Below, one piece after another: positions 1 through 64,000 of a stretch of 64,000 nucleotides of DNA. A program made the translations under genes and the position numbers. Origin of the DNA: a virus (taxonomy: Duplodnaviria; Caudoviricetes); the IMG/VR virus record IMGVR_UViG_3300037424_000434, positions 32,001 through 96,000 of that record; one strand, given 5' to 3'. The notes under the pieces were generated by a model. The model did not search any database and was not told the DNA's origin. It saw only the letters and a program-made list of their open reading frames with translations. Every line of letters starts with the position of its first letter. The first letter of the stretch is position 1.

Positions 1-267
1 CTGTACACAGGATCGGGTATGGCAAAAAATCCTTCATTCTTTAGCCTAGTTGAAGAATGTTTTTGTGACTTTGATAATGTCAATTATGTAATCGAGAGAA
101 CAAAAGCATATAACCCGAAGGGGAGAATTCAAACGGAACCAGAAGCCCAAACATTGGATACTGTAATTGAAACCTATCTCAAAGAAAACAACCATGCATA
201 TGAAAAAGTGATTGGGGACAGGATGGCTATCAGAGGAATCACAAACAAAGTGTTGGAGCTGCTATGA
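1..267 (+). CDS. Partial (5' end outside window) AAA/NadR-kinase-like protein C-terminus
   Basis: Frame open from base 1; KAYNPKGRIQTEPEAQTLD resembles C-termini of phage AAA_28-type proteins. Confidence 0.4.
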   Translation: MYTGSGMAKNPSFFSLVEECFCDFDNVNYVIERTKAYNPKGRIQTEPEAQTLDTVIETYLKENNHAYEKVIGDRMAIRGITNKVLELL

Positions 268-464
268 AAGACGTTATGAAATACAAAGGATTCATTGGTA
301 GTGCTGAACTTGACCCGAATGGATCTGTTCACGGAAAAATTCTGTTCATCTCTGATCTTGTTACATACGAAGCGCATTCCGCAAAAGAAATCACGGTAGA
401 GTTTGAGGCGGCAGTTGAAGACTATCTAGAGACTTGTAAGTCCCTAGACAGAGACCCCGTATGA
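264..464 (+). CDS. hicB: HicB-like antitoxin, N-terminal domain only
   Basis: MKYKGFIGSAE...HGKILFISDLVTYEA...EFEAAVEDYLETC matches the HicB core; no C-terminal DNA-binding domain. Confidence 0.7.
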   Translation: MKDVMKYKGFIGSAELDPNGSVHGKILFISDLVTYEAHSAKEITVEFEAAVEDYLETCKSLDRDPV

Positions 465-871
465 AGCCATGCAAGGACTATATTGATAGCATAGTGACAA
501 CCGAATATCTAAAAGAAAACCCTACTCATATATTCGTGTATGGGGATAATATGCTAGGATGGGGCAAAAAAGGAGCAGCAATACATAGAGATGAACCCAA
601 TACTTTTGGGTTTGTCACAAAAAAACGTCCATCTTATTCGTTAGATGCATATTTCAAGCCAATGGAATATAAAGACGTTTTTGACAAAGAATTATCAAGA
701 CTCATGAGAAGAATAGAGGCAAATCCTGAACAAACATTTCTTATATCACGGCTAGGGTCGGGATTGGCTGATAGATATTTGATATGGGAGAAAGTTATCC
801 ATGACGGACTCAAAATATTACAAAAATACGATAATGTCCGGTTTTTGTTTGATTTTGACAACGAGATATAA
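461..871 (+). CDS. Phage protein of the FV[YF]GDN...G.GAA...EPN.FG..TK family, possibly macrodomain-like
   Basis: HIFVYGDNMLGWGKKGAAIHRDEPNTFGFVTKK and ISRLGSGLA glycine loops. Confidence 0.45.
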   Translation: MKPCKDYIDSIVTTEYLKENPTHIFVYGDNMLGWGKKGAAIHRDEPNTFGFVTKKRPSYSLDAYFKPMEYKDVFDKELSRLMRRIEANPEQTFLISRLGSGLADRYLIWEKVIHDGLKILQKYDNVRFLFDFDNEI

Positions 872-885
872 ACAGAAAACAAAAA

Positions 886-893
886 TATAAATA
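886..893 (+). promoter_or_regulatory. T4-type late promoter
   Basis: Exact TATAAATA followed by AGGAGG RBS and ORF 918. Confidence 0.7.
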
Positions 894-917
894 AAGATAA
901 CCAAGGAGGTTATCTTT

Positions 918-1547
918 ATGAAATTGAAAATATATGTGTGGATGTTGGTGTTGTTTGTTGTTTTAAGTGGAAATGTTTTTGCTACAGATTTTGATAATAT
1001 TGACCGTGTAATGTTTGCTGTGGCCTCTTTTTCGTTGTTGGCCGATGCGTCACAGACCATGCAGATCCAGTATCACGAGAACCATTTTGAACGGAATCGG
1101 ATGTTAGGCAAACACCCAACAAACGAGAGGGTCACCCTGTATTTTGGGTTGGTTATCCCCGCGACATTTGTCATAAGTCGATATATTTTGGATGGACCAT
1201 GGCGAAAAGTCTATCTGGGTGCAGTCACATTATACGAATTAAATACAGTAAGAAACAATAGTTTAAATGGATTAACTAATGGATTTTCATTGGATACTCA
1301 TAGCTATTTTCATTTCGGTATCAACGTTATTAGTGGGGTGGCAGTACAGAGCATTTTTCCTGAATGGAATGCCCCAACTAAAGTCATTGTGGCCACATTG
1401 CCCATGATGTATAAAGAATTTTTCATGGACGGTTACATCGATGCTGGGGATATATTTTTTAATCTTCTTGGGGCATATGTGGGAGTGGCCACTACTGGTC
1501 ATTTAACCGTCACTAAAAATATGGTTTATTATACGAAAAGGTTTTGA
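918..1547 (+). CDS. Secreted/membrane protein, late
   Basis: Signal-peptide-like N-terminus (LFVVLSGNVFA), hydrophobic segments, strong RBS. Confidence 0.7.
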   Translation: MKLKIYVWMLVLFVVLSGNVFATDFDNIDRVMFAVASFSLLADASQTMQIQYHENHFERNRMLGKHPTNERVTLYFGLVIPATFVISRYILDGPWRKVYLGAVTLYELNTVRNNSLNGLTNGFSLDTHSYFHFGINVISGVAVQSIFPEWNAPTKVIVATLPMMYKEFFMDGYIDAGDIFFNLLGAYVGVATTGHLTVTKNMVYYTKRF

Positions 1548-1637
1548 TGTTCATTGCCATTTTTGTGATTGACCTTTCATACACTATATGCTATAAAAGT
1601 GTATCTCAAAACACCCACAGCATAGAAAGGTAGCATA

Positions 1638-1778
1638 ATGCATTGGTTTATCTTGCTGATTCCCATATTAAGTGCTTGGTTCGCAAAGTTTGTATTAAAA
1701 TCAACAATTACGTGGAAAGAAATGGCCGTTCAGTATGATTTCATTTTTTCTAACCGATTTTGTTCGTTTCGTGTTTGA
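1638..1778 (+). pseudogene. 5' stub of a membrane-protein gene
   Basis: RBS and MHWFILLIPILSAWFAKFVLKSTITWKEM, then rapid loss of frame. Confidence 0.35.
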
Positions 1779-1939
1779 GTTGTTCTGGTGCGGCATCAAA
1801 TCATTACTTGACAAGATCCGCAAACGGGTTCTGGGTGTTGCCGCCCGTGATTTGGATTAACTTTTGTTGTTGACATAAACCACACAAGATGCAATACTAA
1901 ACAAAGCTGATCAATCAATTTGGTCCGACTGGAAAAGAG

Positions 1940-2176
1940 GTGAGTGAGATGTTGCATATTAAAATGGTGTCGCCGGAGATTCTTGAAGTAGAAGAGATAA
2001 TTCACGGTTGGAAGAAAACTTACCGAAAGTTCTATTACACCAATATTAAAACATGGCAAGACTTGACCAACCCCCGTGCCACAAAACAAACCGAAAATTT
2101 TAAAGTGGCAGGAAAATTGGCCGATGGCAGTATAGATTGGATTAAAAAATACCATTTACCAAAAATTACTCAGTGA
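1940..2176 (+). CDS. Hypothetical protein
   Basis: GTG after AAGAGG; TTGACA promoter upstream. Confidence 0.55.
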   Translation: MSEMLHIKMVSPEILEVEEIIHGWKKTYRKFYYTNIKTWQDLTNPRATKQTENFKVAGKLADGSIDWIKKYHLPKITQ

Positions 2177-2207
2177 CTTATACGCGTATCTCATAACAGG
2201 GAGAATT

Positions 2208-2609
2208 ATGTTAAAGAAGGCATTCAATATAGCAAATACATATCACTCAGATCAGGTGGATAAAGCTGGTCGGCCATACATCCTCCACCCCATTGCTGTT
2301 TATCTCAAAGCAATGACAGAAGACGAAAAAATTGTGGCGATACTCCATGATGTTGTCGAAGACACGATTTACACGGAAGAAATGCTTAGATCGGATTTCC
2401 CCGAGCATGTTGCCAATGCTGTAATGGCGGTGACGAAAAGAGAGGGAGAAAGTTACACTGAATTCATCTTGAGGGCCAAAGAAAACCCTATCGCAAGGGC
2501 TGTAAAGGGGTACGATATGGAGCACAACATGAGCTCTAGGGGTGTAGCCATTCCAGATAGTTTAATGGACCGATACGTCAAACACTATAAAATTCTGAAA
2601 GAGGATTGA
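2208..2609 (+). CDS. HD-domain protein, small alarmone hydrolase (SpoT/Mesh1)-like
   Basis: HSDQVDKAGRPYILHP and AILHDVVEDT motifs. Confidence 0.8.
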   Translation: MLKKAFNIANTYHSDQVDKAGRPYILHPIAVYLKAMTEDEKIVAILHDVVEDTIYTEEMLRSDFPEHVANAVMAVTKREGESYTEFILRAKENPIARAVKGYDMEHNMSSRGVAIPDSLMDRYVKHYKILKED

Positions 2610-2794
2610 TCATGAAACTCAAATGTGTTGTATGTGGTGAAGTCGTGGAAAAGCGTCATGGAGCCCAATTCCGTAATCCCTCAAAGATTAATTCTGGGGG
2701 TGGACAAATTATGTTCCCGGTTGCCCATATTAATCCCCAAACAAATGATCCATGCCACGGATTTTACATGGAAGCTTTTGAAGAAGTTGAATAA
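2606..2794 (+). CDS. Small Cys/His-containing hypothetical protein
   Basis: CVVC...HxxxxxxxPCH; coupled to the upstream gene. Confidence 0.5.
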   Translation: MIMKLKCVVCGEVVEKRHGAQFRNPSKINSGGGQIMFPVAHINPQTNDPCHGFYMEAFEEVE

Positions 2795-2878
2795 CTGTAT
2801 TTGTGTCACGGCCCCACGCGGGGTATGAGTAGTTAAAAATATATTAATATATCATAATATTTTCCGAAAGGTTATACC

Positions 2879-4105
2879 ATGACCCCAGTATTGATCGAAA
2901 GCATGTTGGACACTGATCTATACAAGCTTACTATGTGGCAAGCAATGTTCCACAAGTACACCTCAGCAAACACCAAATGGCGATTTAAAGCGCGTAAAGG
3001 AAATGGTTTCCCAAAAAACGGAACATCCGATACTGATTTCCTGTTGGCTCTAAACCAAAGCCTTGATCATCTATGCACTCTGGGGTTTCTCCCAGAAGAT
3101 CTCACATACCTACGTAACCTACGAACAAAAAATGGTACATTGTTGTTTAAGGATGATTTTCTGGAATATCTGCGATTGTTCAAATATAACAGGGAGTATA
3201 TACACGTCTCCGTTGCGGTGGATGGATCATTGGATATTGTCTTGGATGGTCCATGGATGGCTGTTACTGGGCTTGAGGTGCCTGTGCTTGCTATAGTATC
3301 CGAATTGCATAGCATGACCAAGTTTCAGGGTTCAACCCTTCCAGAAGGTAAATCAAGGCTGAAGGAGAAGATTTCTTTTCTGAAAACGAAAGACTCTATG
3401 GGTAAGTTGGCTGGATTTGCTTTTGCTGACTTTGGTACTCGTCGGAGATATAGCTTTAAGTGGCAAAACTATGTATTAGCCGAACTTGTTAAGGAGTTAT
3501 CTCTTGGTGTTCTGGTTGGCACCTCTAATGTATATTATGCCCGGAAGTATAATCTAACTCCAATTGGTACTATGGCTCATGAATTCATACAATGCTTTCA
3601 ACAGCTTGGTGGTCGGTTGGTCGATAGCCAGAAAGCCGCACTTGAGGCATGGGTGCAAGAATATAGAGGCGAATTAGGCATTGCTTTAACTGACACTGTT
3701 GGATTTGATGCTTTTCTGCGAGACTTTGACCTGTACTTTGCCAAACTCTTTGATGGGTGCCGTCATGACAGTGGTGACCCCCAAATATGGTGTGAAAAAC
3801 TTATTGCTCACTATCGAAAGATGGGTATTGACCCAAAAACCAAGACAGCGGTTTTTTCTGATGGGCTTGATTTCGAATTGGCTTATAACTTGTACTACAT
3901 GTTTCGTGACTTTATCAAGGTGAGTTTTGGTATTGGTACCAACCTCATGAATGATATGGGATGTGATGCAATCAGCATTGTGTTAAAGGTGGTCATGCTC
4001 AATGGTGCTCCGGTTGCAAAAGTATCAGATAGCAGGGGCAAGGGAATGTGTGAAGACCCCGAATATGAGTCTTACGTAAACAAAGTGTTTGGGATTGGAG
4101 GTTAG
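2879..4105 (+). CDS. pncB: Nicotinate phosphoribosyltransferase
   Basis: LDTDLYKLTM, DFGTRRRYS, GTSNV, GTMAHE, RHDSGDP, FSDGL, FGIGTNL, KVSD..GK motifs. Confidence 0.95.
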   Translation: MTPVLIESMLDTDLYKLTMWQAMFHKYTSANTKWRFKARKGNGFPKNGTSDTDFLLALNQSLDHLCTLGFLPEDLTYLRNLRTKNGTLLFKDDFLEYLRLFKYNREYIHVSVAVDGSLDIVLDGPWMAVTGLEVPVLAIVSELHSMTKFQGSTLPEGKSRLKEKISFLKTKDSMGKLAGFAFADFGTRRRYSFKWQNYVLAELVKELSLGVLVGTSNVYYARKYNLTPIGTMAHEFIQCFQQLGGRLVDSQKAALEAWVQEYRGELGIALTDTVGFDAFLRDFDLYFAKLFDGCRHDSGDPQIWCEKLIAHYRKMGIDPKTKTAVFSDGLDFELAYNLYYMFRDFIKVSFGIGTNLMNDMGCDAISIVLKVVMLNGAPVAKVSDSRGKGMCEDPEYESYVNKVFGIGG

Positions 4106-4107
4106 TC

Positions 4108-4305
4108 ATGAAAGCATTTGATGAGATGACCGAAAGTGACCTTGAGGCAATCGCGCGTCTTGCCATTAGTACCTCAACTGTGGTACAGTGGGTCTGTGAA
4201 GCATGTTTGCCTGACATTCACAAGGCATTCAATGCAGGACAACCAGAGCATCACAAATGTGAGGTCTGTTTTAAACCCCGAAAATGTTATGAGGTGTTAT
4301 GTTGA
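4108..4305 (+). CDS. Small Zn-ribbon-like hypothetical protein
   Basis: CEAC...CEVC; follows GGAGG RBS. Confidence 0.55.
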   Translation: MKAFDEMTESDLEAIARLAISTSTVVQWVCEACLPDIHKAFNAGQPEHHKCEVCFKPRKCYEVLC

Positions 4306-4529
4306 GTGAATATACTGGTGGTGTTATTGATTCGTTTACTAAAGTGGTTGTGTGCAAGGATTATTTGGATGGTACTAGTCAGGTATTATTCAGAGGTCTA
4401 GCACAAGATGTACATCAATTCATAGAAGAAAATATGAGTGTTTATTGTGATGACATAATGAATGGTCAGCTTTTTGTAATGACTCTTGAGAATTTCACAA
4501 AAGACGCTACTAACGTAACATATAATTAG
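4299..4529 (+). CDS. Hypothetical protein
   Basis: Operon position, GAGGTG RBS. Confidence 0.55.
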
Positions 4530-4543
4530 GAGATCCCAAACAA

Positions 4544-4990
4544 ATGAACATTCCAATGTATCCAAGAAATCCATACTTGACAGTTGATGCTGTTGTACTA
4601 AGATATGCACCCGATGAGTTTGGATGGTTTGCGCCCGAAATTCTATTGGTGAAACGCAAACGCGAACCCATAGGATGGGCTTTGCCCGGTGGGTTTGTTG
4701 ATTACGGGGAATCAACCAAATCAGCGATTATCAGGGAACTTAAAGAGGAAACCGGTTTAACAGTGAAAAACACTCCCGAGCTACTTTGTGTTAGATCAGA
4801 TCCTGACCGTGACCCCAGACAACACACTGTATCAGTGGTGTATCTATTTAACTACTACGAGGGAGAACTGAAAACGAACGACCCCGACGAGGTTGACGAT
4901 ATTAAGTTTTTTCCCTTATCAGAGTTGCCTGATATGGTGTTTGACCACAAAGAAATTCTGAACCTCCATTTGGACTGGATTGGTAGATGA
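4544..4990 (+). CDS. Nudix hydrolase, ADP-ribose pyrophosphatase-like
   Basis: Nudix box [24 protein letters not shown]; RDPR motif typical of ADPR-ases and NrtR-like Nudix domains. Confidence 0.9.
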
Positions 4991-5562
4991 AAATTTTAAT
5001 TTATGGCGGAGCATTTGATCCCGTACATATGGGGCACCTTTCAGTGGCGGATAATGCCCAAACAATGTTTGGATATGACAGGGTGTTGTTTGTCCCCTGT
5101 TATTCATCGATGTATGGGAAAAAAATGGCATCTTTTACGAGCAGATGGGAAATGTTAACCCGCGCTATCAATGATTATAAAAACCCAACATTTCTTGTCT
5201 CTGCCGCCGAAAGGGAACACCCAATAGAAGGAAAAACCTATACTCTCCTTGAATACTTAAAAGTGAAATTTCGGGACATAAACGCCCAAATGGACATATT
5301 GATTGGGTCTGATACCTTAAAACACATCCAGAACTGGTATGAGTTTGAGAAGATAAACGATGAATATGTGTTTATTGTGATGGAGAGATACGGATATCCC
5401 ATCGAAAGTAAGGTGTTAAAGAGAGCGTTCTATGCTTCCTTTCATAACGATTTCGAGATATCATCGACCACAACAAGACATCAACTAAAAACCGTTGGAA
5501 CCAGTTCATTGGTGCCACAAACCGTTGAAAAATATATCAAGGAAAACAACTTATATATCTAA
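4987..5562 (+). CDS. nadD: Nicotinate-nucleotide adenylyltransferase
   Basis: [11 protein letters not shown] (HxGH), [20 protein letters not shown]. Confidence 0.92.
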
Positions 5563-5638
5563 TGCACTGAATACAGATGTTATATTTGAAAAAACGGTAC
5601 TTTATATAAAGAAGTACCCAATATACGGAGGTACAAAA

Positions 5639-6487
5639 ATGCACAAAATTTCTACGGAATATGAGAAAATGTTTAACAATATCACCCAAACCTTTGCTGA
5701 ATACCTAACCAAGCATGATATCAGGACAGTGGTTCTTGGTGTTAGTGGTGGGGTAGATTCGGCGTTAATTGCTGCACTGGCGTTAAACACCAAACCATTG
5801 CTAAGTTTTCCCCTTAACATCATTGGTCGATCTATTACCATTGATAGCAATAAACCAGACGAGATTGCCCGTGCAAAGGCAATTGGTGAGTTGTTCTGTG
5901 ATGACTTCAAAGAACTTGACTTAACCTATGCTTATGGTAACCTGAAGTATTTGATTGAAGCACCAACATTTGTTTCGGTTAATGATAAATTAAATCAAAA
6001 TTTAACGGCAAAAGAGCTTGCTATTGCTAATGGGAACATAAAAGCACGGATTCGAATGATTCAATTATATCACCTTGCTGGTATAAATAAGGGCATGGTC
6101 TTAAGCACCGACAACCTCACAGAGCTTTACATGGGCTTCTGGACCTTGCACGGTGATGTGGGTGATTATGGTATGATCCAAAATCTCTGGAAGACCGAGG
6201 TTTATGGTCTTACTAAACATATAGCCGCAATTTATGACAAAACAGGTGCTAGGGAATGGGGTAGTGCCCTGAGAGCATGTGTAAGAGCCGTGCCAACAGA
6301 TGGTCTTGGTATTACTAATTCGGACCTTGACCAACTGGGAGCGAGGACATATGAAGATGTTGATAGTATCATAATCGACTATTTAAACACAAAACGCGGG
6401 AAACATCCGGTTATTGATCGATATGAAGCAACTCACTATAAGAGGACAAATCCAGTGCATATCCCTCGAAAGGAGATTTTATCATGA
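5639..6487 (+). CDS. nadE: NH3-dependent NAD+ synthetase
   Basis: VLGVSGGVDSAL, GNIKARIRM, STDNLTE..GFWTLHGD, LWKTEV; ATG at 5639 after GGAGG; no glutaminase domain. Confidence 0.93.
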   Translation: MHKISTEYEKMFNNITQTFAEYLTKHDIRTVVLGVSGGVDSALIAALALNTKPLLSFPLNIIGRSITIDSNKPDEIARAKAIGELFCDDFKELDLTYAYGNLKYLIEAPTFVSVNDKLNQNLTAKELAIANGNIKARIRMIQLYHLAGINKGMVLSTDNLTELYMGFWTLHGDVGDYGMIQNLWKTEVYGLTKHIAAIYDKTGAREWGSALRACVRAVPTDGLGITNSDLDQLGARTYEDVDSIIIDYLNTKRGKHPVIDRYEATHYKRTNPVHIPRKEILS

Positions 6488-7005
6488 AAAAAGTATTAAT
6501 TGTTGTTGATATGCTTAACGATTTTATTGACAAAGATGGGGTGCTTTCGTTGGGTCAATCAGGTTTTGATATTGTACCGGTTATCGCTAGGAAAGTTTAT
6601 CTGGCAAGACGACAAGGAGACATGGTTCTGTACCTCAATGACGCTCATGATATTAACGACAAGGAGTTCAATAGATTTCCCTCCCATGCGGTTGTGGGTA
6701 CATGGGGGGCAGAGGTTATCCCGGAACTAACGCCGGTGGCGGGAGATATCATTATACCCAAAAAACGGTATAGCGGATTCTTTGGAACATGTCTACAGGA
6801 AACACTATCAACAGAAAACCCCGATATCATTGAGGTGTGTGGATGTTGCACAAGCATTTGTGTGGCAGGTACTATCGAAGAACTCGCAAACAGGGATTAT
6901 ACAGTGGTTGTTGACAGAAAAGCAGTTGCTGACTTTGATCAAGATGCGCACGAATTCTTTTTAGAATACCAATTTCCTCGTATCTTTGGAATTAATGTTC
7001 TATAA
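6484..7005 (+). CDS. pncA: Nicotinamidase (isochorismatase family)
   Basis: VVDMLNDF, DAH, HAVVGTWGAE, KKRYSGFFGT, GCCTSICV catalytic Cys; operon context. Confidence 0.88.
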   Translation: MKKVLIVVDMLNDFIDKDGVLSLGQSGFDIVPVIARKVYLARRQGDMVLYLNDAHDINDKEFNRFPSHAVVGTWGAEVIPELTPVAGDIIIPKKRYSGFFGTCLQETLSTENPDIIEVCGCCTSICVAGTIEELANRDYTVVVDRKAVADFDQDAHEFFLEYQFPRIFGINVL

Positions 7006-7135
7006 GATTGTCGATGAAATCGAAGATTAATACATTATAATCACACTTTCTCTTTGATTAGGGGAGGTGTACTTATATATACAGAAAGGAACAGTAAACA
7101 AAAAAATACGGCCACTAGTGGTTGTCGGAGATTAA

Positions 7136-8368
7136 ATGACTGATCTAGAACAGAATATAATGAATGATGTTATGGAAAATCCTGATATAGGTAGACGTAA
7201 CTTATCAAGAAAATATGGGGTTTCTGAGAAAAAAATCAGACCCATCCTCAAGAGATGTAAATTGATATTACAAGAACAACGAGAGGAAATTGACGACCCG
7301 GACGAACGGTTAGTGGTATATCTCGCTAAACTAGAAAAACAAAAACAACGACTGATGGACCAACAACGGATTGAACGCAAGATCCGCAACCAAATAAGAG
7401 TTGACAATTCCTTGGCAGACTATGGTGCCGAGATATTAAAGATATTTAAGGAAAGAGAGGTAAACTATACTCTCCCGGTACATCAAGCCAACGACGATGT
7501 AGTTGGTATTTTCCAGATATCAGACACACATTTTAATGAACTAATAAACATTACAGGCAATCAATATGACTTTAAAATCGCAGCAAGGCGGTTACAGAAG
7601 TATGTGAATGTGGCAAAAAAACAATTCAAAACCCATAATATTCAAAAGGTTGTTGTTGCAATGACCGGGGATCTATTAAACTCTGATAGACGATTAGACG
7701 AATTGCTCAACATGGCGACCAACCGGGCAAAAGCAACATCATTGTCGGCGATATTACTGGAACAAGTAATAGTGGATTTGGCCCAAGACTTTGAGGTTAC
7801 GTTGACCTATGTTACCGGGAACGAGTCTCGTGCTGGAGAGTATATGGGTACAACAGAAATTATGATTTCTGACAACTATGATGTAACCATTTTTGAAATG
7901 TTAAAACTGATGTTCAGGGACACGAATGTAAATTTTATCGAAGGATCTGTTGGAGAAAAGGTTGTTCAAATAAAAAACAAAAATGTGTTATTGATCCATG
8001 GACATCAAATGAAAGGAAGTATATCAAAACAATCACAACAAATAAAAGGAAAATACTCCGATCTAAACATTAAAATCGATTATATATTGTTTGGCCATAT
8101 TCACGAATGTTTGATCGCTGATTTTTATGCTCGAAGTTCATCCCTGTGTGGTGCCAATGCATACTCCAACAATCTACTTCAACTGACATCAAGAGCCTCA
8201 CAAAATATCCACTTCGTATCAAACACATCTATTAACTCAATGAAAATCGATCTTCAGGAATATGAGGAGTATGAGGGATACGATATTGACGCTTCGTTGG
8301 AGGCATATAACGCCAAAAGCAGTGAAAAGGGTAAAGATAACACTTTCATTGTTGTTAACATTTTATGA
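7136..8368 (+). CDS. Calcineurin-like metallophosphoesterase with N-terminal HTH/coiled coil
   Basis: SDTH, GDLL, GNE, HGH, GHIH motifs. Confidence 0.8.
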   Translation: MTDLEQNIMNDVMENPDIGRRNLSRKYGVSEKKIRPILKRCKLILQEQREEIDDPDERLVVYLAKLEKQKQRLMDQQRIERKIRNQIRVDNSLADYGAEILKIFKEREVNYTLPVHQANDDVVGIFQISDTHFNELINITGNQYDFKIAARRLQKYVNVAKKQFKTHNIQKVVVAMTGDLLNSDRRLDELLNMATNRAKATSLSAILLEQVIVDLAQDFEVTLTYVTGNESRAGEYMGTTEIMISDNYDVTIFEMLKLMFRDTNVNFIEGSVGEKVVQIKNKNVLLIHGHQMKGSISKQSQQIKGKYSDLNIKIDYILFGHIHECLIADFYARSSSLCGANAYSNNLLQLTSRASQNIHFVSNTSINSMKIDLQEYEEYEGYDIDASLEAYNAKSSEKGKDNTFIVVNIL

Positions 8369-8482
8369 AAAATATACTGAAGAGATATTTGACTTGACAA
8401 ACTCTGATGATAATGTAATACTCACTAAGGATGAAAAATAAATAAAATTCTCCCAAAACAGAATGGACATTATAAAGGATTA

Positions 8483-9805
8483 ATGATGTACGAAATTAAC
8501 GGAAAATATACTAATGCCAAGGTGATGATCGATGATTTAGATGCGTCGGCAGTGAGTCAGATAGTCGAAATGGTAAACAACCAATGTTTCACTAATCCGA
8601 TAGCAATCATGCCCGATGCCCACGCTGGCAAGGGATGTGTTGTAGGTTTTACAATGGAATTATCGGACAAATTGATACCAAATATCATAGGTAGCGATAT
8701 TGGATGTGGTATGCTGTCGTTCAATGTCGGAAGTAACCTATTGTCCAATGAAAAGATGCCATTGTTGGATGAGGCTATTCGTGAGCGGATCCCATTTGGT
8801 GCCTCTGCTAGGGGCAAAATGTCCAAAGATGCCATGTTTGACTGGAAATCCATCAACGATGAACTACGAAAACTCTGTATGGAATACAACACTCGATACA
8901 ACATGTCAATGGCACCTGTTGTTATGGATACGGAAAAGTTACGCGCCATCTTTGATCGAGTAGGATGTGACTATCATAGGGGGATGTTATCTATAGGTTC
9001 ATTGGGGGGCGGCAACCATTTCATTGAGATTGGTAAAGACGAAAACAATGACTATTGGGTAACTATTCATTCCGGTTCGCGTAACTTTGGAAAATGTATT
9101 GCTGAATATTGGCAAAAGATCGCCCATAAGAACATGAACGAGCCTGCTTTATCAAAGACTGATTATGTCGAATTCGTTAAGGCAAATTTCGATAAAATGA
9201 AATGGCAAGACGAAATAGCAAAATACGAGACGTTAGTGGGCGGCAAATCTCGTGTGGGGAAAGGAACCGAATATCTTGAGGGCAAAGATGTTTATGGGTA
9301 TTTGGTTGATATGTTTGTTGCTCAGAAGTACGCCGAGATGAGCCGGTACGTCATGTCATGCGAATTAGTGAACTCTATCCGTGTGGTTTCTGACACGTTT
9401 AAGGGTGTAGTCCAGTGTATTGAAACTGTACACAACTTTGTAGACTTCAAAGACTGGATTATTCGTAAAGGGGCTATTCGTTCATACAAAGGGGAGTTGA
9501 TGATAATCCCCTTCAACATGGAAGATGGGTTGTTGATAGTCGAAGGCAAGTCCAACAACGACTGGAACAACTCAGCGCCTCATGGTGCCGGTCGATTATT
9601 TTCCCGATCTGCGGCAAAAGCCAACCTCGATCTTGATATGGCAACAAAATCAATGAAAGACAATGGTATATATTCTTCGTCCATTCCCTTAGATGAAGTC
9701 AAGGGTGCATATAAGCCTTGTGAAGTCATTGAAGCTTGTATTGAACCAACAGCAACCATCATCCACAGAATAAAACCCGTCATGAACCTGAAGGATGGAC
9801 AGTGA
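8483..9805 (+). CDS. rtcB: RtcB RNA ligase
   Basis: MPDAHAGKG, SDIGCGM, SLGGGNHFIE, HSGSRNFG, HN, RKGA, SAPHGAGR. Confidence 0.95.
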   Translation: MMYEINGKYTNAKVMIDDLDASAVSQIVEMVNNQCFTNPIAIMPDAHAGKGCVVGFTMELSDKLIPNIIGSDIGCGMLSFNVGSNLLSNEKMPLLDEAIRERIPFGASARGKMSKDAMFDWKSINDELRKLCMEYNTRYNMSMAPVVMDTEKLRAIFDRVGCDYHRGMLSIGSLGGGNHFIEIGKDENNDYWVTIHSGSRNFGKCIAEYWQKIAHKNMNEPALSKTDYVEFVKANFDKMKWQDEIAKYETLVGGKSRVGKGTEYLEGKDVYGYLVDMFVAQKYAEMSRYVMSCELVNSIRVVSDTFKGVVQCIETVHNFVDFKDWIIRKGAIRSYKGELMIIPFNMEDGLLIVEGKSNNDWNNSAPHGAGRLFSRSAAKANLDLDMATKSMKDNGIYSSSIPLDEVKGAYKPCEVIEACIEPTATIIHRIKPVMNLKDGQ

Positions 9806-9923
9806 ATTTTCGTATATCAAAGTTATAGAATGCCATCAGAAGACGTTAGAGGAGAGTTGAGCACAGCGGCGGTAAATCCGCTGTGTTTGATTATCCCGGT
9901 GGTTGCTACCTCAAAATATTTAC

Positions 9924-9951
9924 TTGACAACGCAACCGTTTGTGATAAGAT
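9924..9951 (+). promoter_or_regulatory. sigma70-type promoter with extended -10
   Basis: TTGACA-N16-TAAGAT with TGn. Confidence 0.6.
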
Positions 9952-10124
9952 ATAGGTAAATCAAGGCTACGGCATCCGAACAGAGATGTGCGCATTGTAT
10001 GGATAGAGGCCTACAAGTCAGAAACAGTCAACGGGCAAGAAATGGTAAGCCTCCGGTCAATCATATTTTTGATAAGGGATAACAATGAACATTCAGACTA
10101 TAACAAAAAGAGGAGATTGAGAAC

Positions 10125-10430
10125 ATGGTGAATTATCGAGTAGCACGGATGGTCATTCTGTTAGCGTTTATTTTATTATTATGTGTGTCTCTCACGGGAT
10201 GCGCGGATACAATGACATTTATTCAGGCAGCAAAAGCCGAACCGGTTGGGTTTTGGTACGGATTTTGGCACGGGACGATTGCCCCTTTTGCTTGGTTTGT
10301 TTCTCTGTTTAGCGACTCGACCGCCATCTATGCCATATACAACAACGGTGGGTGGTACGATTTTGGTTTTATGTTGGGGATAGGAGGACTATCGAGCAGC
10401 ACGTCAAGTGCGGCCTACGGGTGGCGATAG
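10125..10430 (+). CDS. Putative lipoprotein/membrane protein
   Basis: Lipobox-like SLTGC; GFWYGFWHG...YNNGGWYDFGF. Confidence 0.7.
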   Translation: MVNYRVARMVILLAFILLLCVSLTGCADTMTFIQAAKAEPVGFWYGFWHGTIAPFAWFVSLFSDSTAIYAIYNNGGWYDFGFMLGIGGLSSSTSSAAYGWR

Positions 10431-10441
10431 CAGATAACGAC

Positions 10442-10470
10442 CAAGATCAGCGGATTGTCCGCTGATCTTG
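10442..10470 (+). terminator. Hairpin, probable terminator
   Basis: Perfect 12-bp stem caagatcagcgg/ccgctgatcttg; U-tract not adjacent. Confidence 0.5.
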
Positions 10471-10505
10471 CATGATTAGCTGATTTTTATTAATGGGAGA
10501 GATAT

Positions 10506-10694
10506 ATGGTTTACGTATTTGTGTTCACTATGGCAGTGGTTGTTTTGAACTCCGTTCATCTTATTTCAATTATCGTCGGACACCAAATAAGTTGGCCGAG
10601 ACTTGGCGTAATAACGCCAACCGCTTGGTTCTTTTTTTACCCAAGTTTGTTATGGCAGATATGGTATTGGGCACCGTGCTTGATGCACAGCTAA
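10506..10694 (+). CDS. Small membrane protein
   Basis: Hydrophobic; GGAG RBS. Confidence 0.5.
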   Translation: MVYVFVFTMAVVVLNSVHLISIIVGHQISWPRLGVITPTAWFFFYPSLLWQIWYWAPCLMHS

Positions 10695-10822
10695 CGAACC
10701 AGCTCAGGGGGTGCAAGCGTAGGGTTGGGTGTTTGAAAATATACCCTCGTGCCTCAAATGTTGTGTATTTAGAAAGAGGGAAATGACCCGCCTAACATTG
10801 ATATCAAAAAAGAGGAAGAATA

Positions 10823-11101
10823 ATGGAAACGATTATTGCTTACATAACACCATTTGTCTCATGGCATGGATTAATCTTCTTATGTGTCTTATATATCACG
10901 GGAATGATAATCCAAGGATGCATTTCGTCTGCTGTTATGGTGAAACGGAGACATATTCTCCGAGAAGAATATGAATTCTCTGACTCCCAAATCATGGGAT
11001 TTTTCTGGAAAAGTGTTTTACTTTTCCCACTCACGTGGTCTTTATTTGCATCGCATGGGATGGGGATGTTTAAGAAAAAGATTTTTAACAAAAAAAGATA
11101 A
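10823..11101 (+). CDS. Membrane protein
   Basis: Two hydrophobic segments; GAGG RBS. Confidence 0.6.
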   Translation: METIIAYITPFVSWHGLIFLCVLYITGMIIQGCISSAVMVKRRHILREEYEFSDSQIMGFFWKSVLLFPLTWSLFASHGMGMFKKKIFNKKR

Positions 11102-11113
11102 CCGGAGAATTAC

Positions 11114-11656
11114 ATGCAACATGAACCACGCCAACAACCACGTAATAACGGCAGAATTTTGTACTTGTCGGGAGAAATTCACGAGATAGCAGCACAAGAC
11201 ATCAACTGTGAGATGTTGAAAATGCAGAGAGATGACCCACTCGAAGATATTACTTTGGTGGTAGACAGCTATGGGGGTAATTTGTTTGCGGCATTTGCCA
11301 TTGTAGATATGATGGATATTATCTCATGTGATATACAAACAATCTGTATCGGCAAAGCAATGTCAGCAGGACAATTTATCTTCAGTACAGGAAAGAGAGG
11401 CAAGCGTTTAATGGCACCTCATGCACGATTAATGCTTCATAATCCAGTAGCTGGATATGAAGGATCGGTGCCTGATATCGAGATAGAAATTGAGGAACTT
11501 CAACGTTGCCGAGACTTATATGTAAAACACATTTCAGGTCGATCTAATCTAAGCACAGATGAGGTAAAAGACTTGATTCAACGTAATGCCTATTTAAATG
11601 CGGAGCAAGCAATTGCCCATGGATTTGCTGACGGCATTGTAACCAAAATAAGATAA
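11114..11656 (+). CDS. clpP: ClpP-like peptidase
   Basis: DSYGG, GKAMSAG (Ser), LMLHNP (His), YLNAEQAIAHGFAD; triad Asp position reads Asn. Confidence 0.85.
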   Translation: MQHEPRQQPRNNGRILYLSGEIHEIAAQDINCEMLKMQRDDPLEDITLVVDSYGGNLFAAFAIVDMMDIISCDIQTICIGKAMSAGQFIFSTGKRGKRLMAPHARLMLHNPVAGYEGSVPDIEIEIEELQRCRDLYVKHISGRSNLSTDEVKDLIQRNAYLNAEQAIAHGFADGIVTKIR

Positions 11657-11667
11657 GGAGAAAAACG

Positions 11668-11943
11668 ATGAGCACAAAGCATATTATGGGATGGGTATTA
11701 ATCGCGCTGGGTATTTGTATGGGACTATATGTGGGGGTATGGTGGGCTTTTATCGGCGGAAAAGCTGCGGTGGCTGAAGCAATCAAAATGGACCCAATCA
11801 ATTCAATGGATGTTGCATTGGGGATTGCTAGAATCTGCTGTTCGGGGCTTGTTGGCACTATTGCTGGTTATACTGCCATTATTCCCGGTGTTGTAATGGT
11901 AACATCTTCCACAAAAACTCGCCGCTTTAAATACCGTGGATAA
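11668..11943 (+). CDS. Two-TM membrane protein
   Basis: Hydrophobic helices; AAGGAG RBS. Confidence 0.65.
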   Translation: MSTKHIMGWVLIALGICMGLYVGVWWAFIGGKAAVAEAIKMDPINSMDVALGIARICCSGLVGTIAGYTAIIPGVVMVTSSTKTRRFKYRG

Positions 11944-12061
11944 GGGCAGGCTACTCGCTATCGGCGATATCCATGGGTGTGCAAACACACTCAAAGCCCT
12001 AATCACCAAAGTCAACCCCACGGAAGAAGATCAATTGATCTTCCTTGGTGATTATCATTAA
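11936..12061 (+). pseudogene. Orphaned original 5' end of the metallophosphoesterase gene
   Basis: GTG-started 41 codons RLLAIGDIHGCANTLKALITKVNPTEEDQLIFLGDY, then stop; paralogous to the 12919 N-terminus. Confidence 0.85.
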
Positions 12062-12067
12062 AACATT

Positions 12068-12149
12068 ATAATTCTCTTAGGTGATTATTATCCACAAAGA
12101 ATCTCCCAAAAATATAAATACAAGTGTAGATATATTTAAGGAGAGTTAT
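12068..12149 (+). promoter_or_regulatory. RBS-sequestering stem with internal late promoter
   Basis: ATAATTCTCTTA (12068-79) pairs with TAAGGAGAGTTAT (12137-49); TATAAATA at 12113-20 lies between the arms. Confidence 0.75.
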
Positions 12150-12926
12150 ATGATAATCAAAATTGAGATGCCCTGTGAGTCATGCAGTACACTAAGAAAG
12201 TTCAAATACAGTACAACAACAGAGAAAATATATGGTTACAAACCTGTGTGTAAAAAATGTACACTGACCGAGAGGAACAAAAAGCAGAACTTCTCACCAA
12301 GAACATATCCAATAGTGGATATGTTTGAGAAAATAGATACCCAAGAGAAGGCGTATATATATGGATTTCTTTGGGCTGATGGGTATATGAAATTCCAGAA
12401 ACGCGCAACACGCAAATCCATAAAAAGTTTGGAGATGAACTTAAACTATAGAGACGTAGAGGTACTAGACTTCATAGTGAAACATTTTGGTGGAGCCTAT
12501 CAAGAAAGAAGTGTGCCTGACAAACGTACCGGTAAATGCTATGATATGGTTCAGTGGCAATTAAACTCCAAGGACGTGTATGATAATTTTTTTAAACTGG
12601 GATTCAGGAACCATTCAAATGCTGTACCTGATGAGCTATTCTATCATTTCCTGAGAGGATTAATAGATGGTGATGGTTATATTAGGATGAGAGGCAACTC
12701 CATTGAAATAAAGATATCATCAAACTATGAACAGGATTGGAGCTATATATCCGATAGGATAAAAAATCCATCTCATGTATCAAGATATATTGGAGAAAAA
12801 AGTAGAAGCTCTGATCTTTATATAAAAGGTGATAGAAGAGATATTCTAAGAGAATTATATAAAGATGCTTCGTTTTATTTGAAGCGAAAATATAATATAA
12901 TAAGAGAGGTAATAGAGAATGAGTAG
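12150..12926 (+). mobile_element. Free-standing double-motif LAGLIDADG homing endonuclease with N-terminal Zn finger
   Basis: YGFLWADG and LRGLIDGDG motifs; CxxC...CxxC; start at 12150 after the RBS. Confidence 0.88.
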
Positions 12927-13638
12927 ATTACTCGCTGTAGGCGATATACATGGCTGTGCTAATACCCTTAAAGCTCTCATGAGTAGAGTCAAACCCACGG
13001 AAGAAGATCAAGTGGTCTTCCTTGGTGATTTTTGTGATAGGGGAAATGGGGTGATAGAAACAATTGATTTTATGATCGACTTAAAGAATAGGTTACCTAA
13101 AACCATATTCCTTAAAGGAAATCATGAGGATTTGTTTCTGCGATATCTATTAAATGGCCCGGAAATAAACAAAAAGGATTATATTTTGAACGGGGGTGGG
13201 ATCACTCTTTTTGATTATACTCGTCTATTAGGAAAAATGCTCCCAGAAGGTCTCGACGACTTTGAGCTGGAATTTCATGAGTTACCAAAGAGACACCAAA
13301 ACTTCTATAACGAATTAAAACTCTTCCATGTTGAAGGTGGTTGTATATTTGTACATGCTGGTTTGCGTCATAATGTCCCTTTGGAAGGCCAACACGAAGA
13401 CGATGTACTGTGGTTGAGGGAGACTTTCATGTACAATCCCATTAATACATGGGGTGGTAAAACAATCGTTCACGGCCATACCCCAATGAAGGTGCCCGAT
13501 GCAGTTCGATACCACCAGAAATATCCAGACAGATATGATGTTGACAATGGATGTGTTTTCGGATATGATTTGACATGCCTTGATTTATATTCAAAGGTTA
13601 CGTGGAAGCAAAAATTAATTGATGAGAGGTTAGAATAA
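12919..13638 (+). CDS. Ser/Thr protein phosphatase-like metallophosphoesterase
   Basis: GDIHG, GDFCDRG, GNHE, HAG, HGHT. Confidence 0.9.
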   Translation: MSRLLAVGDIHGCANTLKALMSRVKPTEEDQVVFLGDFCDRGNGVIETIDFMIDLKNRLPKTIFLKGNHEDLFLRYLLNGPEINKKDYILNGGGITLFDYTRLLGKMLPEGLDDFELEFHELPKRHQNFYNELKLFHVEGGCIFVHAGLRHNVPLEGQHEDDVLWLRETFMYNPINTWGGKTIVHGHTPMKVPDAVRYHQKYPDRYDVDNGCVFGYDLTCLDLYSKVTWKQKLIDERLE

Positions 13639-13964
13639 TGTACGATGATTTTTTGGCTTATGTAAAAGAGAACGAGGTAGAAGCAGAAGAGATTTTTCGG
13701 ACATATTACACCGAAAAGGCTATTGAAGAGGGATGTGATATGCAAGGAGACGAAAGATATACTCTTGAAGCTTTTACCGATGATATGTCTCCAGAAGAGT
13801 TGTATGAAGAATTTGCTTACTGTGTGGATTACTCGGCTTCGTACGCTGGTGCGGCTGGTGTAATTTTGGAGTTTACACAAGAGTTAAATGATGATACTCT
13901 AGATCCAAACGACGTAGAACTACAAGAATTAGTATTGGATGTCCTTGAGCAAAGCGTAAATTAA
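13638..13964 (+). CDS. Highly acidic small protein (DNA-mimic candidate)
   Basis: About 31 D/E versus 4 K/R in 108 aa. Confidence 0.7.
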   Translation: MYDDFLAYVKENEVEAEEIFRTYYTEKAIEEGCDMQGDERYTLEAFTDDMSPEELYEEFAYCVDYSASYAGAAGVILEFTQELNDDTLDPNDVELQELVLDVLEQSVN

Positions 13965-13978
13965 CGAAAGGAAAATTC

Positions 13979-14407
13979 GTGACAAAAACTGACTCCCAAT
14001 TATATTTAGAACGAATGGGCATCATTGAATCTTCTACATCAACCTTTGATTCGGATTTTGATGAAGTAGATGAAGAGGATCTACACAAGCGAGAAGCCAA
14101 GTTGAGATCCGACTTGGCTGATCTGGTGTCCCGGATATCAGTAGTATCTCAGCGAGAAAATGAGGTTCGACGCAGAGAAGCCTACCTAGATGAACTGGAA
14201 CGGAACATATATGAGCGTGTACAACGCCTGTGTCGCCTAGAATCCAATGCAAAAAAGGCACCATCAGCAACAGAGATTGATAGTTCTGATAGATCTACAT
14301 CAAACGACCCTGCTGTCACTGTAGTATCAGTTGATGATTGGTCATCCATATTTGCTAACACTGCTACCGATTGGAGTAGACTGAAAACTGACAAGGAGAC
14401 TTTATGA
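13979..14407 (+). CDS. Coiled-coil hypothetical protein
   Basis: Heptad-like central region; GTG start with AAGGA. Confidence 0.6.
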   Translation: MTKTDSQLYLERMGIIESSTSTFDSDFDEVDEEDLHKREAKLRSDLADLVSRISVVSQRENEVRRREAYLDELERNIYERVQRLCRLESNAKKAPSATEIDSSDRSTSNDPAVTVVSVDDWSSIFANTATDWSRLKTDKETL

Positions 14408-15012
14408 GAAACTACGTAATGGCCGCTGTTTTGACCATTATGGTTTTTGTGGGAAGCAATACCTCTGCGAAAGTCATTGAATTAGAACAATCACAGATTA
14501 CATGCATCAACATAGCATATACGGAAGGGAACAAGATTCAATTGTTTGGTGAGGGGTGGGGAGAAACCGCCGCAGCAGTTATGTATCAAGAATCATGGTG
14601 TAATTCTAACATATGGCAAAAAAGTGGAGTGGTTGTAGGTGACCTTAACCGTAAAGGGAAACCAAAATCACTTGGACCCTCTCAAATACAAGTCGCAACC
14701 GCCAGATTCATCAACACCAAGTACCCCCGTATATTCAAAAAGAGGTATGGCAAACGTGTCCCCTCTGACGAAGAACTAACCATAGATTTGCTCATTGATA
14801 TACCATTCAACATTAAATTAGGGGTACGGTATTTTTCTTACCTGTTGGAGCTGAAAAGGGGAGATGTTGATGCTGCTATATTAGCATACAACAGGGGACC
14901 ACATGGATTAATTGATGTTAATAATTATGTTCAAAAAGTCAAAAAATGGCGCACAACTCATATTAGACCTTTTTTAAGAGGTCACTATAAAATTGTAAAG
15001 AGAGAAATTTAA
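14404..15012 (+). CDS. Lytic transglycosylase (SLT domain) with signal peptide
   Basis: AVMYQES (catalytic Glu), GPSQI, NIKLGVRY, AILAYNRG. Confidence 0.85.
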   Translation: MRNYVMAAVLTIMVFVGSNTSAKVIELEQSQITCINIAYTEGNKIQLFGEGWGETAAAVMYQESWCNSNIWQKSGVVVGDLNRKGKPKSLGPSQIQVATARFINTKYPRIFKKRYGKRVPSDEELTIDLLIDIPFNIKLGVRYFSYLLELKRGDVDAAILAYNRGPHGLIDVNNYVQKVKKWRTTHIRPFLRGHYKIVKREI

Positions 15013-15149
15013 TGACGACCAAAAGATGTTGCATGTCTTGTACTGCACCACAATGATGATTAATATGCACAATTATAGTAATATCTCATATACTTATGTA
15101 TATTGGAAACAAGTTTGGTGGACTAAAAAACTAAGGAGAAATGTGGTAA

Positions 15150-16049
15150 ATGGGTAAGACGAATAAACGTGACATTCCAGTGCTTGTGATTCATCACACC
15201 GACGCCGATGGACATTGTTCAGCCGCAATTGTGGATTATTTCGAACAAGATTGTCTCCTACACGGCATCAACCATGGTCATAATGTTCCATGGGGATTGA
15301 TCAAAAGAGCCCGTAAAATTTATATGGTTGATTTTTGTTTTCAACCATTCTCAGACATGATCAAAGCTCGGAATCTGGTCGGCAGGGAGAATTTTATCTG
15401 GATAGATCATCACAAAACCGCGATACAAGACAAATCCAATTCGGGTCAGACGTTCATTGGACTTCAAGTGATCGGTAAAGCTGGGTGTGAATTGGCATGG
15501 GATTGGTTTACTGGTGCTGATTGTGACTCATCAATGCCAAAGGTAGTAAGGATGCTCGGGCGATATGATGTATGGGATTTGGACCACCACCAAGACATTA
15601 TGCCTGTCCAGTTCGGAATTAAATACTATAACCCAACCGCTGAGTCAAAGCTGTTTTGGAAACATCTGTTTAATCCCGAAGATTCAGAGAAATATTACAA
15701 TGAACTGAAAGAAAAGGGATCAACGTGTTATAATTATCAAACAGCTATGTACACAAATTATTGCAAATCCCATTCCTTCGATCTGGATTGGGAGAATCAT
15801 CGATTTTTGTGTGCAAATGCTCTACATGTTAGCTCTCAGTTGTTTGATGATAAATGGGATCATGATGAATATGATGCTATGTTGGTTTTTGGGTTTACAA
15901 ATGGGGTTTGGTCATGTAGTATGTATACAGACAAACCCGGTATTGATGTAGGGGAAATAGCAAAGCGATATGGGGGTGGCGGTCACAAGGGAGCCGCTGG
16001 AATGAGTTTTGATAAACTACCCTTTGATCTACAAAAAAAGAGAGGATAA
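15150..16049 (+). CDS. DHH/DHHA1 phosphoesterase
   Basis: HHTDADG, VDF, IDHH, GGGHKGAAG. Confidence 0.88.
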   Translation: MGKTNKRDIPVLVIHHTDADGHCSAAIVDYFEQDCLLHGINHGHNVPWGLIKRARKIYMVDFCFQPFSDMIKARNLVGRENFIWIDHHKTAIQDKSNSGQTFIGLQVIGKAGCELAWDWFTGADCDSSMPKVVRMLGRYDVWDLDHHQDIMPVQFGIKYYNPTAESKLFWKHLFNPEDSEKYYNELKEKGSTCYNYQTAMYTNYCKSHSFDLDWENHRFLCANALHVSSQLFDDKWDHDEYDAMLVFGFTNGVWSCSMYTDKPGIDVGEIAKRYGGGGHKGAAGMSFDKLPFDLQKKRG

Positions 16050-16052
16050 ATT

Positions 16053-16637
16053 ATGGGCACCCGAGGAAGCTATGGTTTTAGAGTAAATGATAGAGATAAA
16101 CTGACATATAACCACTTTGACAGTTATCCCAGTGGACTAGGCAATACTATAATCGCCTTCATCAAAGAAACGTCAGACGAAGAGCTAACAGATATAGCTA
16201 ATCGATTGGTTTTGGTGGATGGAGAAAGTATCCCAACCCCACAACAAATAGAAGATCTTCGACAATATTTCAACGGAGAAGTATCAACACAAAACATTGA
16301 TGATTGGTATTGTCTTTTAAGAGAAGCGCAAGGAAATCCCTTTGAATACAAAAACGGTCTTAATGTTATGCTGGAGGACTCTGGTTTTGTTTTGAATTCG
16401 TTGTTTTGTGAATATGCCTACATCATCAATGTTGACAAAAAGGTTCTCGAATTTTATGAAGGATTCAACAAAAATATTCTAGCAGAAGGCCGGTATGCAA
16501 TCTTTTCTGTCGGACAGCGGTGTTCTGTGGATGATTATTATGGGGTAGCATTGGTGTATGAGTTCGATTTTGCGGATATCCGCAAAAGAGAAGTCGATAG
16601 TATTGTGGAAGAAATGGAACTTCTGAATACATGGTAA
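16053..16637 (+). CDS. Conserved phage hypothetical protein
   Basis: MGTR...YNHFDSYPSGLG pattern. Confidence 0.7.
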   Translation: MGTRGSYGFRVNDRDKLTYNHFDSYPSGLGNTIIAFIKETSDEELTDIANRLVLVDGESIPTPQQIEDLRQYFNGEVSTQNIDDWYCLLREAQGNPFEYKNGLNVMLEDSGFVLNSLFCEYAYIINVDKKVLEFYEGFNKNILAEGRYAIFSVGQRCSVDDYYGVALVYEFDFADIRKREVDSIVEEMELLNTW

Positions 16638-16700
16638 TAAAAAAGGGGCGGTCCGAAGATCTTTTCTTGCTTTATTCTCAAATTGGGTATGATATAACAA

Positions 16701-16730
16701 ATGAGGTTAATGGTTAGCCATTAACCTCAT
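16701..16730. terminator. Hairpin between convergent transcription units
   Basis: Perfect 13-bp stem atgaggttaatgg/ccattaacctcat, 4-nt loop; (AG)11 at 16745-66 nearby. Confidence 0.55.
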
Positions 16731-16828
16731 TGCACAATCCCTCAAGAGAGAGAGAGAGAGAGAGAGAAAACAACGGTGACATGTGCCCATAATCCACACA
16801 GATCAGGGTTTTGCAGAAGTATTAATTA

Positions 16829-18088
16829 TTATATCGAGAGCATATACATATAAGCTTTGCCTGACTCGGAACCACCAGCATCATCTTCATTGTATGCGCC
16901 AACAATAGCATAAGAATCACTTATACCAACCGAATAACCAAAGTAATCGTAAGAAGACGTATCATAGGCATTTGGATTATCTAATGTCCATAATAAACCA
17001 CCCGTAGCAGGATTAAATATATAAGCTTTTCCTGAATCGGTGCCCCCGGCATCGTCTTCTGTATATGCCCCAACAATTGCATATGATTCACTTATAGCAA
17101 CTGAATAACCAAACCTATCAGTGGCAGACGTATCATAAGCATTTGGATCGTTTAACGTCCATAATAAACCACCTGTAGCAGGATTAAATATATAAGCTTT
17201 TCCTGACAGTGTGCCACCAGCATCATCTTCTGTATAGGCACCAACAATTGCATATGTTTCACTTATACCAACCGAATATCCAAAAAAATCATTAGCAGAG
17301 GTTGAATACGCATTTGGATTATTTAACGTCCATAATAATGCTCCAGTAGCATTATCGAATATATAAGCTTTTCCGGAAGAACCCCCACCAGCATCATCTT
17401 CGTCCCTTGCGCCAACAATTGCATAAGATTCGCTTATAGCGACAGACCACCCAAACCTATCATTGACAGGGGTTGAATAAGCATTTGGGTTATTTAATGT
17501 CCATAATAATGCTCCTGTAGCAGGATTAAATATATAAGCTTTACCTGAACTGAGGCCACCCTCATCTTCATTGTGCGCACCAACAATTGCATATGATCCA
17601 CTTATGGCAACTGAATATCCAAAAAAATCCATGGCAGAGGTGCCGTAAGCATTTGGATTATCTAATGTCCATAATAATGCTCCAGTAGTTGGATTAAATA
17701 TATAAGCTTTACCCGAATCTCCACCACCAGCATCATCTTCACTATATGCGCCAACGATTGCATATGATTCACTTATGGCGACAGAAAACCCAAAAGAGTT
17801 TCCGGCAGAGGTACCATACGCATTTGGATTATCTAATGTCCATAATAATGCTCCTGTAGCATTATTATATATGTAAGCTTTTCCTGACAGTGTGCCACCA
17901 GCATCATCTTCCCCGTCTGCACCAACTATCGCATACGAAGCACAAACACCAACAGAACGTCCAAACCAGTCAGCAAAGGAGGTATCATAAGCATTTGGAT
18001 TATCAAATGTATACACCGGCACCGTTGGATCGGCTATCGGGGGTGGGGCCAACAACAATTGGATAAAAGAAATAGTTCCTACACTCAT
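16829..18088 (-). CDS. FG-GAP repeat (integrin-alpha-like beta-propeller) protein
   Basis: About 7 repeats of FG.SVAISESYAIVGA..EDDAGG..SGKAYIFN. Confidence 0.9.
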   Translation of the reverse strand: MSVGTISFIQLLLAPPPIADPTVPVYTFDNPNAYDTSFADWFGRSVGVCASYAIVGADGEDDAGGTLSGKAYIYNNATGALLWTLDNPNAYGTSAGNSFGFSVAISESYAIVGAYSEDDAGGGDSGKAYIFNPTTGALLWTLDNPNAYGTSAMDFFGYSVAISGSYAIVGAHNEDEGGLSSGKAYIFNPATGALLWTLNNPNAYSTPVNDRFGWSVAISESYAIVGARDEDDAGGGSSGKAYIFDNATGALLWTLNNPNAYSTSANDFFGYSVGISETYAIVGAYTEDDAGGTLSGKAYIFNPATGGLLWTLNDPNAYDTSATDRFGYSVAISESYAIVGAYTEDDAGGTDSGKAYIFNPATGGLLWTLDNPNAYDTSSYDYFGYSVGISDSYAIVGAYNEDDAGGSESGKAYMYMLSI

Positions 18089-19569
18089 TAATTTTCATCC
18101 CTCTCTTCGCCGTCTTGGGGTTTATCTGTCTCTTCTAATTTTTCTGTAACCGCGTAAACTTTGCCGGGGTTAATAACAGACCCGGAGCGAATCATAAAGT
18201 CTTTATTGATCAGCACCGGGGTAGATTTGTGGCTCCTATCATTAAGATTGAATAATACTCCCTTATACTTAACCCCTTCAAACGTAACATCAAGTTTAAC
18301 AATAGGGCGTTTGTCCATTTTTTCATCTGATGTATGATTGGCTTTGATACGTACACTATCGTATTTCGTTCCTGTCATGCTTTTACCATTAGTGGTCCAC
18401 GTAACCTTGCGTCCTTTGATTTCGATGTCCTGAGCATCCAATGACGCACTCTCAGCAGCATTCCCTGTATCAAACCTTGCGGCAAAATCACCAATACCTT
18501 CAATTGTGATAGTTTCTAGAACCCCAACCTCCTGAGAGGGTCTTGTCCAATTAACGCCATTCTTGACATATTCCATTACCTCTGATATAATGTCTTTTTT
18601 TGTTAATGCCTCAATACCATCTGTGCCAGCGGAGGCATTAACCTCCAGTACATAGGGGTTACCGTCCTTGTCAAACATAATATCAACGCCAAGCCATTTG
18701 CCTCTGACCGCCTTGGCAGCACGTATGGCTAGTTTGGCAGTTGCTTTATCAGGTTCATACTCTCTTGTTGCCCCCCCAAGATGCACGTTACTTCTAAAAT
18801 CCCCTTTCACAACATCTCGTCTCATCGAAGCAATGACTTTATCCCCCAGAACATGGATTCTAACATCATGGTCTGATTGTATATATTCCTGTATCATAAG
18901 TTCTACACCGGAACCAACGGACCATAGCGCCTGTAACGTGGATCTGAGGGCTTTGGCATCTCCTGCAATAGCAACCCCCTTCCCCTGAGTTCCGCTAAGT
19001 GTTTTGATAATTACAGGAAACTGGCCACCAACCTTTTTGTGGGCATACTGGATCATATCCTCATTTGATACCAACATTGATTTGGGGGTGGGAACATTGT
19101 TTTCTGTTAACTTAAGGTAAGTTAGATATTTATCTTCGCATATTTCAAACACAGTGAGTTCGTTGAGAAAACAGAATTTATAGTGCTCCAATTGAGATAT
19201 GAGGTTGCGTGAATATCCATGGAACACAACGCCTCTTCGGGCAATAACAAAGGTTTTGTCTCTGTTAATTCTGAAACCATCGTCATCCCCTACATTGTGG
19301 ATGGTTACCTTTCCGTCTTTCTTTGTCTCCAAATAAGCGGTGTCGGCAAATGCAGTATAGTATTTTATATCATTTCTGGTACAATATGCTTCAAACTTTT
19401 TGATAGTGGGGTTCTTGGAACTTCTGTTCCCCTTGGAATCAGTGGATGATGTGAGCAAAAGAATACTAAGACCGTGAACCTCGTCGATTTTGTCGTTATC
19501 TTCCTCTGGGTCATGTTCTGTTTTTTCTTTAAGTAACCTTAATTGCTCAAACTCTTCTTTTAGTGTCAT
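18088..19569 (-). CDS. rimK: RimK-family ATP-grasp ligase fused to a retropepsin-like (RimB-type) protease
   Basis: IKTLSGTQGKGV, QEYI, DVRI, FRSN, GVDI, LEVN; C-terminal ARFDTGN. Confidence 0.85.
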   Translation of the reverse strand: MTLKEEFEQLRLLKEKTEHDPEEDNDKIDEVHGLSILLLTSSTDSKGNRSSKNPTIKKFEAYCTRNDIKYYTAFADTAYLETKKDGKVTIHNVGDDDGFRINRDKTFVIARRGVVFHGYSRNLISQLEHYKFCFLNELTVFEICEDKYLTYLKLTENNVPTPKSMLVSNEDMIQYAHKKVGGQFPVIIKTLSGTQGKGVAIAGDAKALRSTLQALWSVGSGVELMIQEYIQSDHDVRIHVLGDKVIASMRRDVVKGDFRSNVHLGGATREYEPDKATAKLAIRAAKAVRGKWLGVDIMFDKDGNPYVLEVNASAGTDGIEALTKKDIISEVMEYVKNGVNWTRPSQEVGVLETITIEGIGDFAARFDTGNAAESASLDAQDIEIKGRKVTWTTNGKSMTGTKYDSVRIKANHTSDEKMDKRPIVKLDVTFEGVKYKGVLFNLNDRSHKSTPVLINKDFMIRSGSVINPGKVYAVTEKLEETDKPQDGEERDEN

Positions 19570-19592
19570 TTAATACCTCATTAACATTTTCG

Positions 19593-19826
19593 CTATATCA
19601 AGTCTTTGTCCCAGTTTTTGTCACCACTTGTCCACTTAAGATATGCTTCGTGGTCTTTTCCTGTTAACTCGAACGGGTCATCTTCGTTTGTATGGGCTGA
19701 TTCTATCTCAAACGCTAACCGGTATCTTATTGCGCCTTTAGCCCATTTCATATCATCACCAAATCGTTGAAGTAGGTTGCCTTTCTTTTCGATCAGATAT
19801 TTATTAGCTATTTCATTTATATCCAT
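19593..19826 (-). CDS. Putative internal head protein
   Basis: MDINEIANKYLIE leader. Confidence 0.6.
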   Translation of the reverse strand: MDINEIANKYLIEKKGNLLQRFGDDMKWAKGAIRYRLAFEIESAHTNEDDPFELTGKDHEAYLKWTSGDKNWDKDLI

Positions 19827-20052
19827 TAATCTCCCCAATATCTTTGATGATGTCAAATTCCATCTGTCTCAACTCTTTCAACATTGCTTTGATTTTTGGT
19901 TTGTATTTTGCTGGCAATAACTTGTGGTCAAGAATGGTATCCAACCCAAAAGTAGCATCTTCAAACATTTGCCCATATGCCTCTTCAACAACTTCTTGTT
20001 GAGGTGATTTCTTAGACTCACCCAATAAACATTCTCTTAATGTTTTGCTCAT
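19813..20052 (-). CDS. Putative internal head protein
   Basis: MSKTLRECLLGE leader; coupled in the late operon. Confidence 0.6.
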   Translation of the reverse strand: MSKTLRECLLGESKKSPQQEVVEEAYGQMFEDATFGLDTILDHKLLPAKYKPKIKAMLKELRQMEFDIIKDIGEINGYK

Positions 20053-20768
20053 CACGCATTCCTCTCATTTCCGACTGCATCCCCAAACGCTCTGGATAAC
20101 GCAATCAGTTCGTTTATTGGTAGATCAATACGCAATACATGTACATGCATTTTGGGCTTGAGGAGCATCCCCGACAACCATCTATGGTGTCCATCAATAA
20201 TAAAATCGTCTTGACTTACAATAAATACTGACTTCCCTAGGAATGCTATAGTGCTATCAACGGTTCTGCCATCAAGAGAATCAAGTACCTTTGATACATA
20301 TATCTGTTTCTGGATCGGTTTGAGTTTCCAAATGGCTTCGTGACCCTTCGTAACCCGAACAACATCGTCTTCTTTTCTGCCATTGTCTTTCTGTGGTTCA
20401 CCGGCACTTAACCATCCTTTTGCCCTACTTCCCTTTAGGCGCTCCGGAAACAATTCATCTTGGTCGGTGTCGGGTGAGAAGGGAGCATATATATCAATCT
20501 TACCTTTGGCCAAATGATCTTGGAGACTTTTAACATCACCAGAACTTATAACAGGCATATCTTTTCGTTTAGTGTGCCCCAAACTCGCCGACTGTTTAGC
20601 TTTCTCGTATTGATCATCAAACTCTGGAATCTCTTTGTCCAGTTCTTTGTTGTTTGATTTGAACATTTTTTCAAACATCATTCGTGCTTTTTCAAGGGGG
20701 GTATTAAGGATCTCAAGCGTTCCCGGTTTCTCCCCTCCACCCTCTATCAAATATTTAATAAATCTCAT
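20052..20768 (-). CDS. ParB/Srx-like domain protein with capsid-targeting-like leader
   Basis: FIIDGHHRWL; MRFIKYLIE; late promoter at 20793-20800. Confidence 0.7.
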   Translation of the reverse strand: MRFIKYLIEGGGEKPGTLEILNTPLEKARMMFEKMFKSNNKELDKEIPEFDDQYEKAKQSASLGHTKRKDMPVISSGDVKSLQDHLAKGKIDIYAPFSPDTDQDELFPERLKGSRAKGWLSAGEPQKDNGRKEDDVVRVTKGHEAIWKLKPIQKQIYVSKVLDSLDGRTVDSTIAFLGKSVFIVSQDDFIIDGHHRWLSGMLLKPKMHVHVLRIDLPINELIALSRAFGDAVGNERNA

Positions 20769-20792
20769 AAAATCTCCCAATCCTCATGTTGG

Positions 20793-20800
20793 TATTTATA
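20793..20800 (-). promoter_or_regulatory. T4-type late promoter
   Basis: TATAAATA on the minus strand. Confidence 0.7.
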
Positions 20801-20843
20801 ACATTTTACCATACCACATCCGATACTATTTGTCTGTCTATAA

Positions 20844-21599
20844 CTAGAGTTTCACTAATGGGATTTTGTTTTTCATTACAGCCATGGCTTTTTGTGGTAT
20901 CTGATGTTTGACGCTATGCTTGACGGAAGTATATACAATAGCAAGCACCAAATTGTATGTCGCTTTACCCAACCATGGAGCAGAAATAATACCGCCAGTG
21001 GCGAACAATAACAGAAGCATCAACCCCTCCGGAGACATGAAAAGCTTTTCCAAACTATACTTTCCGGCTAATGCTAATGCTATGTTACTGAAGTCAAAAT
21101 CATAATCCATGTTTCCAATGAACGTCATATTCAACCATATAAAAAACAACAGTCCAGCCACGGCGGGGCCAGTCACTTTTGCTAAAAGGGGATGTTCGAT
21201 GATAAATTCGTCCATCTTCTTCGCACCTGATGTTGTCTGTTGAAATGCCCCTGTTTTGTGTAAATGCTTAAATACATCCAATAATCCTTGTTGCAGAAGA
21301 CCTGAGAATTTATTTATGGATTTGATCAGCTTGGTCAAACTCCATCCAATAGATTTAAACAAGTCAAACAGAGATTTGTTTTTGAGAGCATCCACAATAT
21401 CACCAACTCCAATTTGAAAATCAGTGCCTATGGAAAATAATTCGTCTTTTATGGGAGTAATTATCTTTTTTACAGCCGCGTTTTTTATGTCACGAAGAAC
21501 ATCGACCACTCCTTCGTTGGTGCCGAATACCGTGTCAACAGCATAACAATAGTCATCAAAGGTAATGTTTTGCTCTGTTATGTATCTATTAAACTGCAT
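20844..21599 (-). CDS. Hydrophobic protein with capsid-targeting-like leader
   Basis: MQFNRYITE; several TM-like segments in the C-half. Confidence 0.7.
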   Translation of the reverse strand: MQFNRYITEQNITFDDYCYAVDTVFGTNEGVVDVLRDIKNAAVKKIITPIKDELFSIGTDFQIGVGDIVDALKNKSLFDLFKSIGWSLTKLIKSINKFSGLLQQGLLDVFKHLHKTGAFQQTTSGAKKMDEFIIEHPLLAKVTGPAVAGLLFFIWLNMTFIGNMDYDFDFSNIALALAGKYSLEKLFMSPEGLMLLLLFATGGIISAPWLGKATYNLVLAIVYTSVKHSVKHQIPQKAMAVMKNKIPLVKL

Positions 21600-22101
21600 G
21601 TTCTCTCCTATTATGCCACTCTTCTAATCTAACAAATACCATATCTATAAGTTTCTTCATTATATATAGAAATATTGGGATAATTATGCTATTAACTAGT
21701 GGATTATCTACCTTTATTCCTTTGAACACGCTAACCGAGTCTTCTATTACGCTTTTTATGTAAAACTTGTCTCGCTCTAATTCCAGTTTCTCTCTTTCCA
21801 ACTCAGCAATACGAGACTCAAGTTCTTGTTTAAGAGGATCGATGGATGCGGGGGATCTTTGTGGACCCTCTTCAGCTTCCTCGATCTCCTGTTGCACCAT
21901 TTTTAGGTTACCTACTTCTATTGTGATATCTTTGGTTGTTTCGTCTATCAACGCGATATTTTTTTCAATTTTTGCTTGACCTCGTTCGGTGCTTTGAGTA
22001 TAATTGGAGTAATTATAGGACACCCATAAACCAAAACAAAATATACCAACAATCAAGTATACAGCAAATCTATACCATTTGAATCTCATAAAACGCTCCA
22101 A
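21589..22101 (-). CDS. TM-coiled coil-TM protein
   Basis: N- and C-terminal hydrophobic helices flanking a heptad region. Confidence 0.65.
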   Translation of the reverse strand: MERFMRFKWYRFAVYLIVGIFCFGLWVSYNYSNYTQSTERGQAKIEKNIALIDETTKDITIEVGNLKMVQQEIEEAEEGPQRSPASIDPLKQELESRIAELEREKLELERDKFYIKSVIEDSVSVFKGIKVDNPLVNSIIIPIFLYIMKKLIDMVFVRLEEWHNRREHAV

Positions 22102-22199
22102 ATTCTATTATATAGGTATTTATTCATTTGACGCTCATGTTTGAATTATGATAGGATATTTTTTGGGGGACACACAGAAATAGAAAGGAAAATAAGCCA

Positions 22200-22511
22200 A
22201 TGACCATCGCTTTCTGGGATCGTATTACTAGGATACATTCCAAACAGAACACGAAACTTGTGTGTCTGATATGGATAACGTCATTTCCCAATATGTTTGG
22301 AGCAAATGAGTGGGTTGCCGCTAAAAGCGTTCTGTTGGGATTTTTAATGATAGAACTCCAATTATTAGTATGCATATATACTATGGTATTCATTGTATTG
22401 GGTTTATATGGTATATGGAAAGTCAGTCAATACGAGAAAAAACAGCAGCGACAAGAAGAAGAAGCCCAGTATCGCCGGAGATCCCGTGCGGGGGGTCGAG
22501 CACGAAGCTGA
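22200..22511 (+). CDS. Membrane protein
   Basis: Hydrophobic core, basic tail. Confidence 0.5.
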   Translation: MTIAFWDRITRIHSKQNTKLVCLIWITSFPNMFGANEWVAAKSVLLGFLMIELQLLVCIYTMVFIVLGLYGIWKVSQYEKKQQRQEEEAQYRRRSRAGGRARS

Positions 22512-22551
22512 CGATTTTTTGTTAATACTGAAACCGTAGGGGATCACAAAT

Positions 22552-22848
22552 ATGGACCAAATTCAAGTAGAGCATTATCCCGTGGGTTTGTGTTGGCAAA
22601 CTGTAAACTACACCTGTACCATTGTTTCGGTTTCACTAAAAACCGGCCCGCTTGCTCGGGAGAACAGGCCAACAATAACCCACACATGGGCCTCTCATTT
22701 GGTGGAAGGCATCTCAAAAAAACATTCCATCAGGAATTACAGAAAAGAATATAGCTTCAAAAAACTACAGAAAGAGTTAAAAAGGGCTAATATTGAAATA
22801 CCCCCCAACCCGCCTACTTACTTTGACAGTGGTTTGTTTGTGGTATGA
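22552..22848 (+). CDS. Small protein with acidic LF tail
   Basis: Ends PPNPPTYFDSGLFVV. Confidence 0.65.
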   Translation: MDQIQVEHYPVGLCWQTVNYTCTIVSVSLKTGPLARENRPTITHTWASHLVEGISKKHSIRNYRKEYSFKKLQKELKRANIEIPPNPPTYFDSGLFVV

Positions 22849-22966
22849 TATTGACTCGATATCACGCTATGGTGGGCTATTGAGTATCCTATTATGGAGA
22901 TAAAACATGACAGAAGCCAACGAAACCCTCGATGACACAAAAACCCGGCTGTTTGTATTTTTCCCC

Positions 22967-22995
22967 TTGACTTAAGTAACACTCCTTGCTAGAAT
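22967..22995 (+). promoter_or_regulatory. sigma70 promoter
   Basis: TTGACT-N17-TAGAAT; spacer contains AAGTAAC. Confidence 0.7.
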
Positions 22996-23029
22996 GTTAT
23001 TACAACAAACAACGGCAAAGGAGTCTATC

Positions 23030-23338
23030 ATGGATATGGCAAAAAGAAAAGAAATCGCAGCAACAATCCTTCGGCAGATGGGTGGCACGGGTCGGCTCGT
23101 TGCCATGACCGGAGCAAAAGACTTTTGTGCCCACGAATCTGGGGTATCATTCAATTTCAAAGGATCTAAAGTGGCCAACTATATCAAGGTTATCTTGAAC
23201 TCTATGGATACCTATGACGTGGAATTCGGAAAAATCCGTGGATACACCTACCGTGTAGCAAAAGAGATGAGCGGCCTGCACTTCGATCAGCTCAAGGAGC
23301 AGTTCGAAGAGGTCACGGGATTGCATCTGACACTATGA
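23030..23338 (+). CDS. Conserved phage hypothetical protein
   Basis: IAATILRQMGG..RLVAMTGAK; AAGGAG RBS. Confidence 0.75.
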   Translation: MDMAKRKEIAATILRQMGGTGRLVAMTGAKDFCAHESGVSFNFKGSKVANYIKVILNSMDTYDVEFGKIRGYTYRVAKEMSGLHFDQLKEQFEEVTGLHLTL

Positions 23339-23348
23339 AAGGTGGTAC

Positions 23349-23714
23349 ATGTTAAAAACATATAAAGTCATTGTTGATGAGTTCCCCAGACTAGCAACCG
23401 CATTAAAGGAATTTATTGTTTTAGAGAACAATACACACGACGAGAGGCTGACAAATGTTCGCAACCAAATAAAGACTTTGGTGGGATTGTATTATCCTGA
23501 ATGGGATGTTAATATGCTGGGTCGTACAGGAACAGCCGGGAGTAGCGTCTGGATCGAAATAAAAAAAGAAATATGTATCACGGTCAAAGACAACGAGGTC
23601 AATCATCAATTGGACAACAAAAAACTACAGAAAGTGTTAAAAGGGGCTAATACTGAAATACCCCCCAACCCACCTACTTACTTTGACAGTGATATGTTTG
23701 ACTTAGAGAATTAA
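23349..23714 (+). CDS. Small protein with acidic tail
   Basis: Ends PPNPPTYFDSDMFDLEN. Confidence 0.65.
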   Translation: MLKTYKVIVDEFPRLATALKEFIVLENNTHDERLTNVRNQIKTLVGLYYPEWDVNMLGRTGTAGSSVWIEIKKEICITVKDNEVNHQLDNKKLQKVLKGANTEIPPNPPTYFDSDMFDLEN

Positions 23715-23786
23715 TTAAAGAAATTCCACAAACCCAACGACGAGTGTTGATTGACAAAAATATCTCGTTATCCTCAAAAATAAATA

Positions 23787-23815
23787 TTGACTTTCATAGG
23801 TAACCTTGTTATTAT
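23787..23815 (+). promoter_or_regulatory. sigma70 promoter with AGGTAACCT box
   Basis: TTGACT-ttcataggtaaccttgt-TATTAT. Confidence 0.75.
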
Positions 23816-23846
23816 GTAGTTGTGGTTAGGACGAACCCTTTGACGA

Positions 23847-24473
23847 ATGGAGAAAGTCATGGCATATGTATCTCAGGAAGACAAAAAGCGGTTGGCACCC
23901 GGCATCAAAGCTGTTCTAAAGAAATATGGAATGAAAGGTTCTATTGGTGTTCAGCACTATTCCACTCTGGTAGTTAAACTGAAAAGCGGGAAACTTGATC
24001 TGATCGGTAACTACAACGAGAATGCCCGTGACGAACACAAACGCCCTGACATGAAGCACTTGGACATCAACCTTTATTGGGTTGACACTAATTACAGTGG
24101 CAAGTGTCGTGACTTCATCAAAGAAATCCACAGCGCAATGAGAGGGGATGAGTATTTCGATGAATCGGATTCCATGTCTGATTATTTCCATTGCAGTCAT
24201 TACATGACGCTAACAGCCGGTGATTACAACAAGCCCTATGTCTTTGAGGGTGCCGTTGTTGAAGAAGTGGTTGAGGCTCCTGTTGTTGAAGAAGTGGTTG
24301 AGGCTCCTGTTGTTGAAGAAGTGGTTGAGGCTCCTGTTGTTGAAGAAGTGGTTGAGGCTCCTGTTCTTGATTGGCTTGATATCCTCAAACTGGAAAATGA
24401 AGAATTGCGTGATCGAGTTGCGGAGCTGGAAGCAAAACTTAAAAAAGTAAGTGAATTCGTTGCTACTTGTTAA
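23847..24473 (+). CDS. Conserved phage protein with EEVVEAPVV repeat
   Basis: MAYVSQEDKKRLAPGIKAVLKKYG pattern common in large phages. Confidence 0.8.
   Translation: MEKVMAYVSQEDKKRLAPGIKAVLKKYGMKGSIGVQHYSTLVVKLKSGKLDLIGNYNENARDEHKRPDMKHLDINLYWVDTNYSGKCRDFIKEIHSAMRGDEYFDESDSMSDYFHCSHYMTLTAGDYNKPYVFEGAVVEEVVEAPVVEEVVEAPVVEEVVEAPVVEEVVEAPVLDWLDILKLENEELRDRVAELEAKLKKVSEFVATC
24255..24362 (+). repeat. 27-bp tandem repeat, 4 copies
   Basis: gttgttgaagaagtggttgaggctcct, perfect copies. Confidence 0.95.
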
Positions 24474-24492
24474 TAAGGCACTATACCGCTCA

Positions 24493-24762
24493 ATGGATAC
24501 CGACAACCAGATGTATTCCCCAAAAACACAAAAAGGACAGTTGGTAAAATGTATATCAAAAACTCCACCTGTTGGGCTTGAGTGGGGGGAGGTATACACG
24601 GTTAAAGATGTCTGCAAATCATCGTTTCTTGACCCCCATACCAATAAACAAACATCAATGATATTATTACAGGTTGAAGGTGATTTTAGATGGCACCTGT
24701 CAGCACATTTCGCCCTACATACACCACCCCCGTTATTTGATGATGAGTTGTTCACTCTATAA
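24493..24762 (+). CDS. Small SH3-like protein with acidic LF tail
   Basis: KGQLVKCI...EVYTV; ends PPPLFDDELFTL. Confidence 0.65.
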   Translation: MDTDNQMYSPKTQKGQLVKCISKTPPVGLEWGEVYTVKDVCKSSFLDPHTNKQTSMILLQVEGDFRWHLSAHFALHTPPPLFDDELFTL

Positions 24763-24783
24763 ACAATAGACCTGCCACAAAAT

Positions 24784-24821
24784 GATAAATACTCTTGAGA
24801 CTTAATGACTTGGGAGTATTT
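24784..24821 (+). terminator. Intrinsic terminator overlapping late promoter GATAAATA
   Basis: 13-bp stem with G-U pairs, then T-run. Confidence 0.65.
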
Positions 24822-24829
24822 TTATATCT

Positions 24830-25288
24830 ATGAGACTACAACGTTACCTACAAGAAAAATATTTCAATACCATTGGTGGGTCAGGTACCGGCCAATATGA
24901 AATATTCCTCAATCCTGACCGCAAAGAATACAATGACCTGAAAATGAATTCAGCATATGGTGTTAGATTCATTCTCGACTTCAAAAACAAAAACTTTTAT
25001 GTCTTCCCTGCCGCAACCTTTCACGAGAGAGCCTTTAAGGTCATACGAGGGTTTCCCACTTTCGACAAATTCTGGGATAAAGGAGAAGGGATTGAGTGGA
25101 TATTGACCGGGGATTATTATGTTGCGGGTGATAAATACGGATCTGATGCATTAAATATGTTTGGTAAATTCCCCGGATATGACAAAAAATTAGAAATTTT
25201 GTTGAAGCAAGATTTCTCGTGGGCAAAAAGATATATTGACATACCAACGATAAAGAAATTAATAGAAGACGCTATACACAAGGAGTGA
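24830..25288 (+). CDS. Putative internal head protein, NP..E paralog family
   Basis: MRLQRYLQE; EIFLNP..E...RF..D.K.K.FY. Confidence 0.75.
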   Translation: MRLQRYLQEKYFNTIGGSGTGQYEIFLNPDRKEYNDLKMNSAYGVRFILDFKNKNFYVFPAATFHERAFKVIRGFPTFDKFWDKGEGIEWILTGDYYVAGDKYGSDALNMFGKFPGYDKKLEILLKQDFSWAKRYIDIPTIKKLIEDAIHKE

Positions 25289-25294
25289 GTAGAT

Positions 25295-26011
25295 ATGATT
25301 CAGTTAAGAGGTGGAGCACAAACAGGTTCGGTTAAAATGGACCGTATTCAAGAATTTGACGATAGAAGCAGAAATTTTCCTATTAGGCAATTAATAGGCG
25401 CAAGCACACCAAGATCTTATACTTGGCGCTGTAATGCTCAGCTTGACCAAGGGGCCGAGGGGTCGTGTGTGGGGTTTGGTGTAACACACGAACTCATTGC
25501 CCGGCCTGCCGAAGTCAAAGGTCTTGATGAGAAATATGCCAAAGAACAAATATACTGGGAAGCCCAAAAAAATGATCCATGGGATGGTGGTTCGTACCCC
25601 GGAGCAACACCTTTTTATGAGGGAACCAGTGTGTTGGCCGGAGTTAAACAGGCACACAAACTTGGATGGATGGAGTCTTATCACTGGGCATTCGGGATTG
25701 AAGACCTGAAAATGGGGGTAGGATATCATGGTCCTGCTGTTATCGGTATCAACTGGTATTCTGGCATGTTTATCCCTGACAGTAATGGATTTATTCATGC
25801 ATCGGGATATGTTGCCGGTGGGCATTGTATTCTAGTGAATTCTGTTAACATAAAAAAGCAAAGATTCACTCTTCATAACTCTTGGGGCGCAAATTGGGGT
25901 ATAAAGGGTGAGTGCTATATATCATTTGATGATATGAATCTTTTGTTGAAAGATCGAGGAGAAGCTGTATTCTTTTTGAAACGCCATAATAAACCACAAT
26001 TGGAGCAATAA
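25295..26011 (+). CDS. Papain-like C1 cysteine peptidase
   Basis: DQGAEGSCVGF, GGHCIL, HNSWG. Confidence 0.85.
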   Translation: MIQLRGGAQTGSVKMDRIQEFDDRSRNFPIRQLIGASTPRSYTWRCNAQLDQGAEGSCVGFGVTHELIARPAEVKGLDEKYAKEQIYWEAQKNDPWDGGSYPGATPFYEGTSVLAGVKQAHKLGWMESYHWAFGIEDLKMGVGYHGPAVIGINWYSGMFIPDSNGFIHASGYVAGGHCILVNSVNIKKQRFTLHNSWGANWGIKGECYISFDDMNLLLKDRGEAVFFLKRHNKPQLEQ

Positions 26012-26012
26012 T

Positions 26013-26378
26013 ATGAGGTTTGCCCAATATTTGACAGAAGAGATGAGATAGGAAACAAAGAAATATGATGGGGATTTTCCGTGGAAAAGTGATGTATATC
26101 CCGATTTGATCATTAAAGTATGGAATGAATCCAAAATTATTGCATTAATTTATGCAACAAAACTTTCAACTACAGGTATTCAGGTTGAATATGCCGTAAT
26201 ACTTGATGAAAAGATGAGAGGAAAGGGTGTCTATACAGAAATCATATCTCATTTAAACAAACAATATGAGATTGTATCGGACGAAGATAGCAATAACTCA
26301 GCAAAAGAAATATATAAAAAACTGGGAGCAGATTACCAACGAGGTAGATATGTTCTTAAAAGAGGTACAGTGAAATGA
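26013..26378 (+). pseudogene. GNAT-like protein with capsid-targeting-like leader, interrupted by an in-frame TAG
   Basis: MRFAQYLTEEMR-TAG(26049-51), frame continues to MRGKGVYT...SAKEIYKKLG. Confidence 0.65.
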
Positions 26379-26653
26379 GATTAGAAAAACTTATAAATGA
26401 GGGGCTGTTTAACAACAAGAAAAGACAGGCTCTCATTGAATCTATTCCCGAAATCAGAGAATTAGAATTCACCAAGCATCAACATCAAACCTTTGAACTG
26501 TGTCCATCGTGGATCGAACGACTTGAACAAAAGGGAATAAACGAAACCTTGTTTAAAAAGAGACAACAATTGGTTGCAACTATTCACAGGAAAATAGATG
26601 AGTCTGATCTAACAGAAAAAGACAAAGAGAACTTGAAAAAGAGGTATTCATGA
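26375..26653 (+). CDS. Putative internal head protein
   Basis: MRLEKLINE; overlaps the upstream stop. Confidence 0.7.
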   Translation: MRLEKLINEGLFNNKKRQALIESIPEIRELEFTKHQHQTFELCPSWIERLEQKGINETLFKKRQQLVATIHRKIDESDLTEKDKENLKKRYS

Positions 26654-26913
26654 AATTACGGAAATATTTAACTGAAGACAAAGAATTTGCACAATACTTG
26701 TTCGGTCAACTAGATTCCAGAGCCAATGATCTTAAAAGAGGTGTATCCAAAGGATCAATGCTTGCCGCAGAATTTGCGGATATGACGAAAAGTGATAAAT
26801 TAAAGTTTTTTAATGAAAAAGTTATACCCTTGTACCGTAAACACAGATCACCAGAGAAATGGTCGGAAGAATTGCATTTATTTATACGAAACGTTTTTGG
26901 GGAATTGTCATGA
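26650..26913 (+). CDS. Putative internal head protein
   Basis: MKLRKYLTE; ATGA coupling. Confidence 0.7.
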   Translation: MKLRKYLTEDKEFAQYLFGQLDSRANDLKRGVSKGSMLAAEFADMTKSDKLKFFNEKVIPLYRKHRSPEKWSEELHLFIRNVFGELS

Positions 26914-27410
26914 AATTTCAACGTTACCTACAAGAAGAATATGTAGATACTGTTGTATATAAACAATATCAATCAGAATTATTCGTCAATCCATCCCGGA
27001 GTGAGTTGACGGATTTAAAAGACGCTTCTCCCGGTGGATATCGGTTTGTGGTTGACACCAAATACAAAAAAATCTATATGGTTTCAAGTGAAATTTTACA
27101 TGAGGATCTGTTTGAAATAAAACCCAATTTATTGCCAAACTTCGATTTTGCCGATTATTACACCAAAGGATTGAATACTGACAGGGTTTTTACTGGAAGT
27201 GGGGAGTGGGGCAAAAAAATTATATCTGATTCATGGAGTATTCATGGGGATATACAACGATACGCAGGCAATGATAAAACTGTAAAAAAGATGACAAAAC
27301 TCTATAATACTGATATGACATGGATTAACCGATACATACCCCAAAAAGACATTAAGGAAATAATAGACAAGCTAATAAAAAGGATTGAGAGTTTTCCCAA
27401 AAAATACTGA
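26910..27410 (+). CDS. Putative internal head protein, NP..E paralog family
   Basis: MKFQRYLQEEY...ELFVNPSRSEL. Confidence 0.75.
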   Translation: MKFQRYLQEEYVDTVVYKQYQSELFVNPSRSELTDLKDASPGGYRFVVDTKYKKIYMVSSEILHEDLFEIKPNLLPNFDFADYYTKGLNTDRVFTGSGEWGKKIISDSWSIHGDIQRYAGNDKTVKKMTKLYNTDMTWINRYIPQKDIKEIIDKLIKRIESFPKKY

Positions 27411-27487
27411 AATAAAGTATTGACACCCATTCTATTTTGTTCTATGCTGTATTTGTGTTTAGACCCGAACTATAAAGGTTATGGATC

Positions 27488-27625
27488 ATGCCTCTTGTTG
27501 AAATAATATGTTGTGATTGTCAATGTCATTTGGGCTGGCTGGTCGATACGGGCCATGACAGCATGTCTTTTTGTGACGAATGCGTAGAAGAAGACGAAAC
27601 CATTCAGGATGAAGAGGAAAGATAA
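27488..27625 (+). CDS. Small acidic Zn-ribbon peptide
   Basis: CCDC...FCDEC; below the ORF-track size cutoff. Confidence 0.45.
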   Translation: MPLVEIICCDCQCHLGWLVDTGHDSMSFCDECVEEDETIQDEEER

Positions 27626-27631
27626 GGAAAG

Positions 27632-27925
27632 ATGGTAAACTATACAGACTACCATTATAGACCCACTCGACCAGATGAAAAATATACTGTATTCATGATG
27701 TATGACCAACATGGCCACAAAACAGAATATTATGCAGTGAAAGAATGTACCAGTCCACCGCTCAAACCGCTATTACTAGCACATTTATGTGTCATGGTCA
27801 CATATGATCACGAAAAGGAGACACATATACTTATAAAAAACCGAATGAGTGTTAGAGTGCCCAATATTGTGTACCACAGAAAACCCGAACAACATAACCT
27901 ACCCGAAGAATTGTTCATTATATAA
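27632..27925 (+). CDS. Small protein with acidic LF tail
   Basis: Ends HNLPEELFII. Confidence 0.65.
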   Translation: MVNYTDYHYRPTRPDEKYTVFMMYDQHGHKTEYYAVKECTSPPLKPLLLAHLCVMVTYDHEKETHILIKNRMSVRVPNIVYHRKPEQHNLPEELFII

Positions 27926-27929
27926 AATT

Positions 27930-27966
27930 GATAAATACTCCCGAATGGCTATGTTCGGGAGTATTT
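27930..27966 (+). terminator. Intrinsic terminator overlapping late promoter GATAAATA
   Basis: Perfect 13-bp stem aaatactcccgaa/ttcgggagtattt. Confidence 0.65.
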
Positions 27967-28041
27967 TGACTTTAAGGAAAATACCCAATCAATAAATAAA
28001 CAATTGTTCAATATTTTGACAATATAAAAAGGAGAGATACG

Positions 28042-28269
28042 ATGACAGATATTAATGAAATCACAAACAAATACCTTGGAGAAGCACTCTCGGGTGACCA
28101 AAAATCCATGCTAAAGGATCAAGATGTTATCCTTGACGCTATTATGGACATGACAGACAAATCCGAAATCAAAAAAATTAGTCAAATGATTAAAGACTTC
28201 AAATCCAAATATCCCGGCCATGGTGCTGACCTAACCAAGCTATTGGACAAAGAGGCGAGAGGTCTGTGA
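28042..28269 (+). CDS. Putative internal head protein
   Basis: MTDINEITNKYLGE; AAGGAG RBS. Confidence 0.7.
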   Translation: MTDINEITNKYLGEALSGDQKSMLKDQDVILDAIMDMTDKSEIKKISQMIKDFKSKYPGHGADLTKLLDKEARGL

Positions 28270-28595
28270 AGAAAATCACAAAAAACATTGCAACAATTGA
28301 ACACAACGGGCAGGAGTTCACTCGAACCCTATCCGAAATATACTAACCCCCTAATATCGGAATGTGTATGCTTGATAAAGAGATTGTTATTATATTCCTA
28401 ATGCGTAAATATTCCATTTCAATGGATCAAGCGTGTGAATACCTTGATGATCTAATCGAATCTTTGTATGAAGAGAAAAGGGTTACAGAATTTCGGATGG
28501 AATCATAGTAAACACTAATACTCCCTTCATATTGTCATTTAACCCTTGGCGTGTTATGTTCGTCCAATGGTTTTCTTTTCCTAAAGAGGTATTAT

Positions 28596-28907
28596 ATGTC
28601 CCATTTTACGTTATCGGCCAGAGTCAAGTCAAGTATAACAGACAGGGTTGCTGTTAGTCCAGACTACCGAATAGCAAAAATTAGCGACAGGGTTGATACA
28701 TCCTTATGTGCATGTCATGTACAAGGACAACGGGTACTGTTGAAACCCGCTGACCACAACAACGAACTATTTTATTTTGTTGACAATGACACTTACATCG
28801 TAGTACGATATGCTATGGTGTCTATCCATGACATAGACTATATTTTGGATGATGAGGCCCCCCTCATGCCTTGCATCAAATTAGATGAAGAGCTATTTAT
28901 TCTATGA
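28596..28907 (+). CDS. Small protein with acidic LF tail
   Basis: Ends IKLDEELFIL. Confidence 0.65.
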   Translation: MSHFTLSARVKSSITDRVAVSPDYRIAKISDRVDTSLCACHVQGQRVLLKPADHNNELFYFVDNDTYIVVRYAMVSIHDIDYILDDEAPLMPCIKLDEELFIL

Positions 28908-29116
28908 TATATGCACAGGGAACCGTTTTGTATAGAGACCCCGATATCCGTTGTACTGTATTGGACTATGACATGAAGACAGGAACATATTGTTTATATT
29001 GGATCAAATCGGGAGCGACGGCATATTGGGGGGCGTATACGGTCAATACTTACCTAAAACCATTACCACCACAACCAACCATTTTCGAGGACAACGAGGA
29101 GTTGTTTCTGTTATGA
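28904..29116 (+). CDS. Small SH3-like protein with acidic LF tail
   Basis: Ends PPQPTIFEDNEELFLL. Confidence 0.65.
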   Translation: MIYAQGTVLYRDPDIRCTVLDYDMKTGTYCLYWIKSGATAYWGAYTVNTYLKPLPPQPTIFEDNEELFLL

Positions 29117-29421
29117 AGAAATTCAAAAAGGGAGATAGAGTTGTTTTAAATACACCCAATAACGTGGGATCATTTGGTGCCTACAGTGTTTTGTGGAAAA
29201 AGTTTTGGCGGGACAACAAATCAACCATATTTATCATCGATACAGTTCACCCGAAACGCCCTTCGTACACTATAAAAACAGAAAGTGGTTCATCTGTATA
29301 CTACCAAGATTTCCCCGAAACCGGTACTGTCGCCCATTTTTGGGAAAATGAGATTATAGCAACACCAACACTTCCAGCAATACAACCAATCACGTTTGAT
29401 GAGGAATTGTTCCTACTATGA
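29113..29421 (+). CDS. Small SH3/KOW-like protein with acidic LF tail
   Basis: MKKFKKGDRVVL; ends ITFDEELFLL. Confidence 0.7.
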   Translation: MKKFKKGDRVVLNTPNNVGSFGAYSVLWKKFWRDNKSTIFIIDTVHPKRPSYTIKTESGSSVYYQDFPETGTVAHFWENEIIATPTLPAIQPITFDEELFLL

Positions 29422-29441
29422 TGTTCTGAAAAAAGTTCAAC

Positions 29442-29723
29442 TTGAAACCACGAATTGTCGTTATTACAGTCGAGGGAAGAGAACCCCAGTATGCAATAAA
29501 ATGTTTTTGGTTATATTTGGACATACTAGGTTACAACAAACAACGTTGGTTTACACGAAGTTCTCCTTTGTTTGGGTGTTGTTTAACAGTAAGCAAAGAT
29601 AAAATAATGCGCATACATCAACAGCTTGGCCGGAAGACAAAAAAACGTGTCCATATAGAGACACTTCTTGAATGCACCCCTCCTACACTCATAGACCCGC
29701 CCCCCGGAAGATTCCCATATTGA
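29442..29723 (+). CDS. Hypothetical protein
   Basis: ORF in operon position; start uncertain. Confidence 0.4.
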   Translation: MKPRIVVITVEGREPQYAIKCFWLYLDILGYNKQRWFTRSSPLFGCCLTVSKDKIMRIHQQLGRKTKKRVHIETLLECTPPTLIDPPPGRFPY

Positions 29724-29763
29724 TCAGTCCCTCCATCGAATGGGAATAATCAAATAACATTTG

Positions 29764-29819
29764 TTTACATCTAGTACCATATATGATACCTTCTTATAAT
29801 CAAATACAAGAAGGTATCA
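29764..29819 (+). promoter_or_regulatory. Promoter TTTACA-N14-TGn-TACCTT with a 12-bp inverted repeat joining -10 and RBS
   Basis: tgataccttctt (29784-95) / aagaaggtatca (29808-19). Confidence 0.6.
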
Positions 29820-29820
29820 C

Positions 29821-30294
29821 ATGTCAAGGACAGAAAGGTTTAAATCAAAAAAAGACACCGCAGAAGAAAAACAAATAGTATCAATACTCAACAAAAGACT
29901 CACACCTCTGTTCAACGTGATTCACAATGAAACACCCAATAACCATTACGACTTTGATCTATATAATAATCAAGGAATAAGAGTATCAATTATAGAATTC
30001 AAACGTCGATATATCAACTCTGATACATACCCAACATGGGTAATAGCCAAGATAAAACTGGAAAGACTCGTCTCCATAGCACAAGAACTGAACTGCAAAC
30101 CCATATGGATCTTTGGTTTCAACAATGAATATAGATTTGTTAATGTCTTGAAACTATCACCCGATGACCTAGGACAAGTGACGGAAATTAGAAGAGACAA
30201 ACCACGATATGGTAATAGAGTAGGGGTGTCTGATGTGGAAGACGGATACAAAGTGAAAGATTCACCTGTATGGAAGAAAATATCAATTAATTGA
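29821..30294 (+). CDS. PD-(D/E)XK nuclease-like protein
   Basis: E...HYDFDL...IIEFKRR...YPT...K. Confidence 0.65.
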   Translation: MSRTERFKSKKDTAEEKQIVSILNKRLTPLFNVIHNETPNNHYDFDLYNNQGIRVSIIEFKRRYINSDTYPTWVIAKIKLERLVSIAQELNCKPIWIFGFNNEYRFVNVLKLSPDDLGQVTEIRRDKPRYGNRVGVSDVEDGYKVKDSPVWKKISIN

Positions 30295-30313
30295 GAGGAT
30301 ATAGGTAACCACT

Positions 30314-30592
30314 ATGAGAAAACAAGACAATCTACCAACAAACCCTGTATACCAAGATACACTATACCGCATCATGATAAGAATGGGCCGGGATGAAGTG
30401 TTTAGATATAGAATATATCAAAAGAAATTCGCTTTCTGGATATTTCCTTATTGGGAGGATATTGATGATTGGGATCTTGGCTGGGACACCAAAAAAGATG
30501 CCATGAATCATATTGATTATATCCGCAAAGAAAATAAAAAATATGACGAAAGAAAAAAGAAAATAAAACAGTACAGGAAAAAAGGATATTAG
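30314..30592 (+). CDS. Hypothetical protein
   Basis: ORF with aromatic/basic composition. Confidence 0.55.
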   Translation: MRKQDNLPTNPVYQDTLYRIMIRMGRDEVFRYRIYQKKFAFWIFPYWEDIDDWDLGWDTKKDAMNHIDYIRKENKKYDERKKKIKQYRKKGY

Positions 30593-30676
30593 CCAAAATA
30601 ACCGTTGACTCCTAAATATTACTTTGATAAACTCTATTTGTAAACAAGATGACACAACAAATAAAAGGGGTCCATC

Positions 30677-30934
30677 ATGAAACGGAAGCTTTCTTTCGAA
30701 AAAGCAAAAGCTTTATATGTTTATCGGTATACCATGGACCATGTTCCAGTTTGGGCAAAAAAGCCCTGTTCTGCCGGGAAATATTACGCTCCCCAATATA
30801 AATCCGATCTTGAGTGGTTCGAGAACACTGTCTTTCCCGGTGAAAAAGGTGTTCATAGTACCAGTACGAAATGCGATACCACCAATCAATCATGGCCTCT
30901 CGGTGTCTGGCTAGATTCACCTTACTCGAAATAA
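30677..30934 (+). CDS. Conserved phage hypothetical protein
   Basis: YRYTMDHVP.WA...YAPQY.SD.EW pattern. Confidence 0.7.
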   Translation: MKRKLSFEKAKALYVYRYTMDHVPVWAKKPCSAGKYYAPQYKSDLEWFENTVFPGEKGVHSTSTKCDTTNQSWPLGVWLDSPYSK

Positions 30935-30958
30935 TAAAAAAATAACTGAAAATAATCC

Positions 30959-30987
30959 TTGACTTTTATAAGTAACCTTGATAAGAT
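30959..30987 (+). promoter_or_regulatory. sigma70 promoter with AAGTAACCT box
   Basis: TTGACT-tttataagtaaccttga-TAAGAT. Confidence 0.75.
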
Positions 30988-31035
30988 GTATATGTAAGAC
31001 GGACGGAACACTAACTCTAAAAAAGGAGAATCACC

Positions 31036-31218
31036 ATGAAATTCGGATCTGTGGTAAACGTGTCCAAGGGTAGCAACAAATCGGTGGTCGGTAAAGTTGT
31101 CGGCATGAAAGGCAAAATGGCCAAAGTCAAGCAGGAATCCTACTCCAAACAAGAAGCTCTCGAAGCCGAATTGTTCGGTGGTGTCTGGGTTCGCAAATCC
31201 CAAGTGTCTTCTCTCTAA
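31036..31218 (+). CDS. Small basic SH3-like protein
   Basis: AAGGAG RBS, own promoter and terminator. Confidence 0.7.
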   Translation: MKFGSVVNVSKGSNKSVVGKVVGMKGKMAKVKQESYSKQEALEAELFGGVWVRKSQVSSL

Positions 31219-31238
31219 AAAAGACACTTCACCAAAAC

Positions 31239-31270
31239 AAAAAGCGCAATATTCAATGATTGCGCTTTTT
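31239..31270 (+). terminator. Intrinsic terminator
   Basis: aaaaagcgcaat/attgcgcttttt. Confidence 0.75.
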
Positions 31271-31289
31271 GTTATCCAATGGGGGGCAA

Positions 31290-31499
31290 ATGAATCACTA
31301 TAAATGGCTAAACAATAACCTGAAAGAATTTTTCGACAAGCTTAATTTGAACTCAGATTATTGTGATGGCATTATTTCTGCCGATGGGGACAAATGTTAC
31401 CAATACCGGGATACTTGGGAAAAACATGGCATTCCTTTTAATCATATATCCATCCAAATGAACCCCTACAAGCAATCTTTCTCTCCAAAGATGCCATAA
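31290..31499 (+). CDS. Hypothetical protein, possibly truncated
   Basis: MNHYKWLN...GDKCYQYRDTWEKHGIPF. Confidence 0.45.
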   Translation: MNHYKWLNNNLKEFFDKLNLNSDYCDGIISADGDKCYQYRDTWEKHGIPFNHISIQMNPYKQSFSPKMP

Positions 31500-31755
31500 C
31501 CGTATTAGAAGAAATTTGTAATAAGGATTATTAATAAAACACAGTCTCTTTACATTTTCACCCCAATATGATATCCTTCTATTAATGAACCAGTAGAAGG
31601 ATATTTTTTATCCATAATCACTGACCACAAAAAACCCCAAAAACAATTCTCATGGCTGGTAATGCAATTGAACCACGCAAATGACTAGTTTAATATACAG
31701 TAAACCACTCATTGAATAATATACTAGTCATTATCATAAAAAAGGAAGGTCAAAT

Positions 31756-32022
31756 ATGTTAGAAAAAGGGGATATTGTATACTTTACATCCGAACGTATT
31801 AAGAGAGCTCAAATTGATAAAAACAACCCCAATAGAGCAGATCAATATATACTGAAAAACGCCTACAAAAAATGTATCGTTGATCGTGTCTCATATTGGG
31901 ATAATAAAAGACATATCCGATTAGTCGGTTATCGAAGAGTGTATAATGAAAACTCTTTGACCAAAATAAAACCACCATCACCCTCACAATACATGTTAAA
32001 CAAAGAATTGTTCGTTTTATGA
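31756..32022 (+). CDS. Small SH3-like protein with LF tail
   Basis: MLEKGDIVYF; ends YMLNKELFVL. Confidence 0.7.
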   Translation: MLEKGDIVYFTSERIKRAQIDKNNPNRADQYILKNAYKKCIVDRVSYWDNKRHIRLVGYRRVYNENSLTKIKPPSPSQYMLNKELFVL

Positions 32023-32061
32023 AAACGAATATCAAATATAATACTCCAAAGGAAACTATCC

Positions 32062-32262
32062 ATGACCGAAAATGAAAAAATTCCCCTATCTGATAAAGTA
32101 CATTACAATTGGCCAAAATCATCAACACACTGTATCGAATATGACATGTATGTCGATAGAGAACGTATGATGTCCGAATTATTAGCTCACCCAAAATCCG
32201 TCACAAGAAACAAAGCCATTAATGTGCTCAAGGAAATTATCGAAAGATATGATAATCAATGA
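32062..32262 (+). CDS. Hypothetical protein
   Basis: AAGGA RBS. Confidence 0.5.
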   Translation: MTENEKIPLSDKVHYNWPKSSTHCIEYDMYVDRERMMSELLAHPKSVTRNKAINVLKEIIERYDNQ

Positions 32263-32525
32263 TAATAACATCGATCCCCTCTGTCCACTCTCACCACGAC
32301 TTGATTAATATGTTCAAAGAAAACCCCAATAAATCCAAGTAGTTAAATGTGCGTTTATGGAATCACTATAGGTCGAACTAATAGTTATACTCACGTCTTC
32401 TATATATGTAGATAACTCCCATCACCATTCAAAAGACTTATGAGAATATAAGTCTTTTGAACTTGACAATGACTTGTTTGTGTTGTAGAATAATACCATA
32501 CACTCTTGCCCAAGGAGATATCCCT

Positions 32526-32747
32526 ATGACGCACTGTGACCCCGAGACCTTCCTCGAAAGATCTCTGAAATGCCAAGAACTCGAATTCCATGCCAATAGA
32601 TTACCAAAACTTCATGAGAATTTCTCCGGCTGGATCAATATGTACTGGGTTGAAGGCGTTGTTGTCGAAGTCTACTACGCCGGTTGGAACTCCTATGCTA
32701 TCATTAAAACTGTAGATAATAATTTCTTCAAATATTATCCTATATGA
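32526..32747 (+). CDS. Hypothetical protein
   Basis: AAGGAG RBS; TTGACA promoter upstream. Confidence 0.6.
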   Translation: MTHCDPETFLERSLKCQELEFHANRLPKLHENFSGWINMYWVEGVVVEVYYAGWNSYAIIKTVDNNFFKYYPI

Positions 32748-32795
32748 AATCAAAAAATCAATTCGATAATATCCTCTTCTCAGTGGAATAATACC

Positions 32796-33086
32796 ATGAA
32801 TACTGTTGATGAACATTTTACTAGATCCTCTATCTATAAAAATACCCCTCTGCCCCCCAATTCAAACCTCTTACTTGTGAAAATATTAATGGGTGAATCC
32901 TATAACTATTCCAAACATGTGATCGGTGAAATTTGTGTTGTTACGCCTGCGCGAGATACTGTCTATTATCGTTTTGTTGATTCACATACTCTTACCCCAC
33001 TCAATGCATATGTTCATATATCTCACTGCAATATTATCCCACAAATTATCGCCTCTCTTCTCCCCGATGATTTATTCATCTTGTAA
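32796..33086 (+). CDS. Small protein with acidic LF tail
   Basis: Ends SLLPDDLFIL. Confidence 0.6.
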   Translation: MNTVDEHFTRSSIYKNTPLPPNSNLLLVKILMGESYNYSKHVIGEICVVTPARDTVYYRFVDSHTLTPLNAYVHISHCNIIPQIIASLLPDDLFIL

Positions 33087-33135
33087 TTATTATAAATATA
33101 CATGTACTTAACCTCAATCTATTCACAGGTCTTTT

Positions 33136-33594
33136 ATGAAATTTAAACAATTTATTAATGAAAAATATCTTACCACCTTCTCCAATGCCGGAAATAACAT
33201 CGAAGTCTTCCTTAACCCCTCATCCAAAGAACTTAGAGATATTCCCTCCTTCCCCGCATATAGATTCTTGATCAATTTCAAAACTAAAGAATTCTATGCT
33301 TGGCATGTCAACACCTTCCACGATAACATTATGGACTTTGTCTCTTCCAAAAATCTTGCAAAATTTCCCAAGTTTAAAGAATATTGGTATGGTCACAAAA
33401 ATAATGACTACATCTTTACTGGTTCTGTTGACCCGGATGGCTCCGTTTACTCTGATCATATGTATACTCTGAAAAAAGATGGCGATAACCTCAAATTACT
33501 TAAACATGACTTCTCTTGGCTTAAACACTTCATTAATATCAACAAACTTAAAGATCTACTCCTTGCTGATGATATACATATTGTCGATGATTAA
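33136..33594 (+). CDS. Putative internal head protein, NP..E paralog family
   Basis: MKFKQFINE; TATAAATA at 33091-98. Confidence 0.78.
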   Translation: MKFKQFINEKYLTTFSNAGNNIEVFLNPSSKELRDIPSFPAYRFLINFKTKEFYAWHVNTFHDNIMDFVSSKNLAKFPKFKEYWYGHKNNDYIFTGSVDPDGSVYSDHMYTLKKDGDNLKLLKHDFSWLKHFININKLKDLLLADDIHIVDD

Positions 33595-33755
33595 ATAATA
33601 CACTATTTTTTTATCTCTTATTCCTTTACTTTTCATACCCAATATGATATCCTCTTAGTAATCAATAGGAAACTTTCCTTTTTACACCACTAAAAAGCTT
33701 TGTATGAGAACCTTCGAACTGATCATTAAACCATTTACCCTAATAGAGAAACAAC

Positions 33756-34034
33756 ATGAAATATTCATTCAATATTGATGATAAAGTCAAACTGACTACC
33801 ATACAATATCATGACTCTGAATATAACCCTATATGGAACGGCATTCATGGCCAAATTGAGGGAACAATATCTGAAATCTATGAGTTTGTCTGCGGCATTA
33901 GGTATAGAGTTTTATGGGATAATAACATTGCCAATTCATATTATGCAGAAGACTTGTCTCTCATTAAACCTGTCAATATATTACTCTTTAATCCTGTCAA
34001 TATGTTACTGAATGAAGATCTATTCACTTTATAA
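33756..34034 (+). CDS. Small SH3-like protein with acidic LF tail
   Basis: FNIDDKVKL...YRVLWDN; ends LLNEDLFTL. Confidence 0.7.
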   Translation: MKYSFNIDDKVKLTTIQYHDSEYNPIWNGIHGQIEGTISEIYEFVCGIRYRVLWDNNIANSYYAEDLSLIKPVNILLFNPVNMLLNEDLFTL

Positions 34035-34047
34035 AATATATTTAAAA

Positions 34048-34070
34048 TAGTGGGGCAAAATGCCCCACTA
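34048..34070 (+). terminator. Hairpin/terminator
   Basis: tagtggggca/tgccccacta. Confidence 0.55.
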
Positions 34071-34186
34071 GTTCCTTTACATGTCCCATAATATATGTTA
34101 CCCTATATATACTCTTGCTCTGTAAAAGATAAAACAGTAAATAATGTTTTTTAATATTCACTCTTTAACAAAAGGCTCTATTCCAT

Positions 34187-34471
34187 ATGAATTTTAATAT
34201 AGGCGATAAAGTGGTATTATCCAAAGATGTCCTAGATGAAATATATTCACCGGGTTGCGATTATATCGAGGAATTCGTTGCTCATGTCAAATCTCAAGAA
34301 CATCCCATTTATACTATCACGGGGTTTGATGGTGGCATGTATCGTACCGATGCCAAACGTTCCATTCTCTTCTCCATTACCTTGTTTTGGCTATTTCATG
34401 AACACGAAATTGTTCATGTGTCGAAATATTTTGACACGGTTCATCTCCCGGATCATCTGTTTACTTTATAA
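34187..34471 (+). CDS. Small SH3-like protein with LF tail
   Basis: MNFNIGDKVVL; ends HLPDHLFTL. Confidence 0.7.
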   Translation: MNFNIGDKVVLSKDVLDEIYSPGCDYIEEFVAHVKSQEHPIYTITGFDGGMYRTDAKRSILFSITLFWLFHEHEIVHVSKYFDTVHLPDHLFTL

Positions 34472-34665
34472 TTCCTATGTATCAATATGGTACCATTACT
34501 TCTCCCTTCATATATTCTTTATATAAATACAAGTAACATAAATAAACTATATACACCAAAAAATATAAATGCTCTATTATCTCAAGGTTGGATATGGACT
34601 GATAACTATCTTGTTACTAAAACTATACTAAAAAATAATCAAAATAATCAAAACAAAGGCTTAAT

Positions 34666-35118
34666 ATGAGACTATATAACTATCTATATGAACGGTACCT
34701 AACATCTGTTGAAACTAACCACAATATGGAAATATTCCTTAATCCATCTGCGGAAGAATTAAGAAGTATACCCTCCTTCCCAGAGTATAGATTCTTAATC
34801 AATTTTAAAACTAAAGAATTCTATGCTTGGCATGTCCAAATGTTCCATGTATCTGCTATGGATTGGATACGACATGAACATCTCTCCTTATTGCCAGACT
34901 TTAATCAATACTGGAATGGTAAAAATAATGACTTTTTGTTCACTGGTTCTGTTGATCCAGATAAAACAATACACTCTGATCTCATAACTAGTGTTATAGA
35001 AAATGGCGATAATCTCAAATTACTTAAATTTGACTTCAAATGGATGAAACAATATATCGATATTAAAGAACTCGAATATCTATTGCTACATGGTGATAAA
35101 AAGAAAAAATGGCGATAA
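34666..35118 (+). CDS. Putative internal head protein, close paralog of 33136
   Basis: MRLYNYLYE; shared IPSFP.YRFLINFKTKEFYAWHV; TATAAATA at 34522-29. Confidence 0.78.
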   Translation: MRLYNYLYERYLTSVETNHNMEIFLNPSAEELRSIPSFPEYRFLINFKTKEFYAWHVQMFHVSAMDWIRHEHLSLLPDFNQYWNGKNNDFLFTGSVDPDKTIHSDLITSVIENGDNLKLLKFDFKWMKQYIDIKELEYLLLHGDKKKKWR

Positions 35119-35174
35119 TCCCTTGTCTCTACCCCCCTTTTATGTTATCATTGTCTTTAATATAAACTATTTAC

Positions 35175-35450
35175 ATGGAGATTCCTTTGGATAACATATT
35201 CATAATAGGTGATAGAGTCATTCTTACTTCTAATACATATCCCGATAAAATTTCCAATCCCAGATGGAATGGATATTTTGGCCAAATTATTGGATCTGTA
35301 ACTCACTCTTTTACTCCAAGTATTAATGTTCTTACCGTTTTTGTTGAATGGGATAATGGAGCACATAACTCATATTATCCCTTTGACTTGTCTCTATATC
35401 AAAATATGTCCCCACCTATTCAGTTCCCTGAGGATCTATTCATTTTATAA
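35175..35450 (+). CDS. Small SH3-like protein with acidic LF tail, paralog of 33756
   Basis: IGDRVIL...NPRWNG..GQI.G...VEWDN..NSY; ends QFPEDLFIL. Confidence 0.72.
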   Translation: MEIPLDNIFIIGDRVILTSNTYPDKISNPRWNGYFGQIIGSVTHSFTPSINVLTVFVEWDNGAHNSYYPFDLSLYQNMSPPIQFPEDLFIL

Positions 35451-36277
35451 ACCCTTATTTGAAAATAATATATTCTACCTATTCCTTCTCTAGTCTACGG
35501 AACAATATTGCCCCATGTCAAAAAGTCTGTCTATACCCCCCCCCCACCTAAACCCTTTCTAATATGTCTAACTTATTAATATCATTAGAAAAATATCACA
35601 CTACATATGATATAAAATAATGGGGCATTTTGCCCCTATTCAATGAAGGTATCTATTCCTCTCCCACTCCTATGTACTCTTTGTTTATATATAACTAATA
35701 TTGTTGTATTATTTCCTGATGCCAATAAATTCTTTGATACCAAAGAATAAAATATCTGTTTTTTAATGATGATTTTATAATTCCTTTGATACCAAGGGGA
35801 AACAGTGTGTCAACTGTTATAAAGTTAAACGATCCCATCGAGTCCGAGTCATTTTGAAAAATATTTTTCTCTCAACCCTACATTTAAAACTAGACATTCA
35901 ATTTTTCATATACACTGATATTTACTGGGTCAAGTGAGGTTTTGCACCTAGGCCGGATACAACTTTTAACCATATCTGGTATATTCATATCATTAAAAAT
36001 CTAGAAAATGGAGGTAAAAATATACCATGAATGGTTGATATCATTAGAAATTATCTTAATGAAAGTATAAATTAATGAAAGGAAAGAGGGGTTAAGTGAG
36101 GTTTTCCCCTAGGGAAAGTATGATACATATATGGTATATTATAACATAGAAGGTAGAGGAAATATAAATATAGGAGAGAGAGAGAGAGAAAATTAATAGA
36201 AGTTGTGAACCTCGGAAAAGCTGGGGGCAGGAGAATTAATGAATATATAAGGGGGAAAGAGAATGCCACATAGAGAA

Positions 36278-36493
36278 ATGACCAGTATGAGGAAATATTA
36301 TGTATATTGGAAACCGATCTTATCTGAAGAAGATTGGGTAATGATACCAATACCCTTTTATACAACCCTCGAAGAAGCATGGAAACGTGCTAGACGTTGT
36401 AATGAATTATTCCCCCAGAATGAACATGTAGCAAGTTTTGCTAATGAGCCTCCTAGACGCAGCTCCTATCTGGATTTAGATATTTTTGATTAA
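36278..36493 (+). CDS. Hypothetical protein
   Basis: Ends YLDLDIFD; TATAAATA at 36163-70. Confidence 0.5.
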   Translation: MTSMRKYYVYWKPILSEEDWVMIPIPFYTTLEEAWKRARRCNELFPQNEHVASFANEPPRRSSYLDLDIFD

Positions 36494-36535
36494 AGATAAA
36501 TACATATAACATTAACACAAGGAGAACATATCCCA

Positions 36536-36703
36536 ATGAAATTCAATGAATATCTTACTGAAGGGTATAATAGAAGAACGGTTGACAAGGCGATCAACAT
36601 GTTTTTTGATATGTTGGATAAAAAGGAAACGTCAAATCAAGACATACAAGATCATATCGAATGGATAGTTGCTGAACTAAAATTACAAGCAAAACATAGA
36701 TAA
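36536..36703 (+). CDS. Putative internal head peptide (55 aa)
   Basis: MKFNEYLTE; GATAAATA at 36495 and AAGGAG RBS. Confidence 0.7.
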   Translation: MKFNEYLTEGYNRRTVDKAINMFFDMLDKKETSNQDIQDHIEWIVAELKLQAKHR

Positions 36704-37011
36704 TAAACATTCTCATAGGTCACTTATAAACCGAATGAAGTATATGTCTTCTCTAAAAGAAACATTCTCATTCGGTTTTTTCTTCTACAACCTCAAATAA
36801 GCTTTCTTAATATCAACCATACACTATATATAGTATGCCCCCCATTCTATCTAATTAATACATATAAAAAAACATATACATTGATATTTACTGGGTCAAG
36901 TGAGGTTTTGCACCTAGGCCGGATACAACTTTTAACCATATCTGGTAAATCTATATCACAGAAAATCGAGAAAATATAAATATACAAGAGAACAGAATAC
37001 AGGAGAACGCA

Positions 37012-37245
37012 ATGATTAATGAAACAGTAGAGAAGTATTTGGTCGAAGGAAATGATCCTACAGGTGATTTCCATGGAACAGCGAGAAATGGTGTGTGGAG
37101 ATATTATGGGATGAATAACCAACAAATAGAATTTAAGTCCATGAATGGGGAACATTACCCAGAGAAGATGACAGCAAAAGAATTGATTGCATTAAAAGGT
37201 AAAGTAAAGAACTGGGAGTATTCCCCTAGAGGAAGTTTGTTCTAA
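37012..37245 (+). CDS. Putative internal head protein
   Basis: MINETVEKYLVE; TATAAATA at 36975-82; AGGAG RBS. Confidence 0.72.
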   Translation: MINETVEKYLVEGNDPTGDFHGTARNGVWRYYGMNNQQIEFKSMNGEHYPEKMTAKELIALKGKVKNWEYSPRGSLF

Positions 37246-37377
37246 ACAGAACAATCATCTGACAAACAAGACATTGACCGAACAGTGTATGTATTCTCCC
37301 TAGAGGAAATACATCATTCATTCGGTCTTTTCTTTATCTCACCGAACAAAATTATTTTGATTTGTGTACGATTTTGT

Positions 37378-37767
37378 TTGACTGAGCTGGACGTTGCGTG
37401 GTATAATGGAATTGACGACCTAAAATTTTTATACCATATCTTATGTATTATCTATAGTTAGATATTACAATTATAAATCATGCCAAAAGTTATTCACACC
37501 CTATAACACATAACGTCGTATAACGTATATTATGTAAACTAGAGAAAATTAATTTAAATCACAAACCCGCATAAACACTGGGCTAGCGAGGACACATTAT
37601 ATGGTATATAATAATATACATAGCTCATATTGAATATGTTGATATCTTTTGGTGTATTATTAGAGCATTACTCTATATGGTATACTCATGATATGGTATA
37701 TACATACTATATATGGTATCAATAATCATTCACTTCCATTATAACACACAACGTCCAGCTCAGTCAA
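37378..37767. repeat. 34-bp inverted repeat (37378-37411 / 37734-37767), each arm a sigma70 promoter, enclosing ATATGGTAT repeats
   Basis: TTGACTgagctggacgttg(c/t)gtg(g/t)TATAATggaa on opposite strands; repeats at 37598, 37674, 37690, 37710. Confidence 0.85.
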
Positions 37768-38377
37768 TCATTCAATGATTATAATCCTTTAATGTGATAT
37801 CATGCCAACTATGATTAATATATAGTTATAATAATCTCATTAAGAGACTAAAGCTACGCCTTGGGGGCCAATAACATATATGAGAGAAAATACCACAAAA
37901 AACAGAGAAAATGAAGATATTTTGTATATGTGAGCTATGGTATAGACTATCATACAAGGTAATAAGATAATATATACAAGAAGTTGTATGAATATATGCA
38001 AGAAATGGACTAGACATTGAACTAGACATTACATATAGGGTAAAAACGCATCATATAGGGGTGGAAGGGGTGTATAGGGGGTATATCGTTCAAAAACGAA
38101 ACAGAACCCTGTTAATTGAGGACGAATAGGGGTCCCATGTGGTATACTCAATGTATGTCAACTTTTTTGACTTCATCTCTCAAAACTTTTTTTGATACAT
38201 CTAGAACACAAGAGGCATCCACAGGGTTTATAGGTAACCCATACTTTTTAAAAACAGATTAGTGTTCATATATAAAAACGTATTCTAATCTAGGATATTA
38301 AAAAATTTTTTGGGGGGATTTTTTTCATTGAAAACCCTAAAACTTTTTCTGGAAAAACACCAGTTTTTCTAAAAGAA

Positions 38378-38446
38378 TAACCCTATAACTACCCGGAATC
38401 ACTAGGGTTATAGGGTTAAGAAAAAAAAAAGGGGGGGGGGGGGGGG
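38378..38446. repeat. 12-bp inverted repeat followed by an A10-G16 tract
   Basis: taaccctataac/gttatagggtta; G16 at 38431-46. Confidence 0.7.
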
Positions 38447-38451
38447 AGGTT

Positions 38452-38943
38452 TTATTTCACCTTAGTCAAGACCCGAAGGTGGAGGCATTGCACGTTATAG
38501 CCGCCCGCGCGAATGGTGTTAATCGTTACGCGCTTTGTACCGGCATTGGTATTCACCTCAAACACGCCGTTGAAGCCGTCATGGGTATGCGTGAATTCTT
38601 CGCTTAAGACTTCGGTAACGCCAGCTTTGTTAAGTTTGGCGGCAATGCTGGCATTGCGTTTATTGGCAATTGCTTTGCAATTTTTGGTTACGAATTCTTC
38701 AATCATTGCGGCGTTACAACCGTTGAAAGCCTTGTACCAAGTCTTACCGCCCGCGATAGCATGAAGTTTGCTGTAATAAGACCATTGGTCGCCGCGCAAA
38801 TTTTGGCCTTCTTCCGACGCTTTGAATTCGCGAATTGCCTGAACCCGACCCTTTGCCCATTCTTGTGAAGCGGTCAAAACTTCGGCATCCATCGGGGCGA
38901 AGACTTCTGCAAGTTTAGTGATAATTTTTGTGGAAGCGGTCAT
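38452..38943 (-). CDS. Conserved phage hypothetical protein
   Basis: GAAGGAG RBS, TTGACA/TATAAT promoter at 38981-39008; visibly GC-richer than flanks. Confidence 0.75.
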   Translation of the reverse strand: MTASTKIITKLAEVFAPMDAEVLTASQEWAKGRVQAIREFKASEEGQNLRGDQWSYYSKLHAIAGGKTWYKAFNGCNAAMIEEFVTKNCKAIANKRNASIAAKLNKAGVTEVLSEEFTHTHDGFNGVFEVNTNAGTKRVTINTIRAGGYNVQCLHLRVLTKVK

Positions 38944-39405
38944 ATTCGTTTCTCCTTCGCTGTATTGTCTCGATAATTGAATTATATCATATAACGAAAC
39001 CATGTCAAGAACTTTTTAAAGTCGGGCAAAAACCCCACCCGAGTTCTGTTTCTGATTTCACCAATTGTTTATGTGTCATAATTCAAGCATCCACTGGGGA
39101 TATGGGGATATGCGGTTCCAATGAGGCTATATAGAATACCCTTATTTGTGTCACTGGAAAATTTTTCATAAGAATATTTAATATTACCAACAGTCCCCTT
39201 GAGGACAATGCCAGTTAACGAATCAGCCAAAATATGAGCAACAACAAATGAATCGACATTATATTCATATACAGGCAGGTATTTGGTTGGCAGGGTACCA
39301 GAGATCCAGAGGCAGGCGGGACTTTCAAGAAAACAAGCGTTATATGGTTAAATACTTTTTTGACACGAACAAAACTTTTTGAAAGTTTTTATGGAATATC
39401 AACAA

Positions 39406-39774
39406 TTACGTGGGTTTTTTTAATGTTTCCGTGATATGCCTTACGAGGGACCAGCGCAACCTTCCATATACAGTTTGACGACTGAAGGTTTCGCCTTTTC
39501 TAGCGGCGTCACAGAAAGAGATATTGGCTCTTTGAATCCCCGGAAATTTTATTGGATACAAATAGTTGCCTGAAAATTTATCCCAGCTTTGATAGGTACT
39601 ATCAATCATTCTCAAAACACCCCCACACGAGACAATATCAAAATACTTTTCGAGATTTCCGCAAATACCTGTATGGGGATTTGGAGAGACTTCACCGGAC
39701 AACCATGACTCTAAAATCTTGATCACAAGTGTTTTCTGTTGTATATCGAATATATCAAATGGGGATTTGCTCAT
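39406..39774 (-). CDS. Hypothetical protein
   Basis: ORF in early cassette. Confidence 0.6.
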   Translation of the reverse strand: MSKSPFDIFDIQQKTLVIKILESWLSGEVSPNPHTGICGNLEKYFDIVSCGGVLRMIDSTYQSWDKFSGNYLYPIKFPGIQRANISFCDAARKGETFSRQTVYGRLRWSLVRHITETLKKPT

Positions 39775-39899
39775 TCGTATTTTTCAGGCTCCCCGCAAAA
39801 TCTGCATTTTCGTTGTCCATGTGGGTCGAACTGGTTCTCAAAAAAGTGTCCGTATACCCAACATAATTTAGCTCTAGCCCTGCTCCATTTGCTTGCCAT
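39771..39899 (-). CDS. Small Zn-ribbon-like peptide
   Basis: AAGGAG RBS; C..GH...CRFC. Confidence 0.45.
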   Translation of the reverse strand: MASKWSRARAKLCWVYGHFFENQFDPHGQRKCRFCGEPEKYE

Positions 39900-40083
39900 C
39901 CCTATCTCCTTTGTCCGCCGCCAGCATTGACCTATTGGTTGTCTTATTGGGATCATCAGGGTGATAGTTATCATACCCGTGCCGCAAAATTTTACCGATG
40001 ATTTGTTGGGCTTCGCCCAACTCTTCGAGAAGGTGCGCCAGCCGCTCTGTTTCTGCTGGCGTCAATTTGTTGTAATGATCCAT
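39874..40083 (-). pseudogene. Truncated MazG-like pyrophosphatase
   Basis: LLEELGEAQQIIGKILRHG present; the second acidic helix is replaced after NRSML. Confidence 0.5.
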
Positions 40084-40101
40084 TTTGCTTCCTTTCGTCA
40101 T

Positions 40102-40337
40102 TTATTTAATACGAAGTTCTTCTTCCAGTAGACAGAACTGATGCTGAATTTGGTTGAAGTCCTCTGCAACATAAGCCATAAACTGGCCAGCGTGTTCACG
40201 CTGCTTGTTCTCAGCAACCATCCCCTCGCGGGTGGTGATCAACGCTTCAAATTTACAACGGAACATCAATTCTTGACGAGCGGCCTTCAACTCTTTTTCT
40301 TTTTGAAATTCAACCAGTGCCAATTCTTTTTAAGCAT
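40102..40337 (-). pseudogene. Frameshifted/deleted derivative of the 41610 cassette
   Basis: Shares RBS and first codons with 41843 but has A5 instead of A6. Confidence 0.5.
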
Positions 40338-40476
40338 GACTTTCTCCTATTGGTTGTGAGAGCAAGCTCTCTCGGTATCCTTTAACTAAAGCATACATCA
40401 ATATAAATTTAATGTCAACAAAAAATAAGAGGTTCGTCGTCCATGTTGTTTTCCCGGTGTATCAGGCTCAGTTATC

Positions 40477-40833
40477 TCAATCATTTATTTCTTGCCCATG
40501 TTCGCAGAATCTGCATGGGAACTCGTTGGTTTCTGTATTGTTATGTTTGCAGTCAATACATTGCCCCCATATCCCCTCGTCATAGGAACCCTCATTATGG
40601 AAACCAAACGGTTCGTGTCTATTTTTGTATTTAATTCTATGGTGACAACAGGGGCATTCTCTATATTGAGTTGTTTGTGGGGAGACACTGGATGTCATTG
40701 CGGTGATAGCGGCATCGGCCACAAGGGCATAGTCCTGCCATCGTTTTTCGTTGCCCCTAGCATCACCAGCGGTATCTGGTGATTCGTCACAGGCAATACA
40801 TATCGCTCTCGCCACGGCTTCTCTTGTTTCCAT
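40477..40833 (-). CDS. Cys-rich hypothetical protein
   Basis: EAVARAIC...RWQDY; CPCC, CIDC, CRFC. Confidence 0.55.
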   Translation of the reverse strand: METREAVARAICIACDESPDTAGDARGNEKRWQDYALVADAAITAMTSSVSPQTTQYRECPCCHHRIKYKNRHEPFGFHNEGSYDEGIWGQCIDCKHNNTETNEFPCRFCEHGQEIND

Positions 40834-40844
40834 TTTTCTCTCCT

Positions 40845-41126
40845 TTACATATAAGTAACAGTGGTTACTGTGCATCCGGGGAACATTTTCCTTGCAATCT
40901 TTTCAGCTTTTTTGTGGTTACATTTTTCTTTTGCGCCGTTTTTAATTTCAATCGTTATCACTTCGATATGTGATTGAACCCAATAACCATCATTCCCCCG
41001 GTAATTTAATTTGACTTCGTATGATTCACGGAGAACAATTTCTTTATGTTTTTTCATTATGGGTATATCAGTGCTCCTCTTGTGTCGGTCTATATAGCAA
41101 CTTAAAATATTGTTGAGCTTTTTCAA
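40845..41126 (-). CDS. Hypothetical protein
   Basis: ORF; start uncertain. Confidence 0.5.
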   Translation of the reverse strand: MKKLNNILSCYIDRHKRSTDIPIMKKHKEIVLRESYEVKLNYRGNDGYWVQSHIEVITIEIKNGAKEKCNHKKAEKIARKMFPGCTVTTVTYM

Positions 41127-41141
41127 GTGCTTTTAATACGG

Positions 41142-41306
41142 TCATAATTCCTTATGATTTACCGTAAAAGTAATATCTTCGAGAAATTTTTTGAATTCGG
41201 GATTGGTGAAATATTCGCGGCAAATTTCTATATTTGCTATCTGGTCCGCATTTTTCGAATTTTTTATTGCGTTGTTAAAAATTTCTTTTGCTTGTTCTGT
41301 TGTCAT
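41142..41306 (-). CDS. Small hypothetical protein (54 aa)
   Basis: GGTGAG RBS; NIEICREYFTNPEFKKFLED. Confidence 0.5.
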   Translation of the reverse strand: MTTEQAKEIFNNAIKNSKNADQIANIEICREYFTNPEFKKFLEDITFTVNHKEL

Positions 41307-41334
41307 GATTCTCACCTATTTTATGGGGGCAATG

Positions 41335-41559
41335 TTATATGATTTCGTTGTCTGCGATAAATTCCGATCCGCAAGGGGTCCATAGAAGGTCGTCCAAGTT
41401 GTTATAGTCAATCACAACAGAACCTGTCAAGCAACTATCGCAAACCCAATTCCTCAATTCCTCAACCAGTTCCACCTCGCTATCGAATCTCTTCGACCAT
41501 CCGGGGTTGGAGCATTTATGCAAACATAGTCTTTCCACTGAACCTCCAAAACACAACAA
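41335..41559 (-). CDS. Cys-containing hypothetical protein
   Basis: CDSCL...LLWTPCGSEF. Confidence 0.5.
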   Translation of the reverse strand: MLCFGGSVERLCLHKCSNPGWSKRFDSEVELVEELRNWVCDSCLTGSVVIDYNNLDDLLWTPCGSEFIADNEII

Positions 41560-41609
41560 TTACTTCTGTGGGATTGTTGACCGTTCAACCAATCCTTTAC
41601 ATGGTTATT

Positions 41610-41843
41610 CTAACTTCTGTGCAAATTTCCGTGCAACCCACAGTGATCAGCCCAGCAAGTGCAACAGCCATTACTTTGAGCGACCTTCAACGCTTTTTCG
41701 TGAAATTCAACCAGCTCCAGTTTTCCTCTTTTGAGGAGAGCGATATATTCACCGTGACCTCGTTCTGCGAGTGCTACGGCTTGGCTACGGCTCAGGTGGT
41801 TCATCACAGTAAAGATATCCAGTGCCAATTCTTTTTTAAGCAT
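41610..41843 (-). CDS. Hypothetical protein
   Basis: AGGAG RBS; TTGACA promoter. Confidence 0.6.
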   Translation of the reverse strand: MLKKELALDIFTVMNHLSRSQAVALAERGHGEYIALLKRGKLELVEFHEKALKVAQSNGCCTCWADHCGLHGNLHRS

Positions 41844-41993
41844 GTCTTTCTCCTATTGGTTGGGGGATTGTCTTGTCGTTTACTATACACAAACTATACA
41901 CCAATAACTATTTGATGTCAACACAAAACAACCAAAGTGGTTTAGATCCACGAACATCAATGATGTCCGTGATGCATTCCTCGTTATTAAAGG

Positions 41994-42335
41994 CTAGTTA
42001 TTTGGACGCGATAGTTCTATACGATCATATAGGTCTTCTAGACTGTTTGTTTGGTCTCTTAGTCTAGTAGATATATAATCAATATCCGAGGCCAGTGGTG
42101 TAAGAAAACCGTTTTCACCTGCTGCATCTTCTTCCGTAGAAACCGGAAGTGCGGGCCTAGTCACGCTTGTTAAAATGTCATTCAGGTGTCTGATAATGGT
42201 TTCATTTCGTTCCAGAGCGGAATAGAGATTGCCCATCGCCTGTGTAATTTCTGCTGTTTTGTTGTTTGTAACTTCCCCTGCCGGGGAGTGGTTTTGTTTT
42301 GTCTTCACGATGCTGTTAGGATCTAGCGTATACAT
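41994..42335 (-). CDS. Coiled-coil hypothetical protein
   Basis: GAGGAG RBS. Confidence 0.6.
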   Translation of the reverse strand: MYTLDPNSIVKTKQNHSPAGEVTNNKTAEITQAMGNLYSALERNETIIRHLNDILTSVTRPALPVSTEEDAAGENGFLTPLASDIDYISTRLRDQTNSLEDLYDRIELSRPNN

Positions 42336-42359
42336 AAAATTTTCTCCTCTCTAAATATA

Positions 42360-42560
42360 TTAATTAATTTCTTCAAAATTGTCAATAAAATATTGACGTG
42401 CGACATACCACAAATCGGAATGGTTCTTTGGATTCCGGGCTATCATTCCCATATCAGTTTCAGGGAAATCAACATCAGACACAGAAATACCGGTCATATT
42501 CTCTCCCTGAACATACTCTCTCATTTCTGCTACATTGGTCCTTCGATATTTTTTATACAT
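42360..42560 (-). CDS. Conserved phage hypothetical protein
   Basis: AEMR.Y..GE...ISVS...GMIARNPKNHSDLWYVA. Confidence 0.7.
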   Translation of the reverse strand: MYKKYRRTNVAEMREYVQGENMTGISVSDVDFPETDMGMIARNPKNHSDLWYVARQYFIDNFEEIN

Positions 42561-42648
42561 ATTTGTACCTCCTTTGTTATTTTCTTTGTCATTAAAGCAA
42601 TCCTTTTGATAACAACATTAACCAAGACACATGTTTTATTGCTATGGT

Positions 42649-42948
42649 TTATTCAGAATCGTCTTCATGTACATATAATGTTTGTTCTAGATACGATCCA
42701 ACACGGTGCTTTAGACCACATGTACAAGTTTTGTCATAATACCCAAAATCACACGAAGATGGATGTTCAAACTCAAAATGGTTAGGCATGTCCAGTATGG
42801 CTTTTTGTAGTTTTTCGTTTTGTTTTTGAAGAACGTCCAGCTCATCCAAGGCCATAGCAATAGCTTCACTTGAAGTTGCCGAATGACCTTCACCGCAGCA
42901 CACCATGGAACTTAGCATACCTATAGCCGTGCGTATTTTGTCTCTCAC
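42649..42948 (-). CDS. Hypothetical protein
   Basis: AAGGAG RBS, GTG start. Confidence 0.55.
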   Translation of the reverse strand: MRDKIRTAIGMLSSMVCCGEGHSATSSEAIAMALDELDVLQKQNEKLQKAILDMPNHFEFEHPSSCDFGYYDKTCTCGLKHRVGSYLEQTLYVHEDDSE

Positions 42949-43036
42949 GTTTCAATCTCCTTTAATGTTTTTTGATAACAATCTTTTAATAAAAAACAAA
43001 ACCTACTCTTTTTCTGTTTATCAACAAATTAGAAAC

Positions 43037-43549
43037 CTAAACTCCCGCACGGTGCTTCTCGATCCGGTCGAAAATCTCATAAACAAACGCCTCGTGTTCG
43101 TCTTTAAGATTTATTTTTGCTTTATTGAATTCATAGTATTGTTGGGCTGTATTTCCGAACTTGTAGCCCATCGCTGTCCAGTCAATAACCATATGGATAA
43201 CATCCATATAATTTTCAGCGGTTTCGTGGTGGTGGTGATTCTTCTCTTTGTGATTTTTCCACGCAGAATCAAAGCCACTGGATCTCTTGTCTTCGTCATT
43301 CACTGGGGAGAATGATGCCCTATACTGGACAAATTCTTCCTTACTGAATTTCGATAAATCGTGCGCTATCACTTCGGCCCGAAGAGTATGCCAACCACAA
43401 TCATCCCCAACCCACAACATGTCACCACAAGCGTTTGATATTTCAATAAACGCTAATCGCACATTTTCAAGATGATCTTCGAGGTAGTCTAAATACTGCC
43501 GTGTTTTGTCGATATAGTCTTGTCCTGCCATCCGATCTATAAAAGCCAT
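43037..43549 (-). CDS. HD-like (DUF5662-type) protein
   Basis: H...V, AHDLSKF..EEF..Y, AWKNHKEKNHHH, MVIDW. Confidence 0.7.
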   Translation of the reverse strand: MAFIDRMAGQDYIDKTRQYLDYLEDHLENVRLAFIEISNACGDMLWVGDDCGWHTLRAEVIAHDLSKFSKEEFVQYRASFSPVNDEDKRSSGFDSAWKNHKEKNHHHHETAENYMDVIHMVIDWTAMGYKFGNTAQQYYEFNKAKINLKDEHEAFVYEIFDRIEKHRAGV

Positions 43550-43616
43550 AATTCCTCCTTTCTGGTATCAAATATTCAGTCCATTTTCGTGTTATTGAAT
43601 TTGCTTGTCTCGGGGT

Positions 43617-43841
43617 TTATCGATCTTTTCCTTTGGTTCCCTTGATATAAGCTTCTTTGTTGAGCCTGATTTGTTCTACTGTTGCTTGTTCAGATCCGCA
43701 GTAATCACAGACAGCATAATGAAGATCCACAACAATAGGAATCCCATCAATCGTCTCATCCAATACATGTTTAGTTACCAAGTAGTCTACGTAACCTATA
43801 AAACAGATTGGGCATTTGGTTGACTCTGTTTGATTATTCAC
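43617..43841 (-). CDS. Stand-alone MqsA/YgiT-type zinc ribbon
   Basis: CPIC...IPIVVDLHYAVCDYCGSE. Confidence 0.6.
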   Translation of the reverse strand: MNNQTESTKCPICFIGYVDYLVTKHVLDETIDGIPIVVDLHYAVCDYCGSEQATVEQIRLNKEAYIKGTKGKDR

Positions 43842-43912
43842 CGAAGTTCCTTTGGGGTTTAGTTTGTCTTGCTTGGCATGGAGACGGTTGATTGTGTTGC
43901 ACCCGAGGGAAT

Positions 43913-44083
43913 TTAGATAAAGCCAAGTGACGCTACCCCGAATTCATATGCAGACCGCCATCCACACCACGCATCTTGAATTGACGGCAACACATAATCG
44001 CCATGTTCGTTGCGTCTCATTGTATGCTTGTTTCCCCTGAGATGGTACATTTCGAAATCCTCGCGAATTTTTGCTTCATCCAT
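43913..44083 (-). CDS. Small hypothetical protein
   Basis: REDFE...YV...IQDAWCGWRSA. Confidence 0.55.
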   Translation of the reverse strand: MDEAKIREDFEMYHLRGNKHTMRRNEHGDYVLPSIQDAWCGWRSAYEFGVASLGFI

Positions 44084-44093
44084 TACTATCTCC

Positions 44094-44297
44094 TTATATC
44101 TTGAACAAATCGCCATCAAAATATTCCACAACACTACTCTTTTTATGTTTGGCCAAACATCTTTTACAGGTTATATTGTCAACAACAAGCGTAAGTTTCA
44201 AGCCCTTGCCTCTTGCTCGTTTTGTTTTGCAGAGGGCTTCGTTTATGCCGTAATGTATCACCGGAACATACTCTCCGAATTTTCTCCATAAATACAT
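44094..44297 (-). CDS. Small protein with acidic LF tail
   Basis: HY...ALC...ITCKRC; ends YFDGDLFKI. Confidence 0.6.
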   Translation of the reverse strand: MYLWRKFGEYVPVIHYGINEALCKTKRARGKGLKLTLVVDNITCKRCLAKHKKSSVVEYFDGDLFKI

Positions 44298-44326
44298 AAC
44301 TCTCTCGTCTCTGTCATGAACAATGG

Positions 44327-44536
44327 CTAATCGTTTTTTCGTCTATCCCCACCAATATCTTCGGTTCTGGAATATCGGCGTTTAAACGCATAACAATCAT
44401 CCCACTCATCAAGTTCCCATTTCTGAATGACCCGAACTCCCTCCCAATGTCCTTTTGAACACCAAGCCCATGGGCTACTCAAATTATACTCAGTTAGTTC
44501 TTCGCCCATTCTATACATGCATTCATCACATTTCAC
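44327..44536 (-). CDS. Small Cys-containing protein
   Basis: CDEC...CSKGHW. Confidence 0.45.
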   Translation of the reverse strand: MKCDECMYRMGEELTEYNLSSPWAWCSKGHWEGVRVIQKWELDEWDDCYAFKRRYSRTEDIGGDRRKND

Positions 44537-44592
44537 AAATTTTTCTCCGTTGTTTGGTGATATCCAATCCTATTGTCAGCGAAAAGGGGGAA

Positions 44593-45165
44593 TCACACAA
44601 TTTGGCAATGGGAGGGCACTAAACAAACAACACCTTTCTTTTTTATAAAAAGAGCTTGTCGGTTGAAATTCCAAACAAACAATGTACTGTTATTTGGTTT
44701 ATCTGTGAGTACATCCATAACCCAAGTGTATGGCACTCCACAATCAAGATCGTCAATGTAATTATTAATATGGGCTGGTTGTGGTTCGGGGTCAGGTTCC
44801 TCTTTGTTTCCACAGGTACAATTCCCCCCACATCCCTGCCCTCCAGAATTGTTGGGTGGTGTGTTTACTTGCTCCCCTGTTGACGAGGTAAAACCTGATG
44901 GTGGGGTTTTGTGAAGAGTAGAGTCATTAGTTTCGATGTTTTTCCTATCACTTTCTGTACATGGTGATTTTATTTGTTCCTCAAAAATGTATTCTTCTTG
45001 ATTACTCGGTTCCACCTCAATCCCAAACTCTGACAATTTGCTTTTCAGTCGGGAAATATAAGATAGCTGGTCTTGCACCAAGGCATCCAGACTTTCGTTG
45101 AGTTTTCGGGATTCTTTGAGTCCGGCTAATAGTTTGCGGATTGTTGCGGTTTGGTCAATAGACAT
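44593..45165 (-). CDS. Hypothetical protein
   Basis: Coiled coil, low-complexity linker, C-terminal beta region. Confidence 0.6.
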   Translation of the reverse strand: MSIDQTATIRKLLAGLKESRKLNESLDALVQDQLSYISRLKSKLSEFGIEVEPSNQEEYIFEEQIKSPCTESDRKNIETNDSTLHKTPPSGFTSSTGEQVNTPPNNSGGQGCGGNCTCGNKEEPDPEPQPAHINNYIDDLDCGVPYTWVMDVLTDKPNNSTLFVWNFNRQALFIKKKGVVCLVPSHCQIV

Positions 45166-45277
45166 TTGTTTCTCCTAAGCAGGATTAAGGACATAGTTAA
45201 TGGTCGTAAAAATTATATCATAACATTTCCGGGTTCTACATGTCAACAAGTTTTTGTAGATTTTTCGACATATCACA

Positions 45278-45538
45278 TTAAAGAAATAAAATCAGCCAAG
45301 CTAGAAGCTTGCACACGATATATGATCCAGTCAGCGCCGTTGGCACAGAAATCAGCCACACCACCAAATCACTCCGAAACAAACGTTGAAGTTTAGAAAA
45401 AACAAATACGAAAATAGGGACTGCAATGAAAAGAAATACCAAAAATTCAAACACAGAACTATCTCCGCTCCAGAGAAGTTTGTCCAACTCCATTTCAGTA
45501 CGTGACCTATATAAAATTATCGATCCACCATTTTGCAT
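45278..45538 (-). CDS. Two-TM membrane protein
   Basis: Hydrophobic helices; AAGGAG RBS. Confidence 0.55.
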   Translation of the reverse strand: MQNGGSIILYRSRTEMELDKLLWSGDSSVFEFLVFLFIAVPIFVFVFSKLQRLFRSDLVVWLISVPTALTGSYIVCKLLAWLILFL

Positions 45539-45676
45539 TTTGTTTTCTCCTTTTCTGTCTGTGTTTGTTTGTATTGACGAAGTTCTTTTTTTAATTGTTT
45601 ACCGGCGATGCAAGGCTTTTTGCATTCTCCCCCACATGAACAATCAGATTGATAGTTCATAATAAATCCTTTCTAA

Positions 45677-45949
45677 TCAATGTAAGGTTTTCAGGAAAAC
45701 CTCTCCTTTGCCTGAGAGGTAATAATAAGGGGTAAAAGATTTATGAGCATATGACCATCTCAGATCTTCTGCCAGATATCCTTCAGAAACGGCGACATGG
45801 ATGCTAGTTGATTTGAAACCATGATATTCAAGTGCTGGTCCGAAATTACATCCACCTTTACTGATGGTTTGAAGCAAGTCAACAAGATCCCTGTATGCCT
45901 TGATTTCGGTAATATTTTCTTTCCGTTTTTCTTGACTCAGTGTATTCAT
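45677..45949 (-). CDS. Hypothetical protein, possible winged helix
   Basis: AGGAG RBS; YYLSGKGEVFL ending. Confidence 0.55.
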   Translation of the reverse strand: MNTLSQEKRKENITEIKAYRDLVDLLQTISKGGCNFGPALEYHGFKSTSIHVAVSEGYLAEDLRWSYAHKSFTPYYYLSGKGEVFLKTLH

Positions 45950-45983
45950 ATGTAGTATCTCCTACCAAAGTTGGGGCCAAAAG

Positions 45984-46190
45984 TCAAACACAATCTAAAA
46001 TTTTTGCTTGCAGCACATCAACCCATTGTTCTGTATCCATATCGTTCAACCGATACACCATGACCATGCTGTCATCTAGCATGGGAACAGATTTGTGAAG
46101 TGGGTGAAAATAAAAGTATCCACATCCACGAACCAACTCATATCCTATGTCGGCTATTCGGTCGTTGATTTTTTTGAGTGTTAATTTCAT
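45984..46190 (-). CDS. Conserved phage hypothetical protein
   Basis: IN..I...GYELVRG.GYFYF...V.RLND. Confidence 0.65.
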   Translation of the reverse strand: MKLTLKKINDRIADIGYELVRGCGYFYFHPLHKSVPMLDDSMVMVYRLNDMDTEQWVDVLQAKILDCV

Positions 46191-46258
46191 GGATACTCCA
46201 TTGTTTCCTTTCAACAATATACCACCACGCCCTCTAAAAGTCAAGCCAAAAACGAATA

Positions 46259-46290
46259 ACCCTCTCACATAAGTGGTGAGAGGGTATTTT
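46259..46290. terminator. Hairpin terminator
   Basis: accctctcac/gtgagagggt plus T-run. Confidence 0.6.
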
Positions 46291-46589
46291 TCTATTAAGT
46301 TATATGTTTATTATGTTATATTAGGGGGTTATTTAACGGGCCATCTCTGATACTATTTGTTTTTGACCGGTGTTGATGCATTTGATGTTCCTTTGGCAAA
46401 GTAAAGTTTTATTAAGTAACGTTATTGACCGTCAATACTTCAAATCATCCGCAACAAAACCACAGCTATTTGCAGAATACCCAAAATCATTATCACAAAG
46501 TCTTGCTTGTATAAAGTTGATTTGTTCCATCATGGTCTCCTATCACACGCGGGATTATATGGACACTATATCATATGTATTTTTATCAG

Positions 46590-46787
46590 TCAAGCTTTTT
46601 TGTTTGAACAAGAACGTTTTGTATTTGATTTTAATGCAATCAGTCCACGCCAAATCCCATACCAGAAACCACCAAAGATGGCTGTATCTTCAACGACAAT
46701 CTTTGTCGTGTCTGTCCTGACTACACAAACAGCTTCTCTAGATTCTGTCTGTTCGTTTAACTTTTTTAGTGTTTCAAGACCGTGCAT
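46590..46787 (-). CDS. Hypothetical protein
   Basis: AAGGA RBS; MHGLETLKKLN. Confidence 0.5.
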   Translation of the reverse strand: MHGLETLKKLNEQTESREAVCVVRTDTTKIVVEDTAIFGGFWYGIWRGLIALKSNTKRSCSNKKA

Positions 46788-46997
46788 ACTTTTATCCTTT
46801 TTTTATAAAATAGAGGGTATAGTAAAAATAGGGAGGTACTGGCCGAGTCGGCACATATACTCCACAAAATAGATGAATCAAAATGTATGGCACACAATAT
46901 CCATATTATATTGACCAAAGATGCTTTCGCCAAAAGGTTCATTTGTCGTTAAATTCGTTGTCCAGTGAGAGTCTTGTTACGGGATATTTATATTTAT

Positions 46998-47026
46998 ATG
47001 CTACCAAGGTTACCTATGAATGTCAA
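46998..47026 (-). promoter_or_regulatory. sigma70 promoter with AGGTAACCT box, abutting a late promoter at 46991-98
   Basis: TTGACA-ttcataggtaaccttgg-TAGCAT. Confidence 0.72.
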
Positions 47027-47070
47027 GCAAGTTTTTGAACTGATATCGAAACAGTAAGTTTACGAAGTAA

Positions 47071-47268
47071 TCAGTCCTTCCATTTCTGTTTATAGGTGTC
47101 TTTTATTTCTTGGATATTAGCGGTTGTCGTGGGCATCATAACAACATTTAATATGTATATTATGTGATCAATTAGACACGGACCCATACCAACATCTGGA
47201 TTAGAATCATCATATAATTTCCGGTATCTTGTGGCAACAGCCAAAGCTCTCACCAACTCATCAGTCAT
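47071..47268 (-). CDS. Hypothetical protein
   Basis: ORF with AGGA RBS. Confidence 0.5.
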   Translation of the reverse strand: MTDELVRALAVATRYRKLYDDSNPDVGMGPCLIDHIIYILNVVMMPTTTANIQEIKDTYKQKWKD

Positions 47269-47495
47269 TGTATTTCCTGTTAACTCTCATTGCTTCATAC
47301 ATTTCTTCGAGAAGTTTACGGCGAGGGCATCTATAGCACTCAGCAAAAGTTTTGTCCACACATTTATCAAATGGTCTGTTTTCCGTTGGACAAAATACTC
47401 TTCTTCGCATCGACCCCCCCCTTTTTTATTTTTGAGTCATCTTCCCGTATAGATATCTGGTACAATTTACCGCAATGCCAGATTCCACGTTATCC

Positions 47496-47843
47496 TCATT
47501 TGTCCAAAAATCTCTCAAGCTCGTGTATATCCTCGATGGACCAGTCACGAAGATTAAGTTCTTTAAACATTTTTGTCACGTGATAAATAGCCAAGTTTTT
47601 TTCTTTTTCCTTGACCAGCAATGCAACCATTGACGGCGTAACATGTTCTATGGATTCTCTAAACCAGACAGAATCGCCGATCCGTATCCCTGATGTTTTG
47701 TTGTACCGTGACGCCCCGATGATCACTTGCGTCTTTGTGGTTCGATCCACAATTTTTAGTTGTTTAGAGTTTCCCGCATTGGTTGTGACAACAACATAAT
47801 CTCCGGCCACCAAATCCTTTGTCTCTTTTTGCCCATCTTTCAT
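47496..47843 (-). CDS. SH3-like phage hypothetical protein
   Basis: LVAGDYVVV...VDRTTKTQV......Y.K.SG..IG. Confidence 0.65.
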   Translation of the reverse strand: MKDGQKETKDLVAGDYVVVTTNAGNSKQLKIVDRTTKTQVIIGASRYNKTSGIRIGDSVWFRESIEHVTPSMVALLVKEKEKNLAIYHVTKMFKELNLRDWSIEDIHELERFLDK

Positions 47844-47859
47844 AACAACTCTCCTTTGG

Positions 47860-48075
47860 TTATATTCTCTTAGATCTACATAAAAATCCACACACAACAT
47901 TACACCCGATAGACACGGTTAAATATAAAACAACAATGAATGTGGAAAACAGCATAGGAGCTCCAAAACAAGCCAACGAGGCGTTTATTATCACACACGC
48001 TACCGACCATACCCATGAGACATATGAGCCCGCCAAAAAGCCTCTCAGGAGGCTTTGGCGTATATTTGGAATCAT
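47860..48075 (-). CDS. Membrane protein
   Basis: Hydrophobic. Confidence 0.5.
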   Translation of the reverse strand: MIPNIRQSLLRGFLAGSYVSWVWSVACVIINASLACFGAPMLFSTFIVVLYLTVSIGCNVVCGFLCRSKRI

Positions 48076-48287
48076 AGTGTAAATAGATCCTCGGTTAAAC
48101 TTATTTTTCTTTGTTCCCCTACCATAACTTTCCACTCAATCCTATATGCGGATTTGTTACAATGCAAGCAAGGCATTGGTAGAAAGTCACAAGAGCTTAT
48201 ATTACCATATCGACCCATGAAATGTTTATCAAGGTCCGTTTGGGACACCGGGCGTTTACAATGCGGGCATATCACGAATTTGATCAT
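48072..48287 (-). CDS. Zn-ribbon protein with acidic LF tail
   Basis: CPHC...CLHC; ends ISLTEDLFTL. Confidence 0.65.
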   Translation of the reverse strand: MIKFVICPHCKRPVSQTDLDKHFMGRYGNISSCDFLPMPCLHCNKSAYRIEWKVMVGEQRKISLTEDLFTL

Positions 48288-48633
48288 TTATGTATCCTAC
48301 ACCAAAAATGTTAGGCGTTACTTTATCCTGAACCACTTACAGGCCAGCATCACTATAATGCACAGCACCGGCCCTCCAATGAGTGTCATAAAAATAAACC
48401 ATATTTGAAATTCGCGGCTATATTCCATAGCGTTTGTAAAACTCCATAATCGAAATCTCAGCCCTACCACCACACTCGCTATCCCGGTATCTTGCATATT
48501 TAAAATACAGTGATTTCAATTCGTCCACGCTTAAGTGTTCCATTAGTAATTAGCCCCCACTGTAAACATTATTTCATCAAACCGTTTATGCGTTCTCAAA
48601 TAGATTTTTGTTGATCTGAAAATCCGTTTTCGA

Positions 48634-48945
48634 CTAAACCTCAAACAAGTCTTCTTGGTCAACAAAAGCATTGCTGGCAACAAGCTCGAACCAATCTTCG
48701 TGCCACTTTTGGTCACATGGATCAGTGTGTAAAGTTACAACGGGAATGTCTCCCAAATCATAGCTCAATGCAGTGACTCGCATTAAACCCAGTCCTACCA
48801 TATTACAGATCCATTCTCTAGGCCCACCCCATTGACTGTACAACCTGAAGATTTGTTTGTGGTTGATGATGCGTTCTTGGAGATTGCTTTTCAGTCTAAC
48901 CAAATCTCCCACAGCAAATTTATGTTTTTTGGGTTTAGTTGTCAT
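48634..48945 (-). CDS. SH3/KOW-like protein with acidic LF tail
   Basis: KFAVGDLVRL...WHEDWFELV; ends VDQEDLFEV. Confidence 0.7.
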   Translation of the reverse strand: MTTKPKKHKFAVGDLVRLKSNLQERIINHKQIFRLYSQWGGPREWICNMVGLGLMRVTALSYDLGDIPVVTLHTDPCDQKWHEDWFELVASNAFVDQEDLFEV

Positions 48946-49012
48946 GTCGAATCCTTTGGGTGCAAAACATATAACTTACCATACACCACCTCGGCTCGGT
49001 AGTCAACAAAAA

Positions 49013-49441
49013 TTATATTAACTGTTTTTGTGGTTCAGACCTTGTTGGCGGCGTACTTTCTTTTTCCTGTCTCAACCGTTCCATAGCGTATTCATTTCTG
49101 GCATTATCAAGAAGAATTTTTACATCATTATACACTTTTTTGAGAGTGTCGTTGACCTCATCTTTCGTTGCACCCAGTTCAACCAAATGATTTGCTAACA
49201 AAGTAACGGCAGGTTCACACGGCTTTAGCGAAGAATCCAAAGAGAACTCAGTGGTGAAGCCATATGGGATATATGCTGTGGCCCACTTGATCAAACATAG
49301 ACCAAGAATATTGACATCCAATTGCAGGGATTCCGATTGTTCGGGGGTCAGATCAGGTAGAATCTCTACTTTTGCCATAACAGACTGGACAAACATGAAC
49401 GACAACACCAACAGCACAACAAAAATCTTAATGCTTTTCAT
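49013..49441 (-). CDS. Secreted hypothetical protein
   Basis: Signal peptide ending VMA; AAGGAGG RBS. Confidence 0.7.
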   Translation of the reverse strand: MKSIKIFVVLLVLSFMFVQSVMAKVEILPDLTPEQSESLQLDVNILGLCLIKWATAYIPYGFTTEFSLDSSLKPCEPAVTLLANHLVELGATKDEVNDTLKKVYNDVKILLDNARNEYAMERLRQEKESTPPTRSEPQKQLI

Positions 49442-49628
49442 ATAAACCTCCTTTAATGTTTGGTTAATGATCAGAATCAGCGGAGATTTTAATGCACTTT
49501 TTTAAGATCTGCGCCTTTTCCTTATCTGAAAGCCTAGGGAAATTTTTATTGACTAGCTCAATTATTTCGCTGAATTGCTTAACTGCTCCAAACGTAGTTT
49601 TCATATAAAACTCCTTTAATGTTTGTGT

Positions 49629-49994
49629 TTAAAATGGTATATCATCATCTAATAAAAATCTTCGTGCTTGTATTGGGGTAGGAGAGATTCTGGGTCGAGA
49701 ATTTCGCCCAGACCTAGCTGGTGTGGGCTGTCGCGCTGGTTCAGCAGAAGAACCGACCGACATGTCTTTGATCTGATTTTTCGTGAATCCAAGACGCAAC
49801 AATGCCTCATCATCAAGACCCGTATCTTCTCCCTTCTCAATAAAATCAAGATAGTCATATATTTCTTGGATATGCATAACAAGTTTGTGTATAACAGCAC
49901 CCTCGGAAGGTCTTGTTATTTTAATCTTTTCAGAAAGTTCTAATATTTTGTTGTATTTTTCGTTAGATATTCTTGTCGGTTTATCCATCACCAA
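49629..49994 (-). CDS. Protein ending in an SSB-like DDDIPF tail
   Basis: Helical N-half, disordered basic linker, FLLDDDIPF-stop. Confidence 0.7.
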   Translation of the reverse strand: MVMDKPTRISNEKYNKILELSEKIKITRPSEGAVIHKLVMHIQEIYDYLDFIEKGEDTGLDDEALLRLGFTKNQIKDMSVGSSAEPARQPTPARSGRNSRPRISPTPIQARRFLLDDDIPF

Positions 49995-50292
49995 TATTCC
50001 TCTCGGTCATCTCCTTGACCAAATGTATCTTTCTTGTGACATGCGCCAAACAACCACTAGCTGGCTTTTTTGACCTTGAGCTTGAACCCGATAGTGAACC
50101 TACCACCCGAGTTCCATTTAACCAAAGCTTTGGCTTGGGCAATCTTTATAGGAGCATCTTTGGTAGTCGTAACGGTTCCCAGAAACTCGCCTCTTGATGT
50201 TTCGACATTCCAGACCTGTAATTCCAACATAGCGTTCTCCTTTGCTGTTTAGTTAACCCACTACCACATCTTATCCCAGACAACACACAAAG

Positions 50293-50848
50293 TCAAGCCA
50301 TAAATAATTGAGATATTCTTTTCCCACAAAGTCTACAAACATAACTTGATTTACCGTTTTTGATCTTGTTGTGTTTGGTGGATGATAACACATGAACACG
50401 ACATGCGCACCGGTATTCATGTTGTTTTTTGCTTCGTATTTTGACCGGGGGTGCCTGTAATTTTACCCAATTTCATGAGAGCATTGGAAAGATCCATCGA
50501 GTGACATCGATCTGGTTTGGCCCCAAAGGATTTCATTACATTTTTCCATTCACGTCCATGGGATCTTGTTTCTCCCCAAACAAGATCTTGCACCAGATGA
50601 GCGAATTCGTGAACCACAGTTTCTTCAATATAATTCTCACTATATTCCAAAAGAGCGGCTTCGTGTAGATGCATGATGAATTTCTGTTGTTCTACTATTG
50701 TAACCGCCATTCCCGCAACCCTCGTACCCGCGAGATCATATTTTACTTCTACATTCGGAATCACAACACCGTAAATAACTGTGGTTTTTTTATTCAGTTC
50801 ATGTATACGATCCCAAACCTTCATCTTCAGATCATCAAGTCGCTTCAT
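50293..50848 (-). pseudogene. SprT-like metalloprotease split by a +1 frameshift
   Basis: HEFAH and HGREWKNVM in frame 1; YRCAC..H.LS..KHN.I..G...YVCRLC in frame 2 after the A6 run at 50425-30. Confidence 0.75.
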
Positions 50849-51062
50849 TTTGGAATCCTTTCTGTTGACGTATATACTATATCAAAAGGATGAATGAATG
50901 TCAAACAAAAAGGGATGAGCAAAAACCTATCCCCCCCCTAGTTCACTATTTGTATATCTTGAATTTTTTGAAGAATTTCCTGTTATCACCATAAAATCGG
51001 TTCTATGGCTAGTGCGGGTCGTGCTGCCGGGGGACTTCCGGTCCCCTCTCTTTTTCCGGCTT

Positions 51063-51305
51063 TCATACGTCCAACCCTCTGTTTCTGAGCCAGAGCAGTT
51101 CGTTTTCCTTTTTCTTTTCTCGGTTAGTCGGGTGGGCCATTTCGGCGGATACCAACTCGCGGCGGGCAACGGTTAGGAAGGCGTCCGCCGCCTCCCATTC
51201 CTGCAAATTTTCGTTTTTTTCGGCGATGCGTACCGCTTTTAGGGCTTCTTCGTATCTCTTTTTAGCTTGGATTCTTTGTGCGATCATTGTCTTGTCTCCT
51301 TGCAT
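51063..51305 (-). CDS. Helical hypothetical protein
   Basis: AAGGAG RBS; TTGACA promoter. Confidence 0.6.
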   Translation of the reverse strand: MQGDKTMIAQRIQAKKRYEEALKAVRIAEKNENLQEWEAADAFLTVARRELVSAEMAHPTNREKKKENELLWLRNRGLDV

Positions 51306-51613
51306 TGATTTGCCCTCAATATAGGTATACTATAAACCCCCTTTGGTTTATTGTCAATAAAAAACACAAATAAGTGATTATCAATCTTTTACTTTTTAAA
51401 AAACTTTTCTTTTAAAAGATCCACAATTTTTGTTTGAATCTCTGTTAAATTTTTTCCAAAGTTCGGAAATATCGCATAAACAACAGCCGTTCCCACGAAA
51501 CCTAATACCAGAGTACCTAAATATGATAACATAAACTACCTCCTACAAAAAAATAAGTCCAAAATTATTTATGTTTTATTTAGGTTTTTGGCTACAACAT
51601 AATCGACTTCAAC

Positions 51614-51975
<362 letters not shown>

Positions 51976-51979
<4 letters not shown>

Positions 51980-52191
51980 GAAAACACCTTCCAGTTGATT
52001 ATAGTCACATCACACACCCGTTTTAATGTTTTTCTGTCTACTACAAGTTCATCTATTATTTGTTCTTGTAACGCCCGAATATCATCCATTCCCGAAATTT
52101 CTGGGTAATATATTTCTATGTTTCCTAAAAATCTATTGCCATTGGATTCTATTGCTTCATATGAAACGAAATATTTACAATATGGCAACAT
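51976..52191 (-). CDS. Hypothetical protein
   Basis: YFVSY...GN......I..M.DI...V.IINWK pattern. Confidence 0.6.
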
Positions 52192-52378
52192 AGACGCCCT
52201 CTTCGTTTGGAGTCAATACGATGATCCCAACAGGGGCATATTCATTTCCGATAAAAGACGAATAATCAAATCCATCATATTTCAGATACAATGCAAGCTC
52301 GGGGTCAACATATCCAATAAACTCTTCCATGATAATCTCCTTTGTTTTTCGTTACGGTATCATAAATGATTCTATACG

Positions 52379-52675
52379 TCAAGGTAGTTTTCTGTTTTGG
52401 GGTTTCATCGTTTCCATGGTATCATATTGTGTTGGCCCAGTTTTCCTCTTATTCCAAGGAATGACAGCACGGGCATACAACCTAGACCACAACCTATTAA
52501 AACCTTTGCTGTAATAGGTGGGTAGTTCAACCCGAGGGCCACATGAATGACATTCGTCACATTGCACGGCATAGACTCCCCCACTATATATACCGAAATA
52601 GGCTTGTCCTCCGCAATGAGGGCATGGTTTTACTCCCTTAGTGAATCGAAACACTTTAATTCCTATCCCAAACAT
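52379..52675 (-). CDS. Lar-family restriction-alleviation-like zinc ribbon
   Basis: KPCPHCGG...VQCDECHSCG...A..PWN.R. Confidence 0.65.
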   Translation of the reverse strand: MFGIGIKVFRFTKGVKPCPHCGGQAYFGIYSGGVYAVQCDECHSCGPRVELPTYYSKGFNRLWSRLYARAVIPWNKRKTGPTQYDTMETMKPQNRKLP

Positions 52676-52789
52676 AAAATCTCCTTAATAAGGCAAATCG
52701 TCACCAGAATCAATTTCCCCAACAAACCCTTTAGGTTTATATTCTAGCTCTTCCGATTCTTCCGCTGATAATTCCTAGCTTTTTCTGGA

Positions 52790-53098
52790 TCATTCACCTT
52801 TATTCCAGAAAAAACGATCCCGGTAATCGATTTTCAAATACTCTTCATACTCTTCTAGGGTCATTTCAGTAAAACCACACCTACCGACTCTATGATAACC
52901 ATTGAACAGGATCACATCACCAATGCTAACGGAGGGCATGTCTTGGGGTTGGAAGTCATTTTGGCCAAGCTCAAAAGTCTTGTTTAAAACGACATTTAAA
53001 TCAGGTTCCATTCCATAACTCCCTGTTCCCAAATCCACAAGGCGGGTCTTCTGTTCGTTGTCAAAATCAAAGGCCAACATCTTCACAGGTACAATCAT
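52790..53098 (-). CDS. YodL-like protein
   Basis: F..GQND...PSVSIGDVI...Y.V...GF. Confidence 0.6.
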   Translation of the reverse strand: MIVPVKMLAFDFDNEQKTRLVDLGTGSYGMEPDLNVVLNKTFELGQNDFQPQDMPSVSIGDVILFNGYHRVGRCGFTEMTLEEYEEYLKIDYRDRFFWNKGE

Positions 53099-53260
53099 TG
53101 TCGTTCTCCTCTAAGAGTGGGTTATTTTCGCTACACCCATACTTTATCAAATATCGTCTCACAGTGCAAGAGAAAAATAAAGGTAACGTGAATTACTTTT
53201 TATTGACACTATATCAGGTATATGCGATACTCATATTACACCCTATCAAAGGAGTTTGTT

Positions 53261-53377
53261 ATGTTTGAAATACTGTATGTAGCATGTTTGCTTCTCTTAC
53301 CCTTGTCCATGATGCTCCCCAAAGAGAGGGCTATGGTGCCGGTTCAGATTCGAGACAATCGAAAGTCAGATATGTAA
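53261..53377 (+). CDS. 38-aa single-TM peptide
   Basis: AAGGAG RBS, TTGACA promoter; MFEILYVACLLLLPLSMM. Confidence 0.45.
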   Translation: MFEILYVACLLLLPLSMMLPKERAMVPVQIRDNRKSDM

Positions 53378-53760
53378 TAAAGAAAGCGTTCGGCGTTCGG
53401 AATAAAGATTTATTTCGAACGGGAATTATTTCTCATTTGGAAAATTAAACAAAAATAATTTATATTAAGGTTGACATCTTTTATCAGATGTGTTAGACTA
53501 TCGTTTATAAACAGCAAAAGGTAGATTAATTAATAGAAGACATTCAGTTTTTCATATATATTCTATTTTTCGAAAAAATGATAAATAATTGCATCACAGA
53601 AGAAAGGAGAAAGATTATGGGGAGATAAAAGTTGATCGAAAAAGAGAAATGGAAGAAAAATTGAAAAAATTAAAAGAGCTTGTTGAACAGAAAAATAAAA
53701 AGAAAGAACAGGAGAAGAAATTTGAAAGAAAGTAGTATAAAATTTAGAGTAGACAAATGA

Positions 53761-53790
53761 AAGGGAGATTAATAATCTCCCTTTTTTTAT
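53761..53790. terminator. Bidirectional terminator
   Basis: aaagggagatt/aatctcccttt plus T-run. Confidence 0.7.
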
Positions 53791-54200
53791 ATTATATTTT
53801 TAAAATCTTCGATAGCAACCGCAATTCCCGGTAACCATTTCTTGGTCCATAACCAATCAGTTTTCGTCCAAACAGCCAATTCCCGATCATTCATGAAAAC
53901 AAGAGAATTCAAATCGATTTCCCCTAGAAACATTTCGCCCGGCATCAACGATCCACTATAAGGAGATACCCTGCTATCACCTGATTCTTTTCTAACCAAA
54001 TCCCATATAGCATTATGCAATGCATTGTGAGCATTTGCTATGTAAATCTTTTTGGTTTTCCCGTCAGCAATAAATCGAACATCCCGTCCTATCTTTTGGA
54101 GTTCCTGTCTGGATGGATTAACCCATAAATCAAACTCATTGCCATGATATCTGGAATACCCAAACCATTCCTCTTCTAAGTAACGTTTAAATTTACTCAT
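53787..54200 (-). CDS. Putative internal head protein, NP..E paralog family
   Basis: MSKFKRYLEEEW...LWVNPSRQEL...VRFIAD.K.KKIY. Confidence 0.72.
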   Translation of the reverse strand: MSKFKRYLEEEWFGYSRYHGNEFDLWVNPSRQELQKIGRDVRFIADGKTKKIYIANAHNALHNAIWDLVRKESGDSRVSPYSGSLMPGEMFLGEIDLNSLVFMNDRELAVWTKTDWLWTKKWLPGIAVAIEDFKNII

Positions 54201-55093
54201 ATATTTTTTCCCCACTTATCAGCCAAATATAACAAGAAATCTTTAGCAGAACTAACTTTTGCCAGTTTAAACATTTTCAATAACATTGCGGTAAATTTAA
54301 CATCCGATTTATCGTTGTGTATATCAGCTTCCAATGATGACAAATAATCCTTGAAATAGAAAGCAGTAGCACTCATTCCTGCGATCTTATATGCTATATC
54401 ACTTGCTCTTTTTGAAAGCTTCTCTTTGTCTGTGGTATAAAACAGTTCTTCCCATATCTTAAAATAATTGGTACGAGGAAATTCTTTGCGATACTCCACC
54501 TTCGCTAGTGGCTTTAAATCATCTATATTCACTTTAACTGAATTTTTTTTATTCTGAATCAAAAAATCTTTTTTGTCCTCATAAAAATATATTGGGATTT
54601 TTTTAATCAAAGCATTTTTATATATTGAACGAATGTTTCTGTTTCTAGGGTCGGTTTGGTCTATCCAGCTCCAATTAAACTTAATAGGAACTAACACATG
54701 AATTTCTTTTATGTATTTTGAGGCATTGTCTATCTGAGGCGTCTTGCTGTAGATCCTATCTTCTGCTTCGAATTTCTTTGGATCAATCTTCCTAAACTCT
54801 GGTCCCCAATAATCAACTGCTTCCCCTGAATATTTGTTCGCTAATTTAGATCCATCCAATACCAACATAGCGGTACCCTCTGCTGGATCTAAGCTGAACC
54901 CACCAAGTTTATGTCTAGTTGTGGAGAAATAAAAAAATTTGCCCTTTTTGCTTAGATCAGTTTCGGTGCTCGTTCCAATTGAGGTACTTAGATTGAATTT
55001 ATCTGTCCTCAATATAGCATCCAGTTTGTATATTCCTGTTGAGTGGTATAGGATAGAACTGATACCTTCTATTAAATATTTTTGTAATCTCAT
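54197..55093 (-). CDS. Probable ADP-ribosyltransferase with capsid-targeting-like leader
   Basis: MRLQKYLIE; LYHST (strand-1 His), FYFSTTR, LVLD, EAEDRI (ExE). Confidence 0.6.
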   Translation of the reverse strand: MRLQKYLIEGISSILYHSTGIYKLDAILRTDKFNLSTSIGTSTETDLSKKGKFFYFSTTRHKLGGFSLDPAEGTAMLVLDGSKLANKYSGEAVDYWGPEFRKIDPKKFEAEDRIYSKTPQIDNASKYIKEIHVLVPIKFNWSWIDQTDPRNRNIRSIYKNALIKKIPIYFYEDKKDFLIQNKKNSVKVNIDDLKPLAKVEYRKEFPRTNYFKIWEELFYTTDKEKLSKRASDIAYKIAGMSATAFYFKDYLSSLEADIHNDKSDVKFTAMLLKMFKLAKVSSAKDFLLYLADKWGKNI

Positions 55094-55110
55094 TAATATA
55101 TCCTTTTAAC

Positions 55111-55149
55111 AAAAAAATCCCGTTAACTATATTTATAAATTAACGGGAT
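55111..55149 (-). terminator. cca terminator with a late promoter in its loop
   Basis: atcccgttaa/ttaacgggat stem and T7 on the minus strand; TATAAATA at 55130-37. Confidence 0.75.
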
Positions 55150-55172
55150 AGGTGTATTTTTTAACAAATCAT

Positions 55173-56564
55173 TCAGGAAAGTTCTTTGTGGACATCCTTT
55201 ATCAGTTTTCTGATACAAACAAACACATCAGAATCAATGAATCTATCGGTGACTTTTTTCTTGATAGCCCCAACCATCTGTCCGGGTTTGATATCAAGAA
55301 GATCCATTATATCTCTGCCATTGACCACTTCAATGGAGTTGTGGTTGGCGTCCACAAAGGCCGAGAATTCCCTCCCCAGTTCTTCAGATTTTCTAAGAAT
55401 TTCAAAATATGGTTCGAAGTCGAATCCGTTACCATTACACTTGGCATCACAGTAAACCACGTTTTTGAGAGTATCCCAGTGTTCGTGGGTAACAATTTTT
55501 GCTACCTTGGATTTTTTCATTTTGTCGATGTTGAGAACTTTCATGTGTTCCCCTGTAGTAAATTTCAGGAGAGCTTTTTCCGCCCCACTCATTTTCAATC
55601 TATTAGCGATAGATGATACAATATCCACCCCGACCACATCATGACTGAAGAACCTATGAGCTTTTTTTTCTTCATCCCATTCATGGGTGGTGGCTTTACC
55701 GAGGTCATGAAACAGAACAGCAAAGTTGGACAGAGCATCCTCTTTGGTGTTCTCTCTAACAGCACACAGCACATGATCATACACTCGACCTTTACCATGG
55801 GTATATGCTTCTGGGTGCCATCTCTGGGTTTCAAACACATCTTGAAGAGCTTTGACTTCTGGAAGAATGTGGATCAGAAGACCAACTTCATCCAACAGTT
55901 CAATTGCATCAGCAAAATGTTTGCCGTCCAGACTAGCCATTTTGAATAGTTCGTCCTTGATACGCTCAACAGAAATCTTTTTGATCAGACAAGCATCATC
56001 ATTAATTGCTTCAAATACTTCTGGGTCAAGTTTGAATCCGAACCGGACAGCGAACCGGACAGCTCGGAGCATTCTCAGATGATCCTCATTGAAACGTTCT
56101 TTGGCAACACCAACAGCGGCAACCACACCTTTATTGATTGCCTCAACCCCACCAACAAAGTCAACAAGGCGTCCATCTTTATCTAGACCCATGGCATTGA
56201 TGGTAAAGTCTCTACGCTGAACGTCCTCTTCAAAGCTCTGAGTAGCTTGAACTTCGTCAGGTCTGCGACCATCGGTATAAGCACCCTCGGTACGCCACTG
56301 GGCGATTTCGAAGTTGAACCCTTTGTGAGGAACAACCACGATACCAAAAGATTTGCCAGCACCAACATCAAAGCTGGTGAACATCTCACCAAGAGCACTC
56401 ATGGAAGCATTTGTCGCGATATCCACGTCCTTTGCTTCAACCCCAAGCAACAAATCTCTAACGCATCCACCAACAAAGTATGCCTCATATCCAGCATCAG
56501 TTAGTTGGACAAGAAGTTCGCGACCCGCTCGGAACATTTCATTTGTCATCATTTTTTTATACAT
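55173..56564 (-). CDS. cca: CCA-adding tRNA nucleotidyltransferase with HD domain
   Basis: VGGCVRDLLLG, DVDIAT, RRDFTINAM, EDHLRMLRAVRF, ERIKDEL, LFHDLGK. Confidence 0.92.
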   Translation of the reverse strand: MYKKMMTNEMFRAGRELLVQLTDAGYEAYFVGGCVRDLLLGVEAKDVDIATNASMSALGEMFTSFDVGAGKSFGIVVVPHKGFNFEIAQWRTEGAYTDGRRPDEVQATQSFEEDVQRRDFTINAMGLDKDGRLVDFVGGVEAINKGVVAAVGVAKERFNEDHLRMLRAVRFAVRFGFKLDPEVFEAINDDACLIKKISVERIKDELFKMASLDGKHFADAIELLDEVGLLIHILPEVKALQDVFETQRWHPEAYTHGKGRVYDHVLCAVRENTKEDALSNFAVLFHDLGKATTHEWDEEKKAHRFFSHDVVGVDIVSSIANRLKMSGAEKALLKFTTGEHMKVLNIDKMKKSKVAKIVTHEHWDTLKNVVYCDAKCNGNGFDFEPYFEILRKSEELGREFSAFVDANHNSIEVVNGRDIMDLLDIKPGQMVGAIKKKVTDRFIDSDVFVCIRKLIKDVHKELS

Positions 56565-56589
56565 CTTATATCCTTATTTTTGAGCTTTT

Positions 56590-56778
56590 TTATACTCTAT
56601 TGGCACTTGAGTTGCTTTTGTAGTTCTTGGAGTATAACATCCCCTCATTGTTATCTTTTGCCGAAATAAAAAACTCCCCATTTAATTCATTAACCGACAA
56701 GGATGAGTTGTCGAACCATTTGTTTATGTTTAACATATTTATTATGTCTCCATTAAGTAAGTGTTTCGTCTTAACCAC
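56590..56778 (-). CDS. Hypothetical protein
   Basis: Shares promoter/start cassette with 56811. Confidence 0.45.
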   Translation of the reverse strand: MVKTKHLLNGDIINMLNINKWFDNSSLSVNELNGEFFISAKDNNEGMLYSKNYKSNSSANRV

Positions 56779-56810
56779 AAATACTTAATATCACAGGTAA
56801 CCTATACAGA

Positions 56811-57116
56811 TCAATGTTTATTTTTCTTTCTTCCGAGTTGATCAACAAGTTCCGTTTTCGAGACTCGAAGAAGGTCAAGGAACCTGCGGTAAGTTTCTGC
56901 TAAACATTCGTTTCCTTCTGCTTCATATTTTTCTATAAGCAGAAGGATTCTTTTTTCCTCATCTCTATGTTTTTGGATATCAGCATTCAATCCTATATGT
57001 TTCCCGTACTTTCCGAAAAATAAACTCATCACATACCCCCCCGCTTTTTCTAGAATTTCTTTAACCCGATCATACTCAGCAACATACTTTTTGTGATGGG
57101 GGTTTGTCTTAACCAC
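56811..57116 (-). CDS. Helical hypothetical protein
   Basis: Promoter TTGACA-ctataggttacttatga-TAAAAT at 57123-51. Confidence 0.6.
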   Translation of the reverse strand: MVKTNPHHKKYVAEYDRVKEILEKAGGYVMSLFFGKYGKHIGLNADIQKHRDEEKRILLLIEKYEAEGNECLAETYRRFLDLLRVSKTELVDQLGRKKNKH

Positions 57117-57164
57117 AAATACATTTTATCATAAGTAACCTATAGTGTCAATAAAAATAACAAA

Positions 57165-57197
57165 AAAGGGAAGCAGGACAAAAGCCCACTTCCCTTT
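57165..57197 (-). terminator. Intrinsic terminator
   Basis: aaagggaag/cttcccttt. Confidence 0.6.
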
Positions 57198-57220
57198 GGG
57201 GATTACCAGTTAATTACTAA

Positions 57221-58945
57221 TTACTTAGGAATCTTGGTGGTAGTATTGCCTTCGTTACCTTGACGTGAATAACCGTCTCCAAAATCAGCTTTGTTGTAAC
57301 AAGTTCCTGCTACCCAAACATGTCCAGCAGCGGTACATGTTGCTTGTGTAGTCAATGTGGTTACGTCTTGAGCGGCAACACAAGTACGAAGAACTGGTTT
57401 CCAGTCATAACCCATTTGTTGACATACAGTGGCGGCATAATCTTGTGCGCTACTGTTTGTGGTGTATGCAAAATTTGCCAAGCTAAAGTTATCAGCAACT
57501 GCTTCTATGCAGCGGCTACCATTCGCGGCTTTGGGCTCGTACCAGTTACCACCTGCAACACACTGCTCACGAGCAACCTTGGATGTGATAGTTCCAGCTA
57601 ATTCGTTTGTGTTAACGGTCCCAAATGCAACGGTCACACAGTTACCACCAGAGTGAACATATCCAGCGGGGCAGTCGGCTGTTACCAATGCATCACCAGC
57701 GAGTTCAGCCGCCGTTTTCTCGCGACAGAAACCATACGATTCACGGTTTCCTGCTTGTGCTGTAGTTGTGTCCCATACAAACCGAGACGTAACACCATCG
57801 GATAGATAAACAGCCACGCAACGATATTCATCTGTGATATCCTCTGCGCGAATGGTATTACCAACAACCTCACCATAAGCGTTTACGGTAGTTGGTTCGG
57901 AGAACACAGTGATAGTTCCGTTGTCGATGGTGCGTTTTTGAACTTGAAGTTGTTGTTGATCAGCTTTGCGAACAACCGTGACGGTGGGGTCGTTGTCGGA
58001 ATTTGACCCAACATAAACACCAGTGGCGACTTGGTTCAGTTTGCGAGAAACAAATACTGTATTCTCATTTCCATCAGAATATCCTGTACCAGCACCGCCC
58101 ACGGTTAAAGTAAGAACCGTTCCAAGGGCGTCCACGGTAGCAACTACACCTGTACCAGCAACACCCCCGGAGATAGCAACAACATCGCCTACGCGATAAT
58201 TGTATCCACCATCAACAGCGGTAAGTGTGTCAATAACCCCAAGGGTTTCGGCTACAGTAACAACAAGACCATTACCTGTCTTATATTCTTCAATCACACC
58301 ACCAAGTTCATATTGGTTGTGGTTGTAGTAAGAAACTGGATCAGCTATACCAACTTCTCCTGTGCCGATATAAGTTACGGTTTCTGCATCAGCAGTTACA
58401 TAACCGGTTCCGCCATCAACAACAGTGAACGCCGAAACAACACCGCCTGTCTCGGGTGTATCACCAACCAAAGCCGAGGCAGTGACAGTACCAGTAATAC
58501 CCGACCCAAGAAGATCGGATGACGTTTCGCTAGCAGAAACAACATCACCGGTAATCCAACCGGTTCCGCCAACAGTAACAGTGGTTGTAGCGGCTTGACC
58601 GACAATAGTAGCAACTGTTGTATCAAGCGAACCTGTTCCCAGTGAAGAGAAATCCACATTTTCTACTAAAACGATTGTGTCTGTAGCAACATAACCTGTG
58701 CCAGCAGTAACAATAGAAAGTGTTGGAACTAAAAGAGCGTCAATTGTAACGGCGACGGTACATCCTGTCCCCGAACCACCACTTGTAGTTGCATAACCAA
58801 GTCCAGTGTTATCATAAGTTCCTTCTACCAGAACACCGTTTGCGTTATCCACGGTTGCTGCAAGAGTTGCTGGGATACCAGTTAACGTGGTAACCGTAAA
58901 CTCAAATGCTGTTACTGGTCTTGCTTGTTTTAATCCAAGAGCCAT
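57221..58945 (-). CDS. Thr/Gly/Val-rich virion-type protein with GGTGY repeats and a Cys-rich C-terminus
   Basis: Repeated GxGY motifs; C..[AM]G..W repeats; GGAGG RBS. Confidence 0.7.
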   Translation of the reverse strand: MALGLKQARPVTAFEFTVTTLTGIPATLAATVDNANGVLVEGTYDNTGLGYATTSGGSGTGCTVAVTIDALLVPTLSIVTAGTGYVATDTIVLVENVDFSSLGTGSLDTTVATIVGQAATTTVTVGGTGWITGDVVSASETSSDLLGSGITGTVTASALVGDTPETGGVVSAFTVVDGGTGYVTADAETVTYIGTGEVGIADPVSYYNHNQYELGGVIEEYKTGNGLVVTVAETLGVIDTLTAVDGGYNYRVGDVVAISGGVAGTGVVATVDALGTVLTLTVGGAGTGYSDGNENTVFVSRKLNQVATGVYVGSNSDNDPTVTVVRKADQQQLQVQKRTIDNGTITVFSEPTTVNAYGEVVGNTIRAEDITDEYRCVAVYLSDGVTSRFVWDTTTAQAGNRESYGFCREKTAAELAGDALVTADCPAGYVHSGGNCVTVAFGTVNTNELAGTITSKVAREQCVAGGNWYEPKAANGSRCIEAVADNFSLANFAYTTNSSAQDYAATVCQQMGYDWKPVLRTCVAAQDVTTLTTQATCTAAGHVWVAGTCYNKADFGDGYSRQGNEGNTTTKIPK

Positions 58946-59030
58946 AATTTTTCCTCCAAATATTTGTATTATATATAACCCAAAAGGGTTCTTGCTTCTA
59001 TTTATGATATGAAAAATATTTTCCAGAATT

Positions 59031-59303
59031 TTAGTTGGACAAAATCTCATATAATGTCATGGTAATATTGACGTTTTCGGGTTTCCAGCCCATTTCGTCC
59101 GAAATATAAAAGGCGATAATTTTAGGCAAAGACAAGTTTGGATTACCGAAATCTATTTTGTACACATCTTCTGGCGAAAGATTTGTCTCGTGACATGCAA
59201 TTGTTTCCGCTAACTGTATTAAAGTGATATCTTTTGGTATCTGTTTATATGAAATGTTCCATTCTTTTTTTATGATATTTTTAAGCTGTCTCATCCCAGA
59301 CAT
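59031..59303 (-). CDS. Hypothetical protein
   Basis: AGGAG RBS. Confidence 0.55.
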   Translation of the reverse strand: MSGMRQLKNIIKKEWNISYKQIPKDITLIQLAETIACHETNLSPEDVYKIDFGNPNLSLPKIIAFYISDEMGWKPENVNITMTLYEILSN

Positions 59304-59316
59304 TAAGTTCTCCTAA

Positions 59317-59347
59317 AAAAGCCCCCATGTTAACAGGAGGGGCTTTT
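59317..59347. terminator. Terminator after ro60
   Basis: aaaagcccc/ggggctttt. Confidence 0.65.
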
Positions 59348-59351
59348 GTTT

Positions 59352-60911
59352 TCAGATTTCAATACTATTAATCAGATCCAAGGCAGTTTCGCCATTATCC
59401 ATCGCATCCATTACGTCGAAAACTTTATCACTCCATCCCGAAATTAACGTAACATCATTGTCTCGCAGAGAGACCGGAACGGTACCGTATCCACAAAGAT
59501 CAAACAAATATAGTCTCGCGTTTGGGTTTTGTGTTTTATATTTTTTCCACTCTTTATTGATATCAGACCCCGTGTTACTGGTTCCGTACATTTGACAGTC
59601 GGTGAATATCAAAATTTTATCGAAATCTACCCGAGCAGCGTTTGCGTATTCAAGAACTTTATACCCCAAAGTGCTGTACCCCACTCTGCCCTCAAGTTCA
59701 TATACCTTTTCGGAATTCCGTAGAATACCTGTTTTAGGGAAAGGATACACTTCAAACTTATCCCCAAACAACCCTGTAACGGTATTTTTTGCTTTGTGGT
59801 GTACCAACATCGCAAGCACGGACCCAATATCATAATACTGAACAACCGAATGGGGGGACACTGGATGACACATGGACCCGGATACATCCGTCGCGATCAA
59901 CACATTTTCCCCATCAAACATTGGGATATTTTGTGTAGAATGTATAATGGCGGTTTCTAACGCTTCCAAAACTTTTCCGAGTTGTGGATTACCAATCACA
60001 TTGTCTTTTACTGCACAAGGCACTGTACCGCAAAGACGTCTCTTCGGAACAGGAGCAACCCCTGTTGTTAGCATACGATATGCAGACAAAAATCGGAACG
60101 GCAATTGGCGACTGCTTTTGACAGCGGTTTCGTTACTCAAATAATCACATACTTGAGTAATAGATGCACCAGAACACCCGGCATCAAGGATGTTGCGTAG
60201 GTTACGCAATAAGGCCATATACCCAACCTTTTTTGACGCGATCAATTCTTCCCATACATCTTTTTTGGATTCCCCGTTCTGTCCTGCTTCGGACAATCTG
60301 GTTTCCCATGTATAGGGAATGTCAAGAGTCCCGTTGGCTATTTTCTGAAACAAAGCTTTTTGGGCTTCATTGACGGGTTTGGGGTGTGAAAGAAATAATG
60401 CATCACGAAGACGGATTTCACTGTCACGATTATATTTTCCAAAGGCGTATTCGTCAAACTTGCCGAAAGCACCAGCAAGCCCCTTTTCCAATTGTTTAGA
60501 TAGCCTGTTTAGTTTTTTTGTACCAACACGTTGATTAGCGGTTTGGTAATATCCAAGAATTTCGGTAAGTTCGTCTGCTCGTTGAATAACACGTTGTACT
60601 AAACGACTGACAAGGTTGTCACCTTTGTGAACTCGGGCAAGCTCTACAGTCAAAACCAAAGGAATTGTACGTAGGTTCATTTTCTCACGTGCGTACACGG
60701 CGAGTTTTGCGACAAACTCGGCGTCACATATTTTCACGAGATTACGGACACGTTGAACAGTATCTTTTGGTCCCTCATAATATTTTGGATACAACGATGC
60801 TGTACAAACAGTGCTGTACAGTTCCATTTCTGGAGTAAGTGTATAAGCTACTCCCCCTTCAAGGTTTGTGGTTTTTGTGCGGTCTTTTGCTGTTTGGTTG
60901 AATCTAGTCAT
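59352..60911 (-). CDS. rsr: Ro60/TROVE-domain RNA-binding protein
   Basis: NLEGGVAY, ELYSTVCT, LAVYAREKMNLRTIP, YTWET.LS, YMALLRNLRN, PFRF, vWA DVSGSM; ATG at 60911 after GGAGG. Confidence 0.93.
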   Translation of the reverse strand: MTRFNQTAKDRTKTTNLEGGVAYTLTPEMELYSTVCTASLYPKYYEGPKDTVQRVRNLVKICDAEFVAKLAVYAREKMNLRTIPLVLTVELARVHKGDNLVSRLVQRVIQRADELTEILGYYQTANQRVGTKKLNRLSKQLEKGLAGAFGKFDEYAFGKYNRDSEIRLRDALFLSHPKPVNEAQKALFQKIANGTLDIPYTWETRLSEAGQNGESKKDVWEELIASKKVGYMALLRNLRNILDAGCSGASITQVCDYLSNETAVKSSRQLPFRFLSAYRMLTTGVAPVPKRRLCGTVPCAVKDNVIGNPQLGKVLEALETAIIHSTQNIPMFDGENVLIATDVSGSMCHPVSPHSVVQYYDIGSVLAMLVHHKAKNTVTGLFGDKFEVYPFPKTGILRNSEKVYELEGRVGYSTLGYKVLEYANAARVDFDKILIFTDCQMYGTSNTGSDINKEWKKYKTQNPNARLYLFDLCGYGTVPVSLRDNDVTLISGWSDKVFDVMDAMDNGETALDLINSIEI

Positions 60912-60960
60912 TTTGATACCTCCAAGAATTAATACGTCATTTTCGGTTAAAAGATGGATA

Positions 60961-61050
60961 AAAAGGACAACAAGCGAACAGAGCATATACGCGGGGCTAT
61001 GCCCGCAATTTTCATTTGAAGTGAAGTATCTCTATACTACGGCACCTTTT
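60961..61050 (-). ncRNA. Y-RNA-like element 2 (about 90 nt)
   Basis: AAAAGG/CCUUUU outer stem, UGCCGUAG-AUAGAG/CUCUGU helix-AUACUUC, GCGGG/CCCGC hairpin; directly upstream of ro60. Confidence 0.65.
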
Positions 61051-61063
61051 TATTATGGGTAAA

Positions 61064-61278
61064 GAAACTATTGAGAAATTGCCACCAAGAGACACCGAAG
61101 GGTATGATTTAGTTGTTGGTCAATCCTTCTGTTGTATTTAACGTGTTTCTGGGTTTATTCCAGAACACGAATATCCGTATTGTGTTTTGTGTTTTATGCT
61201 TCACGTTGGTGATTCGGGAATATTATACCACCATATCTGTAAGTAGAAGTAACTCTTAACTACGTCATCAATAGTTTC
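61064..61278 (-). ncRNA. Y-RNA-like element 1 (about 215 nt)
   Basis: 11-bp outer stem, UGACGUAG-UUAAGAG/CUCUUGG-UUACUUC, three internal hairpins. Confidence 0.65.
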
Positions 61279-61322
61279 GATTGTCAAAGATCAACACACA
61301 AGATTCCTCTTTGGTGTGGTAG

Positions 61323-61330
61323 TATTTATA
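61323..61330 (-). promoter_or_regulatory. T4-type late promoter upstream of the Y-RNA-like elements and ro60
   Basis: TATAAATA on the minus strand. Confidence 0.7.
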
Positions 61331-61459
61331 TCACTTTCAACTCATTATGTAAACATGACTTTCGGGGAAAAAATATATATTTTTGTAAAAGAAAAAACCC
61401 CTTAAACATCAAGGGGTTATATCATCGCATTAAATTATAGGGAGCTAGGGATTAATCGC

Positions 61460-61666
61460 TCACTCCACCCGGAAGTATTCTTTTAATTTTTTCTTGGGTT
61501 TCTTTTTCTTTTTTGTTATAATGTTTTTTCTTTTTTCGAGTTTTTCTATATCCATTGTATTTGTACCGGGATTGATTCCTATAACCCCGTCAGCCCCAGC
61601 ACCTGATCCAACAGTTCCTGCGCCGTCCTCATCAAGGATATAGTTTATTCTGTCCAAGATGTCCAT
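61460..61666 (-). CDS. Small internal-protein-like peptide with Lys-rich tail
   Basis: MDILDRINYILDE, Gly-rich middle, KKKKKPKKK. Confidence 0.65.
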   Translation of the reverse strand: MDILDRINYILDEDGAGTVGSGAGADGVIGINPGTNTMDIEKLEKRKNIITKKKKKPKKKLKEYFRVE

Positions 61667-62274
61667 TATAGAGCGTCCACTTTTTTGTAATCTTTATCCA
61701 ATCCCACCAGAGATATGATGCCTTTCATGTGATGTATTAATTTGTTTTTGATTTCTGGTAAGGCGTTTTTTGCAACATCAATTAAGTTTTCTATTGCTTT
61801 GGATGCTTTATCCACACTAGCTCCGGCAGCTTCTTTGACATTTGCCCACAAGTGCCATCCGGTGATAGCGTCAATGGTATGGATCGGGCCTGTAATTACA
61901 TGTAGAGTAGCCATATCCAAGTTTAACAAAAAAGCCAACACATCTTCTTTTTTTATTTCAGTATTAGCCAGTTCTTTGACTTTGGCTATCGCCTCTTTAT
62001 CCCCTGTGGCGGATTTTAGAGCATACCAAACAAACTTTGCTAATACAGTGCCACCCTTCATTGCTTGTTGGACAAGACCGTCTCCTTTATGTAGATGTAG
62101 ACCTGCTTTAGATAATAACTTCCCAGCGGTATCTGCTAGGTCTTTCAGTCCAAAAGCCTCATCCAATCGATTAATATCCGCTTCCATAAACATAGAAAGC
62201 TCCAACAAAGCGGTCATATCTCTAAGTTCTTCGATGGTATACTGGTATTGTGTTAATTTATGTATAATGTCCAT
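61666..62274 (-). CDS. Hypothetical late protein
   Basis: Coupled in the late operon; INRLDE motif. Confidence 0.65.
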   Translation of the reverse strand: MDIIHKLTQYQYTIEELRDMTALLELSMFMEADINRLDEAFGLKDLADTAGKLLSKAGLHLHKGDGLVQQAMKGGTVLAKFVWYALKSATGDKEAIAKVKELANTEIKKEDVLAFLLNLDMATLHVITGPIHTIDAITGWHLWANVKEAAGASVDKASKAIENLIDVAKNALPEIKNKLIHHMKGIISLVGLDKDYKKVDAL

Positions 62275-62297
62275 TACAATCCTCTAATTAATTATTT

Positions 62298-62783
62298 TTA
62301 TGGGTATATTTCAATGACTTTCTCGCCAGCAACATAATCTTGAGACGCAACGGCGGAATTTGTGTCGGGAATTCGGCCAACAACTCTATATGCTTCACCT
62401 GAAACCACGTCCGGGGTGTTTGTTACAAATACAGTATATAGGTTGGTGGATACGTCATAGGTAACATCCGATACTTCACAAAAAACCCCACCAATATCCA
62501 GAACAAAAATACCATGACCTGTATCCATTCTTGCTTGTCCATCAAAATTTACGGTTTTGGATGCAAACGAAGCTACCGCAGATGCTGTTTCTGATGCATA
62601 CACGTATAATCCGGCATTCTTAAACTCGGTGAATTCAAGCGGAACCGCGCCGACAACCCCCACGAACTGTACAGGAGCTATCACAGACAAGGCCGCTCCG
62701 TTTGCAATGGTTGCTCCGGTAGGGCAAATAAAAGGTTCTGTGTACCCTGTATATGAATATCCGTTCTTTGGTACTATTGCCAT
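62298..62783 (-). CDS. Putative structural protein
   Basis: GGAGG RBS; late promoter at 62824-31; beta-rich composition. Confidence 0.65.
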   Translation of the reverse strand: MAIVPKNGYSYTGYTEPFICPTGATIANGAALSVIAPVQFVGVVGAVPLEFTEFKNAGLYVYASETASAVASFASKTVNFDGQARMDTGHGIFVLDIGGVFCEVSDVTYDVSTNLYTVFVTNTPDVVSGEAYRVVGRIPDTNSAVASQDYVAGEKVIEIYP

Positions 62784-62823
62784 TATGTTAATCCTCCATC
62801 ATATATTGCATGATCTTCATATG

Positions 62824-62843
62824 TATTTATAAAAACATAAATA
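62824..62843. promoter_or_regulatory. Back-to-back late promoters
   Basis: TATAAATA on minus (62824-31) and CATAAATA on plus (62836-43). Confidence 0.65.
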
Positions 62844-62891
62844 CCAGTAACCATGACTGGTTTGAAGAAAATTAAGTAACGAGGTGGTAAT

Positions 62892-63227
62892 ATGGACATT
62901 ATAGAAAAGATAGATTTATTGGTAGGAGAAGATATCAATGAGAGTCAGGCACTGCAAGCGATGTCAAACATTTTAGCTGACATTAACTCTTCATCAACAG
63001 ATGCTCAATTGACTGCCGCAGCAATGAAAGCAGAAGACCTTATAAATAAATTTGGAAAGAAGAGTTTGAGTTTATCTATTGCTCGTTTTTTTGGTGGGAA
63101 AAAGAACAACCCAAACGCAGAAGAAATGTTTTCTAGGTTCGAAAAAGCCGTAGCACGAAGACGTGGAGACTTGGACGCAAGAGAAATGAGAAAAAATTAT
63201 GAAAAGTTCAAGTATGATAATCTATAA
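62892..63227 (+). CDS. Putative internal head protein
   Basis: MDIIEKIDLLVGEDINE; GAGGTG RBS. Confidence 0.7.
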   Translation: MDIIEKIDLLVGEDINESQALQAMSNILADINSSSTDAQLTAAAMKAEDLINKFGKKSLSLSIARFFGGKKNNPNAEEMFSRFEKAVARRRGDLDAREMRKNYEKFKYDNL

Positions 63228-63484
63228 TGGATATATTAGACCGCATTAATATGGTATTGGAGGCAGAAAATAAGCCTGACTCCCGTACCGATAAATTGAA
63301 ATTAAAGATTCAAGGTCTTCAGAAGGATCTGGTTGATCAGAACGAGCGAATGGGGTACATGAACTCAAAAAAAGAAAATGCTGATGAAAAAGAGATAAAC
63401 CATCTTGACCAAGAGATTGCAAGGATGGCACAGAAAGCGGATAGAATCAAAGAAGAGATTGCAAGACTTAAAGGAAAGCTATGA
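63227..63484 (+). CDS. Putative internal head protein, coiled coil
   Basis: MDILDRINMVLEAE. Confidence 0.7.
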   Translation: MDILDRINMVLEAENKPDSRTDKLKLKIQGLQKDLVDQNERMGYMNSKKENADEKEINHLDQEIARMAQKADRIKEEIARLKGKL

Positions 63485-63624
63485 ATCTTGATGATGTTTG
63501 TGTTCAATTGGACAAAGAAAGTGATGGGGTCATGGATATATCCGAGTGTACAAAAAAGATTCTTTTGTTATTAGCTGAACAGGATTTAATAGAAGAAGGT
63601 ACATGTGAATTGATCGATGGATAG
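63481..63624 (+). CDS. Small acidic hypothetical protein
   Basis: ATGA coupling, 47 aa. Confidence 0.4.
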   Translation: MNLDDVCVQLDKESDGVMDISECTKKILLLLAEQDLIEEGTCELIDG

Positions 63625-63717
63625 ACGTTCGATAAAAAGACATATCAGGAAATCCGATATACTATACACCCCGGTATATTATGAAAAATATGTAGGGAAA
63701 CCATTAGGAGAATGTAT

Positions 63718-64000
63718 ATGAAGTGTGAAATATGTAATCGAGATGTTAAATCTTTTGGTTCTCTTGCGCAACATGTAAACAAGACACACAACATATTATC
63801 GGAAGAATATTACAAAAAATATCTTTTGGTTGATTGTTTGTGTGTTGTTTGTTCCAATCCAACACCTTTTATAAATCTATCAAAAGGATACCAGAAAACG
63901 TGTTCCAGAAGTTGTTCGATTAAATATACTAGAAAAAAATTAAAAGAAAATCCTGAACTGCACAAAAAGTTTACCGAAAAAGTTTCATGTAATATGAAGG
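63718..64000 (+). CDS. Partial Zn-finger protein, probably the N-terminus of a homing endonuclease
   Basis: C2H2 finger CEIC..QHVNKTH, then CVVC...GY..TCSRSC; TAGGAG RBS; runs off the window. Confidence 0.55.
   Translation, partial: MKCEICNRDVKSFGSLAQHVNKTHNILSEEYYKKYLLVDCLCVVCSNPTPFINLSKGYQKTCSRSCSIKYTRKKLKENPELHKKFTEKVSCNMK

Follow-up and report, generated by a model that had tools for sequence, protein, structure and literature searches.

Can a T4-like jumbo phage make NAD+ from nicotinamide with enzymes of its own, and if so, by which chemistry and to meet which demand? The question is raised by a run of genes within a 64,000-nucleotide stretch of viral DNA (the window; positions 32,001 to 96,000 of record IMGVR_UViG_3300037424_000434), which belongs to a 236-kb, 98% complete phage record of sediment metagenome origin. 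We consider it likely that these genes form a functional cassette by which the phage synthesizes NAD+ through a deamidating PncA and the Preiss-Handler route. The features of the locus, in window coordinates, are the following.

2879-7005, + strand: NAD salvage cassette, tightly packed and ending at a terminator-like hairpin
2879-4105, + strand: pncB, type-I nicotinate phosphoribosyltransferase, 408 aa (NCBIfam and Pfam matches)
4108-4305, + strand: small Cys-rich (zinc-ribbon-like) ORF, 65 aa, behind GGAGG and 2 nt past the pncB stop
4299-4529, + strand: small orphan ORF, 76 aa, with a 7-nt overlap with the preceding ORF
4544-4990, + strand: stand-alone Nudix hydrolase, 148 aa (PF00293, 93.8 bits)
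4987-5562, + strand: nadD, nicotinate-mononucleotide adenylyltransferase, 191 aa (TIGR00482, PF01467)
5596-5618, + strand: 8-bp hairpin in the nadD-nadE spacer (fold of 5560-5645, z-score -1.5, not significant)
5639-6487, + strand: nadE, NH3-dependent NAD+ synthetase, 282 aa (TIGR00552, PF02540)
6484-7005, + strand: pncA-type nicotinamidase gene (isochorismatase family), 173 aa, short form (PF00857, 114.7 bits)
7043-7070, + strand: 11-bp terminator-like hairpin that closes the cassette (fold z-score -2.6)

The initial annotation described a co-directional run of five genes with overlapping Nudix/nadD and nadE/pncA junctions. All five are indeed intact on the + strand, and both junctions overlap in an ATGA (4987-4990 and 6484-6487); the run itself comprises seven ORFs rather than five, because two small unannotated ORFs lie between pncB and the Nudix gene. 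The 65-aa ORF found no match in Pfam, NCBIfam or PHROG searches and only unnamed small proteins in the Atlas, and has weak homologues (28-41% identity) in the same slot of three related loci (L002, L095 and L097); the 76-aa ORF has neither a family match (Pfam, NCBIfam, PHROG) nor a homologue in any related locus. This interval is variable in general: relatives have between none and four other small ORFs here, or a gene resembling a homing endonuclease. Further downstream, a start of nadE at TTG 5495 was rejected: ATG 5639 has GGAGG upstream and yields 282 aa, which fits the 272-288 aa of its relatives, and is thus most likely the genuine start. With this start, nadD and nadE are separated by 76 nt, and the hairpin in this spacer found no match in an Rfam search. 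The next gene after the cassette, encoding an exonuclease, starts at 7136. The close packing, the two ATGA overlaps and the closing hairpin are consistent with a single transcription unit.

Are these genes what they appear to be? The four enzymes of the pathway stand as initially assigned, by curated model cut-offs for PncB, NadD and NadE and by conserved active-site residues. PncB scores 489 bits with NF003704 (cut-off 379) and 415 bits with TIGR01514 (cut-off 269), is matched by both PF17767 and PF04095 and has no match to Nampt models. It contains FGTRRR at residues 185-190 and GTMAHE at 230-235, the latter harbouring the predicted phospho-histidine His234, which is invariant in 20 homologues. 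NadD reaches 126.5 bits with TIGR00482 (cut-off 112.45), is also matched by PF01467, and displays HMGH (HxGH) at residues 14-17 and, from the ISSTxxR motif, ISST at 158-161. It is the most divergent member of the cassette, at 34-44% identity to its relatives, and nadD is missing from, and hence dispensable in, one relative of 239 kb (L009/L010). NadE scores 115.9 bits with TIGR00552 (cut-off 63.65), also matches PF02540, aligns with phrog_11189 (E 2e-27) and carries the PP-loop SGGVDS at residues 36-41; since it lacks a glutaminase domain, it is assigned to the NH3-dependent type.

Whether the route truly begins at nicotinamide depends on the isochorismatase-family protein. If it were another amidohydrolase, nicotinate rather than nicotinamide would be the compound at which the phage enters the pathway. 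NF008623, the PncA model of NCBIfam, covers just 63 residues at the N-terminus and scores 23.5 bits where 174 are required, and the top PDB matches are unnamed isochorismatase-family structures. Nevertheless, we regard this alternative as very unlikely: the catalytic Asp/Lys/Cys triad of E. coli PncA is matched exactly in the alignment by D9, K93 and C126, its Asp-His-His metal site by D53, H55 and H68, and none of the six residues varies within the family, whose members share 55-68% identity with the protein. Nicotinamidases (3o90, 3s2s and 1ilw) are among its PDB relatives, and a pncA-like gene lies at most 6 kb from pncB in 53 of 81 viral PncB loci. The substrate of the Nudix hydrolase is a subtler matter. 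Its Nudix box (G50-x5-E56-x7-REUXEEXGU, residues 50-72) is complete, RDPR and FDH are found at residues 89-92 and 133-135, and the enzyme is kept in every related cassette. In NCBIfam it comes closest to the models for NtrR and for the Nudix half of bifunctional NMN adenylyltransferase/Nudix enzymes, its PDB relatives include 2fml, NrtR 3gz5 and NadM-Nudix 2qjt, and among phage proteins it matches the Nudix portion of NadM/NatV-like enzymes (29-35% identity). Its placement in an NAD-metabolism-linked clade (NadM-Nudix/NrtR) is thus supported by sequence, and it is probably an ADP-ribose pyrophosphatase. P87 is located 15 residues past the box, which we take to fit the signature of such enzymes (Dunn et al. 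1999). Alternatively, it might hydrolyse NAD(H) or NaAD and in this way regulate the pathway, act as a decapping enzyme on NAD-capped RNA, or break down immune signals derived from ADP-ribose. All NCBIfam matches are far below their cut-offs, with no equivalog threshold reached, the best PDB relative (2yyh) is without an assigned substrate, and NadM-fused Nudix domains have been proposed to hydrolyse NAD+ and thereby regulate its level (Iyer et al., PMC7824862). We nonetheless deem these roles rather unlikely, because the closest named relatives appear to be domains that bind or hydrolyse ADP-ribose (NadM-Nudix, NrtR/NtrR and database entries with ADP-ribose pyrophosphatase as their title). 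Moreover, a different Nudix subtype (E-x-PAG-x-x-D), which presumably resembles NudF-type ADP-ribose pyrophosphatases, adjoins the same pathway genes in other phages.

The order pncB-Nudix-(nadD)-nadE-pncA is shared by nine or more contigs of related jumbo phages (L002, L009/L010, L011/L012, L013/L014, L095, L096, L097 and the P0003 contig among them), with open frames and 32-74% protein identity, and given this conservation it is more than chance. From a broader perspective, a survey of 81 IMG/VR PncB loci found pncA and nadE nearby in 39 and all four enzymes in 12, four of which also have a Nudix gene. Preiss-Handler and Nudix genes are paired in unrelated phages too, namely Bacillus phage G and the phages of IMG/VR loci L053, L064 and L066.

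Which pathway, then, does the cassette represent? The initial annotation set the route apart from the phage pathways NARP1 and NARP2, and this distinction is borne out by a PncB-type NAPRTase, an NadD-type adenylyltransferase and the absence of a Prs/Adps-like gene. Across the whole genome, the parts of NARP2 (Nampt and NadM/NatV) were not found, the single PF04095 gene being of PncB type and the single PF01467 (CTP_transf_like) gene being nadD; nor were those of NARP1 (Prs-like Adps and Namat), with no PF13793 match and no second NAPRTase-family gene, or those of NARP3 (PnuC and NadR), with no PF04973 match and no further adenylyltransferase. Lacking Nampt, Prs/Adps, PnuC and a second adenylyltransferase, the system is not NARP1, NARP2 or NARP3. 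The same lack of PF13793 throughout the 98% complete genome upholds the claim that no PRPP synthetase is encoded and supports the corollary that host Prs would be needed. The description of the route as a third chemistry for countering NAD depletion is, in contrast, outdated, because NARP3 (PnuC plus NadR) was published in 2026 (PMC13464706).

The closest comparison among these pathways is NARP2 of Vibrio phage KVP40 (Nampt plus Nmnat/Nudix), which, like the cassette, is a PRPP-dependent classical salvage from nicotinamide and has a Nudix domain related to that of the cassette (phage NadM-Nudix, 29-35% identity). NARP2 is amidated and proceeds via NMN with two enzymes, whereas the cassette is deamidated and proceeds via nicotinate, NaMN and NaAD with four; the cassette has no Nampt, and its Nudix is a separate protein encoded ahead of an NadD-type rather than an NadM-type adenylyltransferase. 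NARP1 and NARP3 share with the proposed role of the cassette the rebuilding of NAD+ by phage enzymes under NADase attack. NARP1, however, reuses ADP-ribose directly via ADPR-PP, whereas the cassette would split it and is accompanied by no Prs-like gene, and NARP3 imports nicotinamide riboside, for which this genome has neither PnuC nor an NadR-type enzyme.

The combination of five functions is not new to phages, having already been annotated in the cultured jumbo Bacillus phage G (NC_023719 / JN638751), where one co-directional run (gp273-gp283) encodes a Nudix (gp273), an isochorismatase/PncA-like protein (gp275), a nicotinate phosphoribosyltransferase (gp277), an NaMN adenylyltransferase (gp281) and an NAD synthetase (gp283). 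The two Nudix proteins are homologous (33% identity, E 6e-15, shared RDPR and FDHK motifs) but differ in length (251 aa in phage G, 148 aa in the cassette), and the PncA-like proteins are 32% identical. The PncB of phage G, in contrast, is of the long type (487 aa) and just 24% identical to that of the cassette, the gene order differs, spacer genes lie between the enzymes, a KptA-like NAD-dependent RNA 2'-phosphotransferase is included and the host is a Firmicute. Evidently, the two clusters were assembled independently. Clusters of pncB, nadD and nadE have also been reported in the 'NAD-jumbo phages' Kuafu_71 and Kuafu_19 of gut Bacteroidota, in a purely bioinformatic study that interprets them as a complete nicotinate-to-NAD+ pathway and describes co-encoded NAD+ consumers such as ligases (Li et al., Microbiome 2024, PMC11662467). 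That paper mentions pncA only in passing and Nudix not at all (0 occurrences), whereas pncA and the Nudix gene are fixed in the present family and nadD is variable. Finally, bacterial PncA-PncB-NadD-NadE salvage with an NrtR/NadM-type Nudix uses the same enzyme families and chemistry, and in bacteria the tie of this Nudix clade to genes of NAD metabolism is an established one (NCBIfam model names). As compared to these bacterial systems, the cassette is compact, without a recognisable regulator domain, and vertically kept in a lytic-type T4-like phage family.

Two further explanations concern the cluster as a whole. It might have no phage function, having been taken up from a host only recently or joined to the phage by misassembly, and outside phages the PncB sequences closest to this one, which are probably cellular, do reach about 50-57% identity. 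This reading is already contradicted by the conservation data, and we hold it to be extremely improbable: the cassette is located in the interior of the 98% complete 236-kb record, its GC content matches that of the flanking DNA, the PncB proteins of the phage family form one monophyletic clade (23 tips, support 1.0) with 60-74% identity between this PncB and its relatives, and gene order is held down to 60% PncB identity. Considerably more weight is due to the possibility that the cassette serves housekeeping alone, as an auxiliary metabolic module that supplies NAD+ to the phage's own NAD-dependent DNA ligase and to possible ADP-ribosylating enzymes during massive DNA replication and affords no meaningful protection against NADase defences. 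The phage has a direct need of NAD+, since LigA, the one DNA ligase recognisable in its genome, is NAD-dependent, and a search for an ATP-dependent ligase found none; a LigA homologue is also present on a 239-kb contig of the same size as the relative L009/L010. NARP2 raised NAD+ in the absence of any defence system as well (10.1101/2024.02.11.579819), and Li et al. read their clusters as support for phage NAD+ consumers (PMC11662467). The ligase is the verified NAD+ consumer of this phage; the candidate ORF for an ART of its own (54197-55093) drew weak Atlas leads only and no match in Pfam or PHROG. Against the purely housekeeping role, LigA yields NMN rather than nicotinamide, and NMN is unusable by the cassette without an NMN deamidase, none of which is encoded, so that ligase turnover alone does not explain the PncA entry. 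LigA is moreover present in just five of 12 near-complete PncB-bearing viral records and absent from the other seven, and PncA and Nudix instead suit the pair of compounds that NAD+ glycohydrolysis releases, nicotinamide and ADP-ribose. On balance, we see an exclusively housekeeping function as possible but doubtful; in any case, housekeeping and anti-defence roles are not mutually exclusive and can coexist.

How might the cassette operate during infection? A literature search found no enzyme activity, expression data, infection phenotype or anti-defence test for the cassette or its homologues, and we infer its substrates, flux and timing, along with the recycling of ADP-ribose and whatever benefit it may bring against defences. 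We envision a scenario whereby PncA would convert nicotinamide to nicotinate, which type-I PncB would join with host-made PRPP to give NaMN; NadD would then adenylate NaMN to NaAD, and the NH3-dependent NadE would amidate NaAD to NAD+. The most likely reaction of the Nudix enzyme is cleavage of ADP-ribose to AMP and ribose-5-phosphate, which would clear the second product of NAD+ breakdown and return its carbon to the PRPP pool. If expressed in infection, the cassette would thus sustain NAD+ whatever the drain. NARP2 restores NAD+ and defeats Thoeris and DSR2 (Osterman et al., 10.1101/2024.02.11.579819); if NARP2 and NARP3 are a guide, NAD+ synthesis by the cassette would weaken Thoeris, DSR, SIR2-HerA and similar NADase defences as well.

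The record whose bases 32001-96000 form the window is a single IMG/VR virus record of 235,765 bp from a sediment metagenome assembly, rated 98% complete, with 39% GC and 27 tRNA genes, and its gene content points to a T4-like jumbo phage. The initial annotation had described a co-directional run of five NAD-related genes with overlapping junctions; all of these parts are present, but two small ORFs and a spacer between nadD and nadE had been overlooked. The features are as follows:

2879-4105, + strand: pncB
4108-4305, + strand: Cys-rich ORF of 65 aa, starting 2 nt past the pncB stop
4299-4529, + strand: orphan ORF of 76 aa
4544-4990, + strand: Nudix gene
4987-5562, + strand: nadD, ATGA overlap with the Nudix gene
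76 nt between nadD and nadE: spacer containing an 8-bp hairpin
5639-6487, + strand: nadE, ATG at 5639 the most likely start, with GGAGG before it
6484-7005, + strand: pncA, ATGA overlap with nadE
7043-7070, + strand: terminator-like hairpin of 11 bp
214659-216470 of the whole record (G000:C1; 1279-3090 of the ligase-bearing locus L006), outside the window: LigA

In the public PncB gene call (P0001, 390 aa), the start lies 18 codons past the ATG at 2879, so that window 2879-2932 is omitted; a longer predicted form of 408 aa is favoured by homologues and by the NF003704 model. An Rfam scan of window 1500-10500 returned no riboswitch or other RNA family, and a comparison of eight relatives showed no conserved promoter ahead of pncB, a ribosome-binding site being all that these upstream regions have in common. 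Counts of consensus promoter-like sites did not exceed those in shuffled sequence, and the hairpins upstream of pncB and in the nadD-nadE spacer were not significantly stable in a fold test. Two promoter-like pairs with identical hexamers were seen, TTGACA-17-AATACT with an upstream TG at window 1870-1898 and 8394-8422, and TTGACA-16-TAAGAT at 4577-4604 and 9924-9951.

What do the encoded enzymes do? PncB clears two curated nicotinate-phosphoribosyltransferase models with a wide margin, has no match to Nampt models, and carries a His234 (in GTMAHE) that is invariant across 20 homologues. NadD clears TIGR00482 and contains the HMGH and ISST motifs, while NadE clears TIGR00552, has the PP-loop SGGVDS and is of the ammonia-dependent type, given that a glutaminase domain is absent. 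The isochorismatase-family protein does not reach the cut-off of the curated PncA model; an alignment with E. coli PncA shows that the catalytic Asp9/Lys93/Cys126 and the metal site Asp53/His55/His68 are retained without exception in this protein and its phage relatives, and the PDB relatives of the window protein include solved nicotinamidases. In the Nudix protein the catalytic box is complete. Among named proteins, it is closest to the Nudix halves of NadM-Nudix enzymes, to the ADP-ribose-sensing repressor NtrR/NrtR and to entries named 'ADP-ribose pyrophosphatase', and for this reason its substrate is probably ADP-ribose. Cultured phages encode homologues of it as the Nudix half of NadM/NatV-like enzymes, that is, of the NARP2 adenylyltransferase. 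Taken at the level of sequence, the best reading is that the cassette would constitute a working deamidating salvage module.

How does this module relate to the characterised phage pathways? NARP1 and NARP2 defeat NAD+-depleting defences, in a preprint that does not mention the deamidated route (10.1101/2024.02.11.579819), and NARP3 consists of PnuC and NadR (PMC13464706). The present genome encodes a single NAPRTase-family protein, a single Nudix protein and a single adenylyltransferase, and gives no match to Prs, PnuC, CinA/PncC, Macro or NADAR. Because the NAPRTase-family gene, of PncB type, and the adenylyltransferase gene are the only ones of their kind, and because Prs and PnuC are missing, the cassette is none of the three. 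Likewise, with no Prs match anywhere in this 98%-complete genome, PRPP must be supplied by the host. The earlier interpretation thus stands in its enzyme chemistry, its dependence on host Prs and its distinction from NARP1 and NARP2, and is not supported on two points. The pathway cannot be called a "third chemistry", since three phage counter-pathways, NARP3 among them, have already been shown experimentally; and the phage's own ART, which the module might instead have fed, comes down to a candidate ORF (298 aa, window 54197-55093, - strand) that matches neither Pfam nor PHROG and has weak Atlas leads of DarT/PARP/DUF952 type.

Elsewhere in the window, an RtcB RNA ligase (8483-9805, + strand) and a tRNA nucleotidyltransferase (55173-56564, - strand) suggest a putative RNA-repair set, and RtcB adjoins the NAD cassette in four related jumbo-phage loci (L002, L009, L095, L096). 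A 493-aa protein (18088-19569, - strand) matches phrog_2599, RimK-like ribosomal protein S6 glutaminyl transferase (E 9e-19). Upstream of pncB, here and in L002 and L095, lies a small HD-domain ORF (133 aa, 2208-2609, + strand; PF13328, the N-terminal 84 positions of TIGR00691, phrog_990), which matches the hydrolase end of RelA/SpoT and looks like a small alarmone hydrolase.

The cassette is well conserved among related phages. Close PncB homologues are 60-76% identical, and the next group, at no more than 57%, comprises other, probably cellular, sequences. The relatives' contigs reach 239 kb and 217 kb and carry T4-like neighbours, among them family B DNA polymerase, RtcB, ClpP and homing endonucleases. 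Gene order is constant, with Nudix, nadD, nadE and pncA following pncB after a stretch that holds zero to four small ORFs or an endonuclease-like gene. Every related cassette includes the Nudix gene, and nadD is missing from the 239-kb phage. Identity to the window is highest for PncB (60-74%) and descends through PncA (55-68%), NadE (46-61%) and Nudix (32-55%) to NadD (34-44%). In a PncB tree of 204 sequences, the phage family forms one clade (23 tips, support 1.0), which speaks for one acquisition and retention ever since. The gap between pncB and the Nudix gene is a variable slot, occupied by the two small ORFs in the window. Genes resembling homing endonucleases (DUF723/CapR-type, GIY-YIG) lie in or beside relatives' cassettes (L011, 9252-10202; L013, 79-750 and 3247-4635; the P0003 contig). 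In the related locus L097 (8368-9467), nadD is followed by ORFs of 98 and 123 aa and then by a 143-aa NAD_synthase fragment reaching the contig end; an interrupted or split nadE is possible in this relative.

How widespread is the route beyond this family? A scan of IMG/VR yielded two loci with a single-protein query and 129 PncB-encoding stretches with an alignment query, of which the best 80, together with one earlier locus, were examined with profiles iterated from the window's own proteins. The region within 6 kb of pncB contained both pncA and nadE in 39 of these 81 loci, all four enzymes in 12, the Nudix gene in addition in 4, and no partner in 13; the partner counts are lower bounds, since contig ends cut loci and distant types may escape the profiles. 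Most large PncB-bearing records are real phage genomes, judging by the 33 records examined, of which only 2 are classed as proviruses and 8 have terminal repeats, and LigA is encoded by 5 of the 12 PncB-bearing records that are at least 90% complete. Some unrelated phage loci have an adjacent Nudix gene of a different subtype, which suggests that Nudix proteins were recruited to the pathway repeatedly. Partial gene sets occur in Sinorhizobium phage Phosso, a 117-kb faecal phage and Agrobacterium phage Atu_ph07; a DNA-level search of cultured phage records with the cassette gave no match. The best "phage" PncB matches, under the name 'Acinetobacter phage MD-2021a', were discarded as mislabelled bacterial chromosome; in the record L005 (CAKLQH020000008.1), which is ordinary Acinetobacter chromosome, pncB is surrounded by thiL, nusB, ribH, serB and phoBR. 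A Moraxella Mcat17 match, unannotated and close to the record end, was left out.

Bacillus phage G offers a parallel, an annotated run of Nudix, isochorismatase, nicotinate phosphoribosyltransferase, KptA, NaMN adenylyltransferase and NAD synthetase, in which the Nudix protein is homologous to ours whereas PncB is of another type. Within this cluster, gp280 (5536-6096 of the phage G locus L098) is a KptA/Tpt1-like NAD-dependent RNA 2'-phosphotransferase, and phage G thus has a nicotinamide-releasing NAD+ consumer beside recycling genes. Complete salvage or Preiss-Handler pathways have been reported in 174 of 668 gut jumbo phages, with pncB-nadD-nadE clusters shown by bioinformatics without experiments (Li et al., 2024, PMC11662467); Iyer et al. 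(2021, 2022; including PMC7824862) treat only NadV, NadM and NadR. The "pncB + prs" genes of Barbavirus (PMC6715854) are, by our own inference, probably NARP1, a Prs-like and an NAPRTase-like protein, rather than Preiss-Handler genes. We found no published test of a phage PncA/PncB route.

We envision that a deamidating salvage module would hold NAD+ available during infection. Plausibly, it would supply the phage's NAD-dependent DNA ligase, which is full-length (adenylation, OB, HhH and BRCT domains; phrog_3869, E 8e-119), has a 52% identical homologue on a 239-kb contig and is accompanied by no detectable ATP-dependent ligase (PF01068) in the genome. It is also plausible that it would offset NADase defences, NAD+ depletion being a common bacterial defence. 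The two benefits are compatible. A link to NAD+ glycohydrolysis is favoured, because PncA is predicted to take nicotinamide and the Nudix protein probably takes ADP-ribose; ligase turnover fits less well, because its product NMN is unusable by a cassette without NMN deamidase. On a wider proposal, which we advance tentatively and rate a little below an even chance, PncA-PncB-(NadD)-NadE with a dedicated ADP-ribose Nudix would be a fourth phage NAD+-reconstitution pathway, the first via deamidated intermediates. Phages would thereby be rescued from depletion of the Thoeris/DSR/SIR2-HerA type, with nicotinamide recycled directly and ADP-ribose returned to PRPP through ribose-5-phosphate and host Prs, and the pathway would have been assembled independently several times by jumbo phages of different bacterial phyla.

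The cassette does not represent a new type of system; it is chiefly valuable as a further well-conserved example of a deamidating route that is widespread in uncultured large phages and that a few isolates also carry, Bacillus phage G being one. Three useful facts emerge from this phage family: the Nudix gene is fixed in the cassette, nadD is optional, and an NAD-dependent ligase is relied on. Together, they suggest which genes a minimal construct should include.

Follow-up and report, generated by a model that had tools for sequence, protein, structure and literature searches.

Organization of the locus

The record IMGVR_UViG_3300037424_000434 is the 236-kb genome of a jumbo phage assembled from a sediment metagenome, and the window analysed here is a stretch of 64,000 nucleotides of that record (positions 32,001 to 96,000). 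Along one strand of the window lie, in this order, an orphan 5′ fragment of a phosphatase gene, a free-standing gene for a LAGLIDADG endonuclease and a complete phosphatase gene. Inspection of the sequence and its open reading frames placed all three exactly where a preliminary description of this DNA had put them. The features, with the evidence for each, are:

11936-12061, + strand: orphan 5′ fragment of a NinI-like metallophosphatase gene (Pfam Metallophos match and homology to the full gene)
12056-12065, + strand: junction filler CATTAAAACA between orphan and cassette (alignment)
12066-12088, + strand: remnant of an older target half-site, ATTATAATTCTCTTAGGTGATTAT, at the cassette's left end (homology with the remnant that precedes the L015 endonuclease)
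12100-12121, + strand: conserved cassette leader AATCTCCCAAAAATATAAATAC with the promoter-like motif TATAAATA (alignment)
12138-12143, + strand: AAGGAG, ribosome-binding site of the endonuclease gene (sequence)
12150-12926, + strand: free-standing gene for a double-motif LAGLIDADG homing endonuclease, 258 aa (motifs, AlphaFold model and profile matches)
12919-13032, + strand: substitute 5′ segment of the phosphatase gene, codons 1-38 (81% DNA identity with the orphan)
12919-13638, + strand: complete NinI-like/PPP-type metallophosphatase gene, 239 aa (Metallophos, PHROG 246 and motifs)
13018-13044, + strand: motif II codons FLGDFCDRG of the resident gene, the putative target site in variant form (comparison with relatives)

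The endonuclease reading frame ends at 12926 and likely begins at the ATG at 12150, 3′ of the AAGGAG. It is a separate frame with its own ribosome-binding site and start codon, located outside any intron or intein, and its stop overlaps the start codon of the phosphatase gene (ATGAGTAG). Upstream, the half-site remnant provides the 5′ arm of a stem over the endonuclease ribosome-binding site, and the leader is found 5′ of most of the related endonuclease genes that were aligned. The junction filler had no counterpart in alignments with either the target gene or the L015 cassette.

The complete phosphatase matches Pfam Metallophos (E 1.3e-17) and PHROG 246 ‘NinI-like serine-threonine phosphatase’ (E 5.7e-44), carries the motifs GDIHG, GDFCDRG, GNHE, VHAG and HGHT, and aligns with PP1, PP2A and Rhizobiales-like phosphatase.

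The endonuclease

The endonuclease contains two LAGLIDADG motifs, GFLWADG (D77) and LRGLIDGDG (D173 and D175), whose aspartates are invariant in 11 homologues, and a CxxC...CxxC zinc ribbon at its N-terminus. Its AlphaFold model (pLDDT 89.4) comprises two alpha-beta-beta-alpha-beta-beta-alpha domains, and a Foldseek search with this model gave a probability of 1.00 to bI3 maturase, I-OnuI, I-AniI and PI-PfuI, the first three being the top matches. The match to Pfam LAGLIDADG_3 scored 21.5 bits against a curated cut-off of 22.5, and that to PHROG 4645 ‘endonuclease’ had an E of 2.7e-22. Judged by its modelled fold, the protein is a double-motif, monomeric LAGLIDADG homing endonuclease with predicted cleavage activity. 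Enzymes of this kind have a long target and cut it site-specifically, leaving 4-base 3′ overhangs. Scanning viral contigs with the single endonuclease sequence gave no match; alignment-based scans were productive.

Two diverged copies of one gene start

The orphan (11936-12061) translates as V-D-K-G-RLLAIGDIHGCANTLKALITKVNPTEEDQLIFLGDY-H-stop. Its homology to the full gene runs from 11942, an AAG that was once the ATG, to 12055, the end of the Tyr codon of GDY, and is followed by CAT and TAA, so that the break point lies directly 3′ of GDY. The fragment matches Pfam Metallophos (E 3.8e-6) and the first 39 residues of the full gene product (E 2.6e-15). The working gene and the orphan are therefore two diverged copies of one gene end flanking the endonuclease gene. 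The orphan had been described as the relic of an invaded allele, a reading supported by its decayed start, where both the ATG and the ribosome-binding site have been lost, and by five uninterrupted relatives.

The orphan and the resident 5′ end differ at 20 of 108 bases, amounting to 10 synonymous and 8 non-synonymous codon differences, and the longest identical runs between them are 18 and 15 bases. Many synonymous differences had indeed been reported; the directed recoding with which they had been credited was not upheld, as in sequence comparison the differences look like ordinary divergence. At the DNA level the orphan is 81% identical to the resident 5′ end versus 65-69% to the relatives, and the resident 5′ end is at most 71% identical to the relatives. 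In protein sequence both copies are about equally far from the five relatives (75-83% identity over 36 residues, too short for a decisive tree). The third-position GC content (GC3) of the orphan, 50% versus about 31-39% in neighbouring genes with a standard error of about 8 points on 36 codons, is suggestive of the orphan being the foreign 5′ copy, but lies within sampling error. Together, this GC3 and the closeness of the two copies in DNA fit a closely related donor, but would also fit an orphan that arrived with the cassette.

Endonuclease-free relatives and alleles of motif II

The preliminary description had proposed endonuclease-free alleles in relatives as a check on the insertion, and these were found. 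Five syntenic relatives (L003; L033 and the contig of P0002; L034; L035/36; and L037) share a gene set of ClpP, a membrane protein, one intact phosphatase, an acidic protein, SLT and DHH. In all five the phosphatase gene is uninterrupted, and none of them carries the endonuclease, whose presence or absence is hence polymorphic at one locus across related genomes. Compared with them, the orphan is broken right after GDY, and on sequence comparison their uninterrupted gene is the ancestral state. A megablast search of positions 10000-16000 against a phage collection returned no match.

Motif II reads GDY[IV]DRG in all five endonuclease-free relatives and in 108 of 120 homologues, versus GDFCDRG in the working copy of the window. 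The two codons at the break are TAT ATY in the five closest endonuclease-free relatives and TTT TGT in the resident gene, and these do stand out, which gives partial support to the earlier suggestion that recoding may confer immunity to cleavage; that suggestion does not extend to the remaining differences, most of which are ordinary divergence. Three of the four endonuclease-linked phosphatase alleles found via the endonuclease family of the window have a rare non-Tyr variant at the break, the alleles being FC, MI and MV. Against immunity, the linked allele of L015 keeps GDYIDR and differs solely in the next codon (Gly to Ser), and an FC allele occurs in L038 without an endonuclease. A prediction that non-Tyr motif alleles would be linked to an endonuclease was rejected: linkage was seen for one of three tested (P0031, with an endonuclease of a different family), with P0028 (FC) and P0009 (LI) unlinked. 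Since the FC allele of L038 (P0028) and the LI allele of L039 (P0009) lack an endonuclease, linkage between the variant site and the endonuclease is not tight.

Recurrence of the layout

The same layout is present in L009, with a 42-codon orphan ending in GDYID, an endonuclease 60% identical to that of the window and a full phosphatase gene. In L016 a related endonuclease gene lies inverted between a 51-codon orphan and a full gene for an SbcD-like metallophosphoesterase; here the orphan matches its gene with an E of 3e-16 and the break, SL|GD, falls at the same motif as in the window. An unrelated endonuclease, of the LAGLIDADG_2 type, is found in L040/L041; the orphan beside it, MKGRLLAIGD, has 10 codons and breaks at motif I, the other of the metal motifs (GD|VHG). 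Because it occurs with endonucleases of two unrelated families, at two motifs and in two or more target genes, the layout looks like a general route rather than a one-off accident.

The preliminary description had placed the insertion at the GDxxDRG codons, and in agreement with this the orphans of three loci break at motif II within about 15 bases of one another. Those of the window and L009 have different break bases and different spacers. The mobile unit had been proposed to consist of the endonuclease plus the substitute 5′ segment. Consistent with this, the overlap of the endonuclease stop with the phosphatase start is constant in all four distinct phosphatase-linked loci, whereas the left junction varies. 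L005 and L021 have the endonuclease and the gene and no orphan, and L011 and L018, like L005, are loci without an orphan. The older half-site remnant common to the cassettes of the window and L015, a case of stacked fragments, points to serial invasions. Between L009 and L005 identity declines from 75% for the endonuclease and 74% for the N-terminal part of the phosphatase to 59% for its C-terminal part, 57% for the acidic protein and 51% for RlaP, a gradient that bears on co-conversion of the flanks and amounts to only about 2 standard errors. A search for shorter homologues, that is, for orphans called as small genes, yielded two matches, neither ending at motif II; one of them is a middle piece of a phosphatase gene.

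A probable splicing-free homing cassette and its alternatives

On the strength of these comparisons, the locus is probably a splicing-free homing cassette in which an endonuclease travels with a replacement gene start. The cassette would consist of the leader, which supplies a promoter-like motif and a ribosome-binding site, the endonuclease gene and, fused 3′ of it, a segment replacing roughly the first 38 phosphatase codons. During a mixed infection the encoded enzyme would cut endonuclease-free phosphatase alleles at the motif II DNA (about TTC CTN GGN GAY TAY ATH GAY). The right end of the break would be repaired by copying from the cassette-bearing genome, across its 5′ gene segment and the endonuclease gene, and the left end would be joined either to an existing orphan or illegitimately, so that the first 38 codons of the recipient would be left behind upstream and become the orphan. 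The working copy now resident would be spared from cutting because its site is GDFCDRG and not GDY[IV]DRG. The orphan break points could, instead of marking the cut site, be recombination joints at the most conserved DNA.

It is conceivable, if unlikely, that the orphan is not the lineage's own former gene start, the whole block having arisen once in another phage and entered through homologous recombination in the flanks or by vertical inheritance; the type of cassette would be unchanged. The raised GC3 of the orphan would fit such an origin, with the caveat of its sampling error, as would the fact that orphan and resident 5′ end are mutually nearest in DNA (81% versus at most 71% and 69%) and that a pre-existing orphan would supply perfect left-hand homology for further homing. 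The orphans of the window and L009 nevertheless differ in break base and spacer, the second, older remnant inside the window cassette implies that a new orphan was added here, and the five nearest relatives have neither orphan nor endonuclease. Distinctly unlikely, too, is an ordinary intergenic endonuclease of the T4 seg/mob type that cuts elsewhere, for which the orphan would be an incidental scar of illegitimate recombination at the most conserved DNA and the 5′ segment no functional part of the element. It is countered by breaks at metal motifs in four separate locus types, among which the endonucleases come from two unrelated families, the target genes are two and both orientations occur, and by the rare non-Tyr variants in three of the four linked alleles of this endonuclease family, even though orphan-free loci are known (L005, L011 and L018), the L015 linked allele keeps the consensus Tyr-Ile, and free-standing endonucleases of T4 often cut away from their own genes (PMC2988022).

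That the insertion is spliced, as a group I or group II intron or otherwise, with the orphan as exon 1 joined at the RNA level, is very improbable, and the earlier view that splicing is not involved was sustained. The orphan frame is open up to the motif and a join of 12055 to 13033 would be in frame; yet a scan of 11600-13700 with Rfam covariance models, on both strands, found no family at E up to 1 and no ribozyme core, the downstream gene encodes a complete N-terminus behind an ATG of its own, the start codon of the orphan is lost, and related cassettes work without any orphan. That the record, being a metagenome assembly, merges two strain variants is scarcely credible. A 45.5-kb Logan contig, assembled separately from a run that is possibly of the source sample, reproduces the entire locus, showing 0 differences at a word depth of 19, the identical runs between the 5′ copies reach only 18 and 15 bases, and the same layout occurs in unrelated assemblies. 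Two other sediment studies yielded fragments identical to this sequence; among these partially covering contigs none bridges the junction of orphan and endonuclease, and none is an endonuclease-free variant. The sequencing runs listed as containing the sequence include none of RNA.

Relation to known homing systems

The proposed cassette mirrors above all the WHO elements of yeasts and the gene hybrids of fungal mitochondria. In the yeasts Torulaspora and Lachancea, homing of WHO elements at FBA1 replaces an end of the gene (Coughlan et al. 2020, eLife, PMC7282813; see also bioRxiv preprint 10.64898/2026.08.13.744650). As proposed for the cassette, they home without RNA or protein splicing, replace one end of a conserved housekeeping-type gene at each integration and encode a nuclease that pairs a LAGLIDADG-type domain with a zinc finger. 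Repeated homing leaves clusters of WHO genes and pseudogenes beside the target, to which the stacked older remnant in the window may be compared. Allele-specific cutting of element-free alleles has been shown for WHO, whereas for the cassette cleavage is predicted from sequence. Unlike the cassette, which lies upstream and replaces the 5′ end of a phage gene, WHO elements lie downstream and replace the 3′ end of a nuclear yeast gene; their proteins are intein-derived, in contrast to the compact 258-aa free-standing LAGLIDADG enzyme described here, whose gene overlaps the start of its target gene translationally.

Similar ‘gene hybrids’ are created by mobile endonuclease ORFs (mORFs) in fungal mitochondria, in atp6 of Allomyces macrogynus and in atp6, atp9, cox2 and nad3 of Glomus (Beaudet et al. 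2013, PMC3630166). There, insertion of a LAGLIDADG or GIY-YIG ORF brings in a foreign copy of the gene end that it displaces, and the native end persists as a duplicated orphan beyond the endonuclease ORF. The mORFs replace the C-terminal end, often in frame with the host gene, in an organelle, whereas the cassette replaces the N-terminal end, with its own start, in a jumbo phage.

The closest parallels in phages are with T4-like intronless homing (SegF, SegB, MobE and others; PMC2988022), where a free-standing endonuclease gene likewise adjoins a conserved phage gene and is absent from close relatives, and where spread is expected to proceed by cutting of the endonuclease-free allele and co-conversion of its flanks. 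A late-type promoter motif in the leader and a stem over the ribosome-binding site are further likenesses. For intron homing in T4, one-sided and illegitimate repair of double-strand breaks has been documented, according to this review's account of Parker et al. 1999. In the T4-like cases of mobE in nrdA, mobA in gene 60 and a seg gene at gene 43, the host gene is split into two coding regions; the review does not mention a duplicated gene segment, whereas the cassette has a duplicated, diverged gene start and an orphan. As summarized there, mobE in nrdA of phage Aeh1 (Friedrich et al. 2007) yields genes in pieces through insertion of an endonuclease gene, which is free-standing and, as here, has entered a part of a phage enzyme gene that is critical for function. 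Both nrdA pieces are functional and reassemble as protein, unlike the arrangement in the window, which pairs a complete downstream gene with a redundant, decaying upstream piece. The literature yielded reports of homing with a replacement gene end from yeast and fungal mitochondria, and none of a replacement-gene-start design from a phage.

Implications

Homing endonucleases are usually thought to require an intron or an intein in order to occupy conserved, essential sequence. The locus and its relatives would represent a third route in phages, in which a spare gene start travels with the element. A wider reading, which we put forward tentatively and which may well prove too broad, is that one LAGLIDADG lineage of large phages has specialised on the DNA of metal-binding motif II (GDxxD) across the metallophosphoesterase superfamily. 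Sub-clades would reside at the 5′ ends of three paralogous families (the NinI-like phosphatase, the SbcD-like nuclease and a third metallophosphoesterase type in L026), hopping between families via motif-level DNA conservation and always with the replacement-5′-end design; the orphans would be datable fossils of these jumps, and FC, MI and LI would be circulating resistance alleles.

In annotation, orphans of this type are easily called as small genes or taken for split genes, and they record the boundaries at which phage lineages have recombined. The predicted target is about 21 bases encoding FLGDYIDRG, for which natural variant alleles are known, making a simple cleavage test available. The endonucleases may also prove useful as new LAGLIDADG scaffolds that come with an added zinc ribbon.

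Organisation of the phosphatase locus

Three consecutive ORFs make up the locus, which lies in an IMG/VR virus record of 235,765 bases that CheckV rates as ~98% complete.

11936-12061, plus strand: orphan ORF, a 5′ phosphatase fragment of 41 codons; residues 5-40 are RLLAIGDIHGCANTLKALITKVNPTEEDQLIFLGDY, then His and a stop codon
12150-12926, plus strand: endonuclease ORF; probable start ATG at 12150, preceded by AAGGAG
12919-13638, plus strand: complete (resident) phosphatase ORF, 239 codons, N-terminus MSRLLAVGDIHGCANTLKALMSRVKPTEEDQVVFLGDFCDRG

Both the orphan and the full phosphatase ORF match Pfam Metallophos (E 3.8e-6 and 1.3e-17, respectively), and the full protein is a NinI-like Ser/Thr phosphatase (PHROGs, E 5.7e-44). 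The orphan aligns to the full gene (E 2.6e-15), and 20 of 108 aligned bases differ from the resident 5′ end, giving 10 codons with synonymous and 8 with non-synonymous differences. These ORFs, domain matches and base differences uphold the layout claimed in the preliminary description, namely an orphan, an endonuclease and a full gene with two diverged 5′ copies. An assembly artefact is an unlikely source of this layout, since a separately assembled 45.5-kb Logan contig, whose run is possibly the source sample, shows 0 differences over the stretch at a word depth of 19, and two other sediment studies yielded short contigs that match it exactly.

The endonuclease scores 21.5 bits against LAGLIDADG_3 in Pfam, slightly below the 22.5-bit cut-off. 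Despite this, the other evidence clearly indicates a monomeric, double-motif LAGLIDADG enzyme, because 10 homologues (45-62% identity) have in common a pair of LAGLIDADG motifs whose Asp residues are invariant, as well as an N-terminal CxxC...CxxC zinc ribbon, and because an AlphaFold model built from the homologue alignment (pLDDT 89.4) best matches bI3 maturase, I-OnuI, I-AniI and PI-PfuI in the PDB (Foldseek probability 1.00). The genome holds one copy only of this endonuclease family, beside the phosphatase gene. An SbcD-like gene lies elsewhere in the same genome, outside the window (G000:C1:178477-179175).

Recurrence at metallophosphoesterase genes

Endonuclease homologues were followed to their source contigs, giving the following loci.

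L009: 42-codon Metallophos orphan ending GDYID-EK-stop, then the endonuclease (60% identical), then a complete phosphatase, its start overlapping the stop of the endonuclease
L005-L008, L021: endonuclease and overlapping phosphatase; orphan not detectable
L015: upstream of the endonuclease only a short remnant, TTCTTGGGTGATTAT, after an apparent ATG-AGA-TTA-TTA
L011, L017, L018 and relatives: sister-clade endonuclease (support 99/97), divergent from an SbcD-like metallophosphoesterase gene (PHROG 100, E 9.8e-48) at whose 5′ end it lies
L016, 3208-4915: SbcD-like gene on the minus strand, sister-clade endonuclease inverted, orphan on the far side
L016, 4760-4915, minus strand: orphan, 51 codons of the SbcD-like N-terminus
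L026, 2139-3828: more distant clade member, divergent, at the 5′ end of a metallophosphoesterase gene of a third type (255 aa, motif ILNGDIFDAW, Metallophos E 1.5e-13); no orphan found
L027/28: without a metallophosphoesterase neighbour
L040 (also L041), 2792-4232: unrelated LAGLIDADG_2 endonuclease (PF03161), divergent, upstream of the phosphatase orthologue
L040, 2821-3423, minus strand: this endonuclease, 200 aa, in a 239-kb phage genome
L040, 2792-2821: orphan of 10 codons, MKGRLLAIGD, beyond the endonuclease and adjoining its stop

Four locus types have an orphan ending at metal-ligand codons, then an endonuclease gene, then a complete gene whose start is new. Among them are both orientations, two target genes and endonucleases of two families. 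The orphan ends after GDY in the window, after GDYID in L009 and before GD in L016, where homology to the gene N-terminus (59% identity, E 3e-16) stops at SL|GD, and in the protein alignment these three ends fall within ~15 bases of one another at motif II (GDxxDRG). In L040/L041 the break is at the other metal-binding motif, motif I (GD|VHG).

Ancestral state and origin of the orphan

The five closest phosphatase relatives (L003; P0002's contig and L033; L034; L035/36; L037) are 56-61% identical and share a neighbourhood of ClpP, a small membrane protein, the phosphatase (in some cases after one small ORF), an acidic protein (~107 aa), SLT and DHH. Each has a single uninterrupted phosphatase gene without an endonuclease, so that within this group only the window carries the insertion. 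Aligned to L034, the orphan has lost its ribosome-binding site and its start codon has become AAG, as would be expected of a displaced relic. The five relatives are about as distant from the orphan as from the resident 5′ end, and the orphan's GC3 (50%) is higher, yet inside sampling error; that the orphan is the stranded native gene start is probable from the pattern of the junctions and the loss of the start codon.

If the orphan were instead the exon upstream of an intron, the insertion would be spliced; this is very unlikely, as the locus has no Rfam match, the downstream phosphatase gene is intact and has a start of its own, and there are related cassettes without an upstream fragment. 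An ordinary intergenic endonuclease that left the orphan as an incidental scar fails to account for four independent breaks at metal-ligand motifs. That the orphan travelled together with the cassette seems to us improbable. The relatives, the junctions and the lack of an Rfam match favour what was originally proposed, a splicing-free unit of endonuclease plus replacement gene start.

The upstream membrane-protein ORF (11668-11943) is 91 aa long, against 77-79 aa in relatives, and continues into the orphan's decayed start; the extension is probably the product of mutation there. In L037 an ORF of 191 aa (4129-4704), which faintly matches NUMOD3, is wedged between SLT and DHH, and a GIY-YIG protein ORF (L039, 6689-7378) lies near the phosphatase locus of a syntenic relative; this phage group appears to be rich in homing-endonuclease genes. 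In two relatives an N6/N4 DNA methyltransferase gene (L038, 2534-3418; L040, 1686-2543) separates ClpP from the phosphatase gene; the window's group lacks it.

Proposed target site and immunity, and extent of the mobile unit

Where the five endonuclease-free relatives all have FLGDY[IV]DRG, the resident copy encodes FLGDFCDRG, with TTT TGT in place of TAT ATY. Motif II reads Y[IV] in 108 of the 120 best phosphatase homologues and anything else in only 12; the three endonuclease-linked alleles known among the 120 (FC, MI and MV) all belong to the rare class, and so does the allele beside the LAGLIDADG_2 endonuclease (MI). We infer that motif II DNA would be the target site and the variant resident allele immune. 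The proposal of immunity by recoding is borne out only in part: rare alleles do sit beside endonucleases, but the L015 allele, though endonuclease-linked, retains GDYIDR and departs from the others only at the codon that follows, and FC (L038) and LI (L039) alleles occur without an endonuclease. One speculation is that the L038 and L039 alleles confer resistance or once hosted an endonuclease.

Between L009 and L005, identity is 75% for the endonuclease, 74% for the phosphatase N-part (to motif II), 59% for the C-part, 57% for the acidic protein and 51% for RlaP; at the DNA level it peaks at 84% over the endonuclease-phosphatase junction and is ~62% downstream. This gradient fits co-transfer of endonuclease and gene start, with a contrast of only about two standard errors.

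Relation to known systems

The closest mechanistic relatives are yeast WHO elements, which home into FBA1 without splicing, replace its 3′ end at each integration and cut allele-specifically (PMC7282813), and fungal mitochondrial mORFs, whose insertion supplies a foreign C-terminal end of the gene and leaves the native end stranded (PMC3630166). Unlike these, the window's cassette resides in a jumbo phage, replaces a 5′ end with translational overlap, and belongs to a lineage that apparently tracks one superfamily motif. Work on T4 shows that homology on a single side of a site can suffice for a homing element to be placed there, through one-sided, illegitimate double-strand-break repair (PMC2988022). 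Literature searches in a limited collection of papers found no phage description of a replacement-gene-start design.

Junctions, leader and candidate control elements

Across the four phosphatase-linked locus types the right junction, where the endonuclease stop overlaps the phosphatase start, is constant, whereas the left junction differs in each. Since window 12066-12088 is homologous to the L015 remnant, the cassette already held the decayed half-site of an earlier insertion, and the fresh orphan was added upstream; repeated homing gives similar stacking in yeast WHO clusters (PMC7282813).

Most aligned cassettes share the leader AATC[TA]CC[CT]AAAAATATAAATAC. Its core, AAATATAAATA, occurs 5 times in the window against 0.17 expected (plus strand, 883, 12110, 36160 and 36972; minus strand, 46985), and three copies (883, 12110 and 36972) precede a ribosome-binding site and start codon (ATG), making it a candidate T4-late-like promoter of this phage.

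In the window (12062-12156) an upstream arm pairs with the ribosome-binding site of the endonuclease, enclosing the promoter-like motif TATAAATA in the loop. The predicted stem recurs with different sequences in L005 (3925-4008), L011 (3935-4008) and L009 (3918-4008); z-scores among the four are -2.5, -4.5 and -7.6, plus a value for L009 that is not significant. Together with the promoter-like motif, the stem resembles the way T4 I-TevI is controlled, by a late promoter and occlusion of the RBS. The upstream arm in the window and L009 is a target-gene remnant (TTC CTT type).

Follow-up and report, generated by a model that had tools for sequence, protein, structure and literature searches.

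Tail genes in the window

The analysed DNA belongs to an uncultured, T4-related phage from a sediment metagenome, with a whole record of 235,765 bp (~236 kb). About 20 phage proteins, otherwise unrelated, share one C-terminal acidic peptide of eight residues, L/F-x-D/E-D/E-L-F-x-L/I/V, referred to as the tail in the following. In the window, which is the whole stretch of 64,000 nucleotides analysed here, 15 ORFs end in the tail or a loose form of it. All of them had been listed in an earlier note on this DNA and were found again with the same positions and endings:

22552..22848, plus strand: 98-aa ORF, ends PPNPPTYFDSGLFVV, loose tail
23349..23714, plus strand: 121-aa ORF, ends PPTYFDSDMFDLEN, tail plus 3 residues; C-terminal region paralogous to 22552
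24493..24762, plus strand: 89-aa ORF (103 aa with the GTG start at 24451), ends PPPLFDDELFTL
27632..27925, plus strand: 97-aa ORF, ends NLPEELFII
28596..28907, plus strand: 103-aa ORF, ends KLDEELFIL
28904..29116, plus strand: 70-aa ORF, ends PPQPTIFEDNEELFLL; start overlaps the preceding stop (ATGA)
29113..29421, plus strand: 102-aa ORF, starts KKFKKGDRVVL, ends ITFDEELFLL
31756..32022, plus strand: 88-aa ORF, ends YMLNKELFVL
32796..33086, plus strand: 96-aa ORF, ends SLLPDDLFIL
33756..34034, plus strand: 92-aa ORF, SH3-like barrel at residues 1-70 (MIB_HERC2/DUF4314-type), flexible linker, tail LLNEDLFTL
34187..34471, plus strand: 94-aa ORF, ends HLPDHLFTL, loose tail
35175..35450, plus strand: 91-aa ORF, paralog of 33756 (44% identity), ends QFPEDLFIL
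44094..44297, minus strand: 67-aa Cys-containing ORF, ends YFDGDLFKI
48072..48287, minus strand: 71-aa zinc-ribbon-like ORF (CPHC...CLHC), ends SLTEDLFTL
48634..48945, minus strand: 103-aa ORF, starts KFAVGDLVRL, ends VDQEDLFEV

Enrichment and consensus of the tail

A six-frame scan of the window for the strict form [DE]LFx[LIVM]-stop revealed 12 strict and 3 loose members, all within 22552-48945. Terminal matches were observed 13 times, against a mean of 0.65 and a maximum of 4 in 200 shuffles, while internal matches were near chance (14 vs. 9.3 in shuffles). The enrichment at C-termini, for which a motif scan had been proposed, was thus found. For the whole record the strict tail was defined as [DE][LM]Fx[LIVM]-COOH among called genes. 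It is present at the exact C-terminus of 13 of the 345 called genes, where 0.057 would be expected from the internal frequency of the motif (Poisson P ~1e-26). The tail codons vary among copies (GAAGAATTGTTC, GATGATTTATTC, GAGGATCTATTT and others), so that the constraint is on the protein level. Because the DNA downstream of the tails is also unrelated between copies, the tail is not a DNA repeat.

A tail logo was built from 112 tails. Judged from these sequences, the consensus is [L/F]-[P/D/E]-[E/D]-[E/D]-L-F-x-[L/I/V], either directly at the C-terminus or followed by 1-4 mostly acidic residues. Such extra residues, mostly acidic, occur in 18 of the 112 tails. The free C-terminus that had been described therefore applies to most tails, but a free carboxylate is not strictly required. 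Proline is enriched at positions -7 and -11, and the linker, formerly called Pro-rich, is often but not always Pro-containing. Position -6 is E in 50/112 tails and D, S or G in many. No published description of this tail was found in the literature.

Protein bodies and promoters

The bodies in front of the tails had been regarded as dissimilar, and most of them are indeed unrelated. When the tails were removed from the window ORFs, BLASTP similarity was detected in two pairs only, 22552/23349 and 33756/35175. The F-x-x-G-D-x-V start that had been attributed to many members is present in about 6 of the 15 ORFs, and an SH3-like fold is supported for at least one subfamily. In the AF2 model of the 33756 ORF the body forms an SH3-like barrel (pLDDT >94), the last 22 residues are unstructured (pLDDT 58-67) and the tail does not pack on the folded domain. 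The SH3-like family comprises 427 members, about a fifth of which carry the tail; among other representatives of the family it is present in ~25 of 148. It is scattered over the family tree (20 changes vs. 23.4 ± 1.8 with shuffled labels).

None of the tail genes in the window lies directly behind the TATAAATA late-promoter box. Three genes of an N-terminal-leader family do, and this family is a different gene set, in agreement with the claim that no tail gene has the late capsid leader. Tail genes are interleaved with genes bearing this T4 capsid-targeting-like N-terminal leader. Upstream of the ORF at 48634..48945 the sequence TTGACT-17-TATGGT is located. Sigma70-like promoter matches, which had been reported in front of several members, are in slight excess (78 vs. 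60 ± 8 in shuffles). Since the excess is too slight to establish it, early expression of the tail genes is only plausible.

Larger carriers and related phages

Outside the window, the tail was also found on a UvsW helicase, a bL12-CTD-like protein, a DUF932 protein, a P-loop protein and a SLOG protein. The earlier picture of about 15 small genes was too narrow, because larger proteins carry the tail as well. The UvsW tail is kept in ~25 close homologs. The orthologs of the P-loop and DUF932 proteins in the relative G4 keep the tail, as does the bL12-like ortholog in G7; both G0 and G7 have kept the bL12-CTD-like carrier.

Dozens more tail-ending proteins were detected in related phages. In the relative G2 (polymerase identity 75%), the syntenic site contains 10 tail ORFs, of which only one is a detectable ortholog. 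Its ortholog of the 22552 ORF keeps the tail (NHFEEGLFEI) at a body identity of 37%. Four tails were found in G4/G8 and about 10 in G7 (clamp ~37% identical). An ENA contig contains 32 small tail ORFs within 20 kb, and many of these carriers are paralogous, with a shared ...DRFEL... segment ahead of the tail. In the incomplete genomes G5 and G6 the clamp is present and tails are absent. Orthologs gain and lose the tail, and its presence differs among close homologs.

As it occurs on unrelated bodies, outside the window and recurrently in related phage contigs, the tail is a modular short linear motif under selection. It looks like a common docking or handling tag, which is kept across related phages as the bodies turn over. 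That it forms an adaptor library for host take-over or anti-defence, as had been proposed, is an inference.

Possible partners of the tail

We infer that one common partner reads the tail. The leading candidate, although a tentative one, is the sliding clamp of the phage itself, because the five-residue tail core corresponds to the clamp-binding C-terminus of the RB69 polymerase and the architecture matches that of the T4 clamp-binding motifs. RB69 gp43 ends in ...SLFDMFDF-COOH and has the same core, [DE]-[LM]-F-x-hydrophobic-COOH. As cited in two reports, this peptide was co-crystallised with the RB69 clamp (PMC2988020, PMC6212786). In T4, the motifs combine hydrophobic and acidic residues in a short C-terminal peptide, attached through flexible linkers that diverge, and COOH, E or D comes next: NTLDFLL in gp33, PSLDFLYE in gp55 and EGLDFLFD in ligase (PMC2988020). 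The extra residues behind the tail are likewise mostly acidic. A gp45-type clamp gene is located at genome position 4722-5483 and adjoins the gp44/gp62 clamp loader, and the best-understood conserved carrier, UvsW, is a DNA helicase.

In this mechanism the tail would act as a shared peptide for docking, joined to unrelated folded bodies by the flexible linker. It probably forms a short amphipathic helix that has an acidic face and places hydrophobic residues at -8, -4, -3 and -1. Many accessory early proteins together with the five larger carriers would plug into one partner by the tail, and the gp45-type clamp could serve as a toolbelt which concentrates them on replicating phage DNA.

Several findings fit the clamp less well. 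The phage's own DNA polymerase ends in QNQAFNFFFGG and those of relatives in QNQSFNAFFGG or QNQAFNLFFGGSQQ; this QNQ[AS]FNxFFGG pattern is T4-like and unlike the tail. The gp55 homolog lacks a hydrophobic tail and ends in KKKKKKKTDS, so that the tail as the motif of the own polymerase or gp55 is ruled out; no gp33 was identified. The genomes G5 and G6, incomplete as they are, have clamps but no tails. The hydrophobic spacing of the tail (i, i+4, i+5, i+7) differs from LDFLF and from the PIP-like register of RB69. A single prediction of the clamp trimer with the last 37 residues of the ORF at 29113 gave a complex score of 0.01, which speaks neither for nor against the clamp. Furthermore, a DNA clamp would be an unexpected docking site for a ribosomal bL12-CTD-like protein or for arrays of at least 30 small proteins.

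Docking on another single hub is conceivable, if doubtful. Host RNA polymerase, the ribosome or a translation factor, the host beta-clamp, or the phage proteins gp32, UvsX and UvsY come into question. The difference between the tail and the polymerase's own clamp motif argues for such a hub, as do the conservation of the bL12-CTD-like carrier and the SH3/KOW-like bodies, which resemble the KOW domains of NusG/Spt5 in fold. The gp32 of these phages has an acidic amphipathic tail of its own, TDALLAELSDM, which shows that a single replisome harbours several tail codes. However, the tail lacks the Gln of QL[SD]LF, the beta-clamp motif of bacteria, and phyletic profiling over incomplete relatives returned nothing beyond an HNH endonuclease, a RusA-like resolvase and two unknown proteins.

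A role of the tail in degradation or adaptor binding seems rather unlikely. In this reading, an AAA+ protease of the host (ClpXP/ClpAP, Lon or FtsH), perhaps with the phage ClpP involved, would receive early proteins through the tail and clear them as a class on schedule. In favour of it, the carriers are very diverse, with a helicase, translation-factor-like and nucleotide-binding proteins and dozens of small ones, and such a range suits a tag for general handling better than a hub specific to DNA. Situated at the C-terminus, the tail is unstructured and accessible, it is gained and lost among orthologs, and the phage encodes ClpP and a ClpB-like ATPase. The E-D-x-F-x-L pattern of the tail also occurs in the phage's tmRNA tag, AEDNFALAA. 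However, the LAA-COOH read by ClpX is missing, we know of no degron with this sequence, and the carboxylate is dispensable in the extended tails. A groove on a folded domain is a more likely reader than a pore, given eight constrained positions that include an invariant LF and acidic residues. An SspB homolog was not found in the phage genome. The ATPase was labelled an ATP-dependent protease in PHROGs; this was rejected, since by its ClpB-type M-domain it is a ClpB-like disaggregase without the [LIV]-G-[FL] ClpP-docking loop. G7 carries tails, but ClpP/ClpB were not found in the 97 kb of it that were covered.

It is very unlikely that the tail has no common reader at all and is either what stays conserved at the end of a single, rapidly diverging paralog family or part of the structure of each protein. 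The two paralog pairs in the window and the often paralogous carriers on the ENA contig would fit, but the tail occurs on unrelated folds (SF2 helicase, DUF932, bL12 CTD, P-loop, SLOG, zinc ribbon, SH3), some close homologs have it and others do not, and in the model it stays off the folded domain. Sorting into the capsid, for export or to a phage compartment is the least probable: variable cargo, flexible linker and short conserved C-terminal peptide resemble encapsulin cargo-loading peptides, and the genes are interleaved with leader genes, but the capsid is unlikely to take up a UvsW helicase and proteins associated with replication, the late TATAAATA box of the leader family is missing, the acidic tail is not membrane-active, and the prohead-protease site [LI]-x-E is not conserved, because position -6 is often D, S or G.

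The small early genes of large phages are mostly orphans without a handle for study, and a shared portable tail supplies one. With one peptide, a common partner could be captured and a functional class defined for dozens of orphans per genome and several conserved enzymes. With the sliding clamp as partner, the idea of the T4 toolbelt, so far with four clients, would extend to a large accessory proteome; with a protease, the virus would encode a programme of timed self-clearance. It is possible, though doubtful, that a clade of uncultured T4-related phages has a proteome-wide address-tag system. One tail, freely gained and lost, would then direct 20 to more than 30 accessory early proteins per genome, UvsW and a ribosomal bL12-CTD mimic to one receptor. 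This could be the phage sliding clamp, put to further use as a general platform where factors for take-over or anti-defence gather on phage DNA, or else a private timer by which they are degraded together.

Comparison with known systems

The bacterial beta-clamp motif QL[SD]LF is not matched by the tail, in which the corresponding positions are P/D/E and E/D and Q is rare. The PIP box, Q-x-x-[LIM]-x-x-[FY]-[FY], is not matched either, as the tail has no Gln, a single aromatic residue and its hydrophobic residue 4 instead of 3 positions before LF. The T4 capsid-targeting and prohead-protease site combines an N-terminal leader with [LI]-x-E at its end, where the gp21-type protease cleaves, whereas the tail is C-terminal. 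With ssrA/SspB the tail shares the portable, unstructured C-terminal tag. However, no SspB is encoded, and the ClpX C-motif-1 degron (terminal L-A-A-COOH or a similar non-polar form with small residues at the end) differs from the F-x-[LIV] end and its acidic extras.

The SSB tip DDDIPF-COOH and the acidic tails of T7 gp2.5 and gp4, which end in Phe, are docking handles. They resemble the tail in the acidic run and the aromatic residue at a flexible C-terminus. In these systems one tail serves many partners, whereas here many proteins share one tail, and the SSB-Ct tip D-D-D-I-P-F is not matched since the tail ends in LFx[LIV]. A different window ORF (49629-49994, minus strand) carries an exact DDDIPF.

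Like the tail, the T4-family sliding-clamp-binding motif (SCBM) is a short hydrophobic-acidic peptide that lies close to the C-terminus or forms it, follows a divergent flexible linker and is swappable between unrelated proteins. T4 gp43 has the T4-type clamp motif (EKASLDFLFG), and the tail consensus is not LDFLF. For RB69, the last five residues, D-M-F-D-F-COOH, fit the tail core, but the upstream register differs. T4 has four known clamp clients, whereas here at least 20 tail carriers per genome occur, most of them small orphan proteins.

Occurrence and composition of the tail

The 15 small ORFs listed by the earlier note at window 22552-48945 (named here by their window start) are all present and end as it had read them, in a C-terminal peptide of the type [L/F]-x-[D/E]-[D/E]-L-F-x-[L/I/V], referred to as the tail. 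Scanning all six frames of the window with a regex returned 12 strict and 3 loose members, and the rest of the window contains no comparable endings. The proposed enrichment at C-termini was confirmed against shuffled sequences: [DE]LFx[LIVM] directly before a stop occurs 13 times versus 0.65 (maximum 4), and the same motif not at a stop is close to chance (14 versus 9.3). In the complete record, 345 genes were called, and the motif forms the exact C-terminus of 13 of them versus 0.057 expected (Poisson ~1e-26). The observation of the tail is solid. In the 24 nt encoding it, synonymous codons vary among the genes, and the DNA after the stops is unrelated. This rules out a DNA repeat as origin and places the constraint on the peptide.

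A logo was built from 112 tails.

Residues of the tail by position from the C-terminus (counts of 112)
Position -8: L 67, F 29
Position -7: P 49, D 29, E 12
Position -6: E 50, D 38
Position -5: E 61, D 33
Position -4: L 107, M 5
Position -3: F 112
Position -2: variable
Position -1: L 50, I 35, V 19

Between 1 and 4 additional residues, mostly acidic, follow the motif in 18 of the 112 tails. Positions -7 and -11 are most often occupied by proline, in agreement with the Pro-rich linker described earlier. The hydrophobic residues at i, i+4, i+5 and i+7 and the acidic face suggest a short amphipathic helix, which would fit a hydrophobic groove in a basic environment.

Proteins carrying the tail

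When the last nine residues were removed, only two pairs of the small carriers in the window were alike by BLASTP, and Pfam and PHROGs gave almost no matches for the bodies. ORFs 33756 and 35175 are members of a large family, for which 427 representatives were recovered at E <= 1e-3 from 1.84 billion proteins and whose members weakly match MIB_HERC2, DUF4314 and further Pfam models of SH3 type. Residues 1-70 of ORF 33756 were predicted by AlphaFold2 with a 94-sequence alignment as a five-stranded barrel (pLDDT 94-98), followed by 22 unstructured residues comprising linker and tail (pLDDT 58-67). For this model, Foldseek returned only weak, generic SH3/KOW/MIB/Tudor matches. ORFs 48072 and 44094 are zinc-ribbon-like, and other carriers have no recognisable body. 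The SH3/KOW-like character ascribed to many of the bodies thus holds for a subset of them.

The tail is also not confined to the small genes of the window, as further and larger carriers were identified elsewhere by a whole-genome scan.

Larger carriers and carriers outside the window (L-numbers here and below denote stretches of DNA in this phage or in relatives)
Genome 16354-17835 (L003:16354-17835), minus strand: UvsW helicase, beside uvsY as in T4, tail near the C-terminus, ending ...DMFESSLFGEQQKNPTLS
Cys-rich protein of 127 aa, ending ...LDEDLFSV
SLOG/phrog_289 protein, ending ...NHFEESLFWVWE
P-loop protein, ending ...DHFEGDLFKV
DUF932 protein, ending ...NSDLFVVS
Protein with similarity to the bL12 C-terminal domain, ending ...NHFEPDLFEMFP

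Among 120 UvsW homologs, nearly all those more than ~63% identical terminate in [FY]-[ED]-x-x-L-F-(x-x-x), and about 25 close homologs carry the tail. In more distant homologs it is scattered (e.g., ...MDEDLFIL). T4 UvsW has a different acidic tail, which is tipped by Phe (...EDSDDEVEESF).

Distribution in related phages

The related contig G2, with a polymerase 75% identical to that of this phage, is syntenic with genome 8-54 kb and contains at the same junction 10 small ORFs ending [FL][DEP][ED]xLFx[ILV]. Of these ten, a single ORF has a detectable orthologous gene in the window, with 37% identity and the tail kept. G4/G8 (clamp 51% identical) have four tails, among them those on the P-loop and DUF932 orthologs, and G7 (clamp ~37% identical) has about ten small tail ORFs. 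A 121-aa protein of G7 scores above the Pfam Ribosomal_L12 threshold and ends ...LPDELFVIE. No tails were found in G5 and G6 (clamp ~38% identical, 50-69% complete), where the UvsW and DUF932 orthologs lack it as well. Phyletic profiling of tail-positive (G0, this phage; G4; G7) versus tail-negative (G5, G6) contigs singled out an HNH endonuclease, a RusA-like resolvase and two unknown proteins and nothing else, a result that is uninformative at 47-69% completeness of the relatives.

The largest set is located on a 49.5-kb ENA contig (ERZ23498673 scaffold_178, L087), where 32 small ORFs within 20 kb end LP[DE]ELFx[LIV]; the array (8493-28735) consists of about 45 overlapping, co-directional small genes, 32 of them with the tail. 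Genes for a GIY-YIG endonuclease, a Lar-like restriction-alleviation protein and DndB are located nearby. An IMG/VR scan for LP[DE]ELFEL-stop gave five isolated matches and no new clusters.

Within the SH3-like family, ~25 of 148 other representatives end L-P/D-D/E-E-L-F-x-L/I/V. On a domain-only tree of 94 sequences, a minimum of 20 changes is required to explain the tail, versus 23.4 +/- 1.8 with shuffled labels. Therefore, either the tail was often gained and lost or this short tree is unresolved. Plain paralogy of the carriers is excluded, since their folds are unrelated. The peptide is portable and is preserved by strong purifying selection, while the bodies diverge beyond recognition. 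Carried by unrelated folds and lying outside the folded domain, it has the hallmarks of a short linear motif that some other component reads, and it is likely a docking tag.

Gene set of the phage

The record (235,765 bp, estimated 98% complete), of which the window covers bases 32001-96000, originates from a sediment metagenome, and the phage is a distant relative of T4. It encodes a B-family DNA polymerase with 27% identity to cyanophage gp43, together with the gp44/gp62 clamp loader, a gp45-type processivity factor, gp32, UvsX, UvsY, UvsW, gp46/47 and gp55. The clamp was located through its synteny with gp44/gp62 and a phrog_223 match and was not recovered by the Pfam gp45 models. There are 27 tRNA genes (genome 196973-210346) and an adjoining tmRNA.

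Further genes relevant to possible readers
Genome 210355-210709 (L010:10355-10709), outside the window: tmRNA, tag peptide AEDNFALAA
Window 11150-11650, plus strand: ClpP (Pfam E 5e-44)
L002:11777-13987, plus strand: ClpB-like protein, 736 aa, two AAA+ modules and M-domain, labelled 'ATP-dependent protease' in PHROGs
L008:17854-18486, plus strand: gp55 homolog, acidic N-terminal repeat (DIEEI)x6, Lys run at the end (KKKKKKKTDS)

Because its C-terminus is a Lys run, the gp55 homolog lacks the clamp-binding C-terminal epitope of T4 gp55. The region was found in sediment metagenomes only, and no RNA runs contain it. Megablast with the region and tblastn with ORF 33756 gave no match in cultured phages; one member of the SH3-like family matched, weakly, only two Proteus T4-like phages.

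Candidate readers of the tail

The leading candidate for the reader is the phage clamp, based on the likeness to T4-family peptides, the fit of RB69 and the action of UvsW on DNA. Clamp-binding peptides of T4-family phages are the closest sequence precedent for the tail: gp33 NTLDFLL-COOH, gp55 PSLDFLYE, ligase EGLDFLFD and gp43 EKASLDFLFG (PMC7892883 supplement, PMC6212786). They swap among gp43, gp33 and gp55 (PMC2988020). The RB69 polymerase, read from the RB69 genome, ends ...EKKASLFDMFDF-COOH, with five terminal residues that conform to the tail pattern; crystallisation of this C-terminal peptide on the RB69 clamp is cited in PMC2988020 and PMC6212786. Of the conserved clients, UvsW has the best-defined role. 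However, the phage's own polymerase (L004:8999-11179, plus strand) ends QNQAFNFFFGG, and relatives share this T4 gp43-like motif as QNQ[AS]FNxFFGG. Neither does the gp55 homolog have such a tail, and tail-negative relatives have clamps too. It is also difficult to see why a DNA clamp would bind a bL12-CTD mimic or 30 small proteins. A single complex prediction, for the clamp trimer (27-homolog alignment) with the last 37 residues of ORF 29113-29421, gave a score of 0.01, which counts as evidence in neither direction. Downstream of an RNase H-like exonuclease, a 72-aa ORF (L011:4906-5124, plus strand) ends ...VSEGLFF (relatives ...VSNVYFG and ...ISNVDF) and might be a gp33-like clamp client.

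As a rival to the clamp, a degradation or adaptor tag would account for the diversity of the clients and fits the presence in the phage of ClpP, the ClpB-like ATPase and the tmRNA, whose tag AEDNFALAA has E-D-x-F-x-L in common with the tail. However, the tail does not end like any known degron, it can do without a free carboxylate and no SspB adaptor was found encoded in the phage. The phage ATPase is of the disaggregase type, without N-domain and without the [LIV]-G-[FL] ClpP-docking loop; a phage Lon was rejected as reader, as the 736-aa 'ATP-dependent protease' is this ClpB-like double AAA+ protein. The tail may also dock on another hub, such as RNA polymerase, the ribosome or translation factors, gp32 or UvsX. 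A capsid-targeting or export signal is unlikely, since UvsW is among the clients and the tail genes lack late-promoter boxes; a prohead-protease site [LI]-x-E is ruled out by the frequent D, S or G at -6.

Other terminal motifs and neighbouring genes

Interleaved with the tail genes are unrelated or paralogous proteins starting M-[KR]-[FL]-x-x-[YF]-[LI]-x-E, which resembles the capsid-targeting sequence of T4, including the protease site [LI]-x-E. A TATAAATA late-promoter box immediately precedes three of these genes (33091, 34522, 55137).

ORFs of this leader family in the window
Plus strand: 24830-25288, 26375-26653, 26650-26913, 26910-27410, 33136-33594, 34666-35118, 36536-36703
Minus strand: 20844-21599, 54197-55093

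A 121-aa ORF (window 49629-49994, minus strand) without OB-fold signature or PHROG match ends ...RRFLLDDDIPF. DDDIPF is the exact C-terminal tip of bacterial SSB; it shows a second tail code within this gene block and implies a host SSB with that ending. The conserved acidic amphipathic C-terminus of gp32 itself (L025:1351-2319, plus strand; genome 220571-221539), TDALLAELSDM, with DQDLLKELDEL and EADLLAELENF in relatives, is a third tail code of this phage group. A 208-aa ORF (window 23847-24473, plus strand) has four perfect tandem VVEEVVEAP copies and a coiled-coil-like end. Within the tail-gene block, candidate papain-like motifs (QGAEGSCVGFG ... GGHCILV ... NSWG) were recognised by eye in a 238-aa ORF (window 25295-26011, plus strand).

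Comparison with known systems

Clamps, SSB-interacting proteins and proteases are established cases in which one hub reads a short tail on many clients. Full-text literature searches by motif strings and topic gave no description of the tail. Four features appear to be new: the motif itself; its deployment on at least twenty proteins in a genome, with as many as 32 within 20 kb in one relative, the carriers being mostly orphan early proteins; its occurrence on UvsW and a ribosomal bL12-CTD-like protein; and its frequent gain and loss inside one domain family.
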